From the IMG/VR virus record IMGVR_UViG_2029527006_000005: a DNA stretch of 64,000 bases, one strand, 5' to 3'. Positions 1 to 64,000 of the stretch are shown piece after piece (positions within the stretch are counted from its first letter, which is position 1; every line of letters starts with the position of its first letter). The notes beneath the pieces are model-generated. The model was not told the origin of the DNA. It worked only from the letters and a program-made list of their open reading frames with translations, and did no database searches. Source of the DNA: a virus (lineage: Duplodnaviria; Heunggongvirae; Uroviricota; Caudoviricetes). The position numbers and the translations under genes were made by a program.

Positions 1-111
1 CCGCATATTTTTTAGTCTTGTACGTTATACGTTGCTTTTAACTCAACTTTCGTCATGCATGAAATTTCTGCTGGGGTTAAATTCATACTAGCAGGAATCC
101 AGTACTGGTTA

Positions 112-1398
112 TTAATCCTCACATTTGAGAAGGAATTTATTATTAATTACTTTAAAGTGTACTGTTACACCATTAACTTTTGTAACACTTTTATATACAT
201 CTCCTTCACAAATTTTATGTTTGATAGATGCGTGGTCAGCAGATGCTAGTGCATCTTTAATGCTTTCGTACTCATCAAAGAAATACACGATATCACCCTG
301 TGGAACTACAGTCAATCCTAGTAGTGCACAAAATTCTTGGAATTCAGCATCGTCAAAGAAACATTTATTATCAATATCCCAAACACGGAACGCAAAGAAT
401 GTATGTTCAGTTAGTTCTTCACGGTTACCCTGAATACCCATTCCCATACATTCGCCTTGAATGGCTAGCTGACGATCATGAGCTACACAGTACTCTTTTA
501 GACGCTGTGGGATATCGTCTTTTAGGGCCGCTTTCCAGAAGTGAGATTCTGCATCAAATTTAAGTGCTAGGTTACGAGAACAAATTGCAATCTGACCATC
601 TTCCCACTGGAAAGGATATGGTTTAACTTCAACGATTTCTAGTTCTTGAGTTTCCTCATTCCATGCACGTACTTCTTCATCCACTTTCTCAACAAAGAAA
701 TCTGGGTTAGAGAAGAATGCAATAGTTTGGCTAGAGCCATCTAGCTTTAGAGACTTACGGAAACCTACACCTTTCATGGTCTGAGAGTACTTACCAAAGA
801 TATTCTGAACACGATCTTCATCAGTCTTAGGGATGGTAATAGGGAAGTTACCTGCACTCTTACATTTCTGTGCACCAGTACCGCCATTACGCTCATCAGG
901 ACGTTCGTACTTAGTAACGTTCAAGAATTCTTCAATACCATAACGTGATTCTTCTAGAATGGAAAGGATGAATTTTTCGTCAAGAACTGCAAATGTTGGT
1001 GCATTGATAGATAAATTTTTTCCAAATTGTTCTGTCATAAAATCAGTTTGTCCAATTTTATACAATTCATTACTAAACATAGATACCGGGAGTGCTAGCC
1101 CTTGACTGACGACACCACGAAGTTTCTTGGTACGAAGACGGAAGCGACGTACACCAGCTTCATCAATCTTATCAGAACTACCAGTAAGAAATGCGAAGGT
1201 TGGGGTTTCTACTGGTACAAAAGAATCAATCTCAAGGAATACACAGTACTGACCAACTTCAAATTCACCTTTCTTGACTACAACATCCCAACCATCAACG
1301 GTTGCTTTTACAATCATATCCGCACCTTCAATCGGCTCAATAGCATTGATTTTACGAATAGTGACCAGTTTTCTTCCTTCTTTGATAAGTTCAGCCAT
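112..1398 (-). CDS. ATP-dependent RNA ligase (Rnl2/DRB0094 family) with N-terminal OB-like domain
   Basis: Motif I KLDGSS, ICSRN, IQGECMG, FRVWDI, EGDVYK, FKVINNKFL; N-terminal 'IEPIEGADMI..ATVDGWDVVVKKGEF' and 'KLRGVVSQGL' typical of the family. Confidence 0.9.
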   Translation of the reverse strand: MAELIKEGRKLVTIRKINAIEPIEGADMIVKATVDGWDVVVKKGEFEVGQYCVFLEIDSFVPVETPTFAFLTGSSDKIDEAGVRRFRLRTKKLRGVVSQGLALPVSMFSNELYKIGQTDFMTEQFGKNLSINAPTFAVLDEKFILSILEESRYGIEEFLNVTKYERPDERNGGTGAQKCKSAGNFPITIPKTDEDRVQNIFGKYSQTMKGVGFRKSLKLDGSSQTIAFFSNPDFFVEKVDEEVRAWNEETQELEIVEVKPYPFQWEDGQIAICSRNLALKFDAESHFWKAALKDDIPQRLKEYCVAHDRQLAIQGECMGMGIQGNREELTEHTFFAFRVWDIDNKCFFDDAEFQEFCALLGLTVVPQGDIVYFFDEYESIKDALASADHASIKHKICEGDVYKSVTKVNGVTVHFKVINNKFLLKCED

Positions 1399-1651
1399 TT
1401 AGTTTTCTCCAAAAGTGTTTAATAGTTTTGAGAAGAGGGTTGTTTACCTTAATCTCGACAATTTCAATATCTGCTGGTGGTTCTTCATACTTGTAGTACT
1501 GAACACGTTGTATCTTATATGTGATGAATTCCTTCTTCTCAAAGCAGGAAGCTATCACGTATGGTTTATCGGTCCAGTACTGGATCTTTCTTAGTACTGG
1601 ATTGATAACCAATTTTAACCTAGTTTTATGTACTCGATGAATATTAGTCAT
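1391..1651 (-). CDS. hypothetical protein
   Basis: ORF overlapping neighbours in minus-strand operon. Confidence 0.55.
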   Translation of the reverse strand: MTNIHRVHKTRLKLVINPVLRKIQYWTDKPYVIASCFEKKEFITYKIQRVQYYKYEEPPADIEIVEIKVNNPLLKTIKHFWRKLNG

Positions 1652-2009
1652 CAGTACCGCGTAGGATGTAATATGCCATGTACTCTGCGTGTGTACCTTG
1701 CATTTGATCCTTACGAATCAGTCTACTACCAGAACAAAACATCTTAACACGACTTCTTTGTACTGGATTAGTACGATATATTTTAAAGCACCATCTACTC
1801 AAAAACGGTTCAGGATTTACTACATCTTCAAACGTTTTGAACTTTTTGGACATTCTCGGTTTTGTCATTTCTTTTTCAATTAACGAATAGAAATTATTTG
1901 GTTTAATCAAATGCAACAATTTCCAAGTATATCTCATGTTCAAGAAACGATTAAGATATTTTACATTTCTACGTTTTAACAAACGTCTACTTAGTGCCAT
2001 ATCAGTCAA
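1644..2009 (-). CDS. hypothetical basic protein
   Basis: ORF coupled to neighbours; start may be the ATG near 2000. Confidence 0.55.
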   Translation of the reverse strand: MTDMALSRRLLKRRNVKYLNRFLNMRYTWKLLHLIKPNNFYSLIEKEMTKPRMSKKFKTFEDVVNPEPFLSRWCFKIYRTNPVQRSRVKMFCSGSRLIRKDQMQGTHAEYMAYYILRGTDD

Positions 2010-2157
2010 GCATCTTAGCGATTTGTCCAGCAGTGAGGTATGCTAATGCAGCACACAACCACCAGTACCAACCATCGGTGTTAGTAATAAACCCATAACC
2101 ACCAATCACTGATAGGAGAATGGCGAATGAGTACTTGAATGCATCTTTAGAGTTCAT
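2002..2157 (-). CDS. small membrane protein (51 aa, below the ORF track cut-off)
   Basis: Read by hand: MNSKDAFKYSFAILLSVIGGYGFITNTDGWYWWLCAALAYLTAGQIAKMLD*; AAGGA upstream; fills the gap between two genes. Confidence 0.65.
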   Translation of the reverse strand: MNSKDAFKYSFAILLSVIGGYGFITNTDGWYWWLCAALAYLTAGQIAKMLD

Positions 2158-2656
2158 TTATTTTTCCTTTATCAGCGAAGTATATTTGCACATTATACTG
2201 GCAATCAGGGTCTCTGTCAAATGAATTTTGCCAAATATTCAATTTATGTATGAGCATTTTGAACTCATCGGAAACCAACTCGTTTACTTCGGATGAAAGA
2301 GTTGGTGAATAGTCAACTAAGGTTAATGCTTTTAATTCAACCTTACTAAAATCATATTGATTTTTGGTTTCCTGTGATGCTAAATGTGGTACTTCAATAA
2401 CATTTATAGAAAACAAATCAGTATTGAAGCTATAAATGTGTGCACATGCAACATAAGTTACCATGTGAAAAGTCTTTTTAGTACATTCAAGTTGTACCAT
2501 ATGACCATCATACCATGACCAATCTTTTACTGGAAATCCTAATTCATCAAATAGCATAGTAGCATGTTCTTGGTTCATGCCCCAGATAGAATTACTACCA
2601 ACTATAAAATTCATTAGCATATCGAACTGATCGAATACTTCATCGTAATCATTCAT
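2147..2656 (-). CDS. hypothetical protein
   Basis: 169-aa ORF, ATGA overlap with upstream gene. Confidence 0.65.
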   Translation of the reverse strand: MNDYDEVFDQFDMLMNFIVGSNSIWGMNQEHATMLFDELGFPVKDWSWYDGHMVQLECTKKTFHMVTYVACAHIYSFNTDLFSINVIEVPHLASQETKNQYDFSKVELKALTLVDYSPTLSSEVNELVSDEFKMLIHKLNIWQNSFDRDPDCQYNVQIYFADKGKINEL

Positions 2657-3240
2657 AGTAGACGCTCTTTTAATAGTTTTGCATGGCGGCGACGTTGATA
2701 AGCATCATGTTCGCGTTTCCACTCAGCATGTTCAGAACGCTCTTTAATGAAATCTACTAATTTCAAGAATGTGTAAGCAGAGAGTCTATAATTAGTTCCG
2801 TCAAAAACCAAATCTGGACGTTGTTTGGACATGTAAAGATTACCAAAAGAGTAATAACGGTTTGAAATCCATACTTCTTCAGTAGTATTAAAATCAAGTG
2901 TATGTGCACCAATTTTATAACTGATTATGCCACGTTCTGCATTTAGAATCAATAAGTTTATGTGCCGATCAGCATCATATGCGATTGGGCGACTGTCATA
3001 CTTACGAAATTCCTGCCATGCGTTACTGTGGATGAATTTCAAACGCGACAAGTACTCTTCTTCGGTTTCATCAGGAGTTTTGTAGTCTACTATTGTCATA
3101 CCACTTTCTGGATCTACATTAACTTCTGGATTACTAACTTTTGGAAATATCTTGTTTTTGGGCCAAAAACGTTGATACCCAATATAGGCTCCTAAAGGTA
3201 ATGAGCCACTAATGATACATGCAATAATAGTCTCTAACAT
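2653..3240 (-). CDS. hypothetical protein with N-terminal membrane anchor
   Basis: Hydrophobic N-terminus, GAGG RBS. Confidence 0.65.
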   Translation of the reverse strand: MLETIIACIISGSLPLGAYIGYQRFWPKNKIFPKVSNPEVNVDPESGMTIVDYKTPDETEEEYLSRLKFIHSNAWQEFRKYDSRPIAYDADRHINLLILNAERGIISYKIGAHTLDFNTTEEVWISNRYYSFGNLYMSKQRPDLVFDGTNYRLSAYTFLKLVDFIKERSEHAEWKREHDAYQRRRHAKLLKERLL

Positions 3241-3248
3241 GGTTTCCT

Positions 3249-3587
3249 CTATTTGGTATGTTTTGTGCTTTCGAAGTACATTGTATCAGTACTGGTCTCT
3301 AGTGTAAAGCTCTTTTGACATAATTTTTCCGCTAGACGGAAACCAAACTGTGTACATAGCTTAGTAATTTCTTCAGGATCGCGTGGGAAACGTGGATAGT
3401 TAATTACACGAATAAGCATCCCTGATTCCTGACCACCAGTGTAGATGTACTCTACTTTAGATACTTGGAAACAAAATCCAAATTCATAAGTAATGCGATT
3501 ACATTCCTGCTGGCAAACATCGAAGTTTCCAGCAATATGTAGATTTGCGTAAAACGTTGGTACTGTATTTTTTAATTCAAAACTCAT
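3249..3587 (-). CDS. conserved phage hypothetical protein
   Basis: YTGGQESG..INYPRFP motif recalled from other phage proteins; function unknown. Confidence 0.65.
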   Translation of the reverse strand: MSFELKNTVPTFYANLHIAGNFDVCQQECNRITYEFGFCFQVSKVEYIYTGGQESGMLIRVINYPRFPRDPEEITKLCTQFGFRLAEKLCQKSFTLETSTDTMYFESTKHTK

Positions 3588-4033
3588 TCTATTGTTACCT
3601 TCTCTTTTTTGAGGCTAAAGCCTTTTCTTGCACTACTAATATCTTTAATTCCTAGGAACTCTTCTTTGAACGATACTAAGTACTTACGAGTATCTAAAGT
3701 TAGGTCACCACGTACTACTTCCGTTTTGTAACTCTCTTTATTATTAAAGAAGGTGTACTTTACGTAGCACTGTCCAAATTTTTCAGAGTTGTAATCATCA
3801 GCGTATACTTTAAAACGGTACTGATCTGTTTCAATCTGAATCATACCTTCAGAGTTAAAGATTGCACGACCATTACCAGCTTGAACCTGTGCCATCATCA
3901 TGAGTAATTCGCGGTCGTATTGACTATTAACGTCTAACACCATTTTGGCTTGTAGTTTCTCGCCAAACCAACCACCATTAATCAAGAATGGTAGTACTAA
4001 TACAGCAGATAAAATGTTTAAAGCAATTAACAT
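3584..4033 (-). CDS. hypothetical membrane-anchored protein
   Basis: N-terminal TM segment, GGAG RBS. Confidence 0.65.
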   Translation of the reverse strand: MLIALNILSAVLVLPFLINGGWFGEKLQAKMVLDVNSQYDRELLMMMAQVQAGNGRAIFNSEGMIQIETDQYRFKVYADDYNSEKFGQCYVKYTFFNNKESYKTEVVRGDLTLDTRKYLVSFKEEFLGIKDISSARKGFSLKKEKVTIE

Positions 4034-4054
4034 AATGTATTCTCCATAGGAAAT

Positions 4055-4080
4055 AAAAAAGCCCCGGTTAAGGAGCTTTT
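4055..4080 (-). terminator. intrinsic terminator
   Basis: Minus strand GCTCC-loop-GGGGC followed by T6. Confidence 0.65.
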
Positions 4081-4089
4081 ATTATTACA

Positions 4090-4311
4090 TTATTCTTCGT
4101 CAGTGTCAAGCACTTCTTTGTACTGTGACCATACGATTCCAGCAAAGAGTGCAATAGCAGCAATCACTAGAATAAAAGTAGGAACAATACTTAGAAGAAT
4201 TGCTACTACCACTGCGATTAGTGCACCGCTTGCAGTACTGAACACGTCCTGTACGCCATCCCAAATGCTGCTGGCTACTTTACGTGCAATACTCATAATT
4301 ACATCTGTCAT
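4090..4311 (-). CDS. small membrane protein
   Basis: Long hydrophobic stretch, acidic C-terminus. Confidence 0.65.
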   Translation of the reverse strand: MTDVIMSIARKVASSIWDGVQDVFSTASGALIAVVVAILLSIVPTFILVIAAIALFAGIVWSQYKEVLDTDEE

Positions 4312-4877
4312 TTTTGACCTCTATGTTGTTTGTGACATTTTCTACACATGCTTTTGTAGGATTCATTACCACCCATGAATACTAAGTCTGTGTTATCCAC
4401 CAGCCTAGCTGTCATGATAGCTTTGTTTCCACAATCACATATACTATTAAGATCTTCTAGGTCATCGGCAATCTCTAAGAGATGTGCTGACCCTTCGAAT
4501 AGCTTGCCAGAAAAATCAGTCCTAAGACCATAGCAATACACATCGACACCTAGATTATCCACTATTTCTGCCAATTTGTCAACCTGTTCTTTATTCAAGA
4601 ACTGACATTCATCCACAAAAACTGCTTTGTATTCATCATGGTCTTCAATCTCCATATAGAATACTTCAAGTTCTTGTAACGAATTTGGTTTTATTACAAA
4701 TGCATCTGAATCAATGCCAATTCGGGAAGTAATCTTCCCTTCACTATACCTCGTGTCCAACGATGATGTAAGATACATCACCTCAAAACCACGTTCTTTA
4801 TAGCTAAAGGCTTTCCTCAATAGATCAGTACTTTTCCCTGAGTTCATAGCTGCGAACTTATAGTATAAACTAGCCAT
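4308..4877 (-). CDS. tdk: thymidine kinase
   Basis: AMNSGKST P-loop, VFVDECQF, YGLRTDF, Zn-binding CDCG...CRKC. Confidence 0.95.
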   Translation of the reverse strand: MASLYYKFAAMNSGKSTDLLRKAFSYKERGFEVMYLTSSLDTRYSEGKITSRIGIDSDAFVIKPNSLQELEVFYMEIEDHDEYKAVFVDECQFLNKEQVDKLAEIVDNLGVDVYCYGLRTDFSGKLFEGSAHLLEIADDLEDLNSICDCGNKAIMTARLVDNTDLVFMGGNESYKSMCRKCHKQHRGQK

Positions 4878-5055
4878 CGTTGGAAATCCTAATACTATCT
4901 CCGTAGCTGTTTATTTTTTCACCATCATATTCAATTTCAACGTTTACGTTCCAGTACTCGTTGTTAGAATAAGGTTCAGCAGTAATACTCACTTGTACTG
5001 TCATATTTTCTAATATCAATTCTTTGATATACGCTTCAATTTCTTCTTTAGTCAT
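4870..5055 (-). CDS. small acidic hypothetical protein
   Basis: Translationally coupled ORF. Confidence 0.55.
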   Translation of the reverse strand: MTKEEIEAYIKELILENMTVQVSITAEPYSNNEYWNVNVEIEYDGEKINSYGDSIRISNDG

Positions 5056-5258
5056 TAACTTACCTTACTGACACGATCATGATCGCGACAATAAGTGGTT
5101 TCGACAATTTTTCCATCAACTATAGGATTCATCCAAACTTTCTTAGGTGTAACTTTGAAGATTTTTCCCATTAGAAGTGTACTACCATTGTCATGACCAA
5201 ATGCCACGATATCATCAATATTAACTTCTTTTCCGCTTACGTCTTTCGCTTCCATCAT
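5055..5258 (-). CDS. small KOW/SH3-like hypothetical protein
   Basis: D..GKEVNIDDIVAF..GKIFKVTPKKV pattern. Confidence 0.55.
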   Translation of the reverse strand: MMEAKDVSGKEVNIDDIVAFGHDNGSTLLMGKIFKVTPKKVWMNPIVDGKIVETTYCRDHDRVSKVS

Positions 5259-5589
5259 TATACCTTATTATAGTTCTTTTAAATGTACGATTCCTTTCAT
5301 TGTACATTTCTATTTTTCCATCTTTAAGCAACTTCTGTAAATCGGGGTCTGCTTTCGTTTGAATGCATCCCTTCCCATTTACACGAAGTAAATAACCTGT
5401 TTGTAATAAACTGATTATAGCTTGTCTCCGTATAGAACCAAAAGGTAAATCTCTTATCTTCTGCATTGCTATAAGAGAGGTACTCGGTAGGTATATAAGA
5501 TTTCCATCTTTATCTGTTTTTGTTGTATATGCTTCTGGATTTAACCCTTTAAGAGTGTGACCCCGCTTACTCCAATAACCCCTAGCCAT
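5221..5589 (-). CDS. basic hypothetical protein
   Basis: 122-aa ORF in operon. Confidence 0.55.
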   Translation of the reverse strand: MARGYWSKRGHTLKGLNPEAYTTKTDKDGNLIYLPSTSLIAMQKIRDLPFGSIRRQAIISLLQTGYLLRVNGKGCIQTKADPDLQKLLKDGKIEMYNERNRTFKRTIIRYNDGSERRKRKRS

Positions 5590-5597
5590 TTCTTTAT

Positions 5598-6098
5598 TTA
5601 CCTCATATCAGGATATTTTGCTAAAAGTTCTTTAAGTAAAGCCCTTTCTTCTGTAGATTTTTTCGCTAGACGTATTCTTTCTTTTTCATCTTTCTTAGCT
5701 TGTGCTAAGTACTTTTCTTCGATATCTATATAGTTATTTGTAAACGTATATAGATCACCGACATATTGCACTGCCTTGTATTGAATAGAATTACAATCCA
5801 ATTCAATCTCTTCCACACTTGGCATACTACAATTATTAAATGAACCTTCAAAGTTCCAATCGTTACTGATTAGTACTCCATTTTTCAATACCGCAAAACC
5901 ATAAGTACCGTAATAGTACTTTCTATTGTTTTGGATACGATCACCACGTTGCATATGCTCCTGTTGGGAAGTTTTTAACATCACGTATCTTTCAACCTCA
6001 GATAGTGATTCAAAGTTTTCCATGCAAAACTCACCTTCGGAAGCATGATAGTTTTCGTTGTCATCACCTCTTTCACGATGAAATAGCACAGTATACAT
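5598..6098 (-). CDS. hypothetical protein
   Basis: 166-aa ORF in operon. Confidence 0.6.
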   Translation of the reverse strand: MYTVLFHRERGDDNENYHASEGEFCMENFESLSEVERYVMLKTSQQEHMQRGDRIQNNRKYYYGTYGFAVLKNGVLISNDWNFEGSFNNCSMPSVEEIELDCNSIQYKAVQYVGDLYTFTNNYIDIEEKYLAQAKKDEKERIRLAKKSTEERALLKELLAKYPDMR

Positions 6099-6415
6099 TA
6101 TAGCACCTTATTACATAGAACTAGTAATGCCGTAGCATGGGATATTTGTGGTGCAGAATTCAATTCATTCATCTGTTCTTCTACACTACTGTTATAGTCC
6201 AATTCCTGATTTTGTACAAAATAGAACTGGAATGTAATATTCATAGTATCATCACGATTATCACGAATGTAGGTATTCAACTGATCAATACTCTCAACAA
6301 TAGTAGTATCATCTACCATGTAATGATTTTGACCACTAAAGCCATTTAGGATTGAAACGATTAGTACTTTAGTCATCGTAGTGACCTCCAAAATAAACTT
6401 TACCTTCAAATCCAA
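6098..6415 (-). CDS. hypothetical protein (true start probably near 6376)
   Basis: GGAGG upstream of internal MTKVLIV. Confidence 0.55.
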   Translation of the reverse strand: MDLKVKFILEVTTMTKVLIVSILNGFSGQNHYMVDDTTIVESIDQLNTYIRDNRDDTMNITFQFYFVQNQELDYNSSVEEQMNELNSAPQISHATALLVLCNKVL

Positions 6416-6713
6416 AACGTTCTTTGAATTCTTCTTGTACTTCCATTGTTTTCTTCATAACATCTGTGAAATTCAATTCTTCAGCACTTCCATAAACATC
6501 TAGTACTTCGAATCCAATAACAACATCTTCATCAGATTCATCATAGTGATGTGGAACAATAAAAGACATATTTTCATCATCCATTTCTAACACTTTAAAA
6601 ATGTCTTCAGATGGATAATCTTCATCTTCCCACTCGGAAACTAAAGCAGTAATATCCTTATCTCTCCACTCTTTTACAGTAAAACCTACTACAATCTTTG
6701 CTTCTACACCCAT
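6369..6713 (-). CDS. acidic hypothetical protein
   Basis: Coupled ORF. Confidence 0.6.
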   Translation of the reverse strand: MGVEAKIVVGFTVKEWRDKDITALVSEWEDEDYPSEDIFKVLEMDDENMSFIVPHHYDESDEDVVIGFEVLDVYGSAEELNFTDVMKKTMEVQEEFKERFGFEGKVYFGGHYDD

Positions 6714-7252
6714 CAGATGATCCCCGCTTTAATAAATTCTAGTGCTTCTTCCCATTTGAATTTCTGCCAAACAGGTTTCCATGTATCATCTGGTACTTCA
6801 GTAATAATTTCAACATGGAGTACATCATCCGTCGTGTAATGAGTTGTATGCAGTTCACCAATCTTCCCATCAATATATCCACCATCGGAATATCCGGGAA
6901 CAGTCAAGATCCAAGTGCCAGAATGCCAATCTACGTAGTTACAGATGTACTCATTTTCCATAAAGTCGCGTAGGTTTGAAACATTACAACCTTGTTCACC
7001 ACAACGGAACCAAGTACCGTCAAATAGCTGAATACGTACTGCACCAACCTGTGGTTTATCTGATGGTGCTAGGGGGTCATTATTTTCAATGTATTCAGTA
7101 CTGATAAAGAACCCACTAGGAGTAGTTTGAATGCCTACTACACGTTCGGAGAAATGGAAGCTGTCTCCGAAATCTTGGGTATAATATCCTTCATGAAACA
7201 CATCTGCTTCAGGGTTTTCCAAGAGTAATGCTGCTAAGTCTTTTGCTTTCAT
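6713..7252 (-). CDS. hypothetical protein
   Basis: Coupled ORF. Confidence 0.6.
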   Translation of the reverse strand: MKAKDLAALLLENPEADVFHEGYYTQDFGDSFHFSERVVGIQTTPSGFFISTEYIENNDPLAPSDKPQVGAVRIQLFDGTWFRCGEQGCNVSNLRDFMENEYICNYVDWHSGTWILTVPGYSDGGYIDGKIGELHTTHYTTDDVLHVEIITEVPDDTWKPVWQKFKWEEALEFIKAGII

Positions 7253-7593
7253 TATTTCCCTCTGAATTCTTTTAGTTCAAGTGTACTCATTGGTGAGTCA
7301 CATCCGTCATACCAAACTGAGTGGTAGATATCTACTGTTTCTTCTTTAACAATCATACCATGTTTGTCGCACAAGTCAATAAATTCTTGGAAATTGCCAA
7401 ATTCCCTTGTGCCATAAATGAACCCAGCTTCCCATGATTCACCTTCAAAGTTTTTATGATAAATCAAAGTTCCTTCATTGTTAATGAAAAGGTTTACTGC
7501 TTCTAGCTCGTCATAAACATCATCACGTTTATCTTGCGGTACTTCAAATTGAAGTTCTGCCATTAGGCCGTATGTTACTCGTTCAGTACTCAT
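7252..7593 (-). CDS. acidic hypothetical protein
   Basis: TAATG-coupled ORF. Confidence 0.6.
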   Translation of the reverse strand: MSTERVTYGLMAELQFEVPQDKRDDVYDELEAVNLFINNEGTLIYHKNFEGESWEAGFIYGTREFGNFQEFIDLCDKHGMIVKEETVDIYHSVWYDGCDSPMSTLELKEFRGK

Positions 7594-7820
7594 TATAGAC
7601 TCCCCTTATGTTCGTTTACAAAGTCATATACTTCATCAATACTCTTAAACCAGCCACCGTCGATTTCATCTTCAGTTTCATAGTCTAGTACATCAATTCC
7701 TATATTATCAACTGCATTATCATAGACAACAAACAAGTACTTCTGTTCGTGTTCTACTTCCTCAATTAGTTCATACAAATCATCAATAGTCATAATTTTA
7801 CCCAAAAGAAAAGGACGCAA
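7593..7820 (-). CDS. small acidic hypothetical protein
   Basis: Coupled ORF; true start likely MTIDDLY. Confidence 0.5.
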   Translation of the reverse strand: MRPFLLGKIMTIDDLYELIEEVEHEQKYLFVVYDNAVDNIGIDVLDYETEDEIDGGWFKSIDEVYDFVNEHKGSL

Positions 7821-7830
7821 AATAGCGTCC
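7804..7830 (-). terminator. intrinsic terminator
   Basis: GGACGC-loop-GCGTCC followed by T-run on minus strand. Confidence 0.65.
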
Positions 7831-7835
7831 CTGTT

Positions 7836-8276
7836 TTATTGTAAATGTTTAAGTTTGTAGAGCGTCCGTTCTACAAATGAGATAATATCCTCTAGACTAT
7901 TAACTGAACCGAAATCTTCTCTGGCTTCTAATAGCTGGTGGATATACTTAGCTTGTTCTACATAAGATTCCAATGTAGGAATTGCTTGCTCAAGTGGAAG
8001 GAAACAATAATCTGTATCCATGCCAATTGGTAATGGTCCTCTTGAGTTCATTAGTCCTTCAACAAATGAATCAACGATTTCCGGTAATTCTTTATAGAAC
8101 TCATCAAGTTCCATGTGTTTTGAATACATACTGCATTGTAAATGCCAGTGATGACCTAAAGCTGGCAAAAATAAACTATTATCAACAAAAGTTAATAATG
8201 CAATATCTGAGTCATCAGTTTGTTCAGTACTATCCACGTAGTCCATCATACTACGCATATCTTCATATTCGTCCAT
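7836..8276 (-). CDS. Dps/ferritin-like four-helix protein
   Basis: HHWHL...SKHMELDEFYKEL..IVDSFVE resembles the Dps ferroxidase helix motif; late promoter upstream. Confidence 0.6.
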   Translation of the reverse strand: MDEYEDMRSMMDYVDSTEQTDDSDIALLTFVDNSLFLPALGHHWHLQCSMYSKHMELDEFYKELPEIVDSFVEGLMNSRGPLPIGMDTDYCFLPLEQAIPTLESYVEQAKYIHQLLEAREDFGSVNSLEDIISFVERTLYKLKHLQ

Positions 8277-8284
8277 ATTAATAT

Positions 8285-8310
8285 CCTCATAGAGTTATAT
8301 GAGGTATTTA
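8285..8310 (-). promoter_or_regulatory. late promoter TAAATA plus RBS-sequestering hairpin
   Basis: Minus: TAAATA CCTCATA taactc TATGAGG; the 3' arm contains the SD. Confidence 0.55.
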
Positions 8311-8709
8311 GTTCTGGAAAGAAAAGTTAACTCCCGATCTAAAATGCTTATTAATATGAGTCATTGTCTCAGATAGACGTTCAAGATCATACGTATTTCT
8401 ATTTCGAATATTCACAATCATTGCATGATCTACATCGGTAACATCCATAAGTTCACACCACTTCTTCATAAAGAAGAGTGTTTTTGGTCTTTTTAGTACT
8501 TCAACTTGTCTTGGGAATCCAATTAAGTAGACATTCTCTCCACACTCTGCGTGATGTACACAGAAATCTAATATTTCATGACAATCAATTGGTTCATCTG
8601 GATTCATGAAGGTTAGATCGTTTGGATATACAGAGGATAATTGAATGTATATAGAGGTTAAATTTTGGAAGAATTCACTTTCTTTACTGAAGTCAATTAT
8701 TTTTGTCAT
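8308..8709 (-). CDS. hypothetical protein
   Basis: Start reassigned to ATG 8709 (MTKIIDF) after AAAGAGAA. Confidence 0.6.
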   Translation of the reverse strand: MTKIIDFSKESEFFQNLTSIYIQLSSVYPNDLTFMNPDEPIDCHEILDFCVHHAECGENVYLIGFPRQVEVLKRPKTLFFMKKWCELMDVTDVDHAMIVNIRNRNTYDLERLSETMTHINKHFRSGVNFSFQN

Positions 8710-8886
8710 ATTATAATTCTCTTTATATTCGCTGACCAACTCATTGCATTCGTTAGTCAAGAATTCATTACTTCGTTAGCTATCGCTATCGCTCATCTAA
8801 CTTGTACTGAATTGGAATATTTCAATTGTACTTTAATTATTGACACGGTTTGTTAGCCAATTCCATCCCCCCACAAAGGAGGGACG

Positions 8887-8910
8887 AAAAAAAATCAGGA
8901 TAATCCTGAC
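8887..8910 (-). terminator. intrinsic terminator ending the non-coding unit
   Basis: Minus GTCAGGA-TTA-TCCTGAT followed by a T-run. Confidence 0.75.
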
Positions 8911-9371
8911 ACTGGTAGTCATACCAATCTGAATTTGTAGATTTTACTCAAATTCCAGACGGATCAATCCATTTGGAATAAAAGTAATCGCTGGCGGGTT
9001 GTCCGGTTTCCAGCTACTACAGTCGCATACAACGGTCGTGTTCCTCACACGCATACAGTACTTGCTAATTCAGCAACAAATACTGCTGTCTCTCCGTAAA
9101 GAGACTCCCTTTCAACTAGGTGAGTATGCCTCATATGTCTATCTAGGGCGTTTATGTTTTCTTACACGCCTTTATTGTGCCGCATTGCCGTGTCGCGTGT
9201 GATTTACTGTCCATTGGATTGACTACACTTACGCTTTATTACTGACGGGTTTCTTTTGCACATCGTACTGAACGAACTACTCATCTGCCATCTACTTTTC
9301 GATAGGATCAGGTTTCAATCTTCATGCTTTCACATGTCATTCAGGATTGGTATGACGAGGGTATCCCTCAT
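8887..9371 (-). ncRNA. large structured non-coding RNA of unknown class (~470 nt)
   Basis: No credible ORF; promoter at 9377-9405 and terminator at 8887-8910; closing helix 9339-9356 with 8918-8934 (17 bp, one bulge); many internal stems. Confidence 0.7.
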
Positions 9372-9376
9372 CATAT

Positions 9377-9405
9377 ATTATATCACAAAAAAACCCTTTT
9401 GTCCC
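9377..9405 (-). promoter_or_regulatory. promoter GGGACA-N12-TGTGA-TATAAT
   Basis: Same motif with identical 17-nt spacing at four loci. Confidence 0.8.
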
Positions 9406-9408
9406 AAC

Positions 9409-9798
9409 TTAAAGATAGGTACGCTTCAATTCAGTAGGTGAACGATCAAAGATTGCGTCAATAAATGCAATGTCCTCAAGGAGTTCAGTACTATCCTCTT
9501 TTCTACGCGAAGTTTTTTTGTACGGATTATTTATACCTGAAAAAATCACCTTCACCGGGGAGTCGGTATCAATCTCATTATCAATGAGAGTACAAGTATA
9601 AGAGAGCTTTAAGTACTTCTTATTCTCTTCTAGTGCTAAACGAGCTACTAATTCTTCTATACCAGTTAAATGTGAAATGCTATCAGATTCTTTCAAAAAG
9701 GTAATGGTGCACATAATACTTTTAGTATCGTACATATCAGTTACGTTCTTAACAGCACTAACACATTCTAGTCCAGAAAAATCAATATCTTGAATCAT
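9409..9798 (-). CDS. hypothetical protein
   Basis: ATGA overlap with upstream gene. Confidence 0.6.
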   Translation of the reverse strand: MIQDIDFSGLECVSAVKNVTDMYDTKSIMCTITFLKESDSISHLTGIEELVARLALEENKKYLKLSYTCTLIDNEIDTDSPVKVIFSGINNPYKKTSRRKEDSTELLEDIAFIDAIFDRSPTELKRTYL

Positions 9799-10148
9799 CT
9801 AGTTCCCCATTTAATTACAGTAGTAGTTACTTGTTCTTCCCAAACATCAACAATATCGCAATCCACACCCTCTTTATCATAATAGAAGGGGGTAAGCATC
9901 TGTGACTCGGTAAGCCCTTGTTCATAACGAGTATGATACCCTTCTCCGGTCTCGGTGTCAATAAAAACTAGATCGTGAACACTGTTCCAGCGGGTGGTAT
10001 CTACCTGCTCATTGTGAAGTACTTCTAGTACTAAATCATCATCAAAAGCACCCATACTCTCGTTCCATTTCTGACCATAGAATGTAACTTTACCATATGA
10101 GTGTGCAAGACGTTCCATAACGTCTTGTGGGAATCGTTTTGTCTTCAT
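9795..10148 (-). CDS. conserved phage hypothetical protein (DxxRW...GLTESQ family)
   Basis: GGAG RBS; motif VDTTRW..HDLVF..YEQGLTESQ. Confidence 0.65.
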   Translation of the reverse strand: MKTKRFPQDVMERLAHSYGKVTFYGQKWNESMGAFDDDLVLEVLHNEQVDTTRWNSVHDLVFIDTETGEGYHTRYEQGLTESQMLTPFYYDKEGVDCDIVDVWEEQVTTTVIKWGTR

Positions 10149-10159
10149 AATTTCTCCAT

Positions 10160-10190
10160 AAAAAAAGGGAAACCCGTTTGGATTTCCCTT
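10160..10190 (-). terminator. intrinsic terminator
   Basis: AAGGGAAA...TTTCCCTT followed by T-run. Confidence 0.7.
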
Positions 10191-10201
10191 ATTGTATTTT
10201 A

Positions 10202-10843
10202 TTATGCCTGTTCTGTCAACACTTTTTTCAATGCTTTGTTATGACGATTATAAGCCCCTACATGAGCCGCACAGAGGCCGCTGAGGTAATCGGCTACCTT
10301 GGCTTCACGCATCTCATTGCGGTGCTTCACGATGGCCTTGTACTCTTCCGTACCCTCTTCACGCTTACGCAAACGATAATGATGTAGAGATGTAGCACGA
10401 CTAGTAATCAAAGACTGACCATGCTCTTTGTAGCGAGCCAAGAAATCTTCAAGGTTTGGATAGCGAGATCCACGTAGCTGATTACACTTTCTGCACATAG
10501 TGTTGAAGTTTGATTCAACATCGGGACCACCTTGGGATTTAAGAATGTTGTGGTCAACGGTCATTAGTTGCCAAAATTCACCCCAAGTAGTTTCTGCACG
10601 TCCATAAACGTTTAAGTGCATCATACCAAAGATAGCATGAGTACCTTTACCTTCTTCTAAACGTACTTCATGAGATTCGATCCCGCAGCAAATACATTTA
10701 CTATTCTTCAAGAAAGTTGCAACTTTCTCTGGGAAGTAGTTAAACTTCACACCATCAACTTCTGCACTTGTCATCGGACCAGAAGTTTTTAACGTTTTCA
10801 GAACATCTAATGGTAGTACTTTATTGACTTTATAACCCAGCAT
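10202..10843 (-). CDS. HNH endonuclease (Zn-binding, McrA-like)
   Basis: CICCG...TVDHNILKSQGG..VESNFNTMCRKCN. Confidence 0.8.
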   Translation of the reverse strand: MLGYKVNKVLPLDVLKTLKTSGPMTSAEVDGVKFNYFPEKVATFLKNSKCICCGIESHEVRLEEGKGTHAIFGMMHLNVYGRAETTWGEFWQLMTVDHNILKSQGGPDVESNFNTMCRKCNQLRGSRYPNLEDFLARYKEHGQSLITSRATSLHHYRLRKREEGTEEYKAIVKHRNEMREAKVADYLSGLCAAHVGAYNRHNKALKKVLTEQA

Positions 10844-10854
10844 AATAAAACCTC

Positions 10855-11193
10855 TTATTTGGTTTGTATTTTTTGTGTCTCTTGAAGTTTACGGATAGTG
10901 TCTACCAGTGAATCATGTGTCACTGCACAATCGGTGTAAATATCATCCCATTTGACGAGTACTCTCATCGTTTCCTTACCATCATACAACTGTTGCCCGT
11001 TTTCGTCAAGCATTATATTGCCTTTTTCGTCACGTGCTGGTACTTCTGGTAATGGCGTATCTTTCGTACATTTTTTGAGTAATGACTCCTGTACGATAAT
11101 TGGCTTAACATCACCTTTGACGGTTTTTGCACAACCTGATAGAGACAATACTATCATAACGCAGCAAGCAATTGCAAGTAAAAATTTACGCAT
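10855..11193 (-). CDS. o-spanin (outer membrane lipoprotein)
   Basis: Signal peptide with lipobox LSGC, two further Cys, directly downstream of the i-spanin. Confidence 0.75.
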   Translation of the reverse strand: MRKFLLAIACCVMIVLSLSGCAKTVKGDVKPIIVQESLLKKCTKDTPLPEVPARDEKGNIMLDENGQQLYDGKETMRVLVKWDDIYTDCAVTHDSLVDTIRKLQETQKIQTK

Positions 11194-11546
11194 TAGTTAG
11201 TTCTCCGTTTATTAGATTCTTCCTTGAGCTTCTTAAGAGCGTCAACACCTTCTTGGTCGAGTGATGGGTTTTTGTAAACCTTCTTCTCTACAATGATGGG
11301 AATCTCTTTCTCAATAATTTGAGCCTTACTTTGTTTAATAAGTTCTTTAGTATCTTCTAAGTTCTTAGCACCTTGTGCCTGAATATCAGATAGACCCTTA
11401 TCAAACATCTTCTCAATTTTGGCTTCTAGGTTGTCTTTGTACCCATGATATACTTCATTCGATTTCCAACCACCCAAGAAAGCCCCAATAACAAAAACTA
11501 GTATTGCTAATGGCTTCCAAAATTTCTGTATGAATGCAAAATTCAT
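11193..11546 (-). CDS. i-spanin
   Basis: Single N-terminal TM plus coiled-coil periplasmic region; TAATG coupling to lipoprotein gene. Confidence 0.7.
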   Translation of the reverse strand: MNFAFIQKFWKPLAILVFVIGAFLGGWKSNEVYHGYKDNLEAKIEKMFDKGLSDIQAQGAKNLEDTKELIKQSKAQIIEKEIPIIVEKKVYKNPSLDQEGVDALKKLKEESNKRRTN

Positions 11547-11550
11547 ATAT

Positions 11551-11582
11551 CCTCCTTTGTTTAACTACAATTATTTAGGAGG
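11551..11582 (-). promoter_or_regulatory. late promoter inside RBS-sequestering hairpin
   Basis: Minus CCTCCT...AGGAGG stem; TAAATA at 11572-11577. Confidence 0.6.
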
Positions 11583-11589
11583 TACAAAT

Positions 11590-11614
11590 AAAAAACCCAG
11601 CACATGGCTGGGTT
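11590..11614 (-). terminator. intrinsic terminator
   Basis: CCCAGC-loop-GCTGGG followed by T6. Confidence 0.7.
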
Positions 11615-11619
11615 AATTT

Positions 11620-12042
11620 TTATTTACGATCTAGTATCTCACCAAGGGTGGTATCTGGATGTTCTTCTAAACTGATATCAACACCGATAATTTCTTCGAA
11701 GGTGATAATAATTTCAGCCATATCGAGTGAATCAATGTTTTCTAGTTCAGTGATATCATGAATGGTAAAACTGCGAGTTAGATAAATCTTACTACCGTGT
11801 GCGTTTGAAACTACCTCTGACATTTTCTCAAGATAGTACTCTTCAGGTGTAGGAGGTGGTTGTGGTGCAACCATTGGAGCTTTACTTGCAATTTCCGCAT
11901 TGGTAATTTCATTTACAGTGATTTGCTTCATGTACTGAGTAGCTTCCTGTACTTTATGAAGAATAGCATAACGTTCCGCAGTATCTTCAGTACCGAAGTA
12001 ATGCTCCATTAGTAGATCAATAATCTCATTTAGACTTGGCAT
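11620..12042 (-). CDS. acyl-carrier-protein-like protein with N-terminal extension
   Basis: C-terminal 'ELENIDSLDMAEIIITFEEIIGVDI..E...TLGEI' matches the phosphopantetheine-site helix (DSL). Confidence 0.7.
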   Translation of the reverse strand: MPSLNEIIDLLMEHYFGTEDTAERYAILHKVQEATQYMKQITVNEITNAEIASKAPMVAPQPPPTPEEYYLEKMSEVVSNAHGSKIYLTRSFTIHDITELENIDSLDMAEIIITFEEIIGVDISLEEHPDTTLGEILDRK

Positions 12043-12613
12043 TTTTAATCCTATCTTTGAATCCCGCAGTTACGCGAATTAGTATTCGTTGACATTCACC
12101 TTCCATAATCGGACAGCTATGCAACACCTTGCTAGTGTACTTGTGTACCCAATTGATAGCAGCATTATACTCAACAAATTCATTCTTTGCAAGCACTTCT
12201 TGCACTGATTTACATCCAGTAATATCCATTGGCTCTAGTATGAATTTTGTACCGATAACTGTACTGTAAATGAGATGCGTTTCTGGATCGAAATCATCCC
12301 ATATGTCATTACAACAGTCAAGGTGGTATCCGTAGATACCACTACCTGAATCACCTTCATTTAATGAACGTACTTTATAATCAATTACCATTTCACGATT
12401 ATCATACTGTTTCATTGCTTTCATCATATCTTCAATTAGTGGTTTCAATGATGGATCACACATTTGAAGTACTTTTGAAGGTTTTTCATACTTGAGTACT
12501 AAATCAGGGATAGTATGTTTTGGTGGCTCATAACTAAACAAGTAACAGTCTATACTACCCACGGGGTTTAAATTAGTATCCAACTTCAAAATTCTGAATA
12601 GTAACTTGACCAT
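12026..12613 (-). CDS. putative 2OG-Fe(II) oxygenase / DSBH protein
   Basis: HxD (YHLD), distal His (VLHS) and Arg (QRILIR) in DSBH order. Confidence 0.5.
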   Translation of the reverse strand: MVKLLFRILKLDTNLNPVGSIDCYLFSYEPPKHTIPDLVLKYEKPSKVLQMCDPSLKPLIEDMMKAMKQYDNREMVIDYKVRSLNEGDSGSGIYGYHLDCCNDIWDDFDPETHLIYSTVIGTKFILEPMDITGCKSVQEVLAKNEFVEYNAAINWVHKYTSKVLHSCPIMEGECQRILIRVTAGFKDRIKNAKSK

Positions 12614-13061
12614 CTTTGGTCGCGATAACCAACCAATCAGTACCTAGTGCTTCTGACATTGAATACACTGGAACATCTAGTTCGATATCATTACATTCAC
12701 TTTTAGTTAGACCAGCATTAATTGCTGCGTACTTTTCACTAGGATTATCATTATCAATATCCCAACCTAGATAGCATTCTAGGAAATCTCCCAATTCACT
12801 CCAACCTTCTAGATCGTTGTGAATATATACTTGAGTAGTGTGAGTACATTCTTCACCATCATTCCAACCGGGAGTATAACCAGTTACATAAATGTGGGTT
12901 AGTTTGGGATACTTTGCGAATACTTCTGGGAAGTACTGTTCAAGTAGTTGAACACCTTTTTCACGTGCAGATTCTTTTAAGATCTCAATTTGTGCGTCAC
13001 GACGAACACCAATTTCTTTTAGTTCTTTATCGATATTAATAGCCACACTCATAATCTCCAT
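12573..13061 (-). CDS. hypothetical protein, paralogue of 13036-13479
   Basis: YTPGWNDGEECTH motif. Confidence 0.65.
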   Translation of the reverse strand: MEIMSVAINIDKELKEIGVRRDAQIEILKESAREKGVQLLEQYFPEVFAKYPKLTHIYVTGYTPGWNDGEECTHTTQVYIHNDLEGWSELGDFLECYLGWDIDNDNPSEKYAAINAGLTKSECNDIELDVPVYSMSEALGTDWLVIATKDGQVTIQNFEVGY

Positions 13062-13479
13062 CTTGGATTGAAATAGTACCGTCTACTTCACGTTTAGCAA
13101 AAACGTACCAATCAGTACCGTTTTGTTCTTCTAGTAGACCTTCAATGCCATCAATTGCATCTTCAATTTCGCGGCGTTGTTGGTTTGAGATGTTCGCGTT
13201 GATTTCACGTTCTTCAATCTCTTCTTCATCTGCATCATCTTCAAGGTATTCTTCAACGAAATCCATGATTTCACCACTTTCAATTGCTACGTGTTGAATA
13301 TGATAGCATGGATCACCGTCATTGAAACTAGGTGTATAAGCATATACAAAGACCATATCTAGGTCTTCATATTGTGCAAAGATATCTTCAAAGAAGGATT
13401 TTACCATTTCAGCCCCATGCTTCTCTACTAAATCTTTTGCTGATGCAATGTGCATACGATAATCTTGAATATAGCTCAT
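13036..13479 (-). CDS. hypothetical protein, paralogue of 12573-13061
   Basis: YTPSFNDGDPCYH motif; start reassigned to ATG 13479. Confidence 0.65.
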   Translation of the reverse strand: MSYIQDYRMHIASAKDLVEKHGAEMVKSFFEDIFAQYEDLDMVFVYAYTPSFNDGDPCYHIQHVAIESGEIMDFVEEYLEDDADEEEIEEREINANISNQQRREIEDAIDGIEGLLEEQNGTDWYVFAKREVDGTISIQDGDYECGY

Positions 13480-13487
13480 TTTAGATC

Positions 13488-14732
13488 TCACTTTTTGTTG
13501 TACCAATACATTTCATATAATTCTTCCATCACTTTTGCTGCAACCTTAATATCAGGCTTTTTGCGAAGTTGTGAGGACTTGACTAGTACTTCACGAATAT
13601 AAACCTCTTTATCGTTAAAGTACTGCATCATTTCTTCATAGGACCATGCACCATTTCGGATAGCTAATAACTCTGCTGCATCTGGTCTACGAACGTTAAC
13701 AACACCAGTAGTTAATGCTTCTTCGGCGGTGCGTAGAAGACGTACTACATGCATTGCATGTTTCGTATCATATCCATTTTTGGATTCAAGTTCCGAACGT
13801 TTTGCGTTGCGGTTCTTTTTCCAATCATGGTAGTGCTTACGGTTTTCGTTGTTCTCTTCAAACTCTTTACGATTGAATTTAACAATAAGTGCAGGAGTAA
13901 CTTTTAATTCCTCTGGAGTACGTTCTTTCTTACTATCCCATAAGAGGTTACCTAGACCCATTAGAGTCTTACTGCCTTCTTTTTCTACTACTGCAAAAAT
14001 ATCACTTCCGTAATGGATTAGTTCGTAATCATAATTGTAATGAGTAAGACTAAAATCACGATCAAGTACTTTCTCTGGTAGATAGTTGTGAACTAAACGG
14101 ACGAAGTGATGTTGTGCTAGTGGTACGGTACTGATAAGCTGCAACGAAGTATCACGCATGAATTTATCAAAATCAATGATAGTTTTGATATACATACCTT
14201 TACCTTTCGATGTATCAATACGATCAATTACGTAATCTGGGAAGTAATCATACATCCAATCAATAACTTGCTGGCAAGGATATTGGCTCCAGATTTCACG
14301 CAAACGCCGTTCTGCAATTTGCTCTTTCGCCATCCAACCGTGATGGTTTTTCATGCGAGTAGCTTGGTTGTGTGCATAGCCAGTGTAAGTATAAGCAATC
14401 TTAGTACTCAAGAGGTCATCTCGATAAGAACGTAAGTGATCGTACATTTCAGTACGTTGCACGATATCTTTATCGTCAACCCATAGAGTTTCTAGAATGT
14501 TTGGGTTAGCATCAACGCATAGTTCCATGAAGTGATTCAACTCAAAGAATTTGGTATCTTCTTCGGTTACATCATTTACTTCCCGGACGTTGAAGAAAGG
14601 GGTTAGTACAAATTTCTTTTCGGCTAGAAAGATACCTCGAAAGTCAACATCACTTTCTGGTGTACTTGTGCCATATGCATGTGAGCCAGCATAGTGCTTA
14701 ACTATCTGGCCTTTTAGGTGGTCATCGCTCAT
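13488..14732 (-). CDS. Pol-beta superfamily nucleotidyltransferase (RlaP/YcgL type)
   Basis: GSHAYG..TPESDVDFRG, NPNILE, GYA, GYDTKHAMHVVRL. Confidence 0.85.
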   Translation of the reverse strand: MSDDHLKGQIVKHYAGSHAYGTSTPESDVDFRGIFLAEKKFVLTPFFNVREVNDVTEEDTKFFELNHFMELCVDANPNILETLWVDDKDIVQRTEMYDHLRSYRDDLLSTKIAYTYTGYAHNQATRMKNHHGWMAKEQIAERRLREIWSQYPCQQVIDWMYDYFPDYVIDRIDTSKGKGMYIKTIIDFDKFMRDTSLQLISTVPLAQHHFVRLVHNYLPEKVLDRDFSLTHYNYDYELIHYGSDIFAVVEKEGSKTLMGLGNLLWDSKKERTPEELKVTPALIVKFNRKEFEENNENRKHYHDWKKNRNAKRSELESKNGYDTKHAMHVVRLLRTAEEALTTGVVNVRRPDAAELLAIRNGAWSYEEMMQYFNDKEVYIREVLVKSSQLRKKPDIKVAAKVMEELYEMYWYNKK

Positions 14733-15118
14733 AAAAATATAGTCATCCTATCTAAGAAACCGTTATAGTACTTCAAAAAATCCATCCGTAAAGCGTGGTA
14801 TTCATCATAGGTAAATCCTAAGTCCAATACTGTACTTTCTTGGAAGAAATTATCTTCAGTACTTAAATCGATTATATTGTATTGACTTCCTTTATTGGAA
14901 ATTTTGGTAAAATCTGTTCCATCTTCTGTGATTTCAACGAAGAAGAAATCCCCGTTAATATCCTTTGGACAAACGAAATTCAACGAACTGCGTTCAGTTC
15001 CACAGTACTCAAACTGTAGAATGTTATTGTCATTAAGGCTATAGAAAGTATCTTCGTCTAATATCTTATCACATTCCTTTATGGTTCTGATTAGTTTATA
15101 TACATCATTCTGAGTCAT
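14729..15118 (-). CDS. hypothetical protein
   Basis: Coupled ORF. Confidence 0.6.
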   Translation of the reverse strand: MTQNDVYKLIRTIKECDKILDEDTFYSLNDNNILQFEYCGTERSSLNFVCPKDINGDFFFVEITEDGTDFTKISNKGSQYNIIDLSTEDNFFQESTVLDLGFTYDEYHALRMDFLKYYNGFLDRMTIFL

Positions 15119-15413
15119 TTAGCATCTCGACAATGGTATTAAAAACTTCAATTATAACATCACCGTGACAAACGAGAGGTGCACAAGAACACCCGATTCG
15201 TAAACCGGATAGTTCTAAAAAGTCTTCAATTTCGAATTCACCACTCTCTAGGCCATCGTAAAGGTACTGTCGGTACATTTCGACAACATATTGCCGGGTA
15301 TGTCCTTTAGATTTATCTTCTGGGAAAGGGTTGCCCCATTTGCTTCCCCTACCGATATAAACGTCAAACTCACCTTTATGGCGGTTGACGAGTACTGGAG
15401 TTATGTACTTCAT
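15105..15413 (-). CDS. DUF4326-family protein
   Basis: DVYIGRGSKWGNPF...LSG..IGCSCAPLVCHGDV. Confidence 0.85.
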   Translation of the reverse strand: MKYITPVLVNRHKGEFDVYIGRGSKWGNPFPEDKSKGHTRQYVVEMYRQYLYDGLESGEFEIEDFLELSGLRIGCSCAPLVCHGDVIIEVFNTIVEMLNDSE

Positions 15414-15907
15414 GGGAACTCCCTTGTGTATTTTTTCTCGTATTCAGCAATTTTTGCTCTGGACTCAATATTAAAGTCAATTTGAGCAGAATTTTCTTTC
15501 TTGGTTTTAATTGCATTGTATACGCTTAGGAACACTTTAGCATTTAATTCATCACTTGTCAAGGTGTATTTTGAATCAATTTGGACTTCATCTTTGTGAT
15601 GATTCAATCTAAATTTATCAAAATTATCAGTCATAATGATAAACTCCAAACCAATAGTATCTATATTGACTAAGAATTTATTATAATCTGTTGAGTACCG
15701 TTGATAGTACTTCAAACCTCTTTTGTACATTCCGTGCAATATTGGGTGTACTTTGGCGATACCATACTTTGCTTCAATAATACGCTGACGTGCATAGTCA
15801 GAACCAGATTTGTGTTCTTGAACGTACTTATAAAGTGCTTTACTTTTAGCAATTACTAATCCGTAAAAGAACGGATCATATTCGTGCTTATGAATCTTTT
15901 TGAACAT
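15410..15907 (-). CDS. hypothetical protein
   Basis: Coupled ORF. Confidence 0.6.
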   Translation of the reverse strand: MFKKIHKHEYDPFFYGLVIAKSKALYKYVQEHKSGSDYARQRIIEAKYGIAKVHPILHGMYKRGLKYYQRYSTDYNKFLVNIDTIGLEFIIMTDNFDKFRLNHHKDEVQIDSKYTLTSDELNAKVFLSVYNAIKTKKENSAQIDFNIESRAKIAEYEKKYTREFP

Positions 15908-16517
15908 TATAAGTCTCCCGTATTTGACGTTTGATTGCCAATTTACGTTGTGCTTCCTCCCATGCTTCTTTATTCTTTTCGATAATATCTACACCCCTAA
16001 TAGTAGTGTAAATTAATAAAGCATGTTGTGGAGCTTCGTTGAGAACCATAATAGTACTACCAGCTTCACTTATAAGAGTGATTTCTCTTGATGTTACTTT
16101 AAACACAAAGTTGTTTTTTGTGTCAATAAGAGAGTATTCCTTTCCACTAGGAGTAATTGGTGGCTTTAATTTCTTGTGTTCAAATGCTTCACTGATAGTA
16201 TTAGCAACGCCATATTCGATTGCAGTACTAGAACCACTAGAACCTATCCATCCACCATAAAGCCGATGTGGTGGGAGAATTTCGCGAACACGAAGGAATG
16301 TTCCTTGGTATAATTCAAAAACATCCCCTTTAATTAGTGAATCAAAGATGTTCTTACATTCAAGTGGCATAGAAGCATACCAGTACTTGATGTTCATTGC
16401 CATGTTACGAATGTCATCGTTGTTTTCTCTTTCCCCATCGTACTCAAAAATCTTTTTCACGATAAACGGGTTATCAGAGTACATCATATTTGGCAGTACT
16501 GATAGAACTGATTCCAT
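15888..16517 (-). CDS. hypothetical protein
   Basis: Coupled ORF. Confidence 0.6.
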   Translation of the reverse strand: MESVLSVLPNMMYSDNPFIVKKIFEYDGERENNDDIRNMAMNIKYWYASMPLECKNIFDSLIKGDVFELYQGTFLRVREILPPHRLYGGWIGSSGSSTAIEYGVANTISEAFEHKKLKPPITPSGKEYSLIDTKNNFVFKVTSREITLISEAGSTIMVLNEAPQHALLIYTTIRGVDIIEKNKEAWEEAQRKLAIKRQIRETYNVQKDS

Positions 16518-17092
16518 TAATACATTCCTCTTAGTTTATCTGAATTTTTGATAACCAACTGTTGTCTTTTTAGTTCTTCTAAGTTCTCTAGCATTTTTTT
16601 GTGCGTAGTGACAATCTTAGCAACAATTAGGCGTTCGTTGTCATTAAACATTTCACACTGAGTGCCAAAGTACAATTTAACGTACTTAGGATCATACTTT
16701 GACCATTTTACACGTTCTTTGTCATACATAGAACCACGATCGATACCACGGCTGTGGTTGAATAGTGTGAAAGATACATCATTTTTCTTATCAATGAAAT
16801 GATAACGGCGGTCATCAAAGTTCGGGGTAAATTCCCAATTATCGGGGTTTTGTACCATATCCAAAACCATTTTGTACGTATGTGGACAGTTACTTAGCCT
16901 GTACTTTACGTGTATTAGTAACTTACGACCGCTGTCTCCCCATTCGGATACGAAGTTCTTTAATAGGAATGGGCTTTTCAAAAGCATAAGAGTGTATAGT
17001 GAGCACTCAATGCTTTCATCCACATTTTCCAATTGAATCTCTTTTCTCTTCGCCCGTTCAGGGGGAATAATATTCAAGACTGGTTCTGTCAT
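16517..17092 (-). CDS. hypothetical protein
   Basis: Start reassigned to ATG 17092 after GGAGG; sigma70 promoter upstream. Confidence 0.6.
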   Translation of the reverse strand: MTEPVLNIIPPERAKRKEIQLENVDESIECSLYTLMLLKSPFLLKNFVSEWGDSGRKLLIHVKYRLSNCPHTYKMVLDMVQNPDNWEFTPNFDDRRYHFIDKKNDVSFTLFNHSRGIDRGSMYDKERVKWSKYDPKYVKLYFGTQCEMFNDNERLIVAKIVTTHKKMLENLEELKRQQLVIKNSDKLRGMY

Positions 17093-17120
17093 ACATCCTC
17101 CAAAATCAACAAGTGCAGGT

Positions 17121-17149
17121 ATTATAGATGAAAAAAAAGAGGCTGTCAA
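17121..17149 (-). promoter_or_regulatory. consensus sigma70 promoter
   Basis: TTGACA-17-TATAAT, overlapping a terminator. Confidence 0.8.
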
Positions 17150-17160
17150 TAGACAACCTC
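17131..17160 (-). terminator. intrinsic terminator after tail gene cluster
   Basis: GAGGTTGTC-loop-GACAGCCTC followed by T8. Confidence 0.75.
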
Positions 17161-17166
17161 AATAAA

Positions 17167-19899
17167 TTAATGCCAACGTGTTCCTGTTCCTGAAGGGACT
17201 CCAGAACTCGCAGGGATTGCTGACCCACGTTTGGTAACGCTTGGTCTGTATGTTAGGAAACGTGTAACTTTTTCCGTAGTGATGGTATCAATACTTGTTG
17301 CACCAGTTACTATAGTACCAATGAAGCAATCTGTCAAGGACTCTGTGAGAAGAGTTGTTGATATGACATATGTTGCTTTTTTAGTTACTCGGTCCATCCG
17401 TACATAAAGATAAAACGTTGTATTGGCTGGGTTAGGTTTAATCGTTGTTAGATTATACGATACCGGGGCAATCTTGTCAAATATACCACCTAAGAAAACT
17501 GGAACTTCTTGTGTTATATACACATTAAATCCTTGTGGAACTTCCTGTGCTGCAACTACAATTCTATCCGTTACCGAACCAGTGTTTGCTATCATACCAT
17601 CCATTTGTGCTTCAGATGTTCCATAAAGCCCAAATACGGATTTGGTCGCTGAATCACTCCATGAATGATCATATATACCAAACCCAACTCCCGGTAGTAC
17701 TCCCGGTTCGAACGAACCAGTTTGAACATATGATTGTTGTAATGTTCTACTACTTTGTATTGTACCACTTTTAATTTTACCAATAAAGCAATACCATGTG
17801 GTATTTGCTGGAACGTTAAAACCATGAACACTACTAACACCAATGTAATTAAAACCACTAAATTTAGCAATTGTTAATCCATTAAATCTTCGAGTAACAT
17901 CATTAGAAGTAACATCAGTTACATTACTATAACCATTAGAGACAGAAGTACTAATAACACTACCACCAGTAATTGCATTTGAACTCAAGGTCAAAGCTAC
18001 TTCTGCTGTTATGATAGATCCTACGTTTGTATTACTTCTAGATTTCACAACAGCAATTGAATTACCAAATGATGAATCTGGAACATAAAAAATAGTTATT
18101 AAACTTTTGGTTAAATTTGTTAACCCAGCATTTGATATAATAGAATTTTTTAAATTCTGCATAACGGTGTTTGTCATCGTATAACTATTATCAAAAACTC
18201 CAGTACTAGTATTATACTTCCCTTGTGCTGGCTTTGTATATCCTTCAATGAAAGAAGAAGCATATGCACTAACATCACCATTTGCTTCAATCAATGAAAT
18301 CATAGCAGTGTATTGTTCAGTACTTGCACCCGAACCAATAATAGAACGTGTTTGTGGTTCATAACCAGTAAGAGTTCCATGTAGGATTGAATTATAAGTA
18401 TAGGTTCTTGTACTTCCTAATGTGGTAGTACTGTAAGAACTGTACGATGTTGTATTACCATTTTCTGTACCAGCACATGCAAGTACTAATTTGTTTTTAG
18501 TTAAGAATCTAACACCTAATAAGTTTTCACCAATTCCTGAACCAAATATAGGGTTAATATTTGCTGATTGTCTAGATGCAGTACGGGTAACTAAATTCCA
18601 TGAATTGTATGTATCAGTTTGATTAACACTAGCAGTAGAAAGTCCATATGTCGGACCAGATGACCATCTTGATTTATTACTAACAACGAAACCATCACTA
18701 GTTTGGCAAACACTACCAGTATTACCCAATGACAAACCATAACCTGTAATATTAACGGTATCAATTTGATATGGATCGACACGTGTAAAGTTTGTTCCAC
18801 CAGCATCAGCCGAAATTGAAATCGTATTACCCACTGTTTGATCATATGTTATTGTTTTAGTACTAATATTGTAGACGAAGCTAAACCCACTACCAAGCAT
18901 ATTTGTAACAGAAGTATCTGTTAATGCACGAGTACTGAACCATATTGCAACGCGAACTGAAGTATTATCACTATTTGGAACACAATATAAATTATATCTT
19001 TCCAAATTCTGCCAGTTTTCAACATTATTAATATTATTATTGATTGTATACAACGAAGGATCTGAAGAACTAAAACTACTATACATATCCCATATTCTAA
19101 TATTTGTACTATTAGTGTATGCGGTATTTCTTACTGTTTTACCATTATATCCAGTTACACGTGTCATGGAATTGATATTTCCAGCACGAATACTTGCCAC
19201 CGGAACGGTATATAGCACTAGAGCATATCCATTGTTTGTAACAGTTGTATCTTTACCCCAAATGAATACATTCGAGCCAATAACTGACGCATTTACTGGA
19301 TCAAAGTTTGTAAAAGTACTAACCGGGAATTGTGCCGATTGGTGAGATACAATACTTAAAGTACTATTTGTTAATGCTAATATGTAGGTATCACCAGAAG
19401 TTCCACCTGTTGTTTTGTAAAATAATATATCATATGCATTTGATGCATAGAATTGGCTTATTTCTTGATTAGCTGTGAATATAGAAGGTCGATATTCGGT
19501 ATTTGTGGTAACAACATCACTTTGTTGTAATCCTGAAATAGAACGAATATTTCTAACATAAGTGTAATAATATCCATATGTACTACCATTTGTACCAGAA
19601 CGTAGATATACACATGTACCATCATCTTCAAGGATAATTGGTTGTAAGTATTTTATGTACGAATAGTTAGATGCACCAGTGAAAGAACCACTTACGTTCA
19701 CAGGTAGATAATCCATTGTACCAATACGGGATACTGGAAGCATCCCTAGTATAGTGTCAATTTCATCTTTTCGATAATATGGATAATCAACATTACCGTT
19801 TGCATCAGCACCGATTCCGTTGAATGTGCGAAATGTGTTTCTATCGTTTACTTGTAGGTTTCCTGAAACTTCAAGGTTACCATATATTTTCTTTGACAT
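17167..19899 (-). CDS. tail-associated/tail fibre protein (paralogue A)
   Basis: ~910 aa, S/T/N/G-rich; shares N- and C-terminal modules with the two adjacent genes; start at MSKKIYG. Confidence 0.7.
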   Translation of the reverse strand: MSKKIYGNLEVSGNLQVNDRNTFRTFNGIGADANGNVDYPYYRKDEIDTILGMLPVSRIGTMDYLPVNVSGSFTGASNYSYIKYLQPIILEDDGTCVYLRSGTNGSTYGYYYTYVRNIRSISGLQQSDVVTTNTEYRPSIFTANQEISQFYASNAYDILFYKTTGGTSGDTYILALTNSTLSIVSHQSAQFPVSTFTNFDPVNASVIGSNVFIWGKDTTVTNNGYALVLYTVPVASIRAGNINSMTRVTGYNGKTVRNTAYTNSTNIRIWDMYSSFSSSDPSLYTINNNINNVENWQNLERYNLYCVPNSDNTSVRVAIWFSTRALTDTSVTNMLGSGFSFVYNISTKTITYDQTVGNTISISADAGGTNFTRVDPYQIDTVNITGYGLSLGNTGSVCQTSDGFVVSNKSRWSSGPTYGLSTASVNQTDTYNSWNLVTRTASRQSANINPIFGSGIGENLLGVRFLTKNKLVLACAGTENGNTTSYSSYSTTTLGSTRTYTYNSILHGTLTGYEPQTRSIIGSGASTEQYTAMISLIEANGDVSAYASSFIEGYTKPAQGKYNTSTGVFDNSYTMTNTVMQNLKNSIISNAGLTNLTKSLITIFYVPDSSFGNSIAVVKSRSNTNVGSIITAEVALTLSSNAITGGSVISTSVSNGYSNVTDVTSNDVTRRFNGLTIAKFSGFNYIGVSSVHGFNVPANTTWYCFIGKIKSGTIQSSRTLQQSYVQTGSFEPGVLPGVGFGIYDHSWSDSATKSVFGLYGTSEAQMDGMIANTGSVTDRIVVAAQEVPQGFNVYITQEVPVFLGGIFDKIAPVSYNLTTIKPNPANTTFYLYVRMDRVTKKATYVISTTLLTESLTDCFIGTIVTGATSIDTITTEKVTRFLTYRPSVTKRGSAIPASSGVPSGTGTRWH

Positions 19900-19907
19900 A
19901 ATATTCC

Positions 19908-20498
19908 TTACCAATTAATTGAGCCAGTCTGTGCTGGGTTACCAGTACTAACAGGGAATGCCGCACCGATTTTTGTAGTACTCGGACGATATGTACCAAA
20001 TCTCGAAACTTTTGAAATTGAGTTCGATGTTACCTGAGTAGCATTAGTAGTTATCTTTCCGACAAACATACAAACTTCAGTTTCACTTTGTTCACGAATT
20101 GAGAAATCATATGTCGGTTCACCTTGTTCTAATTTGACGTAAACGCAAAACGTCTGGTTTGTTGCAGGTGTATTATATAGTGCTAAATTATATGATGCTA
20201 TCGGCATATAAGTTAAAGAACCCGCCATAAACATCGGAATAGCTTTATTGAATGTTAAAACTAAACCACTGCTTGTTATATTAAATGATGAACTGTCGTA
20301 TAAATCACCGAACTGACTTAATGGCAGTTCGCGTAAAATATAGTTAGCATCATCTTTTGTTACTAACGGGACCGAAATGGCCCCATTAGTGTTTGCATAG
20401 TAGGTTCCCGTATTTGTAGTAATGGACAACCCTGTATTTTTATTTTGTACAACAATGTTTTTTGCTGCGTTAACATGTGCCTTTATAACAAATGCCAT
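19908..20498 (-). CDS. short tail-associated paralogue (B)
   Basis: LPLSQFG and C-terminal RFGTYRPS..GAAFPVSTGNP..GSINW shared with A and C. Confidence 0.7.
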   Translation of the reverse strand: MAFVIKAHVNAAKNIVVQNKNTGLSITTNTGTYYANTNGAISVPLVTKDDANYILRELPLSQFGDLYDSSSFNITSSGLVLTFNKAIPMFMAGSLTYMPIASYNLALYNTPATNQTFCVYVKLEQGEPTYDFSIREQSETEVCMFVGKITTNATQVTSNSISKVSRFGTYRPSTTKIGAAFPVSTGNPAQTGSINW

Positions 20499-20508
20499 TT
20501 TAGTCTCC

Positions 20509-23190
20509 TTACCAATTTATTGTACCATTTCCAGATGGCATACCATAACTCACAGGGAATGAAGATCCTGCGGCTTCTAACGATTCACCAAATACATCAA
20601 GTCTCGAACGCTTCTTAACATTAATACTAGATATTTGTGTACTATTAGTTTGAATTGTACCAATCCAGAAAACGTTATATGCTGAGGTTCCTGTTTCAGC
20701 AATTACATCTTCGGTTATATGATATTTTGCAATTCCTTGCTCCATTCGTACATATAAATGGAATGTTGTATTTGCTGGATTAGCTTTTACTGTTCTCAAA
20801 TCAATATTCTGTATTGGCATTGTGAATGACTTACCACTTAACATAACTGGTGTTTCTTCAGTGAAGTACACGATAAATCCTTGTGCAACATCTTGTGAAA
20901 CTACAACAATTGGGCTACCTTGAGCAGTCCAGTTTGTGTACTCAGATAATGTAGTACCAGTTTTTGTAAATACAACTTTTGTCGCAGAGTCCACACTTGA
21001 CATATATCCAAAACCAATCCCCGGTAATGCCGCTGGCATTAAACCCATTACGTTTGATGTATAAGAACCATTTGTGTTGAAATTAGTAAACTGTTGAGTA
21101 GTTTTATCGACTGTTGCTCTCCATGCAAAACTAATATCATTGCCTACTGTAACACGAATTAATGGATCAGAACCACCAATAAAATAGAATGTTCCTGCAT
21201 CATAAATTGTAATACCTGCACTTACTGATCTAGTACTCGCAGTGTTTGTTTGTGACAAATCAGTTTGCAATACACCTTCTTGTACTAAACGTTTAAAAGA
21301 TATTGATGTAATGGAAGTTCTGGAATTCACGTTAACTTCGACAACTCGGTAATAATAATCACGTGTTGTTGTACCAGCAGACAAATATAAAAATGCAGGA
21401 ATGTTAGTCTGTTGTGGAACATACAATACCGCATTTTTTGATGATGTTGTTGATAGTGCCGTTGTTACTTTTGCAAATTCAGAATTTTTAATATTATTAA
21501 ATGCTGTTGCATCAACTGAAATTGAACCAGTACTGTTCATTGAACTATCATAAGTTAATGGAGTGGTTTCTCTTACACCTTGTATAAAAATACCACCATT
21601 AGTAGTAACAGTACTACCGCTAATTGAACTAATTAAAATCATTTTGTTGGCATTGTAATTATAACTATTTCTATTCACAGTAGGTTCATAACCTTGTAGT
21701 GTACCATATGTTGTGGATTTAAATGTAAAATTAGGTGTAGCTTTATGTTCAGCAGTTGAAAATACAGAAGAACCATTCCCACTAATTGACATTTGTTTTG
21801 TAGTATTGTTTGGAAGTAATTCTACTCCAGTTGTATTTTGACCAATAGGTGAACCATAGGATTCATTCATCTGGCCTATTCTGAAATTAATATTTGGATT
21901 TGCTTTCCAGTTCAACATATTGTATGGTGTTACTTCAGTACTATAACCAGCTACTTGAACATACGGAGGTCTACCTAAGTTTGGAGTACTAACACATATT
22001 ACTTGATTTAATGAAGTGTACTCATATGTATTTCCTAAGTTAGCACCACCGTTATGATAGTAAATATCAGTATTTTTGACAACATTCCCACTTGCAACTA
22101 ACGCACTTCCTGTATTGGTTATTGTTAGAGATGCCCCTGTTACATAACCTGAATCAATAGCTACCGCTTTTGTAGTTGGGTTAATTACAAAACTCAATCC
22201 GTGCTGAGGACGAACATTATAACTTGATGTAGAAGCCCAAGCGTCACCATTTAAGCGAATACGTATGTTTCCTGATGCTTTATCCTGAATTCCATAAACG
22301 TCATATGCAACCATGAATGGTACGTTAGCATTTAGACCCGCTGGAACCAACATGTATGGTTGATTAGCCGCATCTGAATCGACTAGTTTATCACAAAGTC
22401 TGATTGTACTCGCCCCCGCTGTATTGGTATATAGTAAGTTACCATTCCATCCTGTTAATTGTGCTGAAGTAAAAGTACCTGCACTTTCATTGAATAAAAT
22501 TCTAACTATACCGAAATTCACATTAGGGGTAGTATTCAATTCTACATAGTAAATGTAGCCATCTTCGCCTAAAAATACGTTTTCGAGAGTCCCGCCATTT
22601 GGACACACTGTGGTAGCTGGTACGATAAAACCATTATGTTGTGTATCATCTAATGTTCCTTTAGTTAATGATGTGAAAAATGTACCATCATTATTTCCAG
22701 TATCTCCGGTTTGCATGGAACCGCATACAATACCACGGTTTGAACTAATAATAGACAACGCATACTTACCTGATGGGAAATATCCCGGATGATAAACTTT
22801 ATTTGTGTTTATAGAAGAAGTCAAATTTGTTGTGTTTAATACATTTGGTAGATACGAATAATAAACACCAACTGTACCACCATTCGTACCGGGACGAAGT
22901 GCTACCATAGTACCGTCATCTTCTAATAGAATCTTTATTCTACGATAGCTAGCGTTTTCAGATGCACCAACGAAGTCACCTGAAACACCAGCAGGTAGGT
23001 AGTTGTGTGTACCATAGTGTGATAATGGAAGAGTACTTATAATATCTTCTAACTCTGCACGAGTATAACCATCAAGTACCATATTACCATTGGCATCAAA
23101 CAATGTACCGTCTATACTTTGTACTGTTCTTAGGCCAGAAGCGAACGCTTGGTGTGTAACGTTATAGCCTCCATAAATTCTTTTTGTCAT
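20509..23190 (-). CDS. tail-associated/tail fibre protein (paralogue C)
   Basis: 893 aa; LPLSHYG..YLP..VSG.F.GAS, LEDDGT..LR.GTNG shared with A; TAAATA upstream. Confidence 0.7.
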   Translation of the reverse strand: MTKRIYGGYNVTHQAFASGLRTVQSIDGTLFDANGNMVLDGYTRAELEDIISTLPLSHYGTHNYLPAGVSGDFVGASENASYRRIKILLEDDGTMVALRPGTNGGTVGVYYSYLPNVLNTTNLTSSINTNKVYHPGYFPSGKYALSIISSNRGIVCGSMQTGDTGNNDGTFFTSLTKGTLDDTQHNGFIVPATTVCPNGGTLENVFLGEDGYIYYVELNTTPNVNFGIVRILFNESAGTFTSAQLTGWNGNLLYTNTAGASTIRLCDKLVDSDAANQPYMLVPAGLNANVPFMVAYDVYGIQDKASGNIRIRLNGDAWASTSSYNVRPQHGLSFVINPTTKAVAIDSGYVTGASLTITNTGSALVASGNVVKNTDIYYHNGGANLGNTYEYTSLNQVICVSTPNLGRPPYVQVAGYSTEVTPYNMLNWKANPNINFRIGQMNESYGSPIGQNTTGVELLPNNTTKQMSISGNGSSVFSTAEHKATPNFTFKSTTYGTLQGYEPTVNRNSYNYNANKMILISSISGSTVTTNGGIFIQGVRETTPLTYDSSMNSTGSISVDATAFNNIKNSEFAKVTTALSTTSSKNAVLYVPQQTNIPAFLYLSAGTTTRDYYYRVVEVNVNSRTSITSISFKRLVQEGVLQTDLSQTNTASTRSVSAGITIYDAGTFYFIGGSDPLIRVTVGNDISFAWRATVDKTTQQFTNFNTNGSYTSNVMGLMPAALPGIGFGYMSSVDSATKVVFTKTGTTLSEYTNWTAQGSPIVVVSQDVAQGFIVYFTEETPVMLSGKSFTMPIQNIDLRTVKANPANTTFHLYVRMEQGIAKYHITEDVIAETGTSAYNVFWIGTIQTNSTQISSINVKKRSRLDVFGESLEAAGSSFPVSYGMPSGNGTINW

Positions 23191-23238
23191 TTTATATCCC
23201 TTTAGTTAGATATCCATTATTATATTTATGTACAAAAC

Positions 23239-23263
23239 AAAAAAGCACCCATAGGGTGCTTTT
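23239..23263 (-). terminator. intrinsic terminator
   Basis: AAAAGCACCC-ATA-GGGTGCTTTT. Confidence 0.75.
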
Positions 23264-23264
23264 G

Positions 23265-23735
23265 TTAGAAATCTGTACCTTTTCTTAGTACTCTTTGGTT
23301 ATTTGAACCTCTGAAGGGTAAATTCAAATTCTTTTCCTCTTGAATGAATTTTCCATCAATCAGTACATCAATGTACTTTAAAAGTGGTAGTGCATGGTTG
23401 TTCTGAACTTCCTCTAATGTATATCCGGTCCAGCACCAAATGTCTTTATCTGGGAATATTGTCTTTGCTTTAGCACAAAGTTGAAGTACTGTATCAATAT
23501 TCTTTTTCATTAGTGGATCACCACCAAGTAAGGACAATCCTGAAACGTAAGACTTACTTAGTTCAATTAGAATCTGGTCTTCAGTACTGGCAGTATATTC
23601 AGAACCACTCCTGTAATCCCATGCTTTTTCATTGAAACAGCCCGGACAACCATGACTGCATCCTGAAACGAAGAGAGAGCATCGAATGCCCTCTCCATTA
23701 ACTAAATCATCTTTAATGATAGTTTCGTAATTCAT
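23265..23735 (-). CDS. nrdG: anaerobic ribonucleotide reductase activase
   Basis: VNGEGIRCSLFVSGCSHGCPGCFN radical-SAM motif, LLGGDP, RGSNNQ. Confidence 0.95.
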   Translation of the reverse strand: MNYETIIKDDLVNGEGIRCSLFVSGCSHGCPGCFNEKAWDYRSGSEYTASTEDQILIELSKSYVSGLSLLGGDPLMKKNIDTVLQLCAKAKTIFPDKDIWCWTGYTLEEVQNNHALPLLKYIDVLIDGKFIQEEKNLNLPFRGSNNQRVLRKGTDF

Positions 23736-23742
23736 TTATACC

Positions 23743-25551
23743 TCAATTAGTATGTTTTGTACGTTCAGTACATTCTTGTTGTTTACCTTTATTAAAGCCT
23801 CTTGATGATGGATTTCCCAAATACCCTGATACTCTACGGATAACTGACATTGTTTTGTCATTTCTGTTATTACAACTTGGACAATGGAATCCATCACGAT
23901 CAACAGCAAACTCACCCTCAAAGGAACATGCATAGCACTTGTCAACTGGTTGGTTAATACCAAAGTACGGCACTCTGAAATAAGCATAGTCAACCAACGC
24001 TTCTAGTGCTTTTAGGTTGTTTTTAAGGTTAGGTGTCTCAACGTAACTAATGTTACCTCCGTTGCTCAAGTAAGCAAAATCTTCTTCGTAGTTCCACTTC
24101 TCGAATGGTGTACTCTCAACCCATACTGGTTGGTGGAATGAGTTGGTAATGTAGTCGCGTTTGAGTACTGAAGGGAATTTACCCTCAATTGCACGTGCAA
24201 ACTTGTAACAAAGGCTCTCTGCTGGTGTACCGTAAAGACTGAAAGCTAAACGGCTTTGTGTTGAGAAGTCTTTACATTTTGTCTTCATGTAACTTAGAAT
24301 AGAAGTACAGAAGGTTTTGTCAATGTTTCCTTTAAGAATCTCACTGCACTCTGCTAAACCGACATACCCAATGCTAATACTAGCATATCCATCATAGAAT
24401 AGCTGTTCGATTGTATCCTCTGGATCTAACCTTGCAAGTACTCCTTCGGTGAATAGGATTGGGTTTTGTTTTGCTTTCATACTCTTTAAACGCTCTACAC
24501 GGTTCATCTGAGCACGATACGCCATTTGCATATGTTGGTCTATCTTAGTATAGAAATCGCCGTCAGAGGCCGATTCAAGGGCTAATAATGGAAGATTAAT
24601 GCTTACAACGCCAAGGTTGAAACGTCCATTGTATTGTTCAACTTCTTCTTTGTTTTCCCAACGACTAAGGAAGGAACGACAGCCCATAGGTGTAACTGCT
24701 TCTGAAGTACTACCAGTTACTTTACGGTTCAAAGGTACGGAAACGAAGTCTGGGTAGATGCGTTTAGCTGCACATTGAAGGGCTTTCTGTTTTAAATCAT
24801 AATTCACATCAGTACTGTTCATGTTCGTTCCTTGCTCTAGGAAGAACACAACTTTAGGAAACACTGGTGTGCTTCCATCAATCCCTAAACCATTTTCGTG
24901 CACATCAAGATATGCCTCGGTAATCATTCTACCGAACTTTGTAGTACTCAAACCTAGGCTTAATGTAACAAATGGTGTTTGACCGTTGCTTGATGTTATT
25001 GTGTTCACTTGATATAGAAGTGCTTGCATTGCATCATAGACTTCTTTACGTAATGAGTACTCAACGTATTCATCGCTGAGGTTAAATTCTTTTTGTAGTT
25101 TTAGTAGTTTTTGATACGATTTCTCTACATATGGCTCTAAACCGCGATCAATGTGCGGTAGAGACTGTCCACCGTATTGACTAGCTGAAACAGCTAAAAC
25201 GATTTGTGTTAGTACTGTACTTGCTACACCAATACTATTTGGCGAACCTACTTGTGCGTTTCCTATTTTGAAACCACGTTTAAGCATGTCCTCATAATTA
25301 ACTAAACAACAGTTAGTAAGAGGGCTAATGTAGTAATCTAAGTCATGAATGTGACCATATCCATCTTTATGCCATTGCATTAAATCATCAGCAACAACAT
25401 CCTCCGCGTAGTGTTTGGAAAGGATACCTGCAAGTAAATCACGATGCGTGTTAACTATCTTGGCATCTTTATTTGCATTCTCATTTAGTAGATCTTGATT
25501 ACTTTGGTTCAAGAAATTGGTTACATCATTGTATAAATTATCATTTTTCAT
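23743..25551 (-). CDS. nrdD: anaerobic ribonucleoside-triphosphate reductase (no ATP-cone)
   Basis: ENANKD, HIHDLD, TNCC, MGCRS, TPAESL, CxxC pairs, glycyl-radical loop RVSGY. Confidence 0.95.
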   Translation of the reverse strand: MKNDNLYNDVTNFLNQSNQDLLNENANKDAKIVNTHRDLLAGILSKHYAEDVVADDLMQWHKDGYGHIHDLDYYISPLTNCCLVNYEDMLKRGFKIGNAQVGSPNSIGVASTVLTQIVLAVSASQYGGQSLPHIDRGLEPYVEKSYQKLLKLQKEFNLSDEYVEYSLRKEVYDAMQALLYQVNTITSSNGQTPFVTLSLGLSTTKFGRMITEAYLDVHENGLGIDGSTPVFPKVVFFLEQGTNMNSTDVNYDLKQKALQCAAKRIYPDFVSVPLNRKVTGSTSEAVTPMGCRSFLSRWENKEEVEQYNGRFNLGVVSINLPLLALESASDGDFYTKIDQHMQMAYRAQMNRVERLKSMKAKQNPILFTEGVLARLDPEDTIEQLFYDGYASISIGYVGLAECSEILKGNIDKTFCTSILSYMKTKCKDFSTQSRLAFSLYGTPAESLCYKFARAIEGKFPSVLKRDYITNSFHQPVWVESTPFEKWNYEEDFAYLSNGGNISYVETPNLKNNLKALEALVDYAYFRVPYFGINQPVDKCYACSFEGEFAVDRDGFHCPSCNNRNDKTMSVIRRVSGYLGNPSSRGFNKGKQQECTERTKHTN

Positions 25552-25600
25552 TTAGACTCTCCGTGTCATATGGGTGAAATTATTTAGATAGTACCATTTT

Positions 25601-25629
25601 ATTATATCACATATAACCCGGTATGTCCC
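25601..25629 (-). promoter_or_regulatory. promoter GGGACA-N12-TGTGA-TATAAT upstream of nrdD (plus TAAATA at 25581-25586)
   Basis: Motif repeated four times. Confidence 0.75.
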
Positions 25630-25677
25630 TTGATCTGGATCAAGGAAATGGCACATTGATGCTTAAGTGAACAAACG

Positions 25678-25702
25678 AAAAAAAGCACCCTAGGGTGCTT
25701 TT
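25678..25702 (-). terminator. intrinsic terminator
   Basis: AAAAGCACCC-TA-GGGTGCTTTT, near-identical to the one at 23239. Confidence 0.7.
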
Positions 25703-25703
25703 A

Positions 25704-26147
25704 TTACCACATTTGACAGTGTGGATGGTCATAAATTTCATCAAAGAAGTCAATAGTGTTGAGGAATTCCAATGCTGATTCTTTACTTTCGAACCGCATA
25801 AATTGATCACCATCATCACAACCTATGAACCATACACAGTACTTATGAGTACTAAAACGTTCTAGGAACTCATCTCGGTAGTATTCATGTTGAAGTGCTT
25901 GTTCTTCCCGCATACCTTTGTAAGTTGGTTTTTCATACCAACATTCCAAATCGGTCATTACCGTTTCATTGTACTCACCAAACACTGGTGATACACGTTC
26001 ACAAACTGGATTTAGAGCACTGTTAGCAACAGTATAATATCCGTGTTGGTCTGGGTCATCAACTAAAAGATATCCTAAAAAGTCTCTAGTACCCATCTTT
26101 TTATAGTATGGCTCAACCTGAATACTATTACTTTCTTGTAATAACAT
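25704..26147 (-). CDS. hypothetical protein
   Basis: Coupled ORF. Confidence 0.6.
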   Translation of the reverse strand: MLLQESNSIQVEPYYKKMGTRDFLGYLLVDDPDQHGYYTVANSALNPVCERVSPVFGEYNETVMTDLECWYEKPTYKGMREEQALQHEYYRDEFLERFSTHKYCVWFIGCDDGDQFMRFESKESALEFLNTIDFFDEIYDHPHCQMW

Positions 26148-26329
26148 TACTCGTCCTCAAATGGTGACCATTGGATAGTTACAATGAACTGACCTTCTTG
26201 GATACCATTTTCATCTTGTGGGATGTCAGCAACGAACTCATTGAAGCGTGAATCAAATGCTTCCACTACGTCACGTTGTACATCGTAGATGCTCTCACCA
26301 TCGTATTCTTTACTAAAGATTGTCTTCAT
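26147..26329 (-). CDS. small acidic hypothetical protein
   Basis: Coupled ORF with GAGG RBS. Confidence 0.6.
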   Translation of the reverse strand: MKTIFSKEYDGESIYDVQRDVVEAFDSRFNEFVADIPQDENGIQEGQFIVTIQWSPFEDE

Positions 26330-26883
26330 TTACGCACCTCGAATTTAAACATACTACCAAGGATTTCTAGAATCTTCTCTGGCATTTCTTCATGAGTGAA
26401 ACGAGTCATATCAAAGTAGTCAACATCTAGTTCGTGTAGCTTGTTCATAAAGATACGATCAAGATGTTTGGCTTCTTCTAGTGATTGAGTACGACCATAT
26501 TGGTCATATTGTGGTTTACGTGGTAGCAAGAACACTAGATTATCATCGTATTCATTGAAAAGATCAATTGATAGTTGAGTACTAAGATTCTTTGAATCCT
26601 TATAGAATTCATTATATACAACACCATTGAGTAATGAAGCATCACTAATAATGAAATCTACTTTACCTTGTAGGCGACGTAGACGGTGGTTCTGTTGTGC
26701 AGTAATTAGGATCTGATCGTGCATTGCACCTTTGTTTTCATCATACACATAGTCCTTAATGACTTCTGTAACGATTTCAACTTTCTGGTCAGATTTTAGT
26801 TTCATAGCTGCGAATAGTCCAGCGGCTGTAGTACTTTTACCACAGCATGGTCCACCTACTAGGTTAACAATTTTGGTTATCAT
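26326..26883 (-). CDS. P-loop kinase/ATPase (NadR-like AAA_28)
   Basis: NLVGGPCCGKST, IISDA, GRTQSLEEA. Confidence 0.75.
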   Translation of the reverse strand: MITKIVNLVGGPCCGKSTTAAGLFAAMKLKSDQKVEIVTEVIKDYVYDENKGAMHDQILITAQQNHRLRRLQGKVDFIISDASLLNGVVYNEFYKDSKNLSTQLSIDLFNEYDDNLVFLLPRKPQYDQYGRTQSLEEAKHLDRIFMNKLHELDVDYFDMTRFTHEEMPEKILEILGSMFKFEVRK

Positions 26884-27244
26884 CGATTAGGTTCTCCAAT
26901 ACTTTGTTTATTTTTGTTTGGTATACGGCAGCAATTTTCTGAACTTCTTGGTTGTACCATGACCGTGCTTCTTCTTCTGTATCGAAGACCCATACATATT
27001 CTACTGCACTAATAATTTTACCTTTCGAACTTTTAGCAACTAAGTACTGTAGATTCTTATCATTGTAGTACATTCCAGTACGGTAAGGTTTAGCTGGATC
27101 ATTGCGTTCTAAAGTGACTAAAGTTGGCTTTACATTACAAGCAGGAACAGAACGTAGTTTAGGATTGGCATAACCACTAATATAGAATGATTTGCCTAGT
27201 CCAATTTTTACTTGTACAAAATCACGAAGACATGCATATTGCAT
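26864..27244 (-). CDS. hypothetical protein, paralogue of 27247-27690
   Basis: NVKPT..VFDTEEEA..YNQEV. Confidence 0.6.
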   Translation of the reverse strand: MQYACLRDFVQVKIGLGKSFYISGYANPKLRSVPACNVKPTLVTLERNDPAKPYRTGMYYNDKNLQYLVAKSSKGKIISAVEYVWVFDTEEEARSWYNQEVQKIAAVYQTKINKVLENLIDDNQNC

Positions 27245-27246
27245 AA

Positions 27247-27690
27247 TTATTCCTTTGGTTTAATGGTTAGTTCGCGAATCTCTTCCATTTCATTTGATAG
27301 CCTACGCATAACGAATTGAAGTTCATATTCGTACTTCTTAAGTACTTCTAAGACTTGTTCATTGTACATGTCAATACACTCTTGTTCATTATCAAATACG
27401 CATAAACCAATACCAGCATATGAGCGGTATCCGGTATTATCAAAAGGTGGAATGAGTTGCTTGAGGTTAGGGGAACCATCTTTTTTGAGTTTAGCTAGAC
27501 CTACGTGACTGTAGTAAATTTTTGGTTCTAGATCCGCATCACAAAAATCTTTAGAACCAGCAACATACACTTCAGTTGGCTTGACGTGTCGAATAGCTTT
27601 CTTATCTAACTCTTTGCGGTAGTCACAAACCCATAGCTTCTGACCAACGTATTTTTCACTATCAGTTAAATCTGTAATATCAATTTGCAT
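27247..27690 (-). CDS. hypothetical protein, paralogue of 26864-27244
   Basis: HVKPT..VFDNEQEC..YNEQV. Confidence 0.6.
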   Translation of the reverse strand: MQIDITDLTDSEKYVGQKLWVCDYRKELDKKAIRHVKPTEVYVAGSKDFCDADLEPKIYYSHVGLAKLKKDGSPNLKQLIPPFDNTGYRSYAGIGLCVFDNEQECIDMYNEQVLEVLKKYEYELQFVMRRLSNEMEEIRELTIKPKE

Positions 27691-28742
27691 TATTCAAACC
27701 TCTTGTACTGTGTAGTAACAAAATCCTTACGAGTTTCTTGACGTTGCATTCCTAATAAATCTACTAGTAAATCGTCAATTTCTGGACCCCAAGCAACACC
27801 AAGCACTGCATTACCTTCATATGTATTAATATCAGTAACTGTATTTGGGATAGCAATTTGGAGTGGATCAAATGTTGACCATTGGATTTGTGCACGTTGT
27901 TCTTGTACTTGAGCTTCTAGTTGACGTACACGAGCAGCTTCCTCAACTCGACGTTGACGCTCTTTAACTAGTTCTGATTCTAGACGATCAATCTGCTTCT
28001 GCTGTGCCTGTAGAGTACATCTCATGTTCTCCAATTGGGCACTGATGTTATCTACCTTGTTTTGAAGTGATTCAATCTGTTCAATCATGCCGATTAGCAT
28101 AGGTAGAATGATTTTAATTGAAGTGAATGCTTGGTTGATAGCAGAAGGAATGAAGAACTCATACGATAGATCTTTAGCGTGGCGTTCAATATCATAGTAC
28201 TGAATAGGACAAACCAACCATGTGTTTAGGTTGTTTTTCTTAGCTTCACTAACGAAATTGTTATAAGCGTAGTGTACATATTTCTCATAATTACCAATTA
28301 GAATTTTATCTTTCCTGACTAATTCCATTTTCACATACTGTGTTGGAATAACTAGTAGACCTAGTTTTTCAGCTACTTCTAGAATTCCGGGAACACTTGT
28401 TCGACAGGATTTAAGTACTTTATCTTTCTTTCCGTACTTTGAAAATTCAGGTCCACCATAAGAACTATATCCAATTGAAGAAATAACATCAACTGGTTTG
28501 AAGTCCAAATAGTTCACTTCTTTATCTTTGGCAGATAGTCGTTCGTTGAACTTTTCAGTCATTTCACTGATAACGTTGTTTAAATCTGATCGTTTTGTAC
28601 TACCCAATTCCTTTGCAGCATTAACTAGGGCAGAACTAACATCGATGAACTGTTGAACCTCACCCGCTACTTCTTCAGCGTATTTTACGCCTTTCTTAGA
28701 ATTGCCGTACTTTACTTCTTTTAATAGATCTGCTAGAAGCAT
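27690..28742 (-). CDS. coiled-coil hypothetical protein
   Basis: Start reassigned to ATG 28742 (AGGAG); long heptad region. Confidence 0.65.
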   Translation of the reverse strand: MLLADLLKEVKYGNSKKGVKYAEEVAGEVQQFIDVSSALVNAAKELGSTKRSDLNNVISEMTEKFNERLSAKDKEVNYLDFKPVDVISSIGYSSYGGPEFSKYGKKDKVLKSCRTSVPGILEVAEKLGLLVIPTQYVKMELVRKDKILIGNYEKYVHYAYNNFVSEAKKNNLNTWLVCPIQYYDIERHAKDLSYEFFIPSAINQAFTSIKIILPMLIGMIEQIESLQNKVDNISAQLENMRCTLQAQQKQIDRLESELVKERQRRVEEAARVRQLEAQVQEQRAQIQWSTFDPLQIAIPNTVTDINTYEGNAVLGVAWGPEIDDLLVDLLGMQRQETRKDFVTTQYKRFE

Positions 28743-28752
28743 AAATGCTCTC

Positions 28753-29121
28753 CTATGTATGAATAATTTCTTTAATACCAAACTTCTTAATAGCAATACT
28801 GCAAATCTCACATGGTGCAGCAGTAATAGGATTACCATTATTGTCAACACGTGCGATCAGTAATGTGTGTACTTCTTTTCCTTTAGCAGCAACTAAAGCA
28901 GCAATCTCTGCGTGAACAAAGATTGCTTCAGGACGACCAGCCATTACAGCAAAGTGCTTCTGTACTGGATGTGACAGAGTGTAGGAATTGGTCTTGGTGC
29001 TGATTACACGACCTTTTTTGTCCAGTGCACGAGCAATAACGCGAAAGCGTCTACGTTCACTGGACTGTTCCAGAGGGGGCATATTGTTCAGTACTTTAAC
29101 TAATTTCTGTATCTCTGTCAT
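28753..29121 (-). CDS. zinc-dependent cytidine/deoxycytidylate deaminase-like protein
   Basis: HAE and PCEIC motifs. Confidence 0.8.
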   Translation of the reverse strand: MTEIQKLVKVLNNMPPLEQSSERRRFRVIARALDKKGRVISTKTNSYTLSHPVQKHFAVMAGRPEAIFVHAEIAALVAAKGKEVHTLLIARVDNNGNPITAAPCEICSIAIKKFGIKEIIHT

Positions 29122-29747
29122 TTCCTCACCAAGTCGATTCCGTATTTTAATGAAAGTTCAGCTTCGTACACTTTGAATGTCTCTTTCTCTAAGTGCTCGT
29201 CAATTTCTTCGTATTCATCAATACTACACGTTTTCCGGTGCTCTGTCAAGGCTTGGATTGTTTTTTTCATGCACTCAATATCATCAGTGTATATTTCAAT
29301 CTGTTCTTTATCTAGTACATCATTCTTCCAATCTTCAGTGAGTCTCCATGAAGTATGAAGTTTTCTCGATTTGGCAGTAATCACTGATTTAGAAATGTTG
29401 ATACTATACACTTCTTTGAATTTAGCACTAGCTTCTTCTTCTGTATAATCCCCATACTTTTTCAATACTAAATTATACATATTATCAATTGCTTCTTCAT
29501 ATGTCCAACCGCCACAATCCAATTCATAATCATGACCTGACTCATACTTCTCTTCACCTTCATGTTTGAAGGGAACCATTACTTCAATCCACAACTGTAA
29601 CTTGGTGTTTAGTGGTTTATAATCCTCAATTCGTCCAGTACTTGGACATACCATATGTGGCTCTATTTCAATATGAACCATAGCACCATCTTTATTGATA
29701 AATGCAGGATGTTCAGTAACCCACCAATATTTGTCACATGTATTCAT
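29118..29747 (-). CDS. hypothetical protein
   Basis: ATG 29747 after GGAGAA. Confidence 0.6.
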   Translation of the reverse strand: MNTCDKYWWVTEHPAFINKDGAMVHIEIEPHMVCPSTGRIEDYKPLNTKLQLWIEVMVPFKHEGEEKYESGHDYELDCGGWTYEEAIDNMYNLVLKKYGDYTEEEASAKFKEVYSINISKSVITAKSRKLHTSWRLTEDWKNDVLDKEQIEIYTDDIECMKKTIQALTEHRKTCSIDEYEEIDEHLEKETFKVYEAELSLKYGIDLVRK

Positions 29748-29769
29748 AAATTCTCCATTCAATTAAAGC

Positions 29770-29880
29770 GAAAGTACTATCGCCCTCTGTTTTGGTATCT
29801 TTGAGTAGGGATACAGAGTATTCGCTGTGCGGTACGGACTTATACTGGATTTTGCCAGAGGCACGGCTTATAGTACTTTC
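29770..29880. other. structured intergenic element closed by an 11-bp inverted repeat
   Basis: GAAAGTACTAT (29770) ... ATAGTACTTTC (29880); internal stems; GC-richer than flanks. Confidence 0.55.
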
Positions 29881-29887
29881 TTATTTG

Positions 29888-30229
29888 TTATCCGCGACTC
29901 AAGTCACCGATTAGGAATGAACCATCTTTCATTTCAAGTACTTGTACTTCTACTTCACCATCAAATTCAGTTTCGTCATCAAAGTAGTACTCAGTGATGC
30001 TGCGAATGTCTTTAATTTGAACATCATAACATTCACCATCTAGATCATAACCGAAGTCCGGTACATCAGCGTCAGCACGACTATCTTCATCGATTTCAAT
30101 CCAAACATAGTCTTCAGTAACGTTAGCAAAGTCTGCTTCCATGATACGGTCTTCATCAAAGAGAGCTTTCATATCATCAACGCCTTGACGTGCCATGTAC
30201 TCAATCAAAAAGTCTTTAGCTTGGGACAT
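29888..30229 (-). CDS. highly acidic hypothetical protein
   Basis: D/E-rich 113-aa ORF. Confidence 0.65.
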   Translation of the reverse strand: MSQAKDFLIEYMARQGVDDMKALFDEDRIMEADFANVTEDYVWIEIDEDSRADADVPDFGYDLDGECYDVQIKDIRSITEYYFDDETEFDGEVEVQVLEMKDGSFLIGDLSRG

Positions 30230-30231
30230 AA

Positions 30232-30420
30232 TTATTCCTTATTACAAATGTACTCAAATGATGGTAGTCCATTCACGAACACAATGTTCGAATCGGCTAC
30301 TGCACAGTTATCTGGAGCATTCGCACCAAATGGATGATATTCGGTATGACCGGGATCGTGTTGGAAATTAGTAACACAACCACTTAGAAGTACTGCTAGA
30401 CTTAGAATAATAATTTTCAT
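30232..30420 (-). CDS. small lipoprotein
   Basis: MKIIILSLAVLLSGC lipobox. Confidence 0.7.
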   Translation of the reverse strand: MKIIILSLAVLLSGCVTNFQHDPGHTEYHPFGANAPDNCAVADSNIVFVNGLPSFEYICNKE

Positions 30421-30917
30421 TAGATAGTCCTCTTGCGAATTGGTTTAGATGAATCTGGTCTGAATTTATTGGTAGAACTGAAGTAACCCTTACCTTCAGG
30501 ACATGATTTATCGGCTGCTTTGTGCAAGCTGGGACTTTTCCCGCAGTGCAAACATTCAAAACCAACAATAGGAAGTGCATCTTCTACATAGTGTGGATCT
30601 TCGAGAATCATGACTGATACATAGTCATCAAATGCTTTTAGATCAACGAATCCATCAGTAATAAAATGCACGTTGTCATATTCAAGACCGTTTAGTAGAG
30701 ACTCGACTAAACCACCACCATCACCAACATTGAAATCCCAACCAGTATTGAACTCTTCAAGAGTACAGAAGTGTAGTTTAGTAGTAACTTTAACTACTTG
30801 TACTTCAGAATTAGCAGAAAGTGCATGTACTGTTTCATTAACAATTTTCTTTGTATGTTCCCAACGGTCCATATCAGTGAAAGAACCGGACGCATCTACT
30901 GCTACTAAAATTTTCAT
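30420..30917 (-). CDS. vWA-domain protein with C-terminal Cys/His motif
   Basis: VAVDASGS MIDAS, FITDG; CLHCG; start at MKILVAV. Confidence 0.7.
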   Translation of the reverse strand: MKILVAVDASGSFTDMDRWEHTKKIVNETVHALSANSEVQVVKVTTKLHFCTLEEFNTGWDFNVGDGGGLVESLLNGLEYDNVHFITDGFVDLKAFDDYVSVMILEDPHYVEDALPIVGFECLHCGKSPSLHKAADKSCPEGKGYFSSTNKFRPDSSKPIRKRTI

Positions 30918-30945
30918 AATTAACTCCAGTTGATTTGATAGGGGA

Positions 30946-30974
30946 ATTATATCAAGACACAAATCCCCTGTCAA
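30946..30974 (-). promoter_or_regulatory. sigma70 promoter with extended -10
   Basis: TTGACA-17-TATAAT with TGa immediately before the -10. Confidence 0.8.
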
Positions 30975-30977
30975 CCA

Positions 30978-31823
30978 TTATTTTAGGGTGTCACGCCATT
31001 TATTCAACTTCACTAGCATATACGAAAGAAATTCCCGTTCAATTTCTTCTGGAGTCATCCCCGGACATTGTAACGCAAACATATCCATTGCACAGATTGC
31101 TAAATCAACCGCTTCACCTTTAACACCATCAGTACCTGCTTCTTTGTAAGATAGACCATCAGCGATGTTCATCTCAAGAGTCATTTCACCTAGTTCTTCG
31201 TTAGCTTTGCGAAGTACATAGTTTTCAGAACGGTAAGCATCGGAATTCTTTGGACCAAGACCAACACTCATATTGAACATAGATGTTAGTACTGGTTCAT
31301 CTAAATCAATTTGTTTGATGCGGTATTTTTTATCCATACTTCTCCATTCGTCGTGTGGGACAATGTTGTATGGGCTTAGTTCTGGATCAAAAACAGTCTC
31401 TTCTACTTTTGGTTTTAGTAGTGTATCAAGGCCATCTTTCATTGCTTTCTTCTGATTTTTAGTACAGAATTGTTCGAAATAAATTGATGCCCGACCACTG
31501 ATTTCAAGTAACTGATAGAACTCTTGAATACGGCGTGTATGTTTATCTTCGCCTTGGTGATGCTTATGAGCATACGCTAAACGGTAGATAGCTAGAAGTA
31601 CTTCACCATCAGGAGTAATCTTGTACTCATGGATAGCTTGGTCGTATAAGTCTTGTTGACCACATGAATTATATTCACCCCACAAACCGCTCGTTACCCA
31701 ATTAATCATTTTGTTTTTAATTAGATAATCTAAATTTTCAGACCACTTACCTTGATATTCACATGAGCGGATAGTAAAACCACCATTGTGTTTAGCGTGA
31801 TATAGAATCTTCTCTTTATCCAT
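30978..31823 (-). CDS. protein with C-terminal MazG-like NTP pyrophosphohydrolase domain
   Basis: KANEELGE...GEAVDLAICAMD...KLNKW. Confidence 0.55.
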   Translation of the reverse strand: MDKEKILYHAKHNGGFTIRSCEYQGKWSENLDYLIKNKMINWVTSGLWGEYNSCGQQDLYDQAIHEYKITPDGEVLLAIYRLAYAHKHHQGEDKHTRRIQEFYQLLEISGRASIYFEQFCTKNQKKAMKDGLDTLLKPKVEETVFDPELSPYNIVPHDEWRSMDKKYRIKQIDLDEPVLTSMFNMSVGLGPKNSDAYRSENYVLRKANEELGEMTLEMNIADGLSYKEAGTDGVKGEAVDLAICAMDMFALQCPGMTPEEIEREFLSYMLVKLNKWRDTLK

Positions 31824-31883
31824 GATACTTCTCCGTTAGTACTTCACGATATACTTGTTTTCTTTGCATAATCACCTCAAAAG

Positions 31884-31906
31884 AAAAGGGAGCATTAGCT
31901 CCCTTT
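31884..31906 (-). terminator. intrinsic terminator
   Basis: GGGAGC-loop-GCTCCC followed by T-run. Confidence 0.7.
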
Positions 31907-32464
31907 GTATTGTTTTTTACGTTTAGTGCAGTTCTTCCAAGAACAGCTTCTTCTTACACAGATATCGTCCCAATGGGTACGAAGTTGTTTGTGCTTACGA
32001 GCACCGCGAAATTCTGGTTCACCTTCTTCCTTTACAACACCTGCTGCCATGCGACGAGCTTGTTGGTTGTGTGGGCGTTTGTCACGACGAGTAGTGTGAC
32101 GGTTACCAGCAGTGGTCATTGGACGTGTCCAGTAAATGCGACCACGGCCCCAGCAATAGTACTTACTATAAGACACGTACTTTTTGTTGTACTCTGCTAG
32201 AAGTAAATCAGGGGAAACCATTAAACCACTTTGTGTGTACAAATAGAAGCCTACGTGATTACATTCAATCGGACGAGAATACCACCAGCTTCTATAATGC
32301 TGGTAGAACGCATCACTTGATTTAGTGTATGGTCCAACATTGAATTTCATGAAGCTATGGAAGCGTTGAATATCTCCACTCTGCCTAATGTGCGTGTACA
32401 AATCATCTACAATTTCAGTTTTACCTGAGTCGTGGTAGATCACGAATGTTTGGTCAAAGAACAT
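31895..32464 (-). CDS. basic conserved phage protein
   Basis: Strong RBS; Arg/Lys-rich C-terminus with HWDD..SWK..KQYK. Confidence 0.65.
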   Translation of the reverse strand: MFFDQTFVIYHDSGKTEIVDDLYTHIRQSGDIQRFHSFMKFNVGPYTKSSDAFYQHYRSWWYSRPIECNHVGFYLYTQSGLMVSPDLLLAEYNKKYVSYSKYYCWGRGRIYWTRPMTTAGNRHTTRRDKRPHNQQARRMAAGVVKEEGEPEFRGARKHKQLRTHWDDICVRRSCSWKNCTKRKKQYKGS

Positions 32465-32538
32465 ATATTCTCTCCTATTAAGTTAAAGTACCTTAATGGA
32501 AAGACATGCGACCCTTGTGTTGTTTTTTCATATATCTC

Positions 32539-32673
32539 CTACATGATTGCGTACAAACCGACGCATAGTGCTACTAAAATTAGTACTGTAATAACGATAG
32601 CTGTACCTTTTCCCGGTTTGCCTAAAAACAATACCGCGAGTAATTCTAAAATCCCACCAATCAAATCATCCAC
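32539..32673 (-). CDS. small membrane protein (44 aa, not in ORF track)
   Basis: GTG start, MDDLIGGILELLAVLFLGKPGKGTAIVITVLILVALCVGLYAIM*. Confidence 0.55.
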   Translation of the reverse strand: MDDLIGGILELLAVLFLGKPGKGTAIVITVLILVALCVGLYAIM

Positions 32674-33393
32674 TTAGTCCACCTTTTTCGGGAAACGAAT
32701 ACGAAAATCTGTCATGAGTTTATTATATCTGGGTTTAATCACTGCGTCAAGCGTTTTCCAACGTTCTTCGAGTGTACCAGTACTGTTATTATATGTGTCA
32801 AAAATGATATCATGAATATCTTTCAAATACCATATATGATTGTATTTAATTGTTGTTAGTGATTCAATTTCACAATTGTCTGAATGATTGTAGTAGTGCA
32901 TGGCCTGTACTGGAAACTTGAATGCATGATACAAGTTTTTAAGGCCCAAATACTTATCATAATCATCTTCTACTATTAGCTTCTTCTTGCCTTTATTATA
33001 AGCCTTAGAAGAAATCGAACTAATATTACTACGTACTTCCCAATCTTTTTTATTATCCAATTCATCGTAGATCATAGAATGATGACCAAAATCTGAGGAA
33101 TAGAAATTGAAGTACTTTGGTTCTAGTGCATCTAATTCTCTTACGATTTCAGATGAATACATTGGTGTTATTTCCAATGGAATATTCAATTCTGGAATTT
33201 TTACGTGAATGGTTTCAGATAGATTGTAGAAGTTAAGTAGTGCAATGTCAACATCTTTAGGTTCAACGAAGAAACCTTCTTTAGCTTCAATGAATGAACC
33301 ATAGATAACAAATACTGCATTATCACCGAATTCATTATTGATATAAGACGTTATATCTTCAATTGCTTTTTTAAAATCCATAGTACTCTCCAA
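32674..33393 (-). CDS. Pol-beta-type nucleotidyltransferase
   Basis: IYGS...KDVDIA motif; KNLYHAFK helical C-terminal region; start likely MDFKKA. Confidence 0.6.
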   Translation of the reverse strand: MESTMDFKKAIEDITSYINNEFGDNAVFVIYGSFIEAKEGFFVEPKDVDIALLNFYNLSETIHVKIPELNIPLEITPMYSSEIVRELDALEPKYFNFYSSDFGHHSMIYDELDNKKDWEVRSNISSISSKAYNKGKKKLIVEDDYDKYLGLKNLYHAFKFPVQAMHYYNHSDNCEIESLTTIKYNHIWYLKDIHDIIFDTYNNSTGTLEERWKTLDAVIKPRYNKLMTDFRIRFPKKVD

Positions 33394-33421
33394 AAAGAAA
33401 AGGCCACTAAATTAGTGGCCT
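33392..33421 (-). terminator. intrinsic terminator
   Basis: AGGCCACTAA-loop-TTAGTGGCCT followed by T-run. Confidence 0.7.
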
Positions 33422-33495
33422 AAAAACAACATGGAGTCAAAATGTTATTATTGTTATAACATTATTTATCAATGTTGTTTTGAAACAGGCACTAA

Positions 33496-33744
33496 TTAAG
33501 TGCGAGTCCATTGCTGGGTTTTAACCTCTAGCACTTTCTTCTTGCCCTGTTTAACCACTTCATAGGTGGTGATTAGAGGGGAACCTTTGGTGCTACCTTG
33601 TAGACCTTTGTCAAAGGTAATGGTACGGAACTGCTGACGGGTTAGCACACCCTGCTGGCGTAGCTTCTTGAAGCTCTCTAGAGCGGAGTTTTTGTCCATC
33701 TGTGCACGACGGGTGTTCTGAGCTTCTTTCTTATTCTTTTCCAT
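33496..33744 (-). CDS. small highly basic protein, monocistronic
   Basis: 82 aa K/R/Q-rich; own promoter and GAGG RBS. Confidence 0.7.
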   Translation of the reverse strand: MEKNKKEAQNTRRAQMDKNSALESFKKLRQQGVLTRQQFRTITFDKGLQGSTKGSPLITTYEVVKQGKKKVLEVKTQQWTRT

Positions 33745-33777
33745 TATAATTTCCTCTTTTGTTTTGATAACATCTAT

Positions 33778-33806
33778 ATTATATCACATTGTTGAGCGTT
33801 TGTCCC
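33778..33806 (-). promoter_or_regulatory. promoter GGGACA-N12-TGTGA-TATAAT
   Basis: Motif repeated four times. Confidence 0.8.
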
Positions 33807-33814
33807 AACTTTTT

Positions 33815-34078
33815 TTACATGAAAATTTTCACAACAACTGCTATGAAACCAACTACTAATACTATACCAAGAAGTACAGATAGGTACTCCATGAATGGAT
33901 CATACATTGAACTAGTAATTGCATCTAAATGCATAGAATCACGACTCCAATACCCACGGTCCCATTCTAGTTTGTCTTCCCCATCTTCATATGGATTGTC
34001 ATCGGGGTATGAATTATCCCAAGCATTCCAACCTTCATCGTATGGTGTCATTATATCACCTAATTTTGTTTCCGTCAA
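33815..34078 (-). CDS. small protein with C-terminal TM helix
   Basis: YDEGW..NPY..EWDRGY then hydrophobic tail. Confidence 0.6.
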   Translation of the reverse strand: MTETKLGDIMTPYDEGWNAWDNSYPDDNPYEDGEDKLEWDRGYWSRDSMHLDAITSSMYDPFMEYLSVLLGIVLVVGFIAVVVKIFM

Positions 34079-34286
34079 TGTCGTAAACAGAATCTTTCAC
34101 TTCATGTTCTAGTACTCGACAATTCCAATCCTCAACTGCTGATTGAGGTTCGTATGAACCTTCCATTTCTAAGGAGCAATGCAAGCATTGCACACAGTCA
34201 AGCATTCGAGTACTGAAGTCGCCTTTTCGCCAGTATGCAGCTTCACCACAGCACGGACAACCATAAACTTTCACTTCATTGGACAT
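34056..34286 (-). CDS. Lar-like (restriction alleviation) zinc-ribbon protein
   Basis: CPCCG...VQCLHC...AVEDWNCR. Confidence 0.6.
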   Translation of the reverse strand: MSNEVKVYGCPCCGEAAYWRKGDFSTRMLDCVQCLHCSLEMEGSYEPQSAVEDWNCRVLEHEVKDSVYDIDGNKIR

Positions 34287-34332
34287 ATTATATCACTCTA
34301 ATTGAAAGGGGGCAATAGCTGCCCCCAAATTA

Positions 34333-35796
34333 TTATAGATTTTCTTCTGCAAATTCTGCTAGTGCAGAACGTACAACACCTTCTAGTTCAACGATACGGC
34401 AACCTTCCCAATCTTTGAACTTCTCAACTACATACGTTAGGCCACTGTTTACAGGGCTGATGAAGCGGGAGTCAATCTGGCTTAGGTTACCCATGATGAT
34501 TACTTTACAGTTTTCACCAGCACGTGTCAAGATGGTTTTTGCTTGTGCAGGGGTAATGTTTTGGAATTCATCAACGATTAGGATCGTGTTAATGAAGCTA
34601 CGACCACGAATAAAGTTCAATGCTTTGAACTGCATTACGTTGCGTTTAATGATTTCCTCAATGCTTCCTTGTGGGTTAGCATCATCTTTGTGGAGGAATT
34701 CTAGGGCATCAATAGCCGCTCCACAGAATGGAATAACTTTTTCCATTTCAGTACCGGGTAAGAATCCGATATCTTCAAATTGTGAATCTTGTGTTTTGGA
34801 GAAGATAATACGTTGATACGCATTCTTCTGTTCTAGCACTAGGTCTAACGCCGTTGCTAGGGTAATTAGGGTCTTACCAGTACCAGCAGAACCTAGAAGT
34901 ACTGTAATGTGTACATCAGGATCTAGAATACTGTTAATAGCCATCGCTTGTTGAACGTTTTTAGCTTTGATATCCCATACTTTAGCACGTAGAGATTTCT
35001 GCTGTCCAATGTCCAAGAATACCATGTATTCGGTATCGTCTTGTACTGAAGGATCAACATCCTCACGACGACCCCAACCTTCGAACACAAAGAGTACATC
35101 AGCATTATCTGCAATGTAATCACCGATGTATAGGTTAGTTGGTAGAAGAGGTTTAATTGCATCTTCTGGAATGTATTGGAATAGTTTACGTTGAGCTTGT
35201 GCACAATATACTTGTGTTTCAGACTCAGCTAGGGTAGCCCACAAATCAATATCAATGATATGATTTCCGGTGTGGATTAGATCACTGTCTTCGATTGTTA
35301 CGTCATGACGATAGTCTTGTACTTCTACGCCATAGGCTAGTGCCTTAATACGCATATTAATATCACGAGTTACAAGTACTGATTCAGTAGCTAGAGCAAC
35401 TAGGATAATCTTATCATCAGGTACAGTACTATTAATTAGTGTTTGTACTTTGTTAAAGTCTTTATCAGCAGCATCAACTTTAGTGCGTAGCAATGCTTCT
35501 GCTTCTTCAACGGTAGCAACGAATAGACGACTGTTCTTATCCATGTGTTTATGGATCTTAGAAACGTCCACTCCAGTACTAGAGATTTCTTCATGGGTCG
35601 CTGATTCAAGAATATCAGAAATGTTGCGAATTGCGACACGAGCATCACGACTTACGTCAACATTGCGGCTTTTGATGGAATCTAACTCTTCAAGTACTGT
35701 GAACGGTAAAATTACTGTTGAGCCAGCAAATGCTAGGATAGCAGATGGGTCACCAAGAATTACGTTTGTGTCTAGAGCATATTTTTTCATAAACAT
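34333..35796 (-). CDS. phoH: PIN-PhoH (PhoH2-like) protein
   Basis: PIN: ALDTNV, VLEELD, DDKI, VTRDINMR; PhoH: GSAGTGKT, IGFLPG, RGRS, DEFQN, TRAGE, GNLSQID, VRS. Confidence 0.9.
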   Translation of the reverse strand: MFMKKYALDTNVILGDPSAILAFAGSTVILPFTVLEELDSIKSRNVDVSRDARVAIRNISDILESATHEEISSTGVDVSKIHKHMDKNSRLFVATVEEAEALLRTKVDAADKDFNKVQTLINSTVPDDKIILVALATESVLVTRDINMRIKALAYGVEVQDYRHDVTIEDSDLIHTGNHIIDIDLWATLAESETQVYCAQAQRKLFQYIPEDAIKPLLPTNLYIGDYIADNADVLFVFEGWGRREDVDPSVQDDTEYMVFLDIGQQKSLRAKVWDIKAKNVQQAMAINSILDPDVHITVLLGSAGTGKTLITLATALDLVLEQKNAYQRIIFSKTQDSQFEDIGFLPGTEMEKVIPFCGAAIDALEFLHKDDANPQGSIEEIIKRNVMQFKALNFIRGRSFINTILIVDEFQNITPAQAKTILTRAGENCKVIIMGNLSQIDSRFISPVNSGLTYVVEKFKDWEGCRIVELEGVVRSALAEFAEENL

Positions 35797-35854
35797 CCTT
35801 ATCTATATATCGAGACATTCCTTGTCTCTCAATCGTATTTAGGTACGATAATTT

Positions 35855-36157
35855 TTAGTTTTTTGAAGGTGAATAGTCAACATAACACTGTAGACCCTTC
35901 ACCTTTTCAGTCCAACATTCCTGATAGACTAGTTGCCCGATGATCATTGGAGTGTTAGACAATCCAAATTTCACCTCGTTTGTACTGGTCTTGTACTCAA
36001 AAGAACATTTGCTGTCCCGGCACTGACCAATATTAGTTACAGTAGCAGTATTGTAGTAAACATCCTGCTTACGTGTATTTTCAATTTGTTGATTGCAGGA
36101 AGAGACTAGAAAGGCAATTCCCAATGTGACTACGCTTGCAACGATAACTTTATACAT
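35855..36157 (-). CDS. putative lipoprotein
   Basis: Hydrophobic signal ending VSSC. Confidence 0.6.
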   Translation of the reverse strand: MYKVIVASVVTLGIAFLVSSCNQQIENTRKQDVYYNTATVTNIGQCRDSKCSFEYKTSTNEVKFGLSNTPMIIGQLVYQECWTEKVKGLQCYVDYSPSKN

Positions 36158-36482
36158 TTTGGCTCCTGATGAATTTTAAACCATTTTTAAGATAGCACTC
36201 AATATTTGCTTTCCCTACAGGGTTTGCACTGTGCACTACATAATCAAAAACACATTGTAACTCATTATCGATCATAAAGTCAATAATAAATTTAGCAAAA
36301 CTGTAACCAGTTTTCTCGTCCTCGGCTTCGTCACCCAAGTCATGATCGAATGAAATGAATACGGGAACACCGTGATTTTTGACATATTCAACGGCTTCAT
36401 CGTAAGTACGCACAGTAATAAATCCTTTATTTGGATAGTACTTTTCTGCGTCCCTCAAATCATCAAGAAACATACTGTACAT
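36150..36482 (-). CDS. cyclic-phosphate-processing receiver-domain protein
   Basis: FLDDLR, ISFDHDLG, TGY, VHSANPVG. Confidence 0.85.
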   Translation of the reverse strand: MYSMFLDDLRDAEKYYPNKGFITVRTYDEAVEYVKNHGVPVFISFDHDLGDEAEDEKTGYSFAKFIIDFMIDNELQCVFDYVVHSANPVGKANIECYLKNGLKFIRSQNV

Positions 36483-36486
36483 TTTG

Positions 36487-37047
36487 TTACCCTTTGTTTA
36501 CGTATGATACTAGTAAGTTTTTAGTACTTACCAGATGTTGAAGTTCCACTTTAGCAGAACCAATGAATTCTTGGTCTAGGAGTACATTATATCCGCACTC
36601 GACCTTGTTTGGCTTTTGATACCTACAGATATGCATAAGGTTTACACCAGCATTCTCTGCACTAAAATGCTCACCTAAATGTGCATTGTTTCGAATTTGT
36701 ACAAGTTCTTCATATGATACTTCTAATGAAAAACTATGGTTGTGTGATCCAGAGCCATTTTTTAAAGTAAGTAATGGCTCTAAGCGTTCAATAGGAAGAT
36801 CGTAGTTAATCTCTTCGAATGCTTCCCGTTTTACTGCTTCTTCCAATGATATATCATCATCTTCAACGCCTCCACCAACGGCTCCCATAAGACCATCCCA
36901 ACGTAATTCTGAAAGTACTAGAGATACGTTAGGAATGTCGTTATACGGGTAGTTCGCATACGGTGTACAGTTTTTGGCGTATATCCAAACGAAGACGCAA
37001 TCAAATCTGTTAGATCTCTCCCCGAATGGTAGCTCTTTATATATCAT
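36487..37047 (-). CDS. Nudix hydrolase (T4 NudE-like)
   Basis: LRWDGLMGAVGGGVE...EAVKREAFEEIN, HFSAE. Confidence 0.8.
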   Translation of the reverse strand: MIYKELPFGERSNRFDCVFVWIYAKNCTPYANYPYNDIPNVSLVLSELRWDGLMGAVGGGVEDDDISLEEAVKREAFEEINYDLPIERLEPLLTLKNGSGSHNHSFSLEVSYEELVQIRNNAHLGEHFSAENAGVNLMHICRYQKPNKVECGYNVLLDQEFIGSAKVELQHLVSTKNLLVSYVNKG

Positions 37048-37056
37048 TATACCCTC

Positions 37057-37428
37057 TTAGGCATAGACTGATAGAATCCAAAGATCGACGTTAAATTCGC
37101 TTGCTCTACGACCGAAATATACTAATAGTATCCAGTCTACGCTATCGCGAATGTCGGGTGTTACCTTCTCTCTTAGATCTGAAAAACTAACAGTGTTAAG
37201 TAATTCAGTTTCCCATTCAGTGTCTGCCGCTTGATCAATTACGTACCCAAAGTAGTGTGCATCAGATAACTCATCATATATCATTTGAAAAGGTGAGTCA
37301 ACCTTATTGATCACATCGTAAACATGATTTATGTACTCTTCGGCATTTTCAAAACGACTTGTATCGAATTTACCAAAATCTACTTCAGTTCCATATAAAA
37401 TAAATGTTCTTGCCGTTACTTCACTCAT
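37057..37428 (-). CDS. acidic hypothetical protein
   Basis: Coupled ORF. Confidence 0.6.
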   Translation of the reverse strand: MSEVTARTFILYGTEVDFGKFDTSRFENAEEYINHVYDVINKVDSPFQMIYDELSDAHYFGYVIDQAADTEWETELLNTVSFSDLREKVTPDIRDSVDWILLVYFGRRASEFNVDLWILSVYA

Positions 37429-38186
37429 AAATCCATCCTCAATAAAATAATATCTTTCAATTTAGGGATGGCCTCTGACGCTGGCTTGTAAATTTTCTCG
37501 CTAAACATCCAATCATTATCTGACTTTCGTATGTTAACATTGTATGTATAAGCAGGTGACGCACCAGCCATCGAAGACCACTGGATCACTGTGTCGGAGG
37601 AACCCACTACCACAACGGTATCTTGATCTGTCAGGGATGCAAGTACTTTGTTGCGATCTTCGTATAATGGTACACGCTCACCATATACGTAACGTTCTGA
37701 TTCCCCAAACATAACAACATTTGGTTTCGCATACACCCCTTCTTTCGGTATATAGGCTTCATAACCTAAGTACTCAATGTTAAAAGAGTTATCTGCTAGT
37801 GAATAGTTCTCTATTACTTCTAAAAGATCACCATGTAAGTGCATAGCGGTTCCACCTGCACGTTCATATAGATCATCGACGTTAGTCGTCATGTGTAAAA
37901 AAAGATCATCCCCGTATTGTTTTTCTAATTCAGCAATCACGTGATGAGCGGCGTTAGGTACTTTTTCTTTTAGGTTTACTCTCAAGGTATTGTAAAATGC
38001 GTGTACTTTGTGATAGTAAGCTGAAAGATTCGCGATGTTACATACGTGGTTTACGTTAGTATTTTCCCAGAGTGCGTCTTCGTCAAATCTGAAAGTACTG
38101 ATCCCTGATTCTGCTGAGAGACCTGCACCTGATATAACTAACAGTCTGCGTTTACCTTTGTTTGCCAAGAACTTATCCAAATCCAT
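37425..38186 (-). CDS. Sir2/CobB-family NAD-dependent deacylase
   Basis: SGAGLSAESGISTFR, TNVDDLYERAG, HLHG, KPNVVMFGE, VGSS; no Zn cysteines. Confidence 0.9.
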   Translation of the reverse strand: MDLDKFLANKGKRRLLVISGAGLSAESGISTFRFDEDALWENTNVNHVCNIANLSAYYHKVHAFYNTLRVNLKEKVPNAAHHVIAELEKQYGDDLFLHMTTNVDDLYERAGGTAMHLHGDLLEVIENYSLADNSFNIEYLGYEAYIPKEGVYAKPNVVMFGESERYVYGERVPLYEDRNKVLASLTDQDTVVVVGSSDTVIQWSSMAGASPAYTYNVNIRKSDNDWMFSEKIYKPASEAIPKLKDIILLRMDL

Positions 38187-38194
38187 CCTTCACC

Positions 38195-38641
38195 TCACTT
38201 AGTTTTACCTGAGTATTCCTTTCCAAATTTAAGAGTTTCTGGTAGTGCTCCAAGTTTATGTACTAGATCTATAATGTCTTCATCCGTATCTTCCGGTTGG
38301 TACACTACACTCATGTGACATTTGAAACTAGGGTGCTTATGATCAAAGCCAGCCTTCTTCAACTCTTTGTGTCTTTTTTCGATCTCTGGGGATTTCAAGA
38401 TCAAAGCAATTGCTTCGTATTTTGATCCCTTCTTACCTAATCGCTCAACTCCTACGATCTTCGCACTGTACGACTTAGTATTCACTGGAAGATCGATCTC
38501 TGGATCTGACTCATCGTATACTAAGGTAACATGAAATTTCGTTGGTGTCAAGCATTTTATTCCAGCAGTTTTAAAAACTTTTTGGATTTCTTTTCCTTGT
38601 TGCAAATCTAACTGAAGTGCAACGAATCCTTTCCCTGCCAT
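38195..38641 (-). CDS. 2H phosphoesterase, Acb1/T4 gp57B-like
   Basis: Two HxT/S motifs (FHVTLVY, CHMSVVY); ~150 aa; late promoter upstream. Confidence 0.75.
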   Translation of the reverse strand: MAGKGFVALQLDLQQGKEIQKVFKTAGIKCLTPTKFHVTLVYDESDPEIDLPVNTKSYSAKIVGVERLGKKGSKYEAIALILKSPEIEKRHKELKKAGFDHKHPSFKCHMSVVYQPEDTDEDIIDLVHKLGALPETLKFGKEYSGKTK

Positions 38642-38674
38642 TTTTTATCCTTTTGGGTAGTTAATATACTGTAT

Positions 38675-39085
38675 TTACGTATATAATTTAACTCCACCCC
38701 GGTACATATAGACTCCCTTATCAGTAATTACATGAATGTACTTAACTGATGAATTTGGAACTGGAACGGAAAAGACGTAGTACAAATAACAACAGCGTTT
38801 AAATTCTTCCATCATATCGTTGGTTACAATCTCAACCTTCTTGTAACGCATTGAGAGAATTAATAAAGACCGTTCAAATGATGTTGTTTGTGAAACACCC
38901 CAACACATATCATTTTGTGCATAATGTTCTTTGGTGCACAAAAATTTTACAATGTCAGGGTTTTGTTCAACTAATACACGCATCTCGTGTGTAAGTTGTA
39001 CAAACTCACTAATACTTTTAGTCCGTTCATACACCATCTTTAAGTAATGGTGTATTCTTAGGTTATTAGTATGTGAAGATATCAT
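38675..39085 (-). CDS. hypothetical protein
   Basis: ORF in operon. Confidence 0.5.
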   Translation of the reverse strand: MISSHTNNLRIHHYLKMVYERTKSISEFVQLTHEMRVLVEQNPDIVKFLCTKEHYAQNDMCWGVSQTTSFERSLLILSMRYKKVEIVTNDMMEEFKRCCYLYYVFSVPVPNSSVKYIHVITDKGVYMYRGGVKLYT

Positions 39086-39659
39086 ATTCAGAACTTACGC
39101 TAGTTACATTAGTACTAACAATTTTGAAGATATCAGTTACACGGTCAACCATCCCAAGATTACCTTCTTTATTTGCAATATGGAATGCTTGCATTGCTGC
39201 GATTGCATGATAAGTACCACTACCCACAGATGTAATTTGAGTTTTAGGTTGTAGTACTGAGAAGTCTTCTTGAACTTCGTAAATCACATGGTCGTGGAGA
39301 ATAATAAACTGACCACCACCAACGTCTTGTGTATTGTCACGTGAACCCCATTCATCTTTGAATAGTTTGCGAATCTCTGGAATTACTTGATGCACTAGAT
39401 ACTGAGTAACAGTAGTACCTTTCTCTTGAACTGGTAGTTCTAGTTTATGGTCAAGAAGCTGTAGCATACGGAACGAAGTGGTTCCACCTAATGCTAGAGT
39501 ATGTTCTTCACGTTGTACACCATCTTCAAGTACTTTGATGAATTTCTTCTCAAAGATTTTAGGTTCAACCATCACTGACTTGGTAAAACCATTAGAGCCT
39601 AATTTATCACCTGCAATGAAAGATGATTCCCCGTTAGTATAAGCGATAATACAAGTCAT
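39066..39659 (-). CDS. Ntn-hydrolase, HslV/proteasome-beta-like protease
   Basis: M-T-CIIA N-terminal Thr, AGD, K, VGSG motifs. Confidence 0.65.
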   Translation of the reverse strand: MTCIIAYTNGESSFIAGDKLGSNGFTKSVMVEPKIFEKKFIKVLEDGVQREEHTLALGGTTSFRMLQLLDHKLELPVQEKGTTVTQYLVHQVIPEIRKLFKDEWGSRDNTQDVGGGQFIILHDHVIYEVQEDFSVLQPKTQITSVGSGTYHAIAAMQAFHIANKEGNLGMVDRVTDIFKIVSTNVTSVSSEYDIFTY

Positions 39660-39671
39660 TTACATTCCTTA

Positions 39672-39953
39672 TTAGTTTTGATAAACAAACATCATTAGAA
39701 TAATCGGCGTACATGCAAGTACAACCCAGAATATACCAATAACCGTTGTCTTGAATACTGCACCACTTGTACCGGGATGTGGGCTTTGCCAAAATCTCCA
39801 GTACACACTTTGTATACGGTCTTTAATTGACCAACCTTTGTAATGCTTGTTGAATAAAATAGGCAGAAAAGCAACGACTGTGCAAACAAAAAAGAATACA
39901 AACAGTCCGAAAATCTTTTCTAACGCTAGCAGTACTTCCATAATGGTTTCCAT
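39672..39953 (-). CDS. small membrane protein
   Basis: Two TM segments. Confidence 0.6.
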   Translation of the reverse strand: METIMEVLLALEKIFGLFVFFFVCTVVAFLPILFNKHYKGWSIKDRIQSVYWRFWQSPHPGTSGAVFKTTVIGIFWVVLACTPIILMMFVYQN

Positions 39954-39957
39954 ATTC

Positions 39958-40197
39958 TTATCCCATGTAGTGTTTGATAACTACTGGAATAGCTACTAAA
40001 CCAACCATCCACGCAAGATAACCTAAACAATGAAGTACTTGATAGACGCGAAGTTTAAAAGTACTTTTATTTTCATGTTTAGCCCAACCGATTAAACAGT
40101 TAGTTTCACTGTGGGCTATTCCGTTGAATACCAGCAGGAATGGACCCACACCGAACCACCAAACAACCATGAAAAATGCTGCAATTGCTGTTGCCAT
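39958..40197 (-). CDS. small membrane protein
   Basis: Two TM segments. Confidence 0.6.
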   Translation of the reverse strand: MATAIAAFFMVVWWFGVGPFLLVFNGIAHSETNCLIGWAKHENKSTFKLRVYQVLHCLGYLAWMVGLVAIPVVIKHYMG

Positions 40198-40224
40198 AAT
40201 TAAACCCTCTGTATAATTGAGAGT

Positions 40225-40722
40225 CTAGTATAATGCCTGTTTGGTGGGAATGCAAGATAAATCTTCAATAATTTTTAGTTCATATTCGAATTCATATTTT
40301 TTACGAATTGAGCCATCCTGTACGATAAGGTGCGTTATACCGTTATGTACATAACAGTCAGTGATGTAGCACTGATGAAGAGGGAATATGTTTGTTTTAA
40401 CATACATCCAAACTTCACCAATCTTAAAGTACACATCATCTTCATTGCGTTCGTAATCAGTAACTATACCACGTGGTATTGGGAATTTCGATTCCATGAC
40501 AATTTGATCATTTAGTAGTTCATACATTTGCATATATGCATGATTACGTTCTTCAGTACTAGAAGCAGTACGTTGAATGTAATTGTAATGTTCGTTGATA
40601 CGATACAATGTATGACCTAGTAGAAGTGGTTGACTCATAGCATTGCTACCGGACCGAGAATGTAGATTGCAATTAGACATGCAAACAATACAAATAGGAA
40701 ACTTTTGAATTCCATAAACCAC
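40225..40722 (-). CDS. hypothetical protein (true start likely MSQPLL near 40638)
   Basis: ATGA overlap with upstream gene. Confidence 0.55.
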   Translation of the reverse strand: MVYGIQKFPICIVCMSNCNLHSRSGSNAMSQPLLLGHTLYRINEHYNYIQRTASSTEERNHAYMQMYELLNDQIVMESKFPIPRGIVTDYERNEDDVYFKIGEVWMYVKTNIFPLHQCYITDCYVHNGITHLIVQDGSIRKKYEFEYELKIIEDLSCIPTKQALY

Positions 40723-40886
40723 GCTTTGAAACGGAATTTACGAGTATGAGTTTCGTTATCAACTGTGTACCAACCACGAGTAGTTGCTTTAACAATAACG
40801 TATGCAGAACCCGTTGACAAAATGTACATAATAGCTAGCATTACATATTCCATAATTACCCTCCAAAAATTAGTAATCTTCCCCAT
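40635..40886 (-). CDS. small membrane protein
   Basis: Two TM; ATTRGW..WFMEFKS shared with 41777-41986. Confidence 0.6.
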   Translation of the reverse strand: MGKITNFWRVIMEYVMLAIMYILSTGSAYVIVKATTRGWYTVDNETHTRKFRFKAWFMEFKSFLFVLFACLIAIYILGPVAML

Positions 40887-41541
40887 ATGGGAATTCGTAG
40901 TGAGAGATTAGTTTGTTCTGATAGCTAACAATGGAAATATACTCCCCATCTTCATCTTCAAAAAGACGGAATTCAATCTCGCCCCATTTTTGCTTCTTAG
41001 TGCGTTTAGCTTTTTTACCATAAGTGTCTTGGATGAACTTCTTGCAATCTGCTGTACTTTTAACATCGATTGCATCTGGTGCAGTAAGAGACTTACCTAG
41101 TAAAGTACTGAAGAAATCTTCAATTTCTTTTACACGAGCACGTACTGTTAATTCTGGGAAATGTTCATCGTGGTCAGTATAAATCAATTCACTGTAACTT
41201 TCCATACAACGCCAATCAACAAGACCCAAATCGGACAACTCTTTCCAGTGAATTTGAGTAATATACTCGATTAGTGATTGATCGTCAAGGTATCCTTCAT
41301 CAGTTTTTAAACCAAATGGGAACCCACTAAACTCTTCTGGATCACGGCGACCTAATACAATTGATGGTGCAGAAGGAATATTTTCTGAATCACTTTCATA
41401 TTCTTCTTTATCATCTGGATCATTGAGGTCATATTCATTCAACTCAATAATACCTTTAAGTACTTGATCGTGTACCCATTTTGAATCATATAGTGGTAGT
41501 ACATAACTATCTAGTTTAGATTTTAGTTCAGAAAATAACAT
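40870..41541 (-). CDS. acidic hypothetical protein
   Basis: AGGAG RBS, 223 aa. Confidence 0.65.
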   Translation of the reverse strand: MLFSELKSKLDSYVLPLYDSKWVHDQVLKGIIELNEYDLNDPDDKEEYESDSENIPSAPSIVLGRRDPEEFSGFPFGLKTDEGYLDDQSLIEYITQIHWKELSDLGLVDWRCMESYSELIYTDHDEHFPELTVRARVKEIEDFFSTLLGKSLTAPDAIDVKSTADCKKFIQDTYGKKAKRTKKQKWGEIEFRLFEDEDGEYISIVSYQNKLISHYEFPYGEDY

Positions 41542-41549
41542 ATAAACTC

Positions 41550-41831
41550 CTAGAGTATTAGTTTAAAGATTATTGTTGGTATTCCGATGTATGACAACAC
41601 ACCAACACCTATCATACCAGCAGAAAGAATAATTCGAACAATAAATGGAACATTTGGACCACCCATTGCAGATACAACCGCCATTGCTAATATGGCTAGA
41701 ACTGGAGTTATTAAAGCACACACAGCTATAGATAATATGGTACAAAGAACAACTAATGCTATTGTCATATAAACTCCTATGGAATTAATGCAAAAAATGA
41801 AACAACATAAATGAAAATTACAAAACCCCAA
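41550..41831 (-). CDS. small membrane protein (true start likely MTIALVV near 41768)
   Basis: Hydrophobic; paralogue of 41998-42225. Confidence 0.55.
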   Translation of the reverse strand: MGFCNFHLCCFIFCINSIGVYMTIALVVLCTILSIAVCALITPVLAILAMAVVSAMGGPNVPFIVRIILSAGMIGVGVLSYIGIPTIIFKLIL

Positions 41832-41986
41832 ACTGTGTATAGAACAGATTTGTACTCATCAAACCAACCACTCCAATCAATCTTTCCGTTTCTACTCCAT
41901 CCAATTGTTGTTGCCATAGTAATACAGTATGCCACTAGTCCTACAAACACAAAGATGATTGATAAAAACAAAACACTCCAAAACAT
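41777..41986 (-). CDS. small membrane protein
   Basis: Two TM; ATTIGW..WFDEYKS. Confidence 0.6.
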   Translation of the reverse strand: MFWSVLFLSIIFVFVGLVAYCITMATTIGWSRNGKIDWSGWFDEYKSVLYTVWGFVIFIYVVSFFALIP

Positions 41987-41997
41987 ATTCTGTACTC

Positions 41998-42225
41998 CTA
42001 AAGTATTAAGAAAAATATAAGTACTGGAACTGCAATGTACGCAACTAGTAAAATACCAATATAACCTGCAACCATGAAGTATTTTTCTTTATTGGTAAGG
42101 CCGGGTGCACCACCTGCCATTATGAATGGCATTAGTGCCATTGACACGAACGGTGCACTTACTATACACCACACAATTGTTAATACTATACCTAAAATTA
42201 TTGATAAAATCATAATCCACCTCAC
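41998..42225 (-). CDS. small membrane protein
   Basis: Hydrophobic; MAGGAP..YIAVP. Confidence 0.6.
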   Translation of the reverse strand: MRWIMILSIILGIVLTIVWCIVSAPFVSMALMPFIMAGGAPGLTNKEKYFMVAGYIGILLVAYIAVPVLIFFLIL

Positions 42226-42227
42226 TT

Positions 42228-42252
42228 AAAAATGGGGAGGTCATGCCTCCCC
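42228..42252 (-). terminator. intrinsic terminator
   Basis: GGGGAGG-loop-CCTCCCC followed by ATTTTT. Confidence 0.7.
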
Positions 42253-42262
42253 TAAAAACTAA

Positions 42263-43741
42263 TTACAAACCTTTGTTAGCACGTTCACGTACTTCATCAA
42301 AAGAACTTAGGTTCATAATTTTACCATCCACATACACATCAACCATCATATCTTCTAGTTGTTTGTTCACGTCCTGTAGCTCAATGCGTTCAGCAATGAT
42401 TTTACCAGTAACTTTACATTTGTATGTGGTTACGCGACCACGTAGGCTACGTTTACCAACATCAGTAATTGGGTCTTTGAATAGGTCTTCCCAAGTACCG
42501 TCTTCTAGTTGTTGTGCAGAACCTTTCATTGCAAAGCTATAAGTATCGCGACCTTTCGGTGGGTGTACTAGCTTACCACCCATACCAAACACAATGTTCT
42601 CTAGAGATAGGTTGTGTTTTTCTAGGTTAGCAACGATTGCACGGATAGAATCTTCTTCAATACCATCACCTTGAATCACTCCAATGTAAGATGGTAGTAC
42701 ACGCATACCTTTAGCATTTAGGGTAGTACCGAACTTGTCAGCTAGAATCTCTAGGATTTCAATTGGCATAGTTTCTGGATTACCACTATCTGGACGGGCA
42801 ACAATTTTTGCACCCGGACATTTCGCAGCGATTTCTTGAATCATTGCTTTTAGGCGTGTTCCGAGATATTCACGTACAAAGCGATATGCGTCATAAGTAT
42901 CGATTACAATAGATACGATTGGTGGAACACCAACAGAACCTTTAGCAATGTAATCATCACACATTTTCTCCCAAATACGCACCATTTTTAGTGCCATATT
43001 GAAGTCATCGCGTTTGTCTGCGTCAGAGTTGGAACAGGTTGCACTGTGCTCAGTAGCCATCACACTGCTTAGGTAATTCGTTTGTGTGTGATAGTAGTGT
43101 TTGATATAACGGTTTGCCAATAGGCAATCGGAGCCGTTGAATACCACTGCGTGAGCAATACCTGCTAGAATTGCTGATTCGTAGCTAGATGCACTACGAT
43201 CACCAAAGTTGTGTAGATGATAATCTACAAAGCGATGACCAGCATGACGTTCCATAGTATCTCCGAGGAACTCTTTGATACTACGGGCGTTTGAAGCAAC
43301 AGTAGTACTGAATTGGATAGCACGTTGAAGTTGTGTTTCAATGTAGCTAGCAATTACTTTTACTGCTGGATCAGTACTCATAGAACGTACAAGTGGCATA
43401 CCTACTGGTACTACAGTACCTTCAGGAATCGCACGGATGTGCAAAGGAATACGACCATCATGTTTATGAAGAATGTGTTCCCAGAATGCACGGTCGAAAT
43501 AATCCCCGCGAGATGCGGTTTCAGCTTCGGCTTCATCAATGTCATCCATCGTAATCTGAATATCGAGATATTCTTGTAGATAGACTTGTAGACCCATCAT
43601 TACTACGTGAGTAGTGTATGGTGTTGGCTTACGTGCAATGATGTTGGATTCAAGAGCAATTACGCCATCTTTCATCATCATGCCGTGTGCAGTTTTGTAT
43701 GAGTCTACGTTTAGGATAAAGTTAACTTTTAGATTTTTCAT
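42263..43741 (-). CDS. nadV: nicotinamide phosphoribosyltransferase (Nampt)
   Basis: DSYK, HNFGDR, ATEHS, VIDTYD, RPDSG, IQGDG, FGMGG. Confidence 0.93.
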   Translation of the reverse strand: MKNLKVNFILNVDSYKTAHGMMMKDGVIALESNIIARKPTPYTTHVVMMGLQVYLQEYLDIQITMDDIDEAEAETASRGDYFDRAFWEHILHKHDGRIPLHIRAIPEGTVVPVGMPLVRSMSTDPAVKVIASYIETQLQRAIQFSTTVASNARSIKEFLGDTMERHAGHRFVDYHLHNFGDRSASSYESAILAGIAHAVVFNGSDCLLANRYIKHYYHTQTNYLSSVMATEHSATCSNSDADKRDDFNMALKMVRIWEKMCDDYIAKGSVGVPPIVSIVIDTYDAYRFVREYLGTRLKAMIQEIAAKCPGAKIVARPDSGNPETMPIEILEILADKFGTTLNAKGMRVLPSYIGVIQGDGIEEDSIRAIVANLEKHNLSLENIVFGMGGKLVHPPKGRDTYSFAMKGSAQQLEDGTWEDLFKDPITDVGKRSLRGRVTTYKCKVTGKIIAERIELQDVNKQLEDMMVDVYVDGKIMNLSSFDEVRERANKGL

Positions 43742-43786
43742 TTTTAATACCTCTTCGGAAGTTGTTAAGAAAAGCTACATCACTTT

Positions 43787-44329
43787 TCAGATTATTAGTG
43801 AGTAAGGAATTTTATAGTCCACATTAAGATCAGCAAACATATTAGGATTTGGTGGAAATAATGCGTCCATTTTAAACTTCTGATTACTCTTTGCTATCTC
43901 TTCTATTGTATATTCCCCTTTTGATAGCTCATTGTCTATCTCATAGTAAGGAACTTCACCAATAACAGAAATATAGGTTGAGAACAATTCAGTACTGACA
44001 AGTAGTTTACTAGAAGAACAGGCAGCATACCTGTAAGCCCAAAACCCTTTTTCACCATCTTTGTACTCAAAATTTTTATCAACTACGTCTGAACTGAATG
44101 GGTTGTTTGTACTGCACCAATACCGGACAACCATAGTTGCATGTTGCCATTCATTTGCATTACGGATATGCCTAGCAGCCGCAAATATCAACGAATTTAT
44201 TTCACACAGTCTAACATGTTCTGGCAAAATGTCAAGAAATTTACAATTCGTCGTGTCATATTTGCTATGCAAGTGACCTTGCATAGCCATGATATCAGAA
44301 TATACGTCTTGTGTTAGACAATATAACAT
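43787..44329 (-). CDS. hypothetical protein between NadM-Nudix and Nampt
   Basis: TAATG-coupled to the upstream gene. Confidence 0.6.
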   Translation of the reverse strand: MLYCLTQDVYSDIMAMQGHLHSKYDTTNCKFLDILPEHVRLCEINSLIFAAARHIRNANEWQHATMVVRYWCSTNNPFSSDVVDKNFEYKDGEKGFWAYRYAACSSSKLLVSTELFSTYISVIGEVPYYEIDNELSKGEYTIEEIAKSNQKFKMDALFPPNPNMFADLNVDYKIPYSLII

Positions 44330-45447
44330 TATAGAATTCCGAGGAAAGTATCAATAATGCTTAGATGATCTTCAAAGAACATCTCACGATTGTTTGCAAT
44401 CTCAGAAAGTGGAACCCAGAATGCTTTCTCTGCATCATCACTACCTTTTACTTTAGGTAGTTTTGCACCAGCTAGCTTGATATAAGCACACTTGGTGATG
44501 ATACGCCAGCGTAGGGAACGTTCGAAGTCACCGAACTCTTCAACTTTCTCAATAGAACCTTTTAGTTCTTTATAACGAACATCAATCTTAGTTTCTTCTT
44601 TTAGTTCACGCAATGCTGTATCGACCTGTGTTTGGTCTTCCCATGCGTCAAAGAATCCACCGGGTAACGCCCATAATCCTTTACCGGGATAGGTGCGACG
44701 TTTTACTAGTAGGACGTGACCAGCACATACTACTAACGCATCACCCGTTAGGAATGGAATGTTAGTGTACGGTAGTTGCTCATTCATCTGTTTACGATAA
44801 CGTACAACAAAGTCGTGTTCATTTACTAGATTGTTTAGTACTTCAGGTTTATTCACGACGAACTTCTCAAGGAATTCTTGAGTTTCGGCGGGAAGACCAG
44901 AAGGTACTTGTTTAGTACTGAAGAACTGATTACGCAATGCAGTGCTGCTGAATGCTGGTGTAGGATTAACTTTAGAATCCTGTTCACGATATTCTGCTGG
45001 TACTGCTGGGTTAACAGTTAGTACTTCTTCGATAAAATCTTGTTTCCAGTGCGGGAAGAAGTCGAGATAGAAAGTACTTGCATCACCTTCTTTACGACAA
45101 CCAGTAAGTACAATGTCAGTACTGTTGCTAACTGAAGCAACTTGATTTTGAACTTCTTTTAGCCACTTGGTATTGTTGTAAGTGTAATCGTGCACTGGAA
45201 GAATATTAATCTTCACAGAACGACCTTTTGACCACTCTTCGGATGCAATACGTTGTGCCATCGCTTCTAGTACTGTTTTGCGTTCGTCAAAGGTGAACGG
45301 GTTTTTTGGGTCACGAGCTAGTTCGGAAGAACCAACTAGTAGGACAACGCGATCAGCTTTTTCGATTGCATTTTTAAGTACTTCTTCATGACCACGATGT
45401 GTCATTTGGAAACGACCGATATAAACATAAACTTTTTCTTTACTCAT
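44329..45447 (-). CDS. nadM: bifunctional NMN adenylyltransferase / ADP-ribose pyrophosphatase (NadM-Nudix)
   Basis: IGRFQ..HRGH, SSTALR; Nudix box PGG...ALRELKEET, SDDA, FEDH. Confidence 0.93.
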   Translation of the reverse strand: MSKEKVYVYIGRFQMTHRGHEEVLKNAIEKADRVVLLVGSSELARDPKNPFTFDERKTVLEAMAQRIASEEWSKGRSVKINILPVHDYTYNNTKWLKEVQNQVASVSNSTDIVLTGCRKEGDASTFYLDFFPHWKQDFIEEVLTVNPAVPAEYREQDSKVNPTPAFSSTALRNQFFSTKQVPSGLPAETQEFLEKFVVNKPEVLNNLVNEHDFVVRYRKQMNEQLPYTNIPFLTGDALVVCAGHVLLVKRRTYPGKGLWALPGGFFDAWEDQTQVDTALRELKEETKIDVRYKELKGSIEKVEEFGDFERSLRWRIITKCAYIKLAGAKLPKVKGSDDAEKAFWVPLSEIANNREMFFEDHLSIIDTFLGIL

Positions 45448-45502
45448 TCTAAGTACTCCTTAGTTATTTTTTAACACCGCCTACATCAGCGGCTACATTC
45501 TT

Positions 45503-45531
45503 ATTATATCACATGATTTTTGGTTTGTCCC
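45503..45531 (-). promoter_or_regulatory. promoter GGGACA-N12-TGTGA-TATAAT
   Basis: Motif repeated four times; upstream of the NAD operon. Confidence 0.8.
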
Positions 45532-45568
45532 TAAGTTTTTATGGGCGTTTATCCGTGATATGTCGTCT

Positions 45569-45596
45569 ATTATACGGTTTTTCTTGGGTATGTCAA
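45569..45596 (-). promoter_or_regulatory. sigma70 promoter
   Basis: TTGACA-16-TATAAT, in tandem with the GGGACA promoter. Confidence 0.7.
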
Positions 45597-45652
45597 CGTT
45601 TTTTTTGGTAAATAATGTAAAGTACTTTTATAATTTTACAGGAGATATTCAA

Positions 45653-46828
45653 ATGAAGCCTATTGCTAAATTTGGAGAGTTACCATTTTACGTGGATGGT
45701 ATCTGTGTTTTTGCTGCAACAGACGGGCAAGCACAAGCTATTACTGATGAACTCTTTATCATTGGTGAGCGTTCTACACGCATTTTTGATCTAGTTAACC
45801 ATGATACTAGTGAAATTTATAAATTTAAGCAAATGGTTAGTAGGGGGAAGGACTTAGTTGAGTTGCCATTATCAGCAACTGCAACCGAAGTTCAGCAAGC
45901 ACTTGGTAAAAATCAATTTGCGGTTAAAGTATATGATATTGTTAGTGGTGATGTTCTAGGATATGCTTACAAGTTTTTTACCCACAAATTTGTACTATCT
46001 AATGGCCTAGAAGTTCCTGTTGTTGATTTCAACAAACAAACAACACAACCAGTTCCAATTGTTCCAGTTACTGGTGTTATTGTTACCCCAAAAACAATCT
46101 CAGCACTATTACCAAACAGTGTTTCTGGAACACTTATTGTTGATGTTCAACCTAGTGATGCAACCAATAAAAATGTAACATACTCTAGTTCTGATGAAAC
46201 TATTGCAACTGTTACAAGTTCTGGCTTTGTTACCGCCTTGAAAAACGGTAATGTAGACATTACGGTAACTACAGTAGATGGTGGTTTTACTGCTGTTTGT
46301 GAGATTGATGTTAAAACTGAAGTCCAGTCTATTTCTATTACAAACGCAAGTACGCCATTCCAACCGGGTCAAACCCAGCAATTGAATGCTACAATTTTAC
46401 CAGTTGGAGCAGAATATAATGCCAGTGTTGATTGGATTTCTTCAAATGATGCAGTTGCAACAGTTTCAAGTACTGGTTTAGTAACTTACGTTTCTAACGG
46501 GGATGCAACAATTACGGTATCCGCTAGTAATGGTGCTGAACCTAAAACCGCAACTTACACTGCTTTAACAAGAACAAGACTACAAGGGATTGAATTCAAT
46601 CACACAACATTCACAGGCGTAGTTGGTGGAACTGATCGTTTGATCACCATTTATACACCATCTACAGCAAGCAATCAGAATATCACATGGGCAACCAGTG
46701 ATTCAAGTGTTGCAACTGTTAGTTTTGGTGTAGTTTCATTCACTGGCATGGGAACCGTTGAAGTTACTGCAACCTCCCAAGAAGGCAATTTTGTCGCTAC
46801 ATGTGTTTATACAGTTGTTAGTGCATAA
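45653..46828 (+). CDS. Ig-like (Big_2) domain virion protein, paralogue 1
   Basis: Start at MKPIAK (GGAGA RBS, TAAATA at 45609); three Big_2 repeats (W/YxSSDxxVATV..G.VT). Confidence 0.85.
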   Translation: MKPIAKFGELPFYVDGICVFAATDGQAQAITDELFIIGERSTRIFDLVNHDTSEIYKFKQMVSRGKDLVELPLSATATEVQQALGKNQFAVKVYDIVSGDVLGYAYKFFTHKFVLSNGLEVPVVDFNKQTTQPVPIVPVTGVIVTPKTISALLPNSVSGTLIVDVQPSDATNKNVTYSSSDETIATVTSSGFVTALKNGNVDITVTTVDGGFTAVCEIDVKTEVQSISITNASTPFQPGQTQQLNATILPVGAEYNASVDWISSNDAVATVSSTGLVTYVSNGDATITVSASNGAEPKTATYTALTRTRLQGIEFNHTTFTGVVGGTDRLITIYTPSTASNQNITWATSDSSVATVSFGVVSFTGMGTVEVTATSQEGNFVATCVYTVVSA

Positions 46829-46842
46829 TTCTTTTTATATCC

Positions 46843-46867
46843 AAAGCACTGCTATGCAGTGCTTTTT
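46843..46867 (+). terminator. intrinsic terminator
   Basis: GCACTGC-TAT-GCAGTGC followed by T5. Confidence 0.75.
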
Positions 46868-46887
46868 AATTTAGGTGGGTAAATACA

Positions 46888-46930
46888 CTATATAACTTAA
46901 TAAGGAGTTAATATGGGAAAACCAATAGCA
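46888..46930 (+). repeat. 43-bp direct repeat (leader, RBS and first codons), copy 1
   Basis: CTATATAACTTAATAAGGAGTTAATATGGGAAAACCAATAGCA identical at 50215-50257; partial copy at 48238. Confidence 0.85.
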
Positions 46931-48241
46931 AAAGCTGGTAATTCTCCATTTACAACTGGTGGATATTGTGTAACAGCCGCCAAGATAAATGGTGTAACAT
47001 ATACTAACCTAAACATATACCAACAACGTTCTGACATGGTTTTTGACCTAATTGATACGTCTGGTAACATTTATACATTCATTTCATTGGTGTATAACAA
47101 TTCAGAGTCACAAACTCTAAATCCATCATTAAGTACTGAAGTACTTGTCAATTCAATTTCTGACAATTGTTTCTTTATTAAAGCAACAAATAGTCTAACC
47201 ACAAACACATCATTTGTGATTAGTTTTCAAAGTAATAAATTAAAACTAGCGAATGGTGAAATGCTTTATCGCCCGTTTGATTTATTCTACTGTAATATCC
47301 CAACCCCTGAACCTTTTATTCTTCCTGATATGTCTAGAAGCTATTTTTCAGGTGGTGATGTGGTTGTACCCGCAACTGGTGAAGATTTCGGTACAGCAGA
47401 TTTATTCCTAGTAGGTACTGACGGAAAAAACATCACAAACTATGATGTTAGTAAAATAAAAATGTCATTAGTGAATGATGACGGAACTTCATCATTATCT
47501 GAAGTTATTTCAAATGGAAATGGGGTTTATTATGCCAAAGTGTATTCTACGGTAATCCAACCTGTATATTTTGTTTGTTCAGTTAATGGTGAAACACCAA
47601 ATATGACACGAAATTTTGTTCAATTTATATCACCACAACGTGCAACCGTAAGGACGAATAGTGCTGTTAATTATGGTACTGCTAGCACCGTGGTTGTTAA
47701 TACTGAATTTATAATAAATGATCCAGCCAACCAATCAGTATGGGATAATTCAGCTACGTGGACGTCACCAACTCCGGGCGTAACAATATTAGGAAATACA
47801 TATGGATCAACTTGTTATTTGATAGCTAACACCACCGATGATGTGGTACTACACTATCAATCAAATTGGCAGAAATCTTTGAATGCAACTGGTACAGTTA
47901 AGGTTGAACCCAATTTCATTTTAACATCACCTGATGGTACAGTGGATACATTTAAAATTATACCTGACTCAACTTTCGATGTTAAGTTTTCATATAACCC
48001 AGTTGACCTCAGTACTTCTGAGCCGGGTAATATTGTAATTTTGACAACAGCTTTAAATGGTGTAATAGATTCAGTTGAATATCTCGGATCTATGACTTAT
48101 AGATTTAAATCCAAAAGTGCTGATGAATTTGATTCATTTTCAAACTCTGGTATTGGTGATTTGACTCTTTCCAACTTCACATCACGTGCAAAAATTAAAT
48201 TTAATATATCAGATAAATCTGGTAACTTCGAGGACAATTAA
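46913..48241 (+). CDS. Ig-like virion protein, paralogue 2
   Basis: MGKPIA N-domain; invasin/Big_1-like central region. Confidence 0.7.
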   Translation: MGKPIAKAGNSPFTTGGYCVTAAKINGVTYTNLNIYQQRSDMVFDLIDTSGNIYTFISLVYNNSESQTLNPSLSTEVLVNSISDNCFFIKATNSLTTNTSFVISFQSNKLKLANGEMLYRPFDLFYCNIPTPEPFILPDMSRSYFSGGDVVVPATGEDFGTADLFLVGTDGKNITNYDVSKIKMSLVNDDGTSSLSEVISNGNGVYYAKVYSTVIQPVYFVCSVNGETPNMTRNFVQFISPQRATVRTNSAVNYGTASTVVVNTEFIINDPANQSVWDNSATWTSPTPGVTILGNTYGSTCYLIANTTDDVVLHYQSNWQKSLNATGTVKVEPNFILTSPDGTVDTFKIIPDSTFDVKFSYNPVDLSTSEPGNIVILTTALNGVIDSVEYLGSMTYRFKSKSADEFDSFSNSGIGDLTLSNFTSRAKIKFNISDKSGNFEDN

Positions 48242-48242
48242 T

Positions 48243-50162
48243 ATGGGAAAACCAATAGCAGGCCAAGACCAATTCCCTTACAATACTAATGGGTTTTTAG
48301 TAGATGCGGCAAAAATTAATGGTGTAACATTTTCTAAATCACTGTACATATACAAACAACGTTCTGATACATACTATGATTTACAGGATACATCAGGTAC
48401 AATTTATCAGTTTGTTAAAATCGTTGGAACTGACCAAGATAAAAAACCACTTCAGTACTTTGATACATCCGAAGACATAGCTTTGAAATTGGAAAACAAC
48501 ACATTTTGTATGAAAATACAAGATCCAACTAGAGGTATATTTTCGTTTGTTAGACTTTACCAATGGCATAAATGTATAACATTCGATGGTGATTATATTT
48601 TCAGGAAAGGTGGATTAGATCCAACATTAAGTGGTGTTTATATAAATCCAGTGGTTGCGACAATATCTAAAGGTTCCACTCAATCATTCGTAGCTACTTT
48701 TTTCCCTGATGAATACTTGAACACTGATGGTAATTGGTATTTGAACATAAATGGTTCGGAAAAGACAATAAACACTTTAATTAAACAAACTGATAAAAAT
48801 AAAATTGTGGTTGAGGGAATAGATGTTGGTAAATCAATTTTATCATTTATACCATCTGGAAACAATTCTAAAATTTCAAGTTCAATAATCAATGTTATTG
48901 ATGCAGATACGCCAGTTCAAAGTTTTTTTGGTAGAGGAACAACAGACTTGCCATTTTCAACCACGCGTGCGTTATATGGTGAGGAATTTGATATTGTTAT
49001 TGAAACCTATCCATATGATGCAGTGTTGACTGAAGCACTCGATTTTGATATTAACATGAACGATGGATTAAGTATTGATGAAATAACTTTAGTGAAAGTA
49101 TCGGATGATTTTAGAACCTATACCTTTAAATCAAAATATATATATGATATCGATCCAGTTGGGATTTCATACAATCCTAGAATTACTTTTAAAATGAAAA
49201 ATCCAATTGATTTTGAATTTATGGTTTATTCAATTTATATATATAATGAAATGCGAGAAATTTATGTCAAGGAAAACGAAGAACTTGGCGTTAGGTATGA
49301 AGTTCTTTCAAATTTAAGACCAAATTCGCAATACCAAGCAATAAAACAATACATGTATTATGGTATACAATATAACCCATATATCTCATCTGACCCATCA
49401 ATTGCAACATTGGATCATGAGACTGGTTTAATAACGACATACGATAAAACTGGCGAAGTTTCATTCTCAACCACATATGTTAGAGATAATGGGGAAGTTG
49501 TTAATTATGATAATATATTAAGCTTTTCTGTAATACCGGATGTTTATGATTATATAACAATCGATCCACCAAATATCACATCAGTTCCTATTAATTCAAC
49601 AACCCAGTTTAAAATATACGGCGTGATTGGGGATATTAAAACTGAATTGAAAATTAAAGAAGTCAGTGATTCCAATTACAAAATAACATCGGATGGTATA
49701 TTAACTACTTATAACAAGGCTGGTGCTTATGCAACCGTTCAAGTTGATGATTTGTTTGAATTGTCATCTAATGTAATGACACCATATCAAACATTTGGAG
49801 CTTTCCCATTAATCGTTGAAGATGATAAATCAAAATATCAAATTACCGATCTATCATCATCTTGGGTATACCAAAATAATACTGTGTTTGTCAATCTAGA
49901 TGGATATACCGCAGGGTTAATTCCAAATTTCACAATAAACCCATACCCAGAAGTATGTGTGGATTATGAATTGGAAATAATTTCATATGATGAATCTATA
50001 ATTGAAATTTTAGATAAAGAACGAATCTCGGAAAATCAATGTTTTATGGCTGGTCAAATGATTGTTTACTTCAATCCCGTATCACGTGGAAGTACTTTAG
50101 TTGTTGTTGGAAGTGTTTCTAATCCAGACATTAAAATTGAAGTTAAAGTTGTAGTTTACTAA
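48243..50162 (+). CDS. Ig-like virion protein, paralogue 3
   Basis: Start reassigned to MGKPIAG at 48243; SSDPSIATLD..G Ig motifs. Confidence 0.7.
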   Translation: MGKPIAGQDQFPYNTNGFLVDAAKINGVTFSKSLYIYKQRSDTYYDLQDTSGTIYQFVKIVGTDQDKKPLQYFDTSEDIALKLENNTFCMKIQDPTRGIFSFVRLYQWHKCITFDGDYIFRKGGLDPTLSGVYINPVVATISKGSTQSFVATFFPDEYLNTDGNWYLNINGSEKTINTLIKQTDKNKIVVEGIDVGKSILSFIPSGNNSKISSSIINVIDADTPVQSFFGRGTTDLPFSTTRALYGEEFDIVIETYPYDAVLTEALDFDINMNDGLSIDEITLVKVSDDFRTYTFKSKYIYDIDPVGISYNPRITFKMKNPIDFEFMVYSIYIYNEMREIYVKENEELGVRYEVLSNLRPNSQYQAIKQYMYYGIQYNPYISSDPSIATLDHETGLITTYDKTGEVSFSTTYVRDNGEVVNYDNILSFSVIPDVYDYITIDPPNITSVPINSTTQFKIYGVIGDIKTELKIKEVSDSNYKITSDGILTTYNKAGAYATVQVDDLFELSSNVMTPYQTFGAFPLIVEDDKSKYQITDLSSSWVYQNNTVFVNLDGYTAGLIPNFTINPYPEVCVDYELEIISYDESIIEILDKERISENQCFMAGQMIVYFNPVSRGSTLVVVGSVSNPDIKIEVKVVVY

Positions 50163-50166
50163 CAAT

Positions 50167-50195
50167 AAAAAAGGAACCCATTGGGTTCCTTTTTT
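50167..50195 (+). terminator. symmetrical intrinsic terminator
   Basis: A6-GGAACCCA-T-TGGGTTCC-T6. Confidence 0.8.
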
Positions 50196-50214
50196 CATTT
50201 ATGTGGTAAATAAT

Positions 50215-50257
50215 CTATATAACTTAATAAGGAGTTAATATGGGAAAACCAATAGCA
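50215..50257 (+). repeat. 43-bp direct repeat, copy 2
   Basis: Identical to 46888-46930. Confidence 0.85.
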
Positions 50258-52060
50258 GGAAAGGATCAATATCCTTTCCAAATCAATGGCATTATTGTAG
50301 ATGGTGCTAAAATAAATGGACAAACTTTTGTAAAAGGTCTATACATTTATAAACAACGTTCATATAACTATTATGATTTAATTGATTCTGATGGAAATGT
50401 ATATGAATTCATCGAAATTACTTGGAGAAAAGAAGATACCACCGTTCTTAATTACTTCGATAACTCAGATTATATTGTTGAAAGCATAAAAGATAATTCA
50501 TTTTTTATAAAGATTCAAGATATACCAAGAAACATTTATGGTTTTATTACATTAATACAATCAAACAAAGTTAAAGTTAGTACGGGTGATTATATTTTCT
50601 ATAATGACGAAGATGACTACGCTTTGTTGTCTGTTAGATGTATCCCAGCAACAATTCAAGCAAAGAAAAACCAGCTTGTTTCTATTGATGTTTCATTCCT
50701 TCCATTGGATTTTTCAAATCAAAATGGTAGATGGGATATGGAAACTTCAAATATAGCGGAAGTTGGTAGATCTAATACCAGTACTGGTATATTTAGATGT
50801 TTAGATGTTGGTCATGCACGAGTTACTTTTAACCCTGAAGCAAATACTAAACTAGCTGCAACTGCACAGATTTTCATTACTGAGAATGAACCAACATATA
50901 CTTCATTTAGATTTATGCAAAACGTTCCAAATGGAAAATCATTGTCAAATGATAATACATTTTTCCCTGGGGATGAAGTTACATTCACTGCGATTTTTGA
51001 ACCGTTTGGTTTTGTCCCAAGTCACGAATTTGATGTAATATATGATGAAACCGTTTTTGAATATCTTGGTTCGGATGATTTTATTAATTACAAATTTAAA
51101 GTACTAGATGATACTACCTTTAGTGGTGTAAGAACACGAGTAGAATTGCGTGATGGTAACATGTATGCATTTGATCAACCAATAATCAGGTTACCAACAA
51201 CATCAATATATACTGGCGTAGAAGGTCCATATTTTGTTCGTAGTGGCGAATCATATCAATATGATATGGCATATTATAGCAAGCCAGTAGATCCTTCTTT
51301 TACTTGGGGTGTACAAAATTCAAGCTTAGGGACTATTACATCTGATGGTGTGTATTCCCCGGTCGGAACTGGTGACAACCGTGTTTATCAAAACACAAAC
51401 GGTGGGATGAACTTGAACTACAAAAATGTAAAATGTTCTCCTTATGTACCAGATCGCTATGTATATTCACCAAGTGACCGTTCTGTATATTTTGTCGGAG
51501 AGGAAATCCAACTAACGGCAGCTACCATTCCTAGTTCAGTTTCATTGATAGGTGGAAAGTGGAGAAGTAGAAATAACAATGATTATGAATATTTCTCAGT
51601 AAGTACTTCAGGTGTATTGAAAATTTTAAAAGCACCAGACCAACCAACCAAACAATTTTATGTTGGATTTGCATACAATGGTTCAAGTAATGGTGGCGGT
51701 ACAGTTACGGATACAGTTGAAGCATTGGAAAAAACATTCATGATAATGGATGTAGATTCAAATGTTCCAATCCAGAGTATTAGAATTTATAATTACGCGG
51801 GGGTAGTTAACGTACCACTAGGTGGTAAAACCTCTACACAGGTAACAGTTTCACCAGTTAATAGTACTGGTAATAAAGGGTGGACTTATGAAATGTCAGT
51901 TGCTGGTATTGTATCAATTGAGTACATTCAAGAGTATAATAACAACTTCTACTTTACACCAGTTATAATTAATGGTTTATCTCGTGGTCAAACTGATATC
52001 ACATTCACGTGTGTGCAGAATCCTGAAATAAAAGTTATACAAACCATAACTGTTTATTAA
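50240..52060 (+). CDS. Ig-like virion protein, paralogue 4
   Basis: MGKPIAGKDQYPF N-domain; Big_2-like repeats. Confidence 0.7.
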   Translation: MGKPIAGKDQYPFQINGIIVDGAKINGQTFVKGLYIYKQRSYNYYDLIDSDGNVYEFIEITWRKEDTTVLNYFDNSDYIVESIKDNSFFIKIQDIPRNIYGFITLIQSNKVKVSTGDYIFYNDEDDYALLSVRCIPATIQAKKNQLVSIDVSFLPLDFSNQNGRWDMETSNIAEVGRSNTSTGIFRCLDVGHARVTFNPEANTKLAATAQIFITENEPTYTSFRFMQNVPNGKSLSNDNTFFPGDEVTFTAIFEPFGFVPSHEFDVIYDETVFEYLGSDDFINYKFKVLDDTTFSGVRTRVELRDGNMYAFDQPIIRLPTTSIYTGVEGPYFVRSGESYQYDMAYYSKPVDPSFTWGVQNSSLGTITSDGVYSPVGTGDNRVYQNTNGGMNLNYKNVKCSPYVPDRYVYSPSDRSVYFVGEEIQLTAATIPSSVSLIGGKWRSRNNNDYEYFSVSTSGVLKILKAPDQPTKQFYVGFAYNGSSNGGGTVTDTVEALEKTFMIMDVDSNVPIQSIRIYNYAGVVNVPLGGKTSTQVTVSPVNSTGNKGWTYEMSVAGIVSIEYIQEYNNNFYFTPVIINGLSRGQTDITFTCVQNPEIKVIQTITVY

Positions 52061-52064
52061 ACAT

Positions 52065-52089
52065 AAAAGGAGCCATCGGCTCCTTTTTT
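52065..52089. terminator. bidirectional terminator between convergent operons
   Basis: AAAAGGAGCC-ATC-GGCTCC followed by a T-run. Confidence 0.8.
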
Positions 52090-52412
52090 TATTGGTAATC
52101 ATTTAGTTTCTGCATTACTAAATCAGCATCAATCTTACTTTTGTAGTACACCCTGAACAACCCAAAACGACATACATCAATGTCACCATAATTTGTTGCG
52201 TTCGTTAGGTAGTACTTATGCTTCGTTGGTTCGTAACGTACTTTAAAATTACGACGACCACGATTCAAGTCAATTGATGTTTTCCGATCTCCGATATGGA
52301 TTAGTAAGGCAACTATTAAAAAAATTAATAACAACAACCCTACCGAGCCAATTAGTGGATAGAACATATTATTCCCCCAAATCAGATAGTTTGTGAACTT
52401 TAATCCCAGCAT
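52089..52412 (-). CDS. membrane-anchored hypothetical protein
   Basis: TM segment; true start likely MFYPLIG. Confidence 0.55.
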   Translation of the reverse strand: MLGLKFTNYLIWGNNMFYPLIGSVGLLLLIFLIVALLIHIGDRKTSIDLNRGRRNFKVRYEPTKHKYYLTNATNYGDIDVCRFGLFRVYYKSKIDADLVMQKLNDYQ

Positions 52413-52842
52413 TCTTTAGTACTGAAACCGCAGCTTCAGGAGTGCGAGGGTATTCTTTTTCGTAAATTACAGTCGTGATACCACTCCCTGCAATTAACAA
52501 GGAACAAGTATAGCACGGTTGAAGAGTACTGTAAAGCGTTGCTCCAACCCTATCTTTTGGTGCACTGTAAAGTAATGCATTCATCTCAGCATGGATTTCA
52601 TGGTGCATAGACCACTCGTGGTGCTCGTGTTTCGCTTCCTCAGAGACCCAATTTTGAAGCTCACCATTATGTACTAAATGGGAGTTATGGTCACAGCAGT
52701 TCACCTGCTTCGCTGGAGTGCCATTGTAGCCAGTACTCACGATGCGATCATTTTGTACAATAACCGCACCCACATGATGAGAGATACATTTACTCTCATC
52801 AGCTACGTCTTTAGCGATCTTCATCCAAGTTGAGTGTTTCAT
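52369..52842 (-). CDS. dCMP deaminase
   Basis: VGAVIV, STGYNG, HAEMNA, PCYTC. Confidence 0.92.
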   Translation of the reverse strand: MKHSTWMKIAKDVADESKCISHHVGAVIVQNDRIVSTGYNGTPAKQVNCCDHNSHLVHNGELQNWVSEEAKHEHHEWSMHHEIHAEMNALLYSAPKDRVGATLYSTLQPCYTCSLLIAGSGITTVIYEKEYPRTPEAAVSVLKNAGIKVHKLSDLGE

Positions 52843-53308
52843 CGTATACGCCTCCTTCTACTAGAATTTCTTTCAATTCTTCATGCCATACGAATAGATT
52901 TTGATACATTTCCAAATCACCTTCTTGGATCTGGAAAGGTTGTGATGCGTAACGCTCCCACTTGTCTTTTAAACGCTGTAGTACAGCATCACGCTTATCA
53001 CGATACACAAAACGCGTAACACGCATGTAATAACATAACTTGTCTGGAATTGGATCTACTTTTCCAATCTTACCAAATATTGCATAGGACTCATGATAGT
53101 AACCATCCCATCCAATACGCAAATCTTCAAACGCCGCTCCACCATGCCATAGTTTACCAAAGAAACCATAACGTTCATTGTACTGAGTCTCGCGGTTATC
53201 ATATACACTGTTATGATATTTTTTAACAGCAGTGCGGAGTGTAAGAAGTTTGTTTAGATTCTTGATCCAAATTGCTGTTTGTTTTGGTGTTAAAGTAGCT
53301 AGAATCAT
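52811..53308 (-). CDS. hypothetical protein (tandem family member)
   Basis: C-terminal ERYASQPFQI. Confidence 0.6.
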   Translation of the reverse strand: MILATLTPKQTAIWIKNLNKLLTLRTAVKKYHNSVYDNRETQYNERYGFFGKLWHGGAAFEDLRIGWDGYYHESYAIFGKIGKVDPIPDKLCYYMRVTRFVYRDKRDAVLQRLKDKWERYASQPFQIQEGDLEMYQNLFVWHEELKEILVEGGVYDETLNLDEDR

Positions 53309-53877
53309 TTCTTATCTCCAAGAATATAACTGTAATAATACAATTTAGTACTTAGACCTTCTAACTCATCCAACCATTCCTGATCGATAGTATAAGGTAC
53401 TTGCATGTAATTTTCCATTTTGTGGATCATATCAGTCCATACCTCGTATTCACGATATGCACACATAGAAGCCATACATGCTGCACTAACCATATTCACT
53501 TCACCCAAAATATCTAAATAAGAATTTTTGGTTAGTTTTGCAATGGTTTTAGGGCGTAGATTGGCTGACCAACCATCTTTATTGGAAATCGTTTTACGAT
53601 TACTACTTTCAATATTAACAACAATTCCTTTAGTAAGAGTAATCTTCTTACCAAACTTCTCAATGCTCATTGGTTTAAAACCGAAGATGCTATGATGGTT
53701 GTTTACGTAATCATCATACCAACCCAAAAATGCAGTCACTGCACTTTGTTGTACGCGGTTGATGATATCTACTGCATCTTTTAGATCGTTATAGAATTTA
53801 GTACTTTGTTCTTCAGTTAGATTGTATTGCATCGTTAAATTTATCCCATTCGTTTTCAAGGTAATCCAAACGTTCAC
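53305..53877 (-). CDS. hypothetical protein (tandem family member)
   Basis: C-terminal ENYMQVPYTI. Confidence 0.6.
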   Translation of the reverse strand: MNVWITLKTNGINLTMQYNLTEEQSTKFYNDLKDAVDIINRVQQSAVTAFLGWYDDYVNNHHSIFGFKPMSIEKFGKKITLTKGIVVNIESSNRKTISNKDGWSANLRPKTIAKLTKNSYLDILGEVNMVSAACMASMCAYREYEVWTDMIHKMENYMQVPYTIDQEWLDELEGLSTKLYYYSYILGDKK

Positions 53878-54346
53878 GTAGATTACGGATTAGTTTAATG
53901 TCTTCAGGACTGAATTCTACAGGATTTTCTGCATATTCTTCTAGAAGAATTTGGAAATCAATAAACTTTTCATGATTCTGTGTACCTACCCAACAGGCCG
54001 CCCACACTAAATCTTGAAAATGTTTTTGAGTAAATGCATAATCAAAATCTGCATCAGGGAACCAAGCTGATAAGTACTTATCCAATCCGGTTTTTCTTTT
54101 TAAGAATTCATCATCAAGTTCACGCCATTGACCACCGCAAATTTTATGAACCATGCGATCATAGTCTTTAATGCGTATATCAAATGGACGTAGTAAACTC
54201 CACCTAAAATCACGGACATGATCACGATGGGCTTCTTCCATTTTGGTTGCAGCACAATTAGTAATAGTACCGCATAACACCCAATAACGATTAAAATCTT
54301 TCAGTACATTAATAGTTTCATCATCTGTAAATTTACGTAATTTCAT
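53813..54346 (-). CDS. hypothetical protein (tandem family member)
   Basis: C-terminal EEYAENPVEF; GAGGTG RBS. Confidence 0.6.
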   Translation of the reverse strand: MKLRKFTDDETINVLKDFNRYWVLCGTITNCAATKMEEAHRDHVRDFRWSLLRPFDIRIKDYDRMVHKICGGQWRELDDEFLKRKTGLDKYLSAWFPDADFDYAFTQKHFQDLVWAACWVGTQNHEKFIDFQILLEEYAENPVEFSPEDIKLIRNLRERLDYLENEWDKFNDAIQSN

Positions 54347-54359
54347 AATTCACCTCGAT

Positions 54360-54382
54360 AAAAGGCCGCTTTATGGCGGCCT
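54360..54382 (-). terminator. intrinsic terminator
   Basis: AGGCCGC-loop-GCGGCCT followed by T-run. Confidence 0.65.
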
Positions 54383-54389
54383 ATTTCAA

Positions 54390-54863
54390 TTATTTTGGAG
54401 AGTAATCGTATTGCTTTAGATCACGCTCATCTAGGATACCTTCGTCATAACCATACTGTAGCATGATATCGAAAGCGGTGTCAACCTTTTTTAGTACATC
54501 ACTGTAACGAGTCACGTCAGCACAATTCTTTTCTACTTCACGAATGAGTAGATTTAATAGAGGTTGCATGTGATCTGCGTGTAGCTTATTCATGCGTGGG
54601 CGACGTGTCGCAGCTAGAATGTCATTCCATGTTGGTACGAAGTTCGCAGAACGACGAGGAATGTCATAAAGGGTGGTTGGGAACGTACCAGTACTCTTCT
54701 TCGCTGCTTCTTCTTGTGCACTGCGATAACCGCTACGGAATAGTGGACTACGTTGTTTTAGTAGATCCATATCCATTGTGCCGTTTTGTTTGAAGTACTG
54801 ATAACCTTCGTTGTATTGTTGATTACTCATCGTCTTGCTCCTTGATTGCCTTTTTATCGACAA
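54390..54863 (-). CDS. hypothetical protein
   Basis: ORF in operon. Confidence 0.6.
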   Translation of the reverse strand: MSIKRQSRSKTMSNQQYNEGYQYFKQNGTMDMDLLKQRSPLFRSGYRSAQEEAAKKSTGTFPTTLYDIPRRSANFVPTWNDILAATRRPRMNKLHADHMQPLLNLLIREVEKNCADVTRYSDVLKKVDTAFDIMLQYGYDEGILDERDLKQYDYSPK

Positions 54864-55128
54864 ACGTTCCTTCAGTAGAACTTAGTTGTTTTAGTGTATT
54901 GAATAGTTCCAATGGGTCAATGTTCTTATGGATTAGAATTGCTTTCATCAATTCCATAATATCACTCATACCTTCTAGTAATTCACCTGTTTCTTTACTG
55001 AAGGATAAATCAAGACTGATTTGAGAGATTTGGTCGAACGCCAATGTTTCAAATTCTGAAGTACTGACTACTTCTGCATCACTAGGGGCGGTTAAGCCCC
55101 GGACTAGTGTTTTAGACATTAAATCCAC
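54823..55128 (-). CDS. degenerate MazG/HisE-like helical protein
   Basis: KTLVR...ELLEGMSDIMELM pattern, acidic residues partly lost. Confidence 0.35.
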   Translation of the reverse strand: MDLMSKTLVRGLTAPSDAEVVSTSEFETLAFDQISQISLDLSFSKETGELLEGMSDIMELMKAILIHKNIDPLELFNTLKQLSSTEGTFVDKKAIKEQDDE

Positions 55129-55796
55129 TCCTGCACACCACCACGGCGTACTACTAATAGTTTACCATCTTCGTTACGCTCACCCATTAGGATACCATCG
55201 ATGAAGCCTTTTGTGCCGTAGTTTAGTGCTTGTTCAGCAGTCATCCACATATCACGGATGGTATCTTGCTTGTACTGCTCGTAGGTAACACCAACAGCTT
55301 CAGCAATTTCACGAGCTAGCATTTCATCTAGTAGCTCACTGTGAGCTAGAGAGATTTTCTGGTCAGCTAGTGTACCTTGAGTACCGGAAGATACTTGGTG
55401 TGCCATGATTTGAGCACGTTTCCCCGCTAGACGTAGGCCCGGTGTACCCATAGTTGATTGCATGTAACAACCCATTGATGCAGCCATACCTAGTACAACT
55501 GTGCGGATTGGTGAAGTCATGCAAGAAACGATATCAGCGATACCTAGACCTGCGTGTACTGAACCACCCGGTGAAGTAATGTAAATGGTAATTGGTTCAT
55601 TACTTTGTGAATCCATCCAGTGCAAGGATTGCTTGACGATGTGAGCCATGTTGTCATCAAAACCAGCATCAAGGAAAACAACACGGTCTACAAGTAGGCG
55701 TGAACCTAGATCATAAGCACGTTCGCTACCATTGGATTTCTCAATTACCATTGGCACGGATAGGTTAGAAGGGCTAGTGTTTGTATTCATGTTCAT
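55119..55796 (-). CDS. clpP: ClpP protease proteolytic subunit
   Basis: ITSPGGSV, GMAASMG (Ser), MAHQ (His), RDMWMTA (Asp). Confidence 0.92.
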   Translation of the reverse strand: MNMNTNTSPSNLSVPMVIEKSNGSERAYDLGSRLLVDRVVFLDAGFDDNMAHIVKQSLHWMDSQSNEPITIYITSPGGSVHAGLGIADIVSCMTSPIRTVVLGMAASMGCYMQSTMGTPGLRLAGKRAQIMAHQVSSGTQGTLADQKISLAHSELLDEMLAREIAEAVGVTYEQYKQDTIRDMWMTAEQALNYGTKGFIDGILMGERNEDGKLLVVRRGGVQEWI

Positions 55797-55810
55797 ATTG
55801 TTTCCTCTAG

Positions 55811-56602
55811 TTATACTTCAAAAATAAATTTAGGACTGTAATCAAAATTCTCACTCGCTCCACTAAATGATTCATAACCACGTGGATTGCAAATGATTCT
55901 GGTCTTACCAATGTTATAATCAAAACTACTATGCACGTGACCATGAATCCATACGTCAACGCCTAGTTCTTCAATGTACTGATCCATATCTGAACAATAA
56001 CAACCATTCAGTGAATCGTTTTTGTACTTAGTTGATACACTCTGATAACTTGGTGCGTGATGTGTCACCACCACAATCTTGATATCATTATGCACCAAAT
56101 CACGCTCTGTGTCAACGATCATTTTAATGTATTTTTTGGACTTATGATGCATGAACTCAACATCTTCAACAGTGAGCTTTGTTTTCCACGGCTCATTTAC
56201 TGGTCCATGACGGATGTGTTTGTAATCGTTCATCTTCATACGTGCATCAAACTTCACCAACGGATCACCCTTGTTGAAATCTGTCCACAAAGTACTACCA
56301 ACGATTAGTACATCATCAATCCAACAGTAATTGTCCTGCATAAAGATGAAATTAGAAATCTCATCATCCATCTGCTGGAGTACTTTATGCGTCTTGTGAA
56401 TGTTAGAACCATAGTACTCGTGATTACCCGGTACGAGTACTACATTCTTGAATTGTTTGCATAGTGCTTCGATACCAGTACGGTAACGACTACGCTTGGT
56501 TTCATCATAATCACCTGCAATGATGAGTATAGTATCGCTGTAATCATCATCATGGAGATAACCAATTCCACCATGTATGTCCGAAAAGACAACAAATTTC
56601 AT
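55811..56602 (-). CDS. calcineurin-like metallophosphoesterase
   Basis: SDIH, AGD, PGNHE, THHAP, HGHVH, NPRGY. Confidence 0.9.
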   Translation of the reverse strand: MKFVVFSDIHGGIGYLHDDDYSDTILIIAGDYDETKRSRYRTGIEALCKQFKNVVLVPGNHEYYGSNIHKTHKVLQQMDDEISNFIFMQDNYCWIDDVLIVGSTLWTDFNKGDPLVKFDARMKMNDYKHIRHGPVNEPWKTKLTVEDVEFMHHKSKKYIKMIVDTERDLVHNDIKIVVVTHHAPSYQSVSTKYKNDSLNGCYCSDMDQYIEELGVDVWIHGHVHSSFDYNIGKTRIICNPRGYESFSGASENFDYSPKFIFEV

Positions 56603-56613
56603 TTCTCTATCTC

Positions 56614-57039
56614 CTAACTGGTCAATGCCGCTAAGTATAACTCAGGATGCTCTATGTTGTCAATCTTGAATTTAAAGAATTTCTTATCCCTCAAAATATT
56701 AGGGTTTCTCTGGTTGATTAGATAGTTGGTAAGTAAATCTTCTTTACCAATTGAATCATTCATGTAAAGAATTTCAGTACTGGTAGTTATTTTATCAAAT
56801 GGTATTGTTTGTTTGTGTCCAGAACCAATATATCTATTCTTCCGTACTTCATACGTACCATCTTCAATATTATATTCTAGTACTTGATTTGCCAAATATA
56901 ACAATTTGGTATAACCACTAACAATAGGTACACCATAACGGTCAACCCGTTCTGGTGTTTTAAAAACAATAGCCAATTCACCTTTACCACCGTCTACACG
57001 GTGGTGTTCTGAAAATGTCATTATCATGAATGAGTTCAT
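56614..57039 (-). CDS. hypothetical protein
   Basis: ORF in operon. Confidence 0.55.
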   Translation of the reverse strand: MNSFMIMTFSEHHRVDGGKGELAIVFKTPERVDRYGVPIVSGYTKLLYLANQVLEYNIEDGTYEVRKNRYIGSGHKQTIPFDKITTSTEILYMNDSIGKEDLLTNYLINQRNPNILRDKKFFKFKIDNIEHPELYLAALTS

Positions 57040-57040
57040 T

Positions 57041-58483
57041 TTACTTTTTACCTTTTAAAGCCTTAGTAATAGTTTCGCTAAAGACTTTAACTGCACTGGA
57101 ACGAATTTCCACAATACGTTCATGTGTATCACAAGTATCTTTATCAAAACGGAATTCAACAAATACAGGTAGGAACACTTTAGGAATCTGAGTCTTCTTA
57201 TCTTTGGTTAACTCGTTGCACTCAACAGTAACAACTTTACCTAATAGCTCATCCTTCTTATCCCAAATACTTTGGAATGTCCACTCGTGTCCTTTCTCTT
57301 TAATACCAGTACCGCAGTTTGTGGTCAAAATACCATCTTCGGATTCTAGTACTAATGAACCTAGCATACCAGTACGTTTACCTTCTCCGGGAAGGAAACC
57401 AACAATACGTAGATCCATTTGCATCTTGAGTTTCATTTTTAATTGCTTAGGTGAGGTATGAGACTTCCAAATACCACCTTCACATTTAAGTACTGAACCT
57501 TCTTCACCACGTTCCATTAGCTCAGTATTATAAGCAAATGCATCTTCAATGCTTAGAACAGTTTCGTACTCAACCATACGAACAAACTCAGAGTCAACTT
57601 CATAGATTGCATTTTCTAGAATGTTACGACGCTCACGGCGGTTAACGTCCCAAATTCCTTCACAGAACGCATCGTAAGGCAATACATCCCATAAAACGAA
57701 CACAACCCGCATAGCTTCTGCCATCGTCATAGTGCCTTTCCCAGCCTTCTGGATGATGCCATTGCCAGTTTCACGAGGTTGGATATTACCTTGATCATCC
57801 ATCATCAAGCATTCACCGTTAAAGACTACCCCACTTTTAAAGCGTGGGTCATTACGGGAAATAGCGTCTGCTAGTTTTGCCATTTCTTCATCACGGCTTC
57901 CTAAGAAGTCATATAGTTTACCATTACGGGAAGTACAAGTCAAAGAAGAATTGATGACGGTATGGTTTAAGTACTGACCATCCATCTTCACTTCTGATAC
58001 TGCACAACCGTAAGTATCGAACTCAATATTACGAACAGTTTTGGTATCAATTAGAGAACAACGCATATATGGCTCATCTTTAATAAAGCCTTTACCAAAT
58101 ACATCGTTAGTAATTTTATCGCTTGCACCGCAACCTAAATCTTTTGTTAGTACACGTCGAAGTACTTCAGCATCATCATCTGATACAGAACCAAATAGAT
58201 TAGCAATGTAATCTCTGCCTGTGTGACCAGTTAGCTTACGAGAGTAGATTGCATCTAGTTTCTCTAGTGCCTCTCCCAATTCCATTCGTTCGCAATAGTT
58301 ATGCAAAGGTGCGGGTAGCTTCTTATATCCACTAACAATTCCGGGATCAAGTGCTAGTTTAAGTACACGCTTGAGTACTGGATTATCTTTATTCTCTTCT
58401 AGGATACGTTTCTTAGCAAGAATACTCGCGTCGTTTTTAATTTCTGTTAGAATTGATAGAATGTCTTTCATTTTATCCTCCAT
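57041..58483 (-). CDS. ATP-dependent DNA ligase (T4 gp30-like)
   Basis: EVKMDG, SRNGK, FNGEC, EGSVLK, KMK, FLPVF..RFDK. Confidence 0.93.
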   Translation of the reverse strand: MEDKMKDILSILTEIKNDASILAKKRILEENKDNPVLKRVLKLALDPGIVSGYKKLPAPLHNYCERMELGEALEKLDAIYSRKLTGHTGRDYIANLFGSVSDDDAEVLRRVLTKDLGCGASDKITNDVFGKGFIKDEPYMRCSLIDTKTVRNIEFDTYGCAVSEVKMDGQYLNHTVINSSLTCTSRNGKLYDFLGSRDEEMAKLADAISRNDPRFKSGVVFNGECLMMDDQGNIQPRETGNGIIQKAGKGTMTMAEAMRVVFVLWDVLPYDAFCEGIWDVNRRERRNILENAIYEVDSEFVRMVEYETVLSIEDAFAYNTELMERGEEGSVLKCEGGIWKSHTSPKQLKMKLKMQMDLRIVGFLPGEGKRTGMLGSLVLESEDGILTTNCGTGIKEKGHEWTFQSIWDKKDELLGKVVTVECNELTKDKKTQIPKVFLPVFVEFRFDKDTCDTHERIVEIRSSAVKVFSETITKALKGKK

Positions 58484-58495
58484 GAATGGGAAGTA

Positions 58496-59695
58496 TTACT
58501 TCCCAATTTTTAGTTTACCGAACATTACTTTTTCTGGCATTGCCATAAAGACTAGCTTATAGTGCTGGTCGGAATAATTACTGAATCCAGCAAATGGTGT
58601 TTCGGCTCTCCAACCACTAAAGCGTTTGTGTAAATCTAAGTTTACTTCAGGCATTAGCAATTGTCCATTCTCTAGAATTTCTGCATCATATGCGAAGAGA
58701 TATTTAGCTGTGCGGAATTTTTCAGTTTGTGATTTATTACCACTAGTGTAATAACCAGTATTATCATCTGCTGCACCAAGTACTCTCATAATTTTACCAC
58801 GATACTCAGTATAAACAAAGAACGGGTTGATATCACGTGTTAGTACTTTAGGATCAATTTCTTCGTACTCAACAGTACAATCTTTTAGCTTGAATGGTTT
58901 ATCGTCACCAATAGCTACTAGATCATAAGAATCATTCATAATATCAAACTGACCTGCTGGCATGTGTTTGTTGAAATTCATATATTGAAGTTCAACTTGA
59001 TGAATTACATCTTTACGGTCAATAGGCTGATGGCCCACAACATTGATATTATAATACGAGTCTACAATCTTTGTACGAATGAAGTACTTACCAGTATTAG
59101 TATTAAGAACAACTTCTTTCTTAGAACTCTTCTCTGGAATGCATAGTTCTTTATTCTTATTCATAACTAGTACATGATACTTTCCACAGTACTGGTATAG
59201 ATCGTTTTTTGAGCTATCAGTACGGAATAGATCACCTTCTTTAATTTCAGAAAGGAGGTTCTTCTTCTCTTCGGCTTTCTCTTCTTTCTTGATTAGATCG
59301 GCAAAGAGTTTAGTCTTAGTACTTACTAGTTTGCGAGTCTCAGTGAAGAATAGTTCTTCTTGAATAGCACCTTCAATAATTGTACTTGTTTCAATCAAGT
59401 CCATGAAGTTATCAGACGTGATTTCAAACTCGAAACCTTCTGGGTGACGTACACGCCAAACAACGTTTGAAGTACTGTAACGAGATACGTTAGTAACCAT
59501 TTGGAAGCCAGTTTGTGGTGTATTCTCTACGTAGATTTTAGGTAGACGATTGTCGCCCCAACGATCAGCAGTTTCTTTCTTCTTCTGGAATGCTTTAGTA
59601 TGTTCTGCATCAGCAACAACCATAAAGCCTAAAATCTCTTCAGTACTGCGATAACAACGGGATACATAAAACTTCTTAGGAATACTCATTTCCAC
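58496..59695 (-). CDS. conserved phage hypothetical protein
   Basis: 399 aa; WRVRHPEGFEFEI motif. Confidence 0.7.
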   Translation of the reverse strand: MEMSIPKKFYVSRCYRSTEEILGFMVVADAEHTKAFQKKKETADRWGDNRLPKIYVENTPQTGFQMVTNVSRYSTSNVVWRVRHPEGFEFEITSDNFMDLIETSTIIEGAIQEELFFTETRKLVSTKTKLFADLIKKEEKAEEKKNLLSEIKEGDLFRTDSSKNDLYQYCGKYHVLVMNKNKELCIPEKSSKKEVVLNTNTGKYFIRTKIVDSYYNINVVGHQPIDRKDVIHQVELQYMNFNKHMPAGQFDIMNDSYDLVAIGDDKPFKLKDCTVEYEEIDPKVLTRDINPFFVYTEYRGKIMRVLGAADDNTGYYTSGNKSQTEKFRTAKYLFAYDAEILENGQLLMPEVNLDLHKRFSGWRAETPFAGFSNYSDQHYKLVFMAMPEKVMFGKLKIGK

Positions 59696-59913
59696 ACCTC
59701 TTCTTTTTCTTGCCAGCCTTTTTGATTACAATCAATACAAGGTTCCATATAACGCATATCATTACTCAATACACGTCCAGTACCTTTGCACACAGGACAT
59801 TCCCGGCGTGTTCCATTAAGGATACGCTCATGGTGGTTAGCTTCATTTGGATTATCAAATACCTCACCATCTTCAGTTTGGTATTTGATTACAGTTACTT
59901 TTATTTCTTTCAT
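59686..59913 (-). CDS. small zinc-finger protein (DnaJ-CRR-like)
   Basis: CPVCKGTG...CIDCNQKG. Confidence 0.65.
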   Translation of the reverse strand: MKEIKVTVIKYQTEDGEVFDNPNEANHHERILNGTRRECPVCKGTGRVLSNDMRYMEPCIDCNQKGWQEKEEVWK

Positions 59914-60398
59914 TACACAAGACTCATGAATGTCATTCTTAGTAAAATATTACCTAGTACTTCACCATAAGTTTCCATGAATTCATCATCACCTAAAAGA
60001 CCACGACGAAGTTGTTCCATATCTTCTACCATCTTTGTCGTACAAAGTACTGCGATGCTAGTGATAGTGTTATTAAGTCCGGGTTCTTTGAATTCAGCAA
60101 AAGGTACAATTGGATATTTTTGTTGGTACAATTGATCTTTCATGCGATTGATAGATACATCACTCTGTAACTTATCTAGGGTTTCTGTTAGTTCGGCTAA
60201 ACCATCATGTGCCATCCCACTTTTTAGCATAATTACAGTTTTATGCTCAGTGGCCCAATCTAGTACTTGCTCTGATAGTTCAGGAAAGTCTCTGTCATCT
60301 GAAGTGTACTTTACAACTAGTTCAACTGCTGAGTGAACACCTTGAATTCCCGGATGATTACCACCACAGTACATATTTGTTAGTAGATATAGTTTCAT
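59913..60398 (-). CDS. Pth2-like peptidyl-tRNA hydrolase
   Basis: GIQGVHSA, W...KTVIML, FKEPGLNNTITSIAV fit the Pth2 fold. Confidence 0.55.
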   Translation of the reverse strand: MKLYLLTNMYCGGNHPGIQGVHSAVELVVKYTSDDRDFPELSEQVLDWATEHKTVIMLKSGMAHDGLAELTETLDKLQSDVSINRMKDQLYQQKYPIVPFAEFKEPGLNNTITSIAVLCTTKMVEDMEQLRRGLLGDDEFMETYGEVLGNILLRMTFMSLV

Positions 60399-60400
60399 TA

Positions 60401-61144
60401 TTACCTCTTGAATCTGTCAAAGCTATGCTCATCTTTCGGTCTACGGAAGTGACGTGGAGTTTTACCACTGAACATAGTAAATGTTAAATCACCACTCAAG
60501 AACTGACTATCAATCCACATACGGTTACCGTACACTAATGGGTCAACTACACCAGTGTGTCCAGAAAGTACATAATCGATACCAGCAATCTTTGGTGCGT
60601 TAGGAGTTTGATTGTACTTACAATCATCGAATACTTTACGATCCCAAATGATTTCTTCCACTAAGTCCCATTTCATAGGCTTAACATCAGCAACAAAAGT
60701 ATCCCAATCAGTATAGCGTAGTGGGACTCCACCGTGAACTAGACCAATCTTTAAACCTCTGTGATGAATTTCAATGATTAGTGGTAGTTGATCAACGAAA
60801 GGTCTGAAGTACTGGAATCCAGTTTCTCCTACTTCGTTAAGGAAAACATCACCACCGTTCTGCATATGGCAGTGGAAGAAATCTCGACGATGTTCACCCA
60901 TTACGTACATGTTTTCATGGTTCCCGATGATCATATAACGGTTCTCTTTGAATAGGAATTCGAATAGTAATTTAGCACTTTGAGGACCACGATCAATAAC
61001 ATCACCTACACTAAAGACATAATCTTTATCAGTGATTCCAAATTCCTTAAGTGAACGTTCATACAAATCAGCATTACCATGTAGGTCACCGACGATGAAT
61101 AGTTCCCGGTCATCGGGAACTACTATTTTCTGAAAATGATTCAT
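60401..61144 (-). CDS. serine/threonine protein phosphatase (PPP/lambda-like)
   Basis: GDLHG, GDVIDRGP, GNHE, HGG, GHT. Confidence 0.9.
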   Translation of the reverse strand: MNHFQKIVVPDDRELFIVGDLHGNADLYERSLKEFGITDKDYVFSVGDVIDRGPQSAKLLFEFLFKENRYMIIGNHENMYVMGEHRRDFFHCHMQNGGDVFLNEVGETGFQYFRPFVDQLPLIIEIHHRGLKIGLVHGGVPLRYTDWDTFVADVKPMKWDLVEEIIWDRKVFDDCKYNQTPNAPKIAGIDYVLSGHTGVVDPLVYGNRMWIDSQFLSGDLTFTMFSGKTPRHFRRPKDEHSFDRFKR

Positions 61145-61767
61145 AAATTTGTTGTCTCTATATTATTAGCATAATCATAAGCTAATTTATTTTTAATATT
61201 ATGTAAAGCGTCAACCACATCTTGATAAAAGAATGGCTCATTTTTATACTTATCTATAATAAGATCAGTATATTGTATTTTACCTAATTGCCATGCTTTA
61301 TGTGCTTCATTTGTAGTTTTGTATCTACCTAGATTTTTAAGTACACCAAACATTCTTATTGATGTTTTATACAGATTTCTATCCTTAGATACACCCAATG
61401 GATATATACCCCTGCTACCAGCACTAATACGATAGGCATTATTAATATACACTGGAATCAACAAACATGTATCAGGTGAATACATATGTAAATCTGTTTT
61501 TAAATCTTTATCCAATTCCAAAACACTTATATATTCGCCAACTGGATGTGAATCAATCCATTTTTTGAAATTACTGAAGTACTTCCACTCTTCATGAACC
61601 ATTGACCCACTGTAGGTTGGTCTACAAGATTGGTATTTTACACTAGTGGTTCTAATTTTCATCTGTGCCCATTTGTCGTAAATTGGGCAAGTCCACACTT
61701 GTTTACACTTACCGTCAGTGGTTTCATATAGAGATACTTTATAATCAGCATCATTTATGAATTCCAT
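61141..61767 (-). CDS. HNH homing endonuclease with AP2-like C-terminus
   Basis: W..MK.R, WKYFSNF, LDKD, YSPDTC..N, LGRYKT..EAHKAW; more AT-rich than flanks. Confidence 0.75.
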   Translation of the reverse strand: MEFINDADYKVSLYETTDGKCKQVWTCPIYDKWAQMKIRTTSVKYQSCRPTYSGSMVHEEWKYFSNFKKWIDSHPVGEYISVLELDKDLKTDLHMYSPDTCLLIPVYINNAYRISAGSRGIYPLGVSKDRNLYKTSIRMFGVLKNLGRYKTTNEAHKAWQLGKIQYTDLIIDKYKNEPFFYQDVVDALHNIKNKLAYDYANNIETTNL

Positions 61768-61770
61768 ATT

Positions 61771-62460
61771 TTACCTTATAAAATTTAAGTACTCAAGGAT
61801 GTTCTGACAATCACTATCCTCAAATACTATATCTTCATCTATTCTTACTATCCATACACCATCGCAATAAGTCATATAATAGTCTTCATCACTATGCCAC
61901 AAACCAATTTCAATACTCGGTTTACCTTGATATGCTGAATTGGAAGTAAGGTGCTTAACCATATTCTCTAAAAATATATGACCATTCTGGAAATCGAAAT
62001 TTCCACGCAATACATATACAGTGAATTGATCACCATGAACATATGGTGTCATTACACGGAAACCATTTCTACTCAAGAAATCTGCACTAGCAGTACTTCC
62101 ACAAATAGCGGCATTTGAGAAATAAGCATAGTCATCTAATTCTTCACGAGCATTAGCTTTGATACCTTCAATTTCATTCTCCAGTACTTCTAATTGCTTC
62201 TGAACAAATAACATACCATTTCTGGATTCTTCTGCTTTTATTTTCTCACTAATGAGATCCATTTCAATTCGTTTAGCTTTAGTATCATTATGATCAAACC
62301 CATGACTATATTGTAAATCAACTAACTCTCCAAACAAATCATTCTTCTTTAGATATAAGTTATTGATTTCACCTTTAGTTAAAGAGATTAATTGCACGGA
62401 AAGTTCATTGACCGTATCATAACGGTCAGTGAGTAATTTTACATAGTCTTGTGCTGTCAT
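61771..62460 (-). CDS. hypothetical protein with N-terminal coiled coil
   Basis: Coupled ORF. Confidence 0.6.
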   Translation of the reverse strand: MTAQDYVKLLTDRYDTVNELSVQLISLTKGEINNLYLKKNDLFGELVDLQYSHGFDHNDTKAKRIEMDLISEKIKAEESRNGMLFVQKQLEVLENEIEGIKANAREELDDYAYFSNAAICGSTASADFLSRNGFRVMTPYVHGDQFTVYVLRGNFDFQNGHIFLENMVKHLTSNSAYQGKPSIEIGLWHSDEDYYMTYCDGVWIVRIDEDIVFEDSDCQNILEYLNFIR

Positions 62461-62795
62461 GATTTTTTAATAATAACCTTTGGGTCAGAATTGTGTTTAT
62501 TATAACGGTCACGAACAATACTATTCTCGGACTGATCTACACGCCAGCGTTCACCACAAGAACGACACTCACCCTCGTACCAGTACTCATCATCTGAACG
62601 ACAATAGTTTCCAGTGTCAGAACGTGCACAAACTGTCATGTGTCGATGTTGACAAGTGTCCTGTAAATCTTGAATTTCTTTATAGAGGGCAGCTTGTTTC
62701 TTTTGAATAGCAATGATTGCTTCACGGCGTTCAGCTTCTTCTAAATCAAAGAACTGCTCTCCATTATCTGTGTAATAGATTTTCTCTTCTCTCAT
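62457..62795 (-). CDS. small zinc-ribbon protein
   Basis: CQH...CRSCG; N-terminus similar to 59686-59913. Confidence 0.6.
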   Translation of the reverse strand: MREEKIYYTDNGEQFFDLEEAERREAIIAIQKKQAALYKEIQDLQDTCQHRHMTVCARSDTGNYCRSDDEYWYEGECRSCGERWRVDQSENSIVRDRYNKHNSDPKVIIKKS

Positions 62796-63688
62796 TACAT
62801 TTCCTCTTTGAATGGTTTAATCATGTGTTGGTTTGCATGGAAACGCTTGACAAAATCATCTTCACCAAATTCACGGAACAAAGCAATAATATCATAGAAA
62901 CGTTTATATGCGAATTCACGGAACCATCCAGAAGTAATACTAGTACAAACCTTAATCAAGGCAGTAATGAAAGCATGTTTTGGAGTTGGTTCGAAGTTGA
63001 ATGGAATCAAACAACGTTCTAGTGCTAGTACACAAGTTTCCTCATACACACCTAGTAGCTGTCTGATATCACTGCACTCAAAGAACTTAGCCTTGTCAAC
63101 CATTACTTCAGCACCATCTTTCATATAACTTTTATATGCAGGTGCATCCATAATAGCGACGGCTTCATGAATGGTATCGTGGTCATAGATGTACCCAACC
63201 TCATCTTGGAAGAAGGTTTCTTTGGACTGATTGAGTACTGGATGGTCGTAATTATACGTTTCTTTCTCCCGAATGTCAAGGATTTTTTTCAACTCCACAT
63301 CGAGACTTGCACCCATCTTTTCCATATCGCGAATATGAGAACGAGTCTTTAGAAAGTGAGGACTATTACGCAAATAACGATGAGACATTTTAATACAGTA
63401 CAATACATTTAGTGAAGCGATTACATCTTCTTCTACACCCCAAGCATTACTGTACTTCATTAATTGTTCAGTACTATTATTGTCGTGTGCAATGTAGAAC
63501 TCATAGTTCAAACCATTACAGAATAGATGACAATAATCGGAGGTACGTTTGTGAATAACAAAATCCTTCATATTACTGAAGTACTCAATTTGTTCATCGA
63601 GTTCTTTATCAGTGCACATGTAGTCTAAATCTTGTGGGGTAATCTCTGGCTTATAGGATTTATAAGCATAGGAACCAATTGCTAGCAT
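62795..63688 (-). CDS. putative nucleotidyltransferase-fold protein
   Basis: N-terminal IGS...QDLDY; HDTIHE and CTSITSGWFR conserved-looking motifs. Confidence 0.55.
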   Translation of the reverse strand: MLAIGSYAYKSYKPEITPQDLDYMCTDKELDEQIEYFSNMKDFVIHKRTSDYCHLFCNGLNYEFYIAHDNNSTEQLMKYSNAWGVEEDVIASLNVLYCIKMSHRYLRNSPHFLKTRSHIRDMEKMGASLDVELKKILDIREKETYNYDHPVLNQSKETFFQDEVGYIYDHDTIHEAVAIMDAPAYKSYMKDGAEVMVDKAKFFECSDIRQLLGVYEETCVLALERCLIPFNFEPTPKHAFITALIKVCTSITSGWFREFAYKRFYDIIALFREFGEDDFVKRFHANQHMIKPFKEEM

Positions 63689-63978
63689 AGTCCGTCCTCC
63701 ATCATGTATTTTAATGCGTCTTTTAGATTGTTGTACTGACGTAAGTAAGTACCTTCAACGCAGTATAAGTTTTTGTGCGGGAAGTAATTCATATTCATAA
63801 CCGAATCACCTCTAATAGCAAGATTGTAACATAAGTCTGTTTCCATTACATAGCTAGGTTTTGTGTTTTCTAATGCTATTGGAAGGTAGTATAAAATCTT
63901 TTCAATATTCTCTTTGATATATATGCGGTCAGCATACCAAATGAAATTTTGTCCAGAAACATCACGGTCTAATTTCAT
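63682..63978 (-). CDS. hypothetical protein
   Basis: Overlapping ORF in operon. Confidence 0.5.
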   Translation of the reverse strand: MKLDRDVSGQNFIWYADRIYIKENIEKILYYLPIALENTKPSYVMETDLCYNLAIRGDSVMNMNYFPHKNLYCVEGTYLRQYNNLKDALKYMMEDGLC

Positions 63979-64000
63979 TGTCCAAAAGAACGCTTTGCAT

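Follow-up and report, generated by a model that had tools for sequence, protein, structure and literature searches.

Why should a phage genome that has lost most of its short palindromes carry one of them, AGTACT, at many times the expected frequency? The question is raised by a 64,000-nucleotide stretch of DNA (the window), which comes from a giant enterobacterial phage of the RaK2/121Q-like jumbo type. AGTACT occurs 185 times in the window and is the most frequent of all 4096 hexamers, the next being GTACTT with 117 occurrences. The preliminary description had reported an approximately nine-fold over-representation of the word, and this observation is confirmed: the factor is 8.7, every position that it named (the first seven starts given in the table below, together with 10018 and 10027) is exact, and its counts by eye of about 30 sites in 1–10 kb and about 30 in 10–20 kb correspond to actual counts of 28 and 33. 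Base composition predicts 21.3 sites and 100 dinucleotide-preserving shuffles predict 19.5 (SD 4.2, maximum 31), whereas Markov models of order 2, 3 and 4 predict 40, 81 and 161, respectively. The order-4 figure is close to the observed count, but it is high because the sub-words AGTAC and GTACT are themselves made abundant by the hexamer. The two flanks of the GTAC core are cooperative, in that A is found upstream in 61 % of cases when T follows but in 42 % otherwise (odds ratio 2.16, P=2e-5). Density is even along the window (7–19 sites per 4 kb; mean 2.89 and variance 2.22 in 1 kb bins), spacing is Poisson-like, and no gene is significantly poor in sites, the lowest being that at 48186–50162 with 2 sites against 5.7 expected (P=0.08). 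A repeat-element origin was rejected, since the 26 bp contexts of all 185 sites differ.

Features of the 64 kb window that are discussed in the text
Coordinates	Strand	Feature	Remarks
1..64000	.	185 dispersed copies of AGTACT, one per 346 bp on average	First starts 101, 489, 786, 1245, 1495, 1576, 1593, 2130, 3051, 3288; last starts 62582, 63234, 63470, 63580
47132..47145	.	Closest pair of sites, AGTACTTCAGTACT, starts 8 bp apart	Directly preceded by TTGACA when read on the minus strand; other close pairs are 10018/10027, 25838/25848 and 1576/1593
45452..45457	.	Site in the divergent intergenic region (45448-45559)	Lies between the minus-strand and plus-strand gene blocks
61141..61767	-	208-aa gene of the HNH-endonuclease-associated family (PHROG 953, C-terminal half)	One of only three protein types found to be shared between AGTACT-rich jumbo phages and the AGTACT-rich Leclercia prophage; mobile, not syntenic with the copy in fENko-Kae01; listed as context, not as the reader

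Does the excess reside in the proteins, in the codons or in the DNA itself? Within called genes there are 165 sites, of which 66 are read as AGT|ACT, 58 as xxA|GTA|CTx and 41 as xAG|TAC|Txx, and the non-coding density (3.0 per kb) is at least that of coding DNA (2.9 per kb). Against the 165 sites observed, a synonymous-codon shuffle within genes gave 37.6 (SD 5.5, maximum 49; z-score 23), and a dinucleotide-preserving synonymous shuffle gave 80.4 (SD 6.1, maximum 93; z-score 14), so that the excess remains two-fold under the stricter model; disappearance of the excess under a codon-aware shuffle had been set beforehand as grounds for rejecting the observation, and it did not occur. Of the Ser-Thr dipeptides, 58 % are written AGT-ACT (14 % expected), Val-Leu sites carry the word 58 times against 12.6 expected, and [KEQ]-Tyr-[FLSYCW] sites carry it 41 times against 5.1 expected. 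These peptides are themselves 1.3-fold enriched in the window and 1.3–1.6-fold enriched across the four genomes. The sites also appear to be constrained: in comparison with fENko-Kae01, at 75 % identity, 50 % of sites are kept, against 24.6 % for all hexamers, and the synonymous codons AGT, ACT, GTA and TAC are more conserved inside the word than outside it (odds ratios 2.4–3.4; P=0.012–0.052, three of the four below 0.05). However, this positional conservation ranks only 13th among 164 frequent hexamers and is therefore raised but not exceptional, and a biased mutation or repair process with a high equilibrium frequency would give similar numbers.

The enrichment is a property of the whole clade. 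Nine relatives carry 850–1356 sites each, against 130–200 for the reversed control word, and in three whole relative genomes AGTACT is the top hexamer at 7.8–11.3 times expectation. In contrast, the Pseudomonas phage 30-2, an outgroup, has 18 sites (control 39) and the T4-like Cronobacter phage LPCS28 has none (control 109). Two of the strongly enriched relatives were isolated on Xanthomonas, outside the Enterobacterales. The word stands against a background of extreme palindrome avoidance, with GCGC found 0 times against about 73 expected, CCWGG once against 46, and 27 hexamer palindromes at or near zero, while other palindromes that were not purged stay at 0.5–2.9 times expectation. The flanks of the word are two-fold symmetric (TTnCAGTACTGnAA): at position −1 C is over-represented and G under-represented, at −3 T is over-represented and C under-represented, and at −4 T is over-represented, each mirrored on the other side even though the genes run mostly one way. 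In the relatives, the arrangement AAAAGTAC-TTGACA-N17-TATAAT recurs at roughly 16–21 non-coding sites per genome.

The same word is found in an unrelated small prophage of Leclercia tamurae, which has 157 sites in 34.5 kb (10.6 expected), GCGC once against 66 expected, the same purged hexamers and the same flank profile. Its edges are sharp, the flanking host DNA lacking the word (about 0–0.1 per kb). A search for genes shared between this prophage and the jumbo phage proteomes (blastp and phmmer) returned only a lysozyme domain, a mobile protein of about 200 aa related to HNH endonucleases and a weak endonuclease match, none of which we judged to be a plausible reader; with some of the jumbo phages the prophage also shares an accessory methyltransferase. 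Other AGTACT-dense viral contigs (L093/L079, L155 and L151) had no match in the phage collection.

Searches for candidate readers of the word were negative. ParB_N (PF02195) gave no match in the four phage genomes tested or on the prophage contig, TetR_N (PF00440) gave none above the cut-off in nine jumbo genomes (the Leclercia genome was not included), and Phd/YefM (PF02604) gave none in nine jumbo genomes or in the Leclercia genome. These results are weak evidence only, because small DNA-binding proteins escape such searches. Similarly, the ScaI endonuclease profile (PF09569) gave no match in nine relatives or the Leclercia genome, but it gave none in the control genomes either, so that this search lacked a positive control. 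A resemblance to the LexA half-site (CAGTA/TACTG) was considered and dropped, as there is no preference for T after CTG and only a weak excess of 18 bp spacing. We found no paper describing the feature: none of the listed papers on RaK2, 121Q, GAP32, PBECO4 and CBB-type phages contains AGTACT, and a search for CAGTACTG gave only primers. The RaK2 paper reports some m5C at CpG, and restriction results that do not name ScaI, and fEgEco12 DNA is cut normally by ten enzymes, ScaI and RsaI not being among those used.

Our current working hypothesis, to which we would give a probability of roughly 0.55, is that AGTACT is a selected, highly iterated palindrome of this phage lineage, kept at about 2.4–3.9 copies per kb by a pressure that acts on duplex DNA and overrides codon choice and, in part, amino acid sequence. 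The symmetry of the preferred full form points to a symmetric, probably dimeric, sequence-reading factor, which would be expected to bind sequences such as TTCAGTACTGAA, rather than to translation, RNA or base composition. Because an unrelated temperate phage of the same host order carries the same word, flank preferences and purged palindromes, yet shares so few genes with the jumbo phages, we infer that one and the same reader acts on both families and that it may well be encoded by the enterobacterial host or by an element common in it, although the two relatives from Xanthomonas weaken the case for a strictly enterobacterial host reader. The likely mode of action is non-covalent: dense binding would distinguish phage DNA (about 3 sites per kb) from host DNA, and it would also touch transcription, since the word is built into the edge of the −35 box of a set of sigma-70-type promoters in relatives. 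The enrichment, its DNA-level nature, its symmetry, its distribution in the clade and the convergence of the two phage families are demonstrated by our analysis, but that a protein binds the word, what such binding does and whether the reader is of host or phage origin are inferences from sequence alone. The interpretation offered in the preliminary description is thus partly supported. A pressure at the DNA level, acting genome-wide, and the comparison with cyanobacterial HIP1 are upheld, whereas among the mechanisms that it listed a simple repair bias finds no support and a binding or self-marking protein fits the symmetric flanks best, although no such protein was identified. It is tempting to speculate further, although we consider it unlikely, that a single reader common to enterobacterial cells, or to elements widespread in them, recognizes TTnCAGTACTGnAA without covalent modification, and that at least two unrelated phage lineages have independently saturated their genomes with the word so that its density tells phage DNA from host DNA, the gain being protection, compaction or control of early transcription. 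This would be a sequence-density 'self' code for viruses.

The principal alternative, which remains possible but which we regard as distinctly less likely, is that the palindrome is linked to methylation, as proposed for HIP1, with an orphan adenine methyltransferase, which would be a small Dam-family enzyme in the jumbo phages and a gamma-class NPPF enzyme in the small prophage, marking GTAC or AGTACT and the word being created or kept by methyl-dependent repair or by a function that reads the methyl mark. A small Dam-family methyltransferase (PF05869) is present in all nine AGTACT-rich jumbo genomes tested and absent from the AGTACT-poor Pseudomonas outgroup and from LPCS28, which leaves a covalent mark possible, and the Leclercia prophage encodes a 266-aa gamma-class protein with clear m6A-methyltransferase motifs (QYYT, EPAAGTGSF, NPPF), a 55 % identical homologue of which sits in some AGTACT-rich jumbo contigs of 341–355 kb. 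Furthermore, one-letter variants that keep the GTAC core are the most enriched (2–2.9-fold), while inner variants are mostly at 1.0–1.9-fold, which is reportedly the pattern for HIP1 and its inner methylase site. However, neither enzyme has been assigned a specificity, and characterized PF05869 members methylate GATC; the gamma-class enzyme is missing from fENko-Kae01, EJP2, CBB and the window, the prophage lacks PF05869, and the PF05869 correlation rests on essentially one phylogenetic event. Other methyltransferase classes are not universal in the clade: the C5 class (PF00145) is absent from fENko-Kae01, which has 941 sites, N6_N4 (PF01555) occurs only in GAP32 and CBB, and the D12 class (PF02086) is absent from all five. 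Nor is there the signature of a directional, very-short-patch type of repair, since of the nine classes of one-mismatch neighbour none is specifically depleted and most are at or above expectation (about 1.0–2.9-fold), only AGGACT/AGTCCT being low (0.5–1.0-fold), and this is not a transition product of the word.

A neutral mutational or repair bias of the phage replication and recombination machinery, with no reader and no function, would be consistent with the turnover of individual sites, with their Poisson-like spacing and with a high equilibrium frequency, which alone explains part of the apparent conservation. We consider it improbable, as the same word, flanks and purge list occur in a temperate phage with unrelated replication genes, dipeptide content has been reshaped, the word is fixed at defined promoter positions and no neighbour word is depleted. 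Recruitment of the host nucleoid-occlusion protein SlmA, blocking cell division or titrating SlmA during infection, is an attractive possibility in that its site, GTGAGTACTCAC, has AGTACT at its centre, SlmA requires A4 and G5 and tolerates T6 (PMC3020112), the hosts are enterobacteria that have SlmA, and blocking of division is a strategy used by phages. Yet SlmA strongly needs G1 and T2 and a purine at position 3 (half-site G-T-R-A-G-Y; PMC3020112), whereas in the phage sites G is not enriched at −3, T is not enriched at −2, and at −1 G is depleted (0.39–0.69-fold) and C preferred. GTR-AGTACT half-sites fall at or below expectation in the window and the three jumbo genomes (8 against 10.6 to 40 against 46.8 on independent flank frequencies, and 37 against 71 in CBB on background) and full 12-mers number 0–1 per genome, so that this reading is very doubtful. 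Finally, GTA, AGT and ACT are preferred codons and related palindromes are purged, but a by-product of composition, of codon or codon-pair usage, or of the purging of GGTACC, CGTACG, AGCGCT and AGGCCT is refuted by the shuffles, within the limits of our simple gene calls; the word also occurs in all frames and in non-coding DNA, and the purged neighbours differ from it by two letters and their combined expected number is about 29 per 64 kb, so that they could not supply 165 extra sites.

Among described systems, HIP1 (GCGATCGC) is likewise a short palindrome far above expectation across whole genomes, found in all reading frames and in spacers, shared by a clade while individual sites turn over, with one-letter variants biased to the outer positions and orphan methyltransferases in the same genomes. 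AGTACT differs in its sequence (6 bp with an AT-rich core), in lying in phage rather than cellular genomes, in being set in genomes that have purged most other palindromes, in having no methylation shown, in recurring in an unrelated phage of the same host order and in being built into promoter edges. The SlmA-binding sites of Escherichia coli share the central hexamer, a two-fold symmetric site of about 12–14 bp, dispersal over a chromosome, the host group and reading by a dimer (for AGTACT an inference), but apart from their different flanks they number about 50 per 4.6 Mb, against about 1000 per 350 kb here. Chi (GCTGGTGG) and other identity words (DUS/USS, KOPS) are also dense, dispersed and short, with density rather than exact position seeming to matter, and mark one kind of DNA for a host machine, as AGTACT may do; they are, however, asymmetric and orientation-biased and have known readers (RecBCD, the uptake machinery and FtsK), whereas AGTACT is a perfect palindrome with symmetric flanks and no known reader. 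In comparison with restriction-site avoidance, which the same genomes show in extreme form, AGTACT goes the opposite way, at 8–15 times expectation.

Phages are expected to lose short palindromes because restriction enzymes cut them, and these genomes have done so to an extreme degree, yet they keep one palindrome at about ten times expectation, at a cost to codon choice and even to protein sequence. This implies a strong benefit that has not been described, and, given that an unrelated temperate phage of the same host order has arrived at the same word and flanks, a single shared reader should exist. On the practical side, the word is a simple sequence signature for recognizing such phages and prophages in metagenomes, and it predicts extreme sensitivity to ScaI- or RsaI-type restriction unless the sites are shielded. 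Identification of the reader would reveal a new way in which phage DNA is marked, protected or regulated, and might also throw light on the equally unexplained HIP1 of cyanobacteria.

The 64-kb window has 36.8% G+C and carries about 90 genes, nearly all on the minus strand. It matches the RaK2/121Q-like jumbo myophages, with best matches to Klebsiella phage fENko-Kae01 and Salmonella phages Munch and 7t3 at about 78-80% identity over roughly half the query, and it is a related but distinct phage that is not itself in the phage collection searched. By synteny with fENko-Kae01, the window covers RNA ligase, thymidine kinase, an HNH endonuclease, nucleotidyltransferases, NrdD/NrdG, thymidylate kinase, a deaminase, PhoH, Sir2, NAMPT and NMN adenylyltransferase. 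Part of this gene content forms a cluster of NAD-salvage and NAD-related genes, inferred by synteny with fENko-Kae01 and Munch. The coordinates of this cluster and of the other features discussed are listed in the table.

Coordinates of features in the window, in related jumbo phages and in the Leclercia prophage
Sequence	Coordinates	Strand	Feature
Window	1-64000		185 dispersed AGTACT sites; purge of other palindromes
Window	about 30000-45500		NAD-salvage and NAD-related genes, inferred by synteny: NAMPT, NMN adenylyltransferase, Sir2-type deacylase, putative nucleoside-diphosphate (Nudix-type) hydrolase, PhoH/PIN ATPase
Window	61141-61767	-	Mobile gene of about 200 aa related to the C-terminal half of HNH homing endonucleases (PHROG 953), intact; AP2-like motif by eye
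fENko-Kae01	113053-113721		Copy of the same mobile gene, split into two reading frames, at a non-syntenic place
fENko-Kae01	40216-40644		Small PF05869 Dam-family methyltransferase
G001:C11 (Leclercia tamurae H6S3 contig)	about 96,000-130,500 (loci L198-L202)		34.5-kb prophage
G001:C11	around 102-105 kb		Part of the prophage with few AGTACT sites, possibly recent cargo; includes a DUF2971 protein
G001:C11	105088-105888		Gamma-class adenine (m6A) methyltransferase of the prophage
L204-L207 (contigs of 20, 63, 341 and 355 kb, including CBB-like jumbo phage contigs)	6001-6834		277-aa homologue (55% identity) of the prophage methyltransferase; weak Pfam hit Mtase_EDM2

AGTACT occurs 185 times in the window and is the commonest of all hexamers, whereas 21.3 occurrences are expected from base composition and 19.5 (sd 4.2, max 31) from dinucleotide-preserving shuffles. 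The over-representation claimed in the preliminary description was thus confirmed; every site position named there proved exact, and its estimate of about 30 sites in each of the first two 10-kb stretches compares with 28 and 33 counted. Markov models of order 2, 3 and 4 give expectations of 40, 81 and 161, respectively, but the closeness of the order-4 value does not explain the word away, since AGTAC (4.3x) and GTAC (2.4x) are the most enriched 5-mer and 4-mer largely because they sit inside the hexamer. The two flanks of GTAC are not independent of one another (odds ratio 2.16, p=2e-5). The sites are spread evenly (1-kb bins: mean 2.89, variance 2.22), all have unique 26-bp contexts, and they are as dense in DNA that does not align to fENko-Kae01 (2.70/kb) as in DNA that does (2.99/kb).

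The pressure acts on DNA. Within called genes, the 165 sites fall in all three frames (66, 58 and 41), and non-coding DNA is at least as dense in sites. Shuffling of synonymous codons within each gene gives 37.6 sites (sd 5.5), and a stricter shuffle that also keeps dinucleotide content gives 80.4 (sd 6.1). Of Ser-Thr dipeptides, 58% are written AGT-ACT, against 14% expected, while Val-Leu sites carry the word 58 times against 12.6 expected and Tyr-centred tripeptide sites carry it 41 times against 5.1. These peptides are themselves 1.3-fold more frequent than amino acid composition predicts in the window, and 1.3-1.6-fold across the four genomes, so that the pressure reaches the protein sequence. 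In comparison with fENko-Kae01 (75% identity over 42.9 kb), 50% of sites are retained, compared with 24.6% of all hexamers and, where the amino acid is conserved, the codons AGT, ACT, GTA and TAC are more often kept when they lie inside the word (odds ratios 2.4-3.4; p=0.012-0.052, three of the four below 0.05). Half of the sites nevertheless differ between the two phages while density is maintained, and density therefore matters more than position.

Whole-genome counts of AGTACT in nine relatives, with counts of the reversed control word in parentheses, were 941 (150) in fENko-Kae01, 850 (149) in Munch, 1312 (159) in EJP2, 903 (134) in 121Q, 1011 (169) in GAP32, 1235 (187) in CBB, 1356 (130) in XaC1, 1313 (200) in Hallingskeid and 1008 (137) in fHe-Yen9-04. 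The nearest outgroup found through the tail sheath, Pseudomonas phage 30-2 (PA5oct-like), has 18 (39), and the T4-like Cronobacter phage LPCS28 (NC_070937.1, 182.7 kb) has none (109), which suggests that AGTACT-cutting restriction systems are a real pressure in this host group. Among phages of the same host group, the word therefore ranges from total avoidance to ten-fold excess. The excess is made paradoxical by an extreme purge of other palindromes in the same jumbo genomes. In the window GCGC is absent (73 expected) and CCWGG occurs once (46 expected); in the whole genomes of fENko-Kae01, EJP2 and CBB there is no GCGC at all (357-441 expected) and almost no CCWGG, and GGACC is 0 of 233 in fENko-Kae01. 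About 27 hexamer palindromes, such as CTGCAG, GGATCC, GTCGAC and AAGCTT, are at or near zero, yet GAATTC, CAATTG, CATATG, GTGCAC and CACGTG are not purged. The leucine codon CTG makes up only 2% of Leu codons in the called genes of the window (3% in fENko-Kae01, and 9-11% in CBB and EJP2), far lower than CTA or CTT, and this may be tied to the purge of CTGCAG, CAGCTG and CCWGG.

The flanks of the site are two-fold symmetric in the window, in three whole genomes and in the prophage described below. At position -1, C is raised (1.6-2.9x) and G lowered (0.4-0.7x); at -3, T is raised and C lowered; and at -4, T is raised. The complements appear on the other side, giving TTnCAGTACTGnAA. The symmetry holds although genes run mainly in one direction, which argues for a symmetric reader of duplex DNA and against an RNA-level signal; such a reader, inferred here from sequence alone, would be expected to be retained on duplexes such as TTCAGTACTGAA and AAAAGTACTTGACA. 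One-letter variants that keep GTAC are 1.6-2.9x enriched, whereas inner variants are mostly 1.0-1.9x, with AGGACT/AGTCCT at 0.5-1.0x, and no neighbour is specifically depleted. In the non-coding DNA of relatives, the word overlaps the upstream edge of TTGACA in a recurrent AAAAGTAC-TTGACA-N17-TATAAT arrangement, at roughly 16-21 sites per genome, while in EJP2 it overlaps the downstream edge instead (TTGACAGTACTG). This matches the RpoD-like early promoters with UP-like elements described for CBB (PMC5259590), although the window studied here lies outside that early region. In addition, there is an excess of site pairs at fixed spacings of 11 bp in EJP2 (26 pairs) and 21 bp in CBB (23 pairs), hinting at composite elements with two sites, probably in intergenic regulatory DNA.

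A scan of viral contigs for clustered sites identified a family of contigs of roughly 28-32 kb, a relative of which is a prophage of Leclercia tamurae H6S3. Several other large contigs, including giant-virus bins (L138, L153, L108 and L112), scored as AGTACT-dense only because of long repetitive protein-coding arrays that contain the word, and are not examples of dispersed enrichment. The prophage encodes a large serine recombinase, a lambda-type GpA terminase, a primase-like protein of 1023 aa, a SegE-like GIY-YIG gene and an orphan gamma-class m6A methyltransferase, and has no structural or replication gene in common with the jumbo phages. It carries 157 AGTACT (10.6 expected) and GCGC at 1 of 66, and it shows the same list of purged hexamers and the same flank profile, with C at -1 in 57-64% of sites. 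Its borders are sharp, the adjoining host DNA having about 0-1 site per 10 kb and normal GCGC. The genes shared with the jumbo phages were a lysozyme domain, found in other members of the family, the mobile, non-syntenic HNH-related protein of about 200 aa, which is present in three copies in CBB, and, in some jumbo contigs only, the gamma-class adenine methyltransferase. The jumbo homologue of this methyltransferase lies directly after a GmrSD_N-domain protein and is absent from fENko-Kae01, EJP2, CBB and the window, so that it moves between AGTACT-rich phages.

Of the mechanisms that might account for the word, the nucleoid-occlusion protein SlmA was considered because its site has AGTACT at the centre. 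However, SlmA needs G1, T2 and a purine at position 3 (PMC3020112), and the phage flanks show none of this. No ScaI-type nuclease, ParB, TetR or Phd/YefM protein was found in the relatives, which is weak evidence only, since small DNA-binding proteins escape such searches and the ScaI search gave no match in its control genomes either. E. coli K-12 has 78 CAGTACTG (control 60), indicating that the host neither avoids nor uses the octamer conspicuously. The main rival to a binding factor is a methylation-linked origin. The C5 methyltransferase is missing from fENko-Kae01, the N4/N6 enzyme is confined to GAP32 and CBB, and the D12 class is absent, but the small PF05869 Dam-family enzyme is present in all nine AGTACT-rich jumbo genomes tested and absent from both the outgroup and LPCS28. 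This correlation rests on one phylogenetic event and concerns an enzyme of undetermined specificity, so that a role in methylating the word is possible but unproven.

The closest known counterpart is the cyanobacterial highly iterated palindrome HIP1, with which those defining features that could be examined here agree; a link to a cognate methyltransferase is possible but unproven. By contrast, identity with SlmA sites, a Chi-like word and an origin in VSP-type repair were not supported. Among the papers on this phage group that were searched, none contains the word. The interpretation offered in the preliminary description, that AGTACT is a genome-wide mark under DNA-level pressure, was supported in part, but the choice among the mechanisms it listed was not settled. 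What the analysis demonstrates is a real, strong, DNA-level and clade-wide signal; that a protein reads it, and that the reader is encoded by the host, are our inferences, no such protein having been identified. Two enriched relatives isolated on Xanthomonas weaken a strictly enterobacterial reading. The occurrence of the same word, flanks and purge list in two lineages that share no core gene suggests one common reader or one common selective environment, and our current view is that AGTACT in these phages is most likely a selected recognition word for a symmetric reader.

Follow-up and report, generated by a model that had tools for sequence, protein, structure and literature searches.

A candidate RNA-primed replication origin in jumbo phages and enterobacterial islands, built around a large pseudoknotted RNA

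Introduction

What does a jumbo phage keep in a long stretch of its genome that encodes no protein? The window analysed here, a stretch of 64 kb from a tailed phage, contains one conspicuous gap of this kind (positions 8761–9408), which spans 648 bp without an open reading frame, the runner-up being 343 bp long, and has a GC content of 41%, the window overall having 37%. A first-pass annotation, made from the sequence alone, had recognized this gap as the largest gene-free stretch of the window, as is indeed the case, and had read it as a stand-alone transcription unit on the minus strand, producing a structured RNA of an undescribed phage class. Four functions were proposed for this RNA, namely a large scaffold, a protein sponge or anti-defence decoy, a CCA-ended tRNA mimic and a replication primer.

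The window derives from a close relative of Salmonella phage Munch, to which the locus is 93% identical over its length. A literature search, which covered few subscription papers, retrieved no paper on this RNA or on the replication origins of the RaK2/GAP32/121Q jumbo phages. Hardly any of the large ornate RNAs of phages has a function that can be put to the test. In this work, we describe the family to which the locus belongs, the fold of its RNA and the DNA that follows it, and we weigh the readings to which they give rise. All features of the window described below lie on the minus strand.

Results

BLAST retrieved the locus from the phages Munch, EJP2, fHe-Yen9-04, BF, CBB, GAP32, XaC1, PBECO4/121Q and RaK2, mostly unannotated and in several copies per genome. 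In searches of whole genomes, five copies were counted in Munch, EJP2, fHe-Yen9-04, CBB and XaC1, four in PBECO4 and JNE01, and at least two (2–3) in RaK2, all of them sharing one strand within each phage genome. Motif scans added viral, metagenomic and bacterial copies, and the resulting 168 full-length hits were reduced to 94 distinct sequences with a mean identity of 63%. Three more motif scans of viral and metagenomic sequences, based on strict patterns that distant relatives could escape, detected no member beyond RaK2/GAP32-type phages and enterobacterial islands. Plasmids from PLSDB, searched with two different copies, yielded chance words only, and no circular contig was seen among the metagenome hits. 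One contig filed under a Clostridium metagenome-assembled genome (L118:976–1647) bears a near copy of the Buttiauxella/Enterobacter island element, and is probably misbinned.

A promoter of the sigma70 type lies at 9377–9406, with a −35 element resembling TG(G/A)(G/A)AC at 9406–9401 and an extended −10 element (TG-N-TATAAT) at 9385–9377, from which transcription is predicted to start near 9371. The promoter previously placed at 9405–9377 is thus present, with an extended −10 element in addition, and it is a property of the family: a −10 box of the form TATA(A/C)T precedes all 94 copies, its TG extension 77 and the −35 motif 87 of them. The 5′ hairpin of the window copy (9355–9371) is optional and copy-specific. 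A hairpin with a U-run right after the start site, within the first 50 nt past the promoter, was noted in 13 of the 94 copies; it could stop read-through from upstream, or be an RNA attenuator that times origin firing.

A protein-coding gene was considered for the locus and rejected, as the longest ATG frames vary between copies (median, 52 aa) and the gap is empty in most records, a few of which call differing tiny ORFs. Small hypothetical ORFs are annotated over the RNA and its boxes in phages Hallingskeid (L003:1591–1987) and fHe-Yen9-04 (L004:3246–3548); they differ between phages and look spurious. The neighbours of the window copy are genes for an HNH endonuclease, an i-/o-spanin pair and a Dps/ferritin-like protein (10202–11546 and 7836–8276). 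The HNH gene is not tied to the RNA, since it is absent from the orthologous locus of EJP2, BF, CBB and GAP32.

The RNA body runs from 9371 to the end of box B, at 8906 (approx. 465 nt; 382–542 nt across the family). Its claimed degree of structure withstood comparison with shuffled controls: the minus strand from 9371 to 8887 folds at −150 kcal/mol (z = −5.0), an energy equalled by none of 100 shuffles. Covariation among relatives pointed the same way. In a sequence-only alignment, 19 of the 20 top covarying pairs were canonical. When pairs among the 94 copies were counted above the 95% level of a null simulated on the tree, 27 exceeded it, 26 of which are canonical base pairs. Pairs picked on one half of the tree were found paired in 85% and 94% of the changed cells of the other half (clade cross-validation), shuffles reaching at most 49% and 59%, respectively. 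Moreover, G-U cells outnumber C-A cells in the fold by 211 to 84, which fixes the strand of the RNA.

Three domains emerge from covariation. The 5′ domain (9176–9344) contains two long-range or pseudoknot helices with two-sided changes (9344–9337 with 9275–9268, 92% canonical; 9262–9258 with 9180–9176, 100% canonical), together with stems at 9311–9285, 9280–9278/9267–9265 and 9248–9245/9191–9188. The middle domain (9088–9184) is made of stems 9184–9183/9137–9136, 9170–9166/9151–9147 and 9105–9100/9093–9088. The 3′ domain (8929–9086) holds a further two long-range helices, one between the loop (9073–9067) of a hairpin at 9086–9055 and 8935–8929, the other between 9021–9017 and 8940–8936 (98% and 99% canonical), as well as stems at 9050–9038, 9031–9029/9002–9000, 9014–9010/8994–8990 and 8987–8984/8947–8944. 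The RNA thus has four pseudoknot or long-range helices, 92–100% canonical.

The local hairpins of the first-pass annotation fared better in this comparison than its larger architecture. Five of these stems are 85–100% canonical with two-sided changes across the 94 copies, the CATGT/GCATG stem being weaker (approx. 79%). The long helix held to close the RNA end to end is paired in only 42–45% of cells across the family. The strands of its inner 5 bp belong, by covariation, to the helices 9344–9337/9275–9268 and 9073–9067/8935–8929, and the outer 12 bp are confined to a few orthologues of the window copy, among which compensatory changes do occur. A second proposed long-range helix (9202–9195 with 9052–9045) is paired in 47%. 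The supposedly unpaired terminal UACCA belongs to box B, and reads UAUCA in 55 of the 94 copies. The hairpin and U-run interpreted as a terminator (8887–8910) exist in the window copy, where they take the last 5 nt of box B, and a similar hairpin was found in only 45 of the 94 copies. The closing helix, the second helix, the CCA end and the terminator were consequently all dropped as traits of the family. Nor does the unit end near 8887, as conservation extends about 150 bp further in the 3′ direction.

A search of Rfam, including ROOL, GOLLD, OLE, tmRNA and RNase P, gave no family at gathering score, and a permissive search of the locus a best E-value of 0.85. The reported lack of tmRNA, RNase P and group I or II intron signatures was confirmed by Rfam and ARAGORN. 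A CCA-ended tRNA mimic or tmRNA was rejected on the negative results of both programs and on the replacement of CCA by UCA in those 55 copies. The proposal of an undescribed phage RNA class therefore held, and covariation together with the lack of an Rfam match supports a real, large, structured non-coding RNA of an uncatalogued class.

Two local elements of the fold can be singled out. An internal-loop module of about 25 nt (8952–8979 in the window; core GATCCGTC) sits in either or both of two different stems, according to the copy, and is a candidate protein-binding or tertiary-contact module. At 9263–9287, a conserved AGAUGAG, a 3-bp stem and CGA resemble a hammerhead core in which an A replaces the hammerhead U; no Rfam hit was obtained for it.

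Downstream of the last RNA helix, every copy displays the same order: box B, a variable spacer, a hairpin with a pyrimidine and a G-tract arm, box C, an AT-rich tract and a series of hairpins. Box B (8906–8918) is formed by the 13 nt at the 3′ end of the RNA; it has no conserved partner within the RNA, and is our proposed guide. The pyrimidine/G-tract hairpin (8861–8888) carries six G at 8872–8867, the G-run being always on the 3′ arm. A run of four to seven G is found in all 94 copies, and of the seven G6 runs in the 350-kb genome of Munch, five fall in this hairpin. Its top strand folds better, with 142 G-T pairs. Box C (8840–8852) is a 13-bp DNA repeat of box B, and we propose it as the site of RNA invasion and of the switch from RNA to DNA. 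Its pattern occurs exactly five times in the 350 kb of Munch, once per element. The G-tract and box C accompany all 94 full copies, none of which lacks the segment from B to C. Box B is separated from box C by 47–87 bp in the family (66 bp in the window copy), and the −10 box from the G-tract by 417–601 nt.

The two boxes vary together. At the six positions that are variable in the family, B equals C in 94, 93, 94, 94, 94 and 93 of the 94 copies. The sole non-canonical pair among the 27 above the null links position 4 of B to position 5 of C, identical in all 94 copies (55 T/T, 39 C/C). About 16 changes at these six positions can be placed on the tree, all but about two of them joint; rare joint changes were observed in RaK2, in Serratia and in the window copy. 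Independent-pair sign tests of single positions all gave the expected direction, with too few pairs for significance. Furthermore, the B/C pair varies among paralogues of one genome, yet is matched within each copy; the constraint therefore acts in cis.

Several explanations of this match were examined. No RNA column complementary to box B or box C was detected in the alignment of the 94 copies, and a third RNA segment complementary to both was likewise not found there. A site for a shared trans-acting protein is disfavoured by the differences between paralogues within genomes. Gene conversion between the boxes is disfavoured too, as B and C disagree at position 2 in 94 of 94 copies and B never loses its extra A. 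At the last position, a G in B faces an A in C 10 times, in several lineages, and the reverse never occurs, a bias that fits wobble if B pairs with the complement of C. The simplest partner of box B would be the DNA strand opposite box C.

This match bears directly on the scaffold, sponge and decoy functions first suggested. An RNA acting in trans like ROOL and GOLLD, be it a scaffold, a cage, a sponge for proteins or a decoy against defence, and lying next to a DNA signal with which it has nothing to do, would be consistent with the size and pseudoknot density of the element, which are like those of these RNAs (PMC12286853), with the promoter that each copy possesses and the terminator of about half of them, and with a dosage effect of multiple gene copies. 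Such an RNA would have no need for a box B that equals box C in cis, copy by copy, nor for a G-tract and box C in all 94 full copies, and neither a tRNA cluster in the window (ARAGORN detected no tRNA gene in its 64 kb) nor an Rfam match accompanies it. A scaffold, sponge or decoy leaves unexplained both the match between the 3′ box of the RNA and a DNA box 47–87 bp downstream and the helicase swap described below, in which the downstream module is retained. We thus regard a trans-acting RNA as improbable. The primer RNA is, of the four functions, the one favoured here, the CCA-ended tRNA mimic being unsupported.

Beyond box C, an AT-rich tract (8800–8839) is a putative unwinding element; across the family, its first 40 bp are 74–80% AT. 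The tract is followed by a module of hairpins of the single-stranded-DNA type (8732–8794), a proposed helicase or primosome loading site on the displaced strand. In the window, this module comprises a mini-hairpin on tandem G·A pairs (8794–8783), whose motif occurs nowhere else on its strand in the whole window, a mini-hairpin with a GAA triloop (8776–8770) and a hairpin at 8760–8732. C-GNA-G mini-hairpins, a form of exceptional stability as DNA, number 115 in the 170 bp that follow box C versus 6.8 expected, a 17-fold excess contributed by 79 of the 94 copies, and three on the opposite strand. The tandem-GA motif follows box C in 35 of the 94 copies and is never seen in the RNA body or on the other strand. 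From this strand bias, the top strand after box C looks single-stranded; it is also the strand that would be displaced by an R-loop at box C.

The DNA-type loops of this module raise the question of whether the fold as a whole works as single-stranded DNA, the entire element being a large single-strand origin or initiation signal that transcription merely opens. In a slipped structure, box B of the top DNA strand might likewise pair with the strand opposite box C. The body, unlike the downstream part, has no excess of GNA triloops (34 versus 30.6 expected), and the predominance of G-U over C-A cells (see above) and the multiple pseudoknots are typical of RNA. In addition, the promoter begins exactly at the 5′ edge of the fold in all copies. 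We consider a DNA fold very improbable.

Copies in the phage genomes are spread out as well as co-oriented. In Munch, gaps between copies range from 53 to 82 kb, and the chance of so large a minimum gap is 0.003. The corresponding values for other phages are 0.005–0.07, for genomes that are related by descent; as copy spacing is inherited by descent, these genomes are not independent tests of spacing. Third-position skews revealed no clear leading-strand pattern in Munch, and GC skew was uninformative. A DnaB-type helicase is encoded in all five phages examined and RNase HI in four of them, RaK2 giving no RNase HI hit. A search for T4-type RNase H matched nothing anywhere, controls included, and is therefore uninformative.

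Copies oriented like most genes, behind strong promoters and with optional terminators at both ends, might also be cis-acting transcription elements, such as a put- or EAR-like antiterminator or a polymerase-tethering RNA that serves long operons from five entry points, with B/C as a pause or hand-over site. Nevertheless, 26 promoters of this type in Munch lack the RNA, the gene that comes next is convergent in many islands, and the DNA-type hairpins and the helicase swap would be left unexplained; we give such a transcription element an even smaller chance than a DNA fold.

Complete single copies of the RNA were also retrieved from low-GC islands in the chromosomes of E. coli, Citrobacter, Enterobacter, Buttiauxella, Silvania and Serratia. 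There, the RNA usually stands directly behind a tyrosine or large serine integrase gene, and genes for a CI/Ner pair, a resolvase and defence systems come after it. Three islands delimited by att repeats measure 8.2, 8.7 and 12.3 kb. Their defence cargo includes DarTG with a helicase, Hachiman, Kiwa, GmrSD, an nSTAND3 NTPase, AbiGi and a SMODS gene (L123–L131, L042, L278, L284), as well as a DUF488/DUF4326/dual-OB trio. Island copies occupy at least three positions in the tree; exchange with phages was therefore repeated, in one direction or the other. In Serratia sp. L9 (L130:15014–15946), a 5′-truncated copy is fused to a truncated integrase gene, in what appears to be a decaying island that retained the 3′ part.

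No Rep or primase was recognized (Pfam, PHROGs) among the proteins scanned from RNA-bearing islands. In the E. coli ffs island (L042:13357–14880), the RNA is preceded by a 303-aa gene, whose product has a zinc-finger-like stretch at its C terminus, and then by a repeat-rich spacer. As this product gives a faint initiator-like (Lin1244-like) Pfam hit (E = 0.02), not every island can be called Rep-free; this gene is possibly a second replication module.

With the Citrobacter copy as query, 25 E. coli chromosomes were found to share the hairpin module only. In two of these chromosomes, examined individually, no remnant of the RNA is left, and its slot is filled by a 477-aa gene together with an AT-rich inverted repeat. 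Between a gene-bearing and an RNA-bearing E. coli island, the downstream module is 86% identical over 93 bp and then 79% over 1 kb. Two islands at the ppdD site, with integrases 71% identical, carry in the same slot the RNA and the 477-aa gene, respectively, with the same module after it.

A protein 98% identical to the 477-aa product is predicted to adopt an SF2 helicase fold, its nearest solved structures being DinG/XPD. The family corresponds to PHROG 2467, and many of its longer homologues have a fused N-terminal primase domain, so that the shared task would be replication. Profile searches for this helicase detected nothing in ten RNA-bearing islands, nor in Munch, fHe-Yen9-04, CBB and RaK2; PBECO4 has one weak, broken fragment. 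The helicase is present in phage Atu_ph07 (L279:4022–7300), in which the RNA profile finds nothing. The RNA and the SF2 helicase thus appear to perform one task in alternative ways, and the fold, fusions and position of the island helicase suggest that it may act as an initiator. In Atu_ph07, a 990-bp gap without GNA mini-hairpins follows the helicase gene. In Cronobacter phage S13 (L280:2998–4575), a homologue precedes an inverted repeat centred on AT, with GNA mini-hairpins on either strand; this region is a candidate origin in a T4-like phage.

Repeated acquisition by islands would also be expected of a mobilization signal, at which a phage protein, hijacked by the islands, performs RNA-guided nicking, recombination or packaging at box C. 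TnpB- and bridge-type RNAs combine a folded scaffold with a guide that matches a DNA site, a design that the 3′ guide and box C resemble. However, phage copies have no conserved nuclease or recombinase gene beside them and differ in their neighbours, the segment from B to C is never lost in full copies, and five copies inside the genome are more readily explained as origins than as a genome end. Of the readings considered here, mobilization has the smallest chance.

Discussion

The reading that best accommodates these observations is that the locus is a cis-acting, ColE1-like, RNA-primed replication origin that uses an unrelated pseudoknotted RNA. We estimate its probability at about 70%, on comparative sequence evidence. 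In this origin, RNA polymerase would produce an RNA of about 460 nt, as promoter conservation suggests. Covariation shows that this RNA folds into a multi-pseudoknot scaffold, with box B left unpaired at the 3′ end. Box B would then pair with the bottom DNA strand at box C, with a mismatch near the 5′ end of box B and one bulged A, a pairing to which the covariation of identity between the boxes points; the G-tract hairpin between them may help to open or hold the loop. The top strand would be displaced over the AT-rich tract and fold into a loading site, as the strand-specific DNA mini-hairpins suggest. By analogy, RNase HI would finally trim the hybrid to a 3′-OH primer and a DnaB-type helicase load on the displaced strand, the fork running with transcription. 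Four or five co-oriented copies split the 350-kb genome into stretches of roughly 35–120 kb, and small Rep-less islands probably replicate after excision with proteins of the helper phage or the host.

Some observations sit less easily with this origin. As a terminator-like hairpin is present in nearly half of the copies, and occupies five nucleotides of box B in the window copy, the model needs either read-through or invasion by released RNA. PLSDB plasmids yielded no match to the element, the third-position skews of Munch lack a clear leading-strand pattern, the ffs island has its faint Rep candidate, and RaK2 gave no RNase HI hit and only 2–3 copies.

A bolder version, which we hold to be possible but on balance unlikely, makes the RNA itself the initiator: with its 13-nt 3′ guide, it would locate and open the matching box in cis, needing hardly any dedicated protein or none, and would be freely interchangeable in evolution with an SF2 initiator helicase. 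It would amount to an RNA-guided origin that can be re-specified by a joint change of B and C, a device used repeatedly by jumbo phages and captured by satellites.

The origin model makes definite predictions, namely the location of the hybrid, the identity of the displaced strand and the outcome of compensatory mutations at the two sites. If true, it would add a second, independently built structured-RNA origin to that of ColE1, and the first multi-copy form in a virus. It would also mean that an RNA and a protein initiator replace each other in one slot of mobile elements, point to a defence-carrying satellite family of jumbo phages, and give a likely role to the unannotated helicase family PHROG 2467.

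Among known systems, ROOL and GOLLD resemble the element as large multi-pseudoknot RNAs of phages and prophages that have no coding frame (PMC12286853). The element differs from them by its lack of an Rfam match, its location away from tRNA islands, its tie in cis to a DNA cassette and its multiple copies per genome.

The islands are similar to phage satellites (P4, PICI/SaPI, PLE) in their size (8–12 kb), integrase, att repeats, divergent regulators, replication slot and swappable defence cargo. These satellites rely on Rep-ori modules, with a primase-helicase in the replication slot. In the islands, an RNA gene replaces the primase-helicase in this slot, and no packaging genes were recognized.

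The ColE1 origin depends on a 550-nt RNA that stays hybridized to the DNA close to a G-tract; RNase H cuts this RNA down to a short primer, and the helicase is taken up by the displaced strand (PMC5043065, PMC6317783). Host restart proteins can act on R-loops of this type (PMC5778457). The element shares with the RNA II system of ColE1/pMB1 a host-type promoter about 500–600 nt before the proposed start, a folded non-coding RNA, a G-tract just before the proposed start, rare elsewhere in Munch, and the lack of an initiator protein. ColE1 contains a single instance of the tandem-GA mini-hairpin motif, which lies on the displaced strand about 140 bp beyond the origin, in the region of the primosome assembly site. 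In RNA II, too, an upstream run of G pairs with a run of C further away in the template. The element differs in having four pseudoknot or long-range helices and a 13-nt matching box of mixed sequence with a bulged A; it resides in jumbo phages (2–5 copies) and chromosomal islands rather than plasmids, and its terminators are optional. The nhmmer profile of the family gave no hit on ColE1 at E = 10, and no Rfam match to the antisense RNA I (RNAI) was found in the window. On sequence grounds, with no homology, no RNA I match and no plasmids, the RNA element is not a member of the ColE1 family.

Phage T4 offers the other precedent. Its oriF and oriG are among several dispersed origins, each combining a promoter with an unwinding element and primed by a persistent RNA-DNA hybrid. 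These origins use ordinary middle-mode transcripts without a conserved fold, and are not paralogues of one another. The putative origins described here are likewise dispersed sites with a promoter and an unwinding element in a large T4-related genome, but differ from those of T4 in that a single RNA fold and a single downstream cassette are common to all copies.
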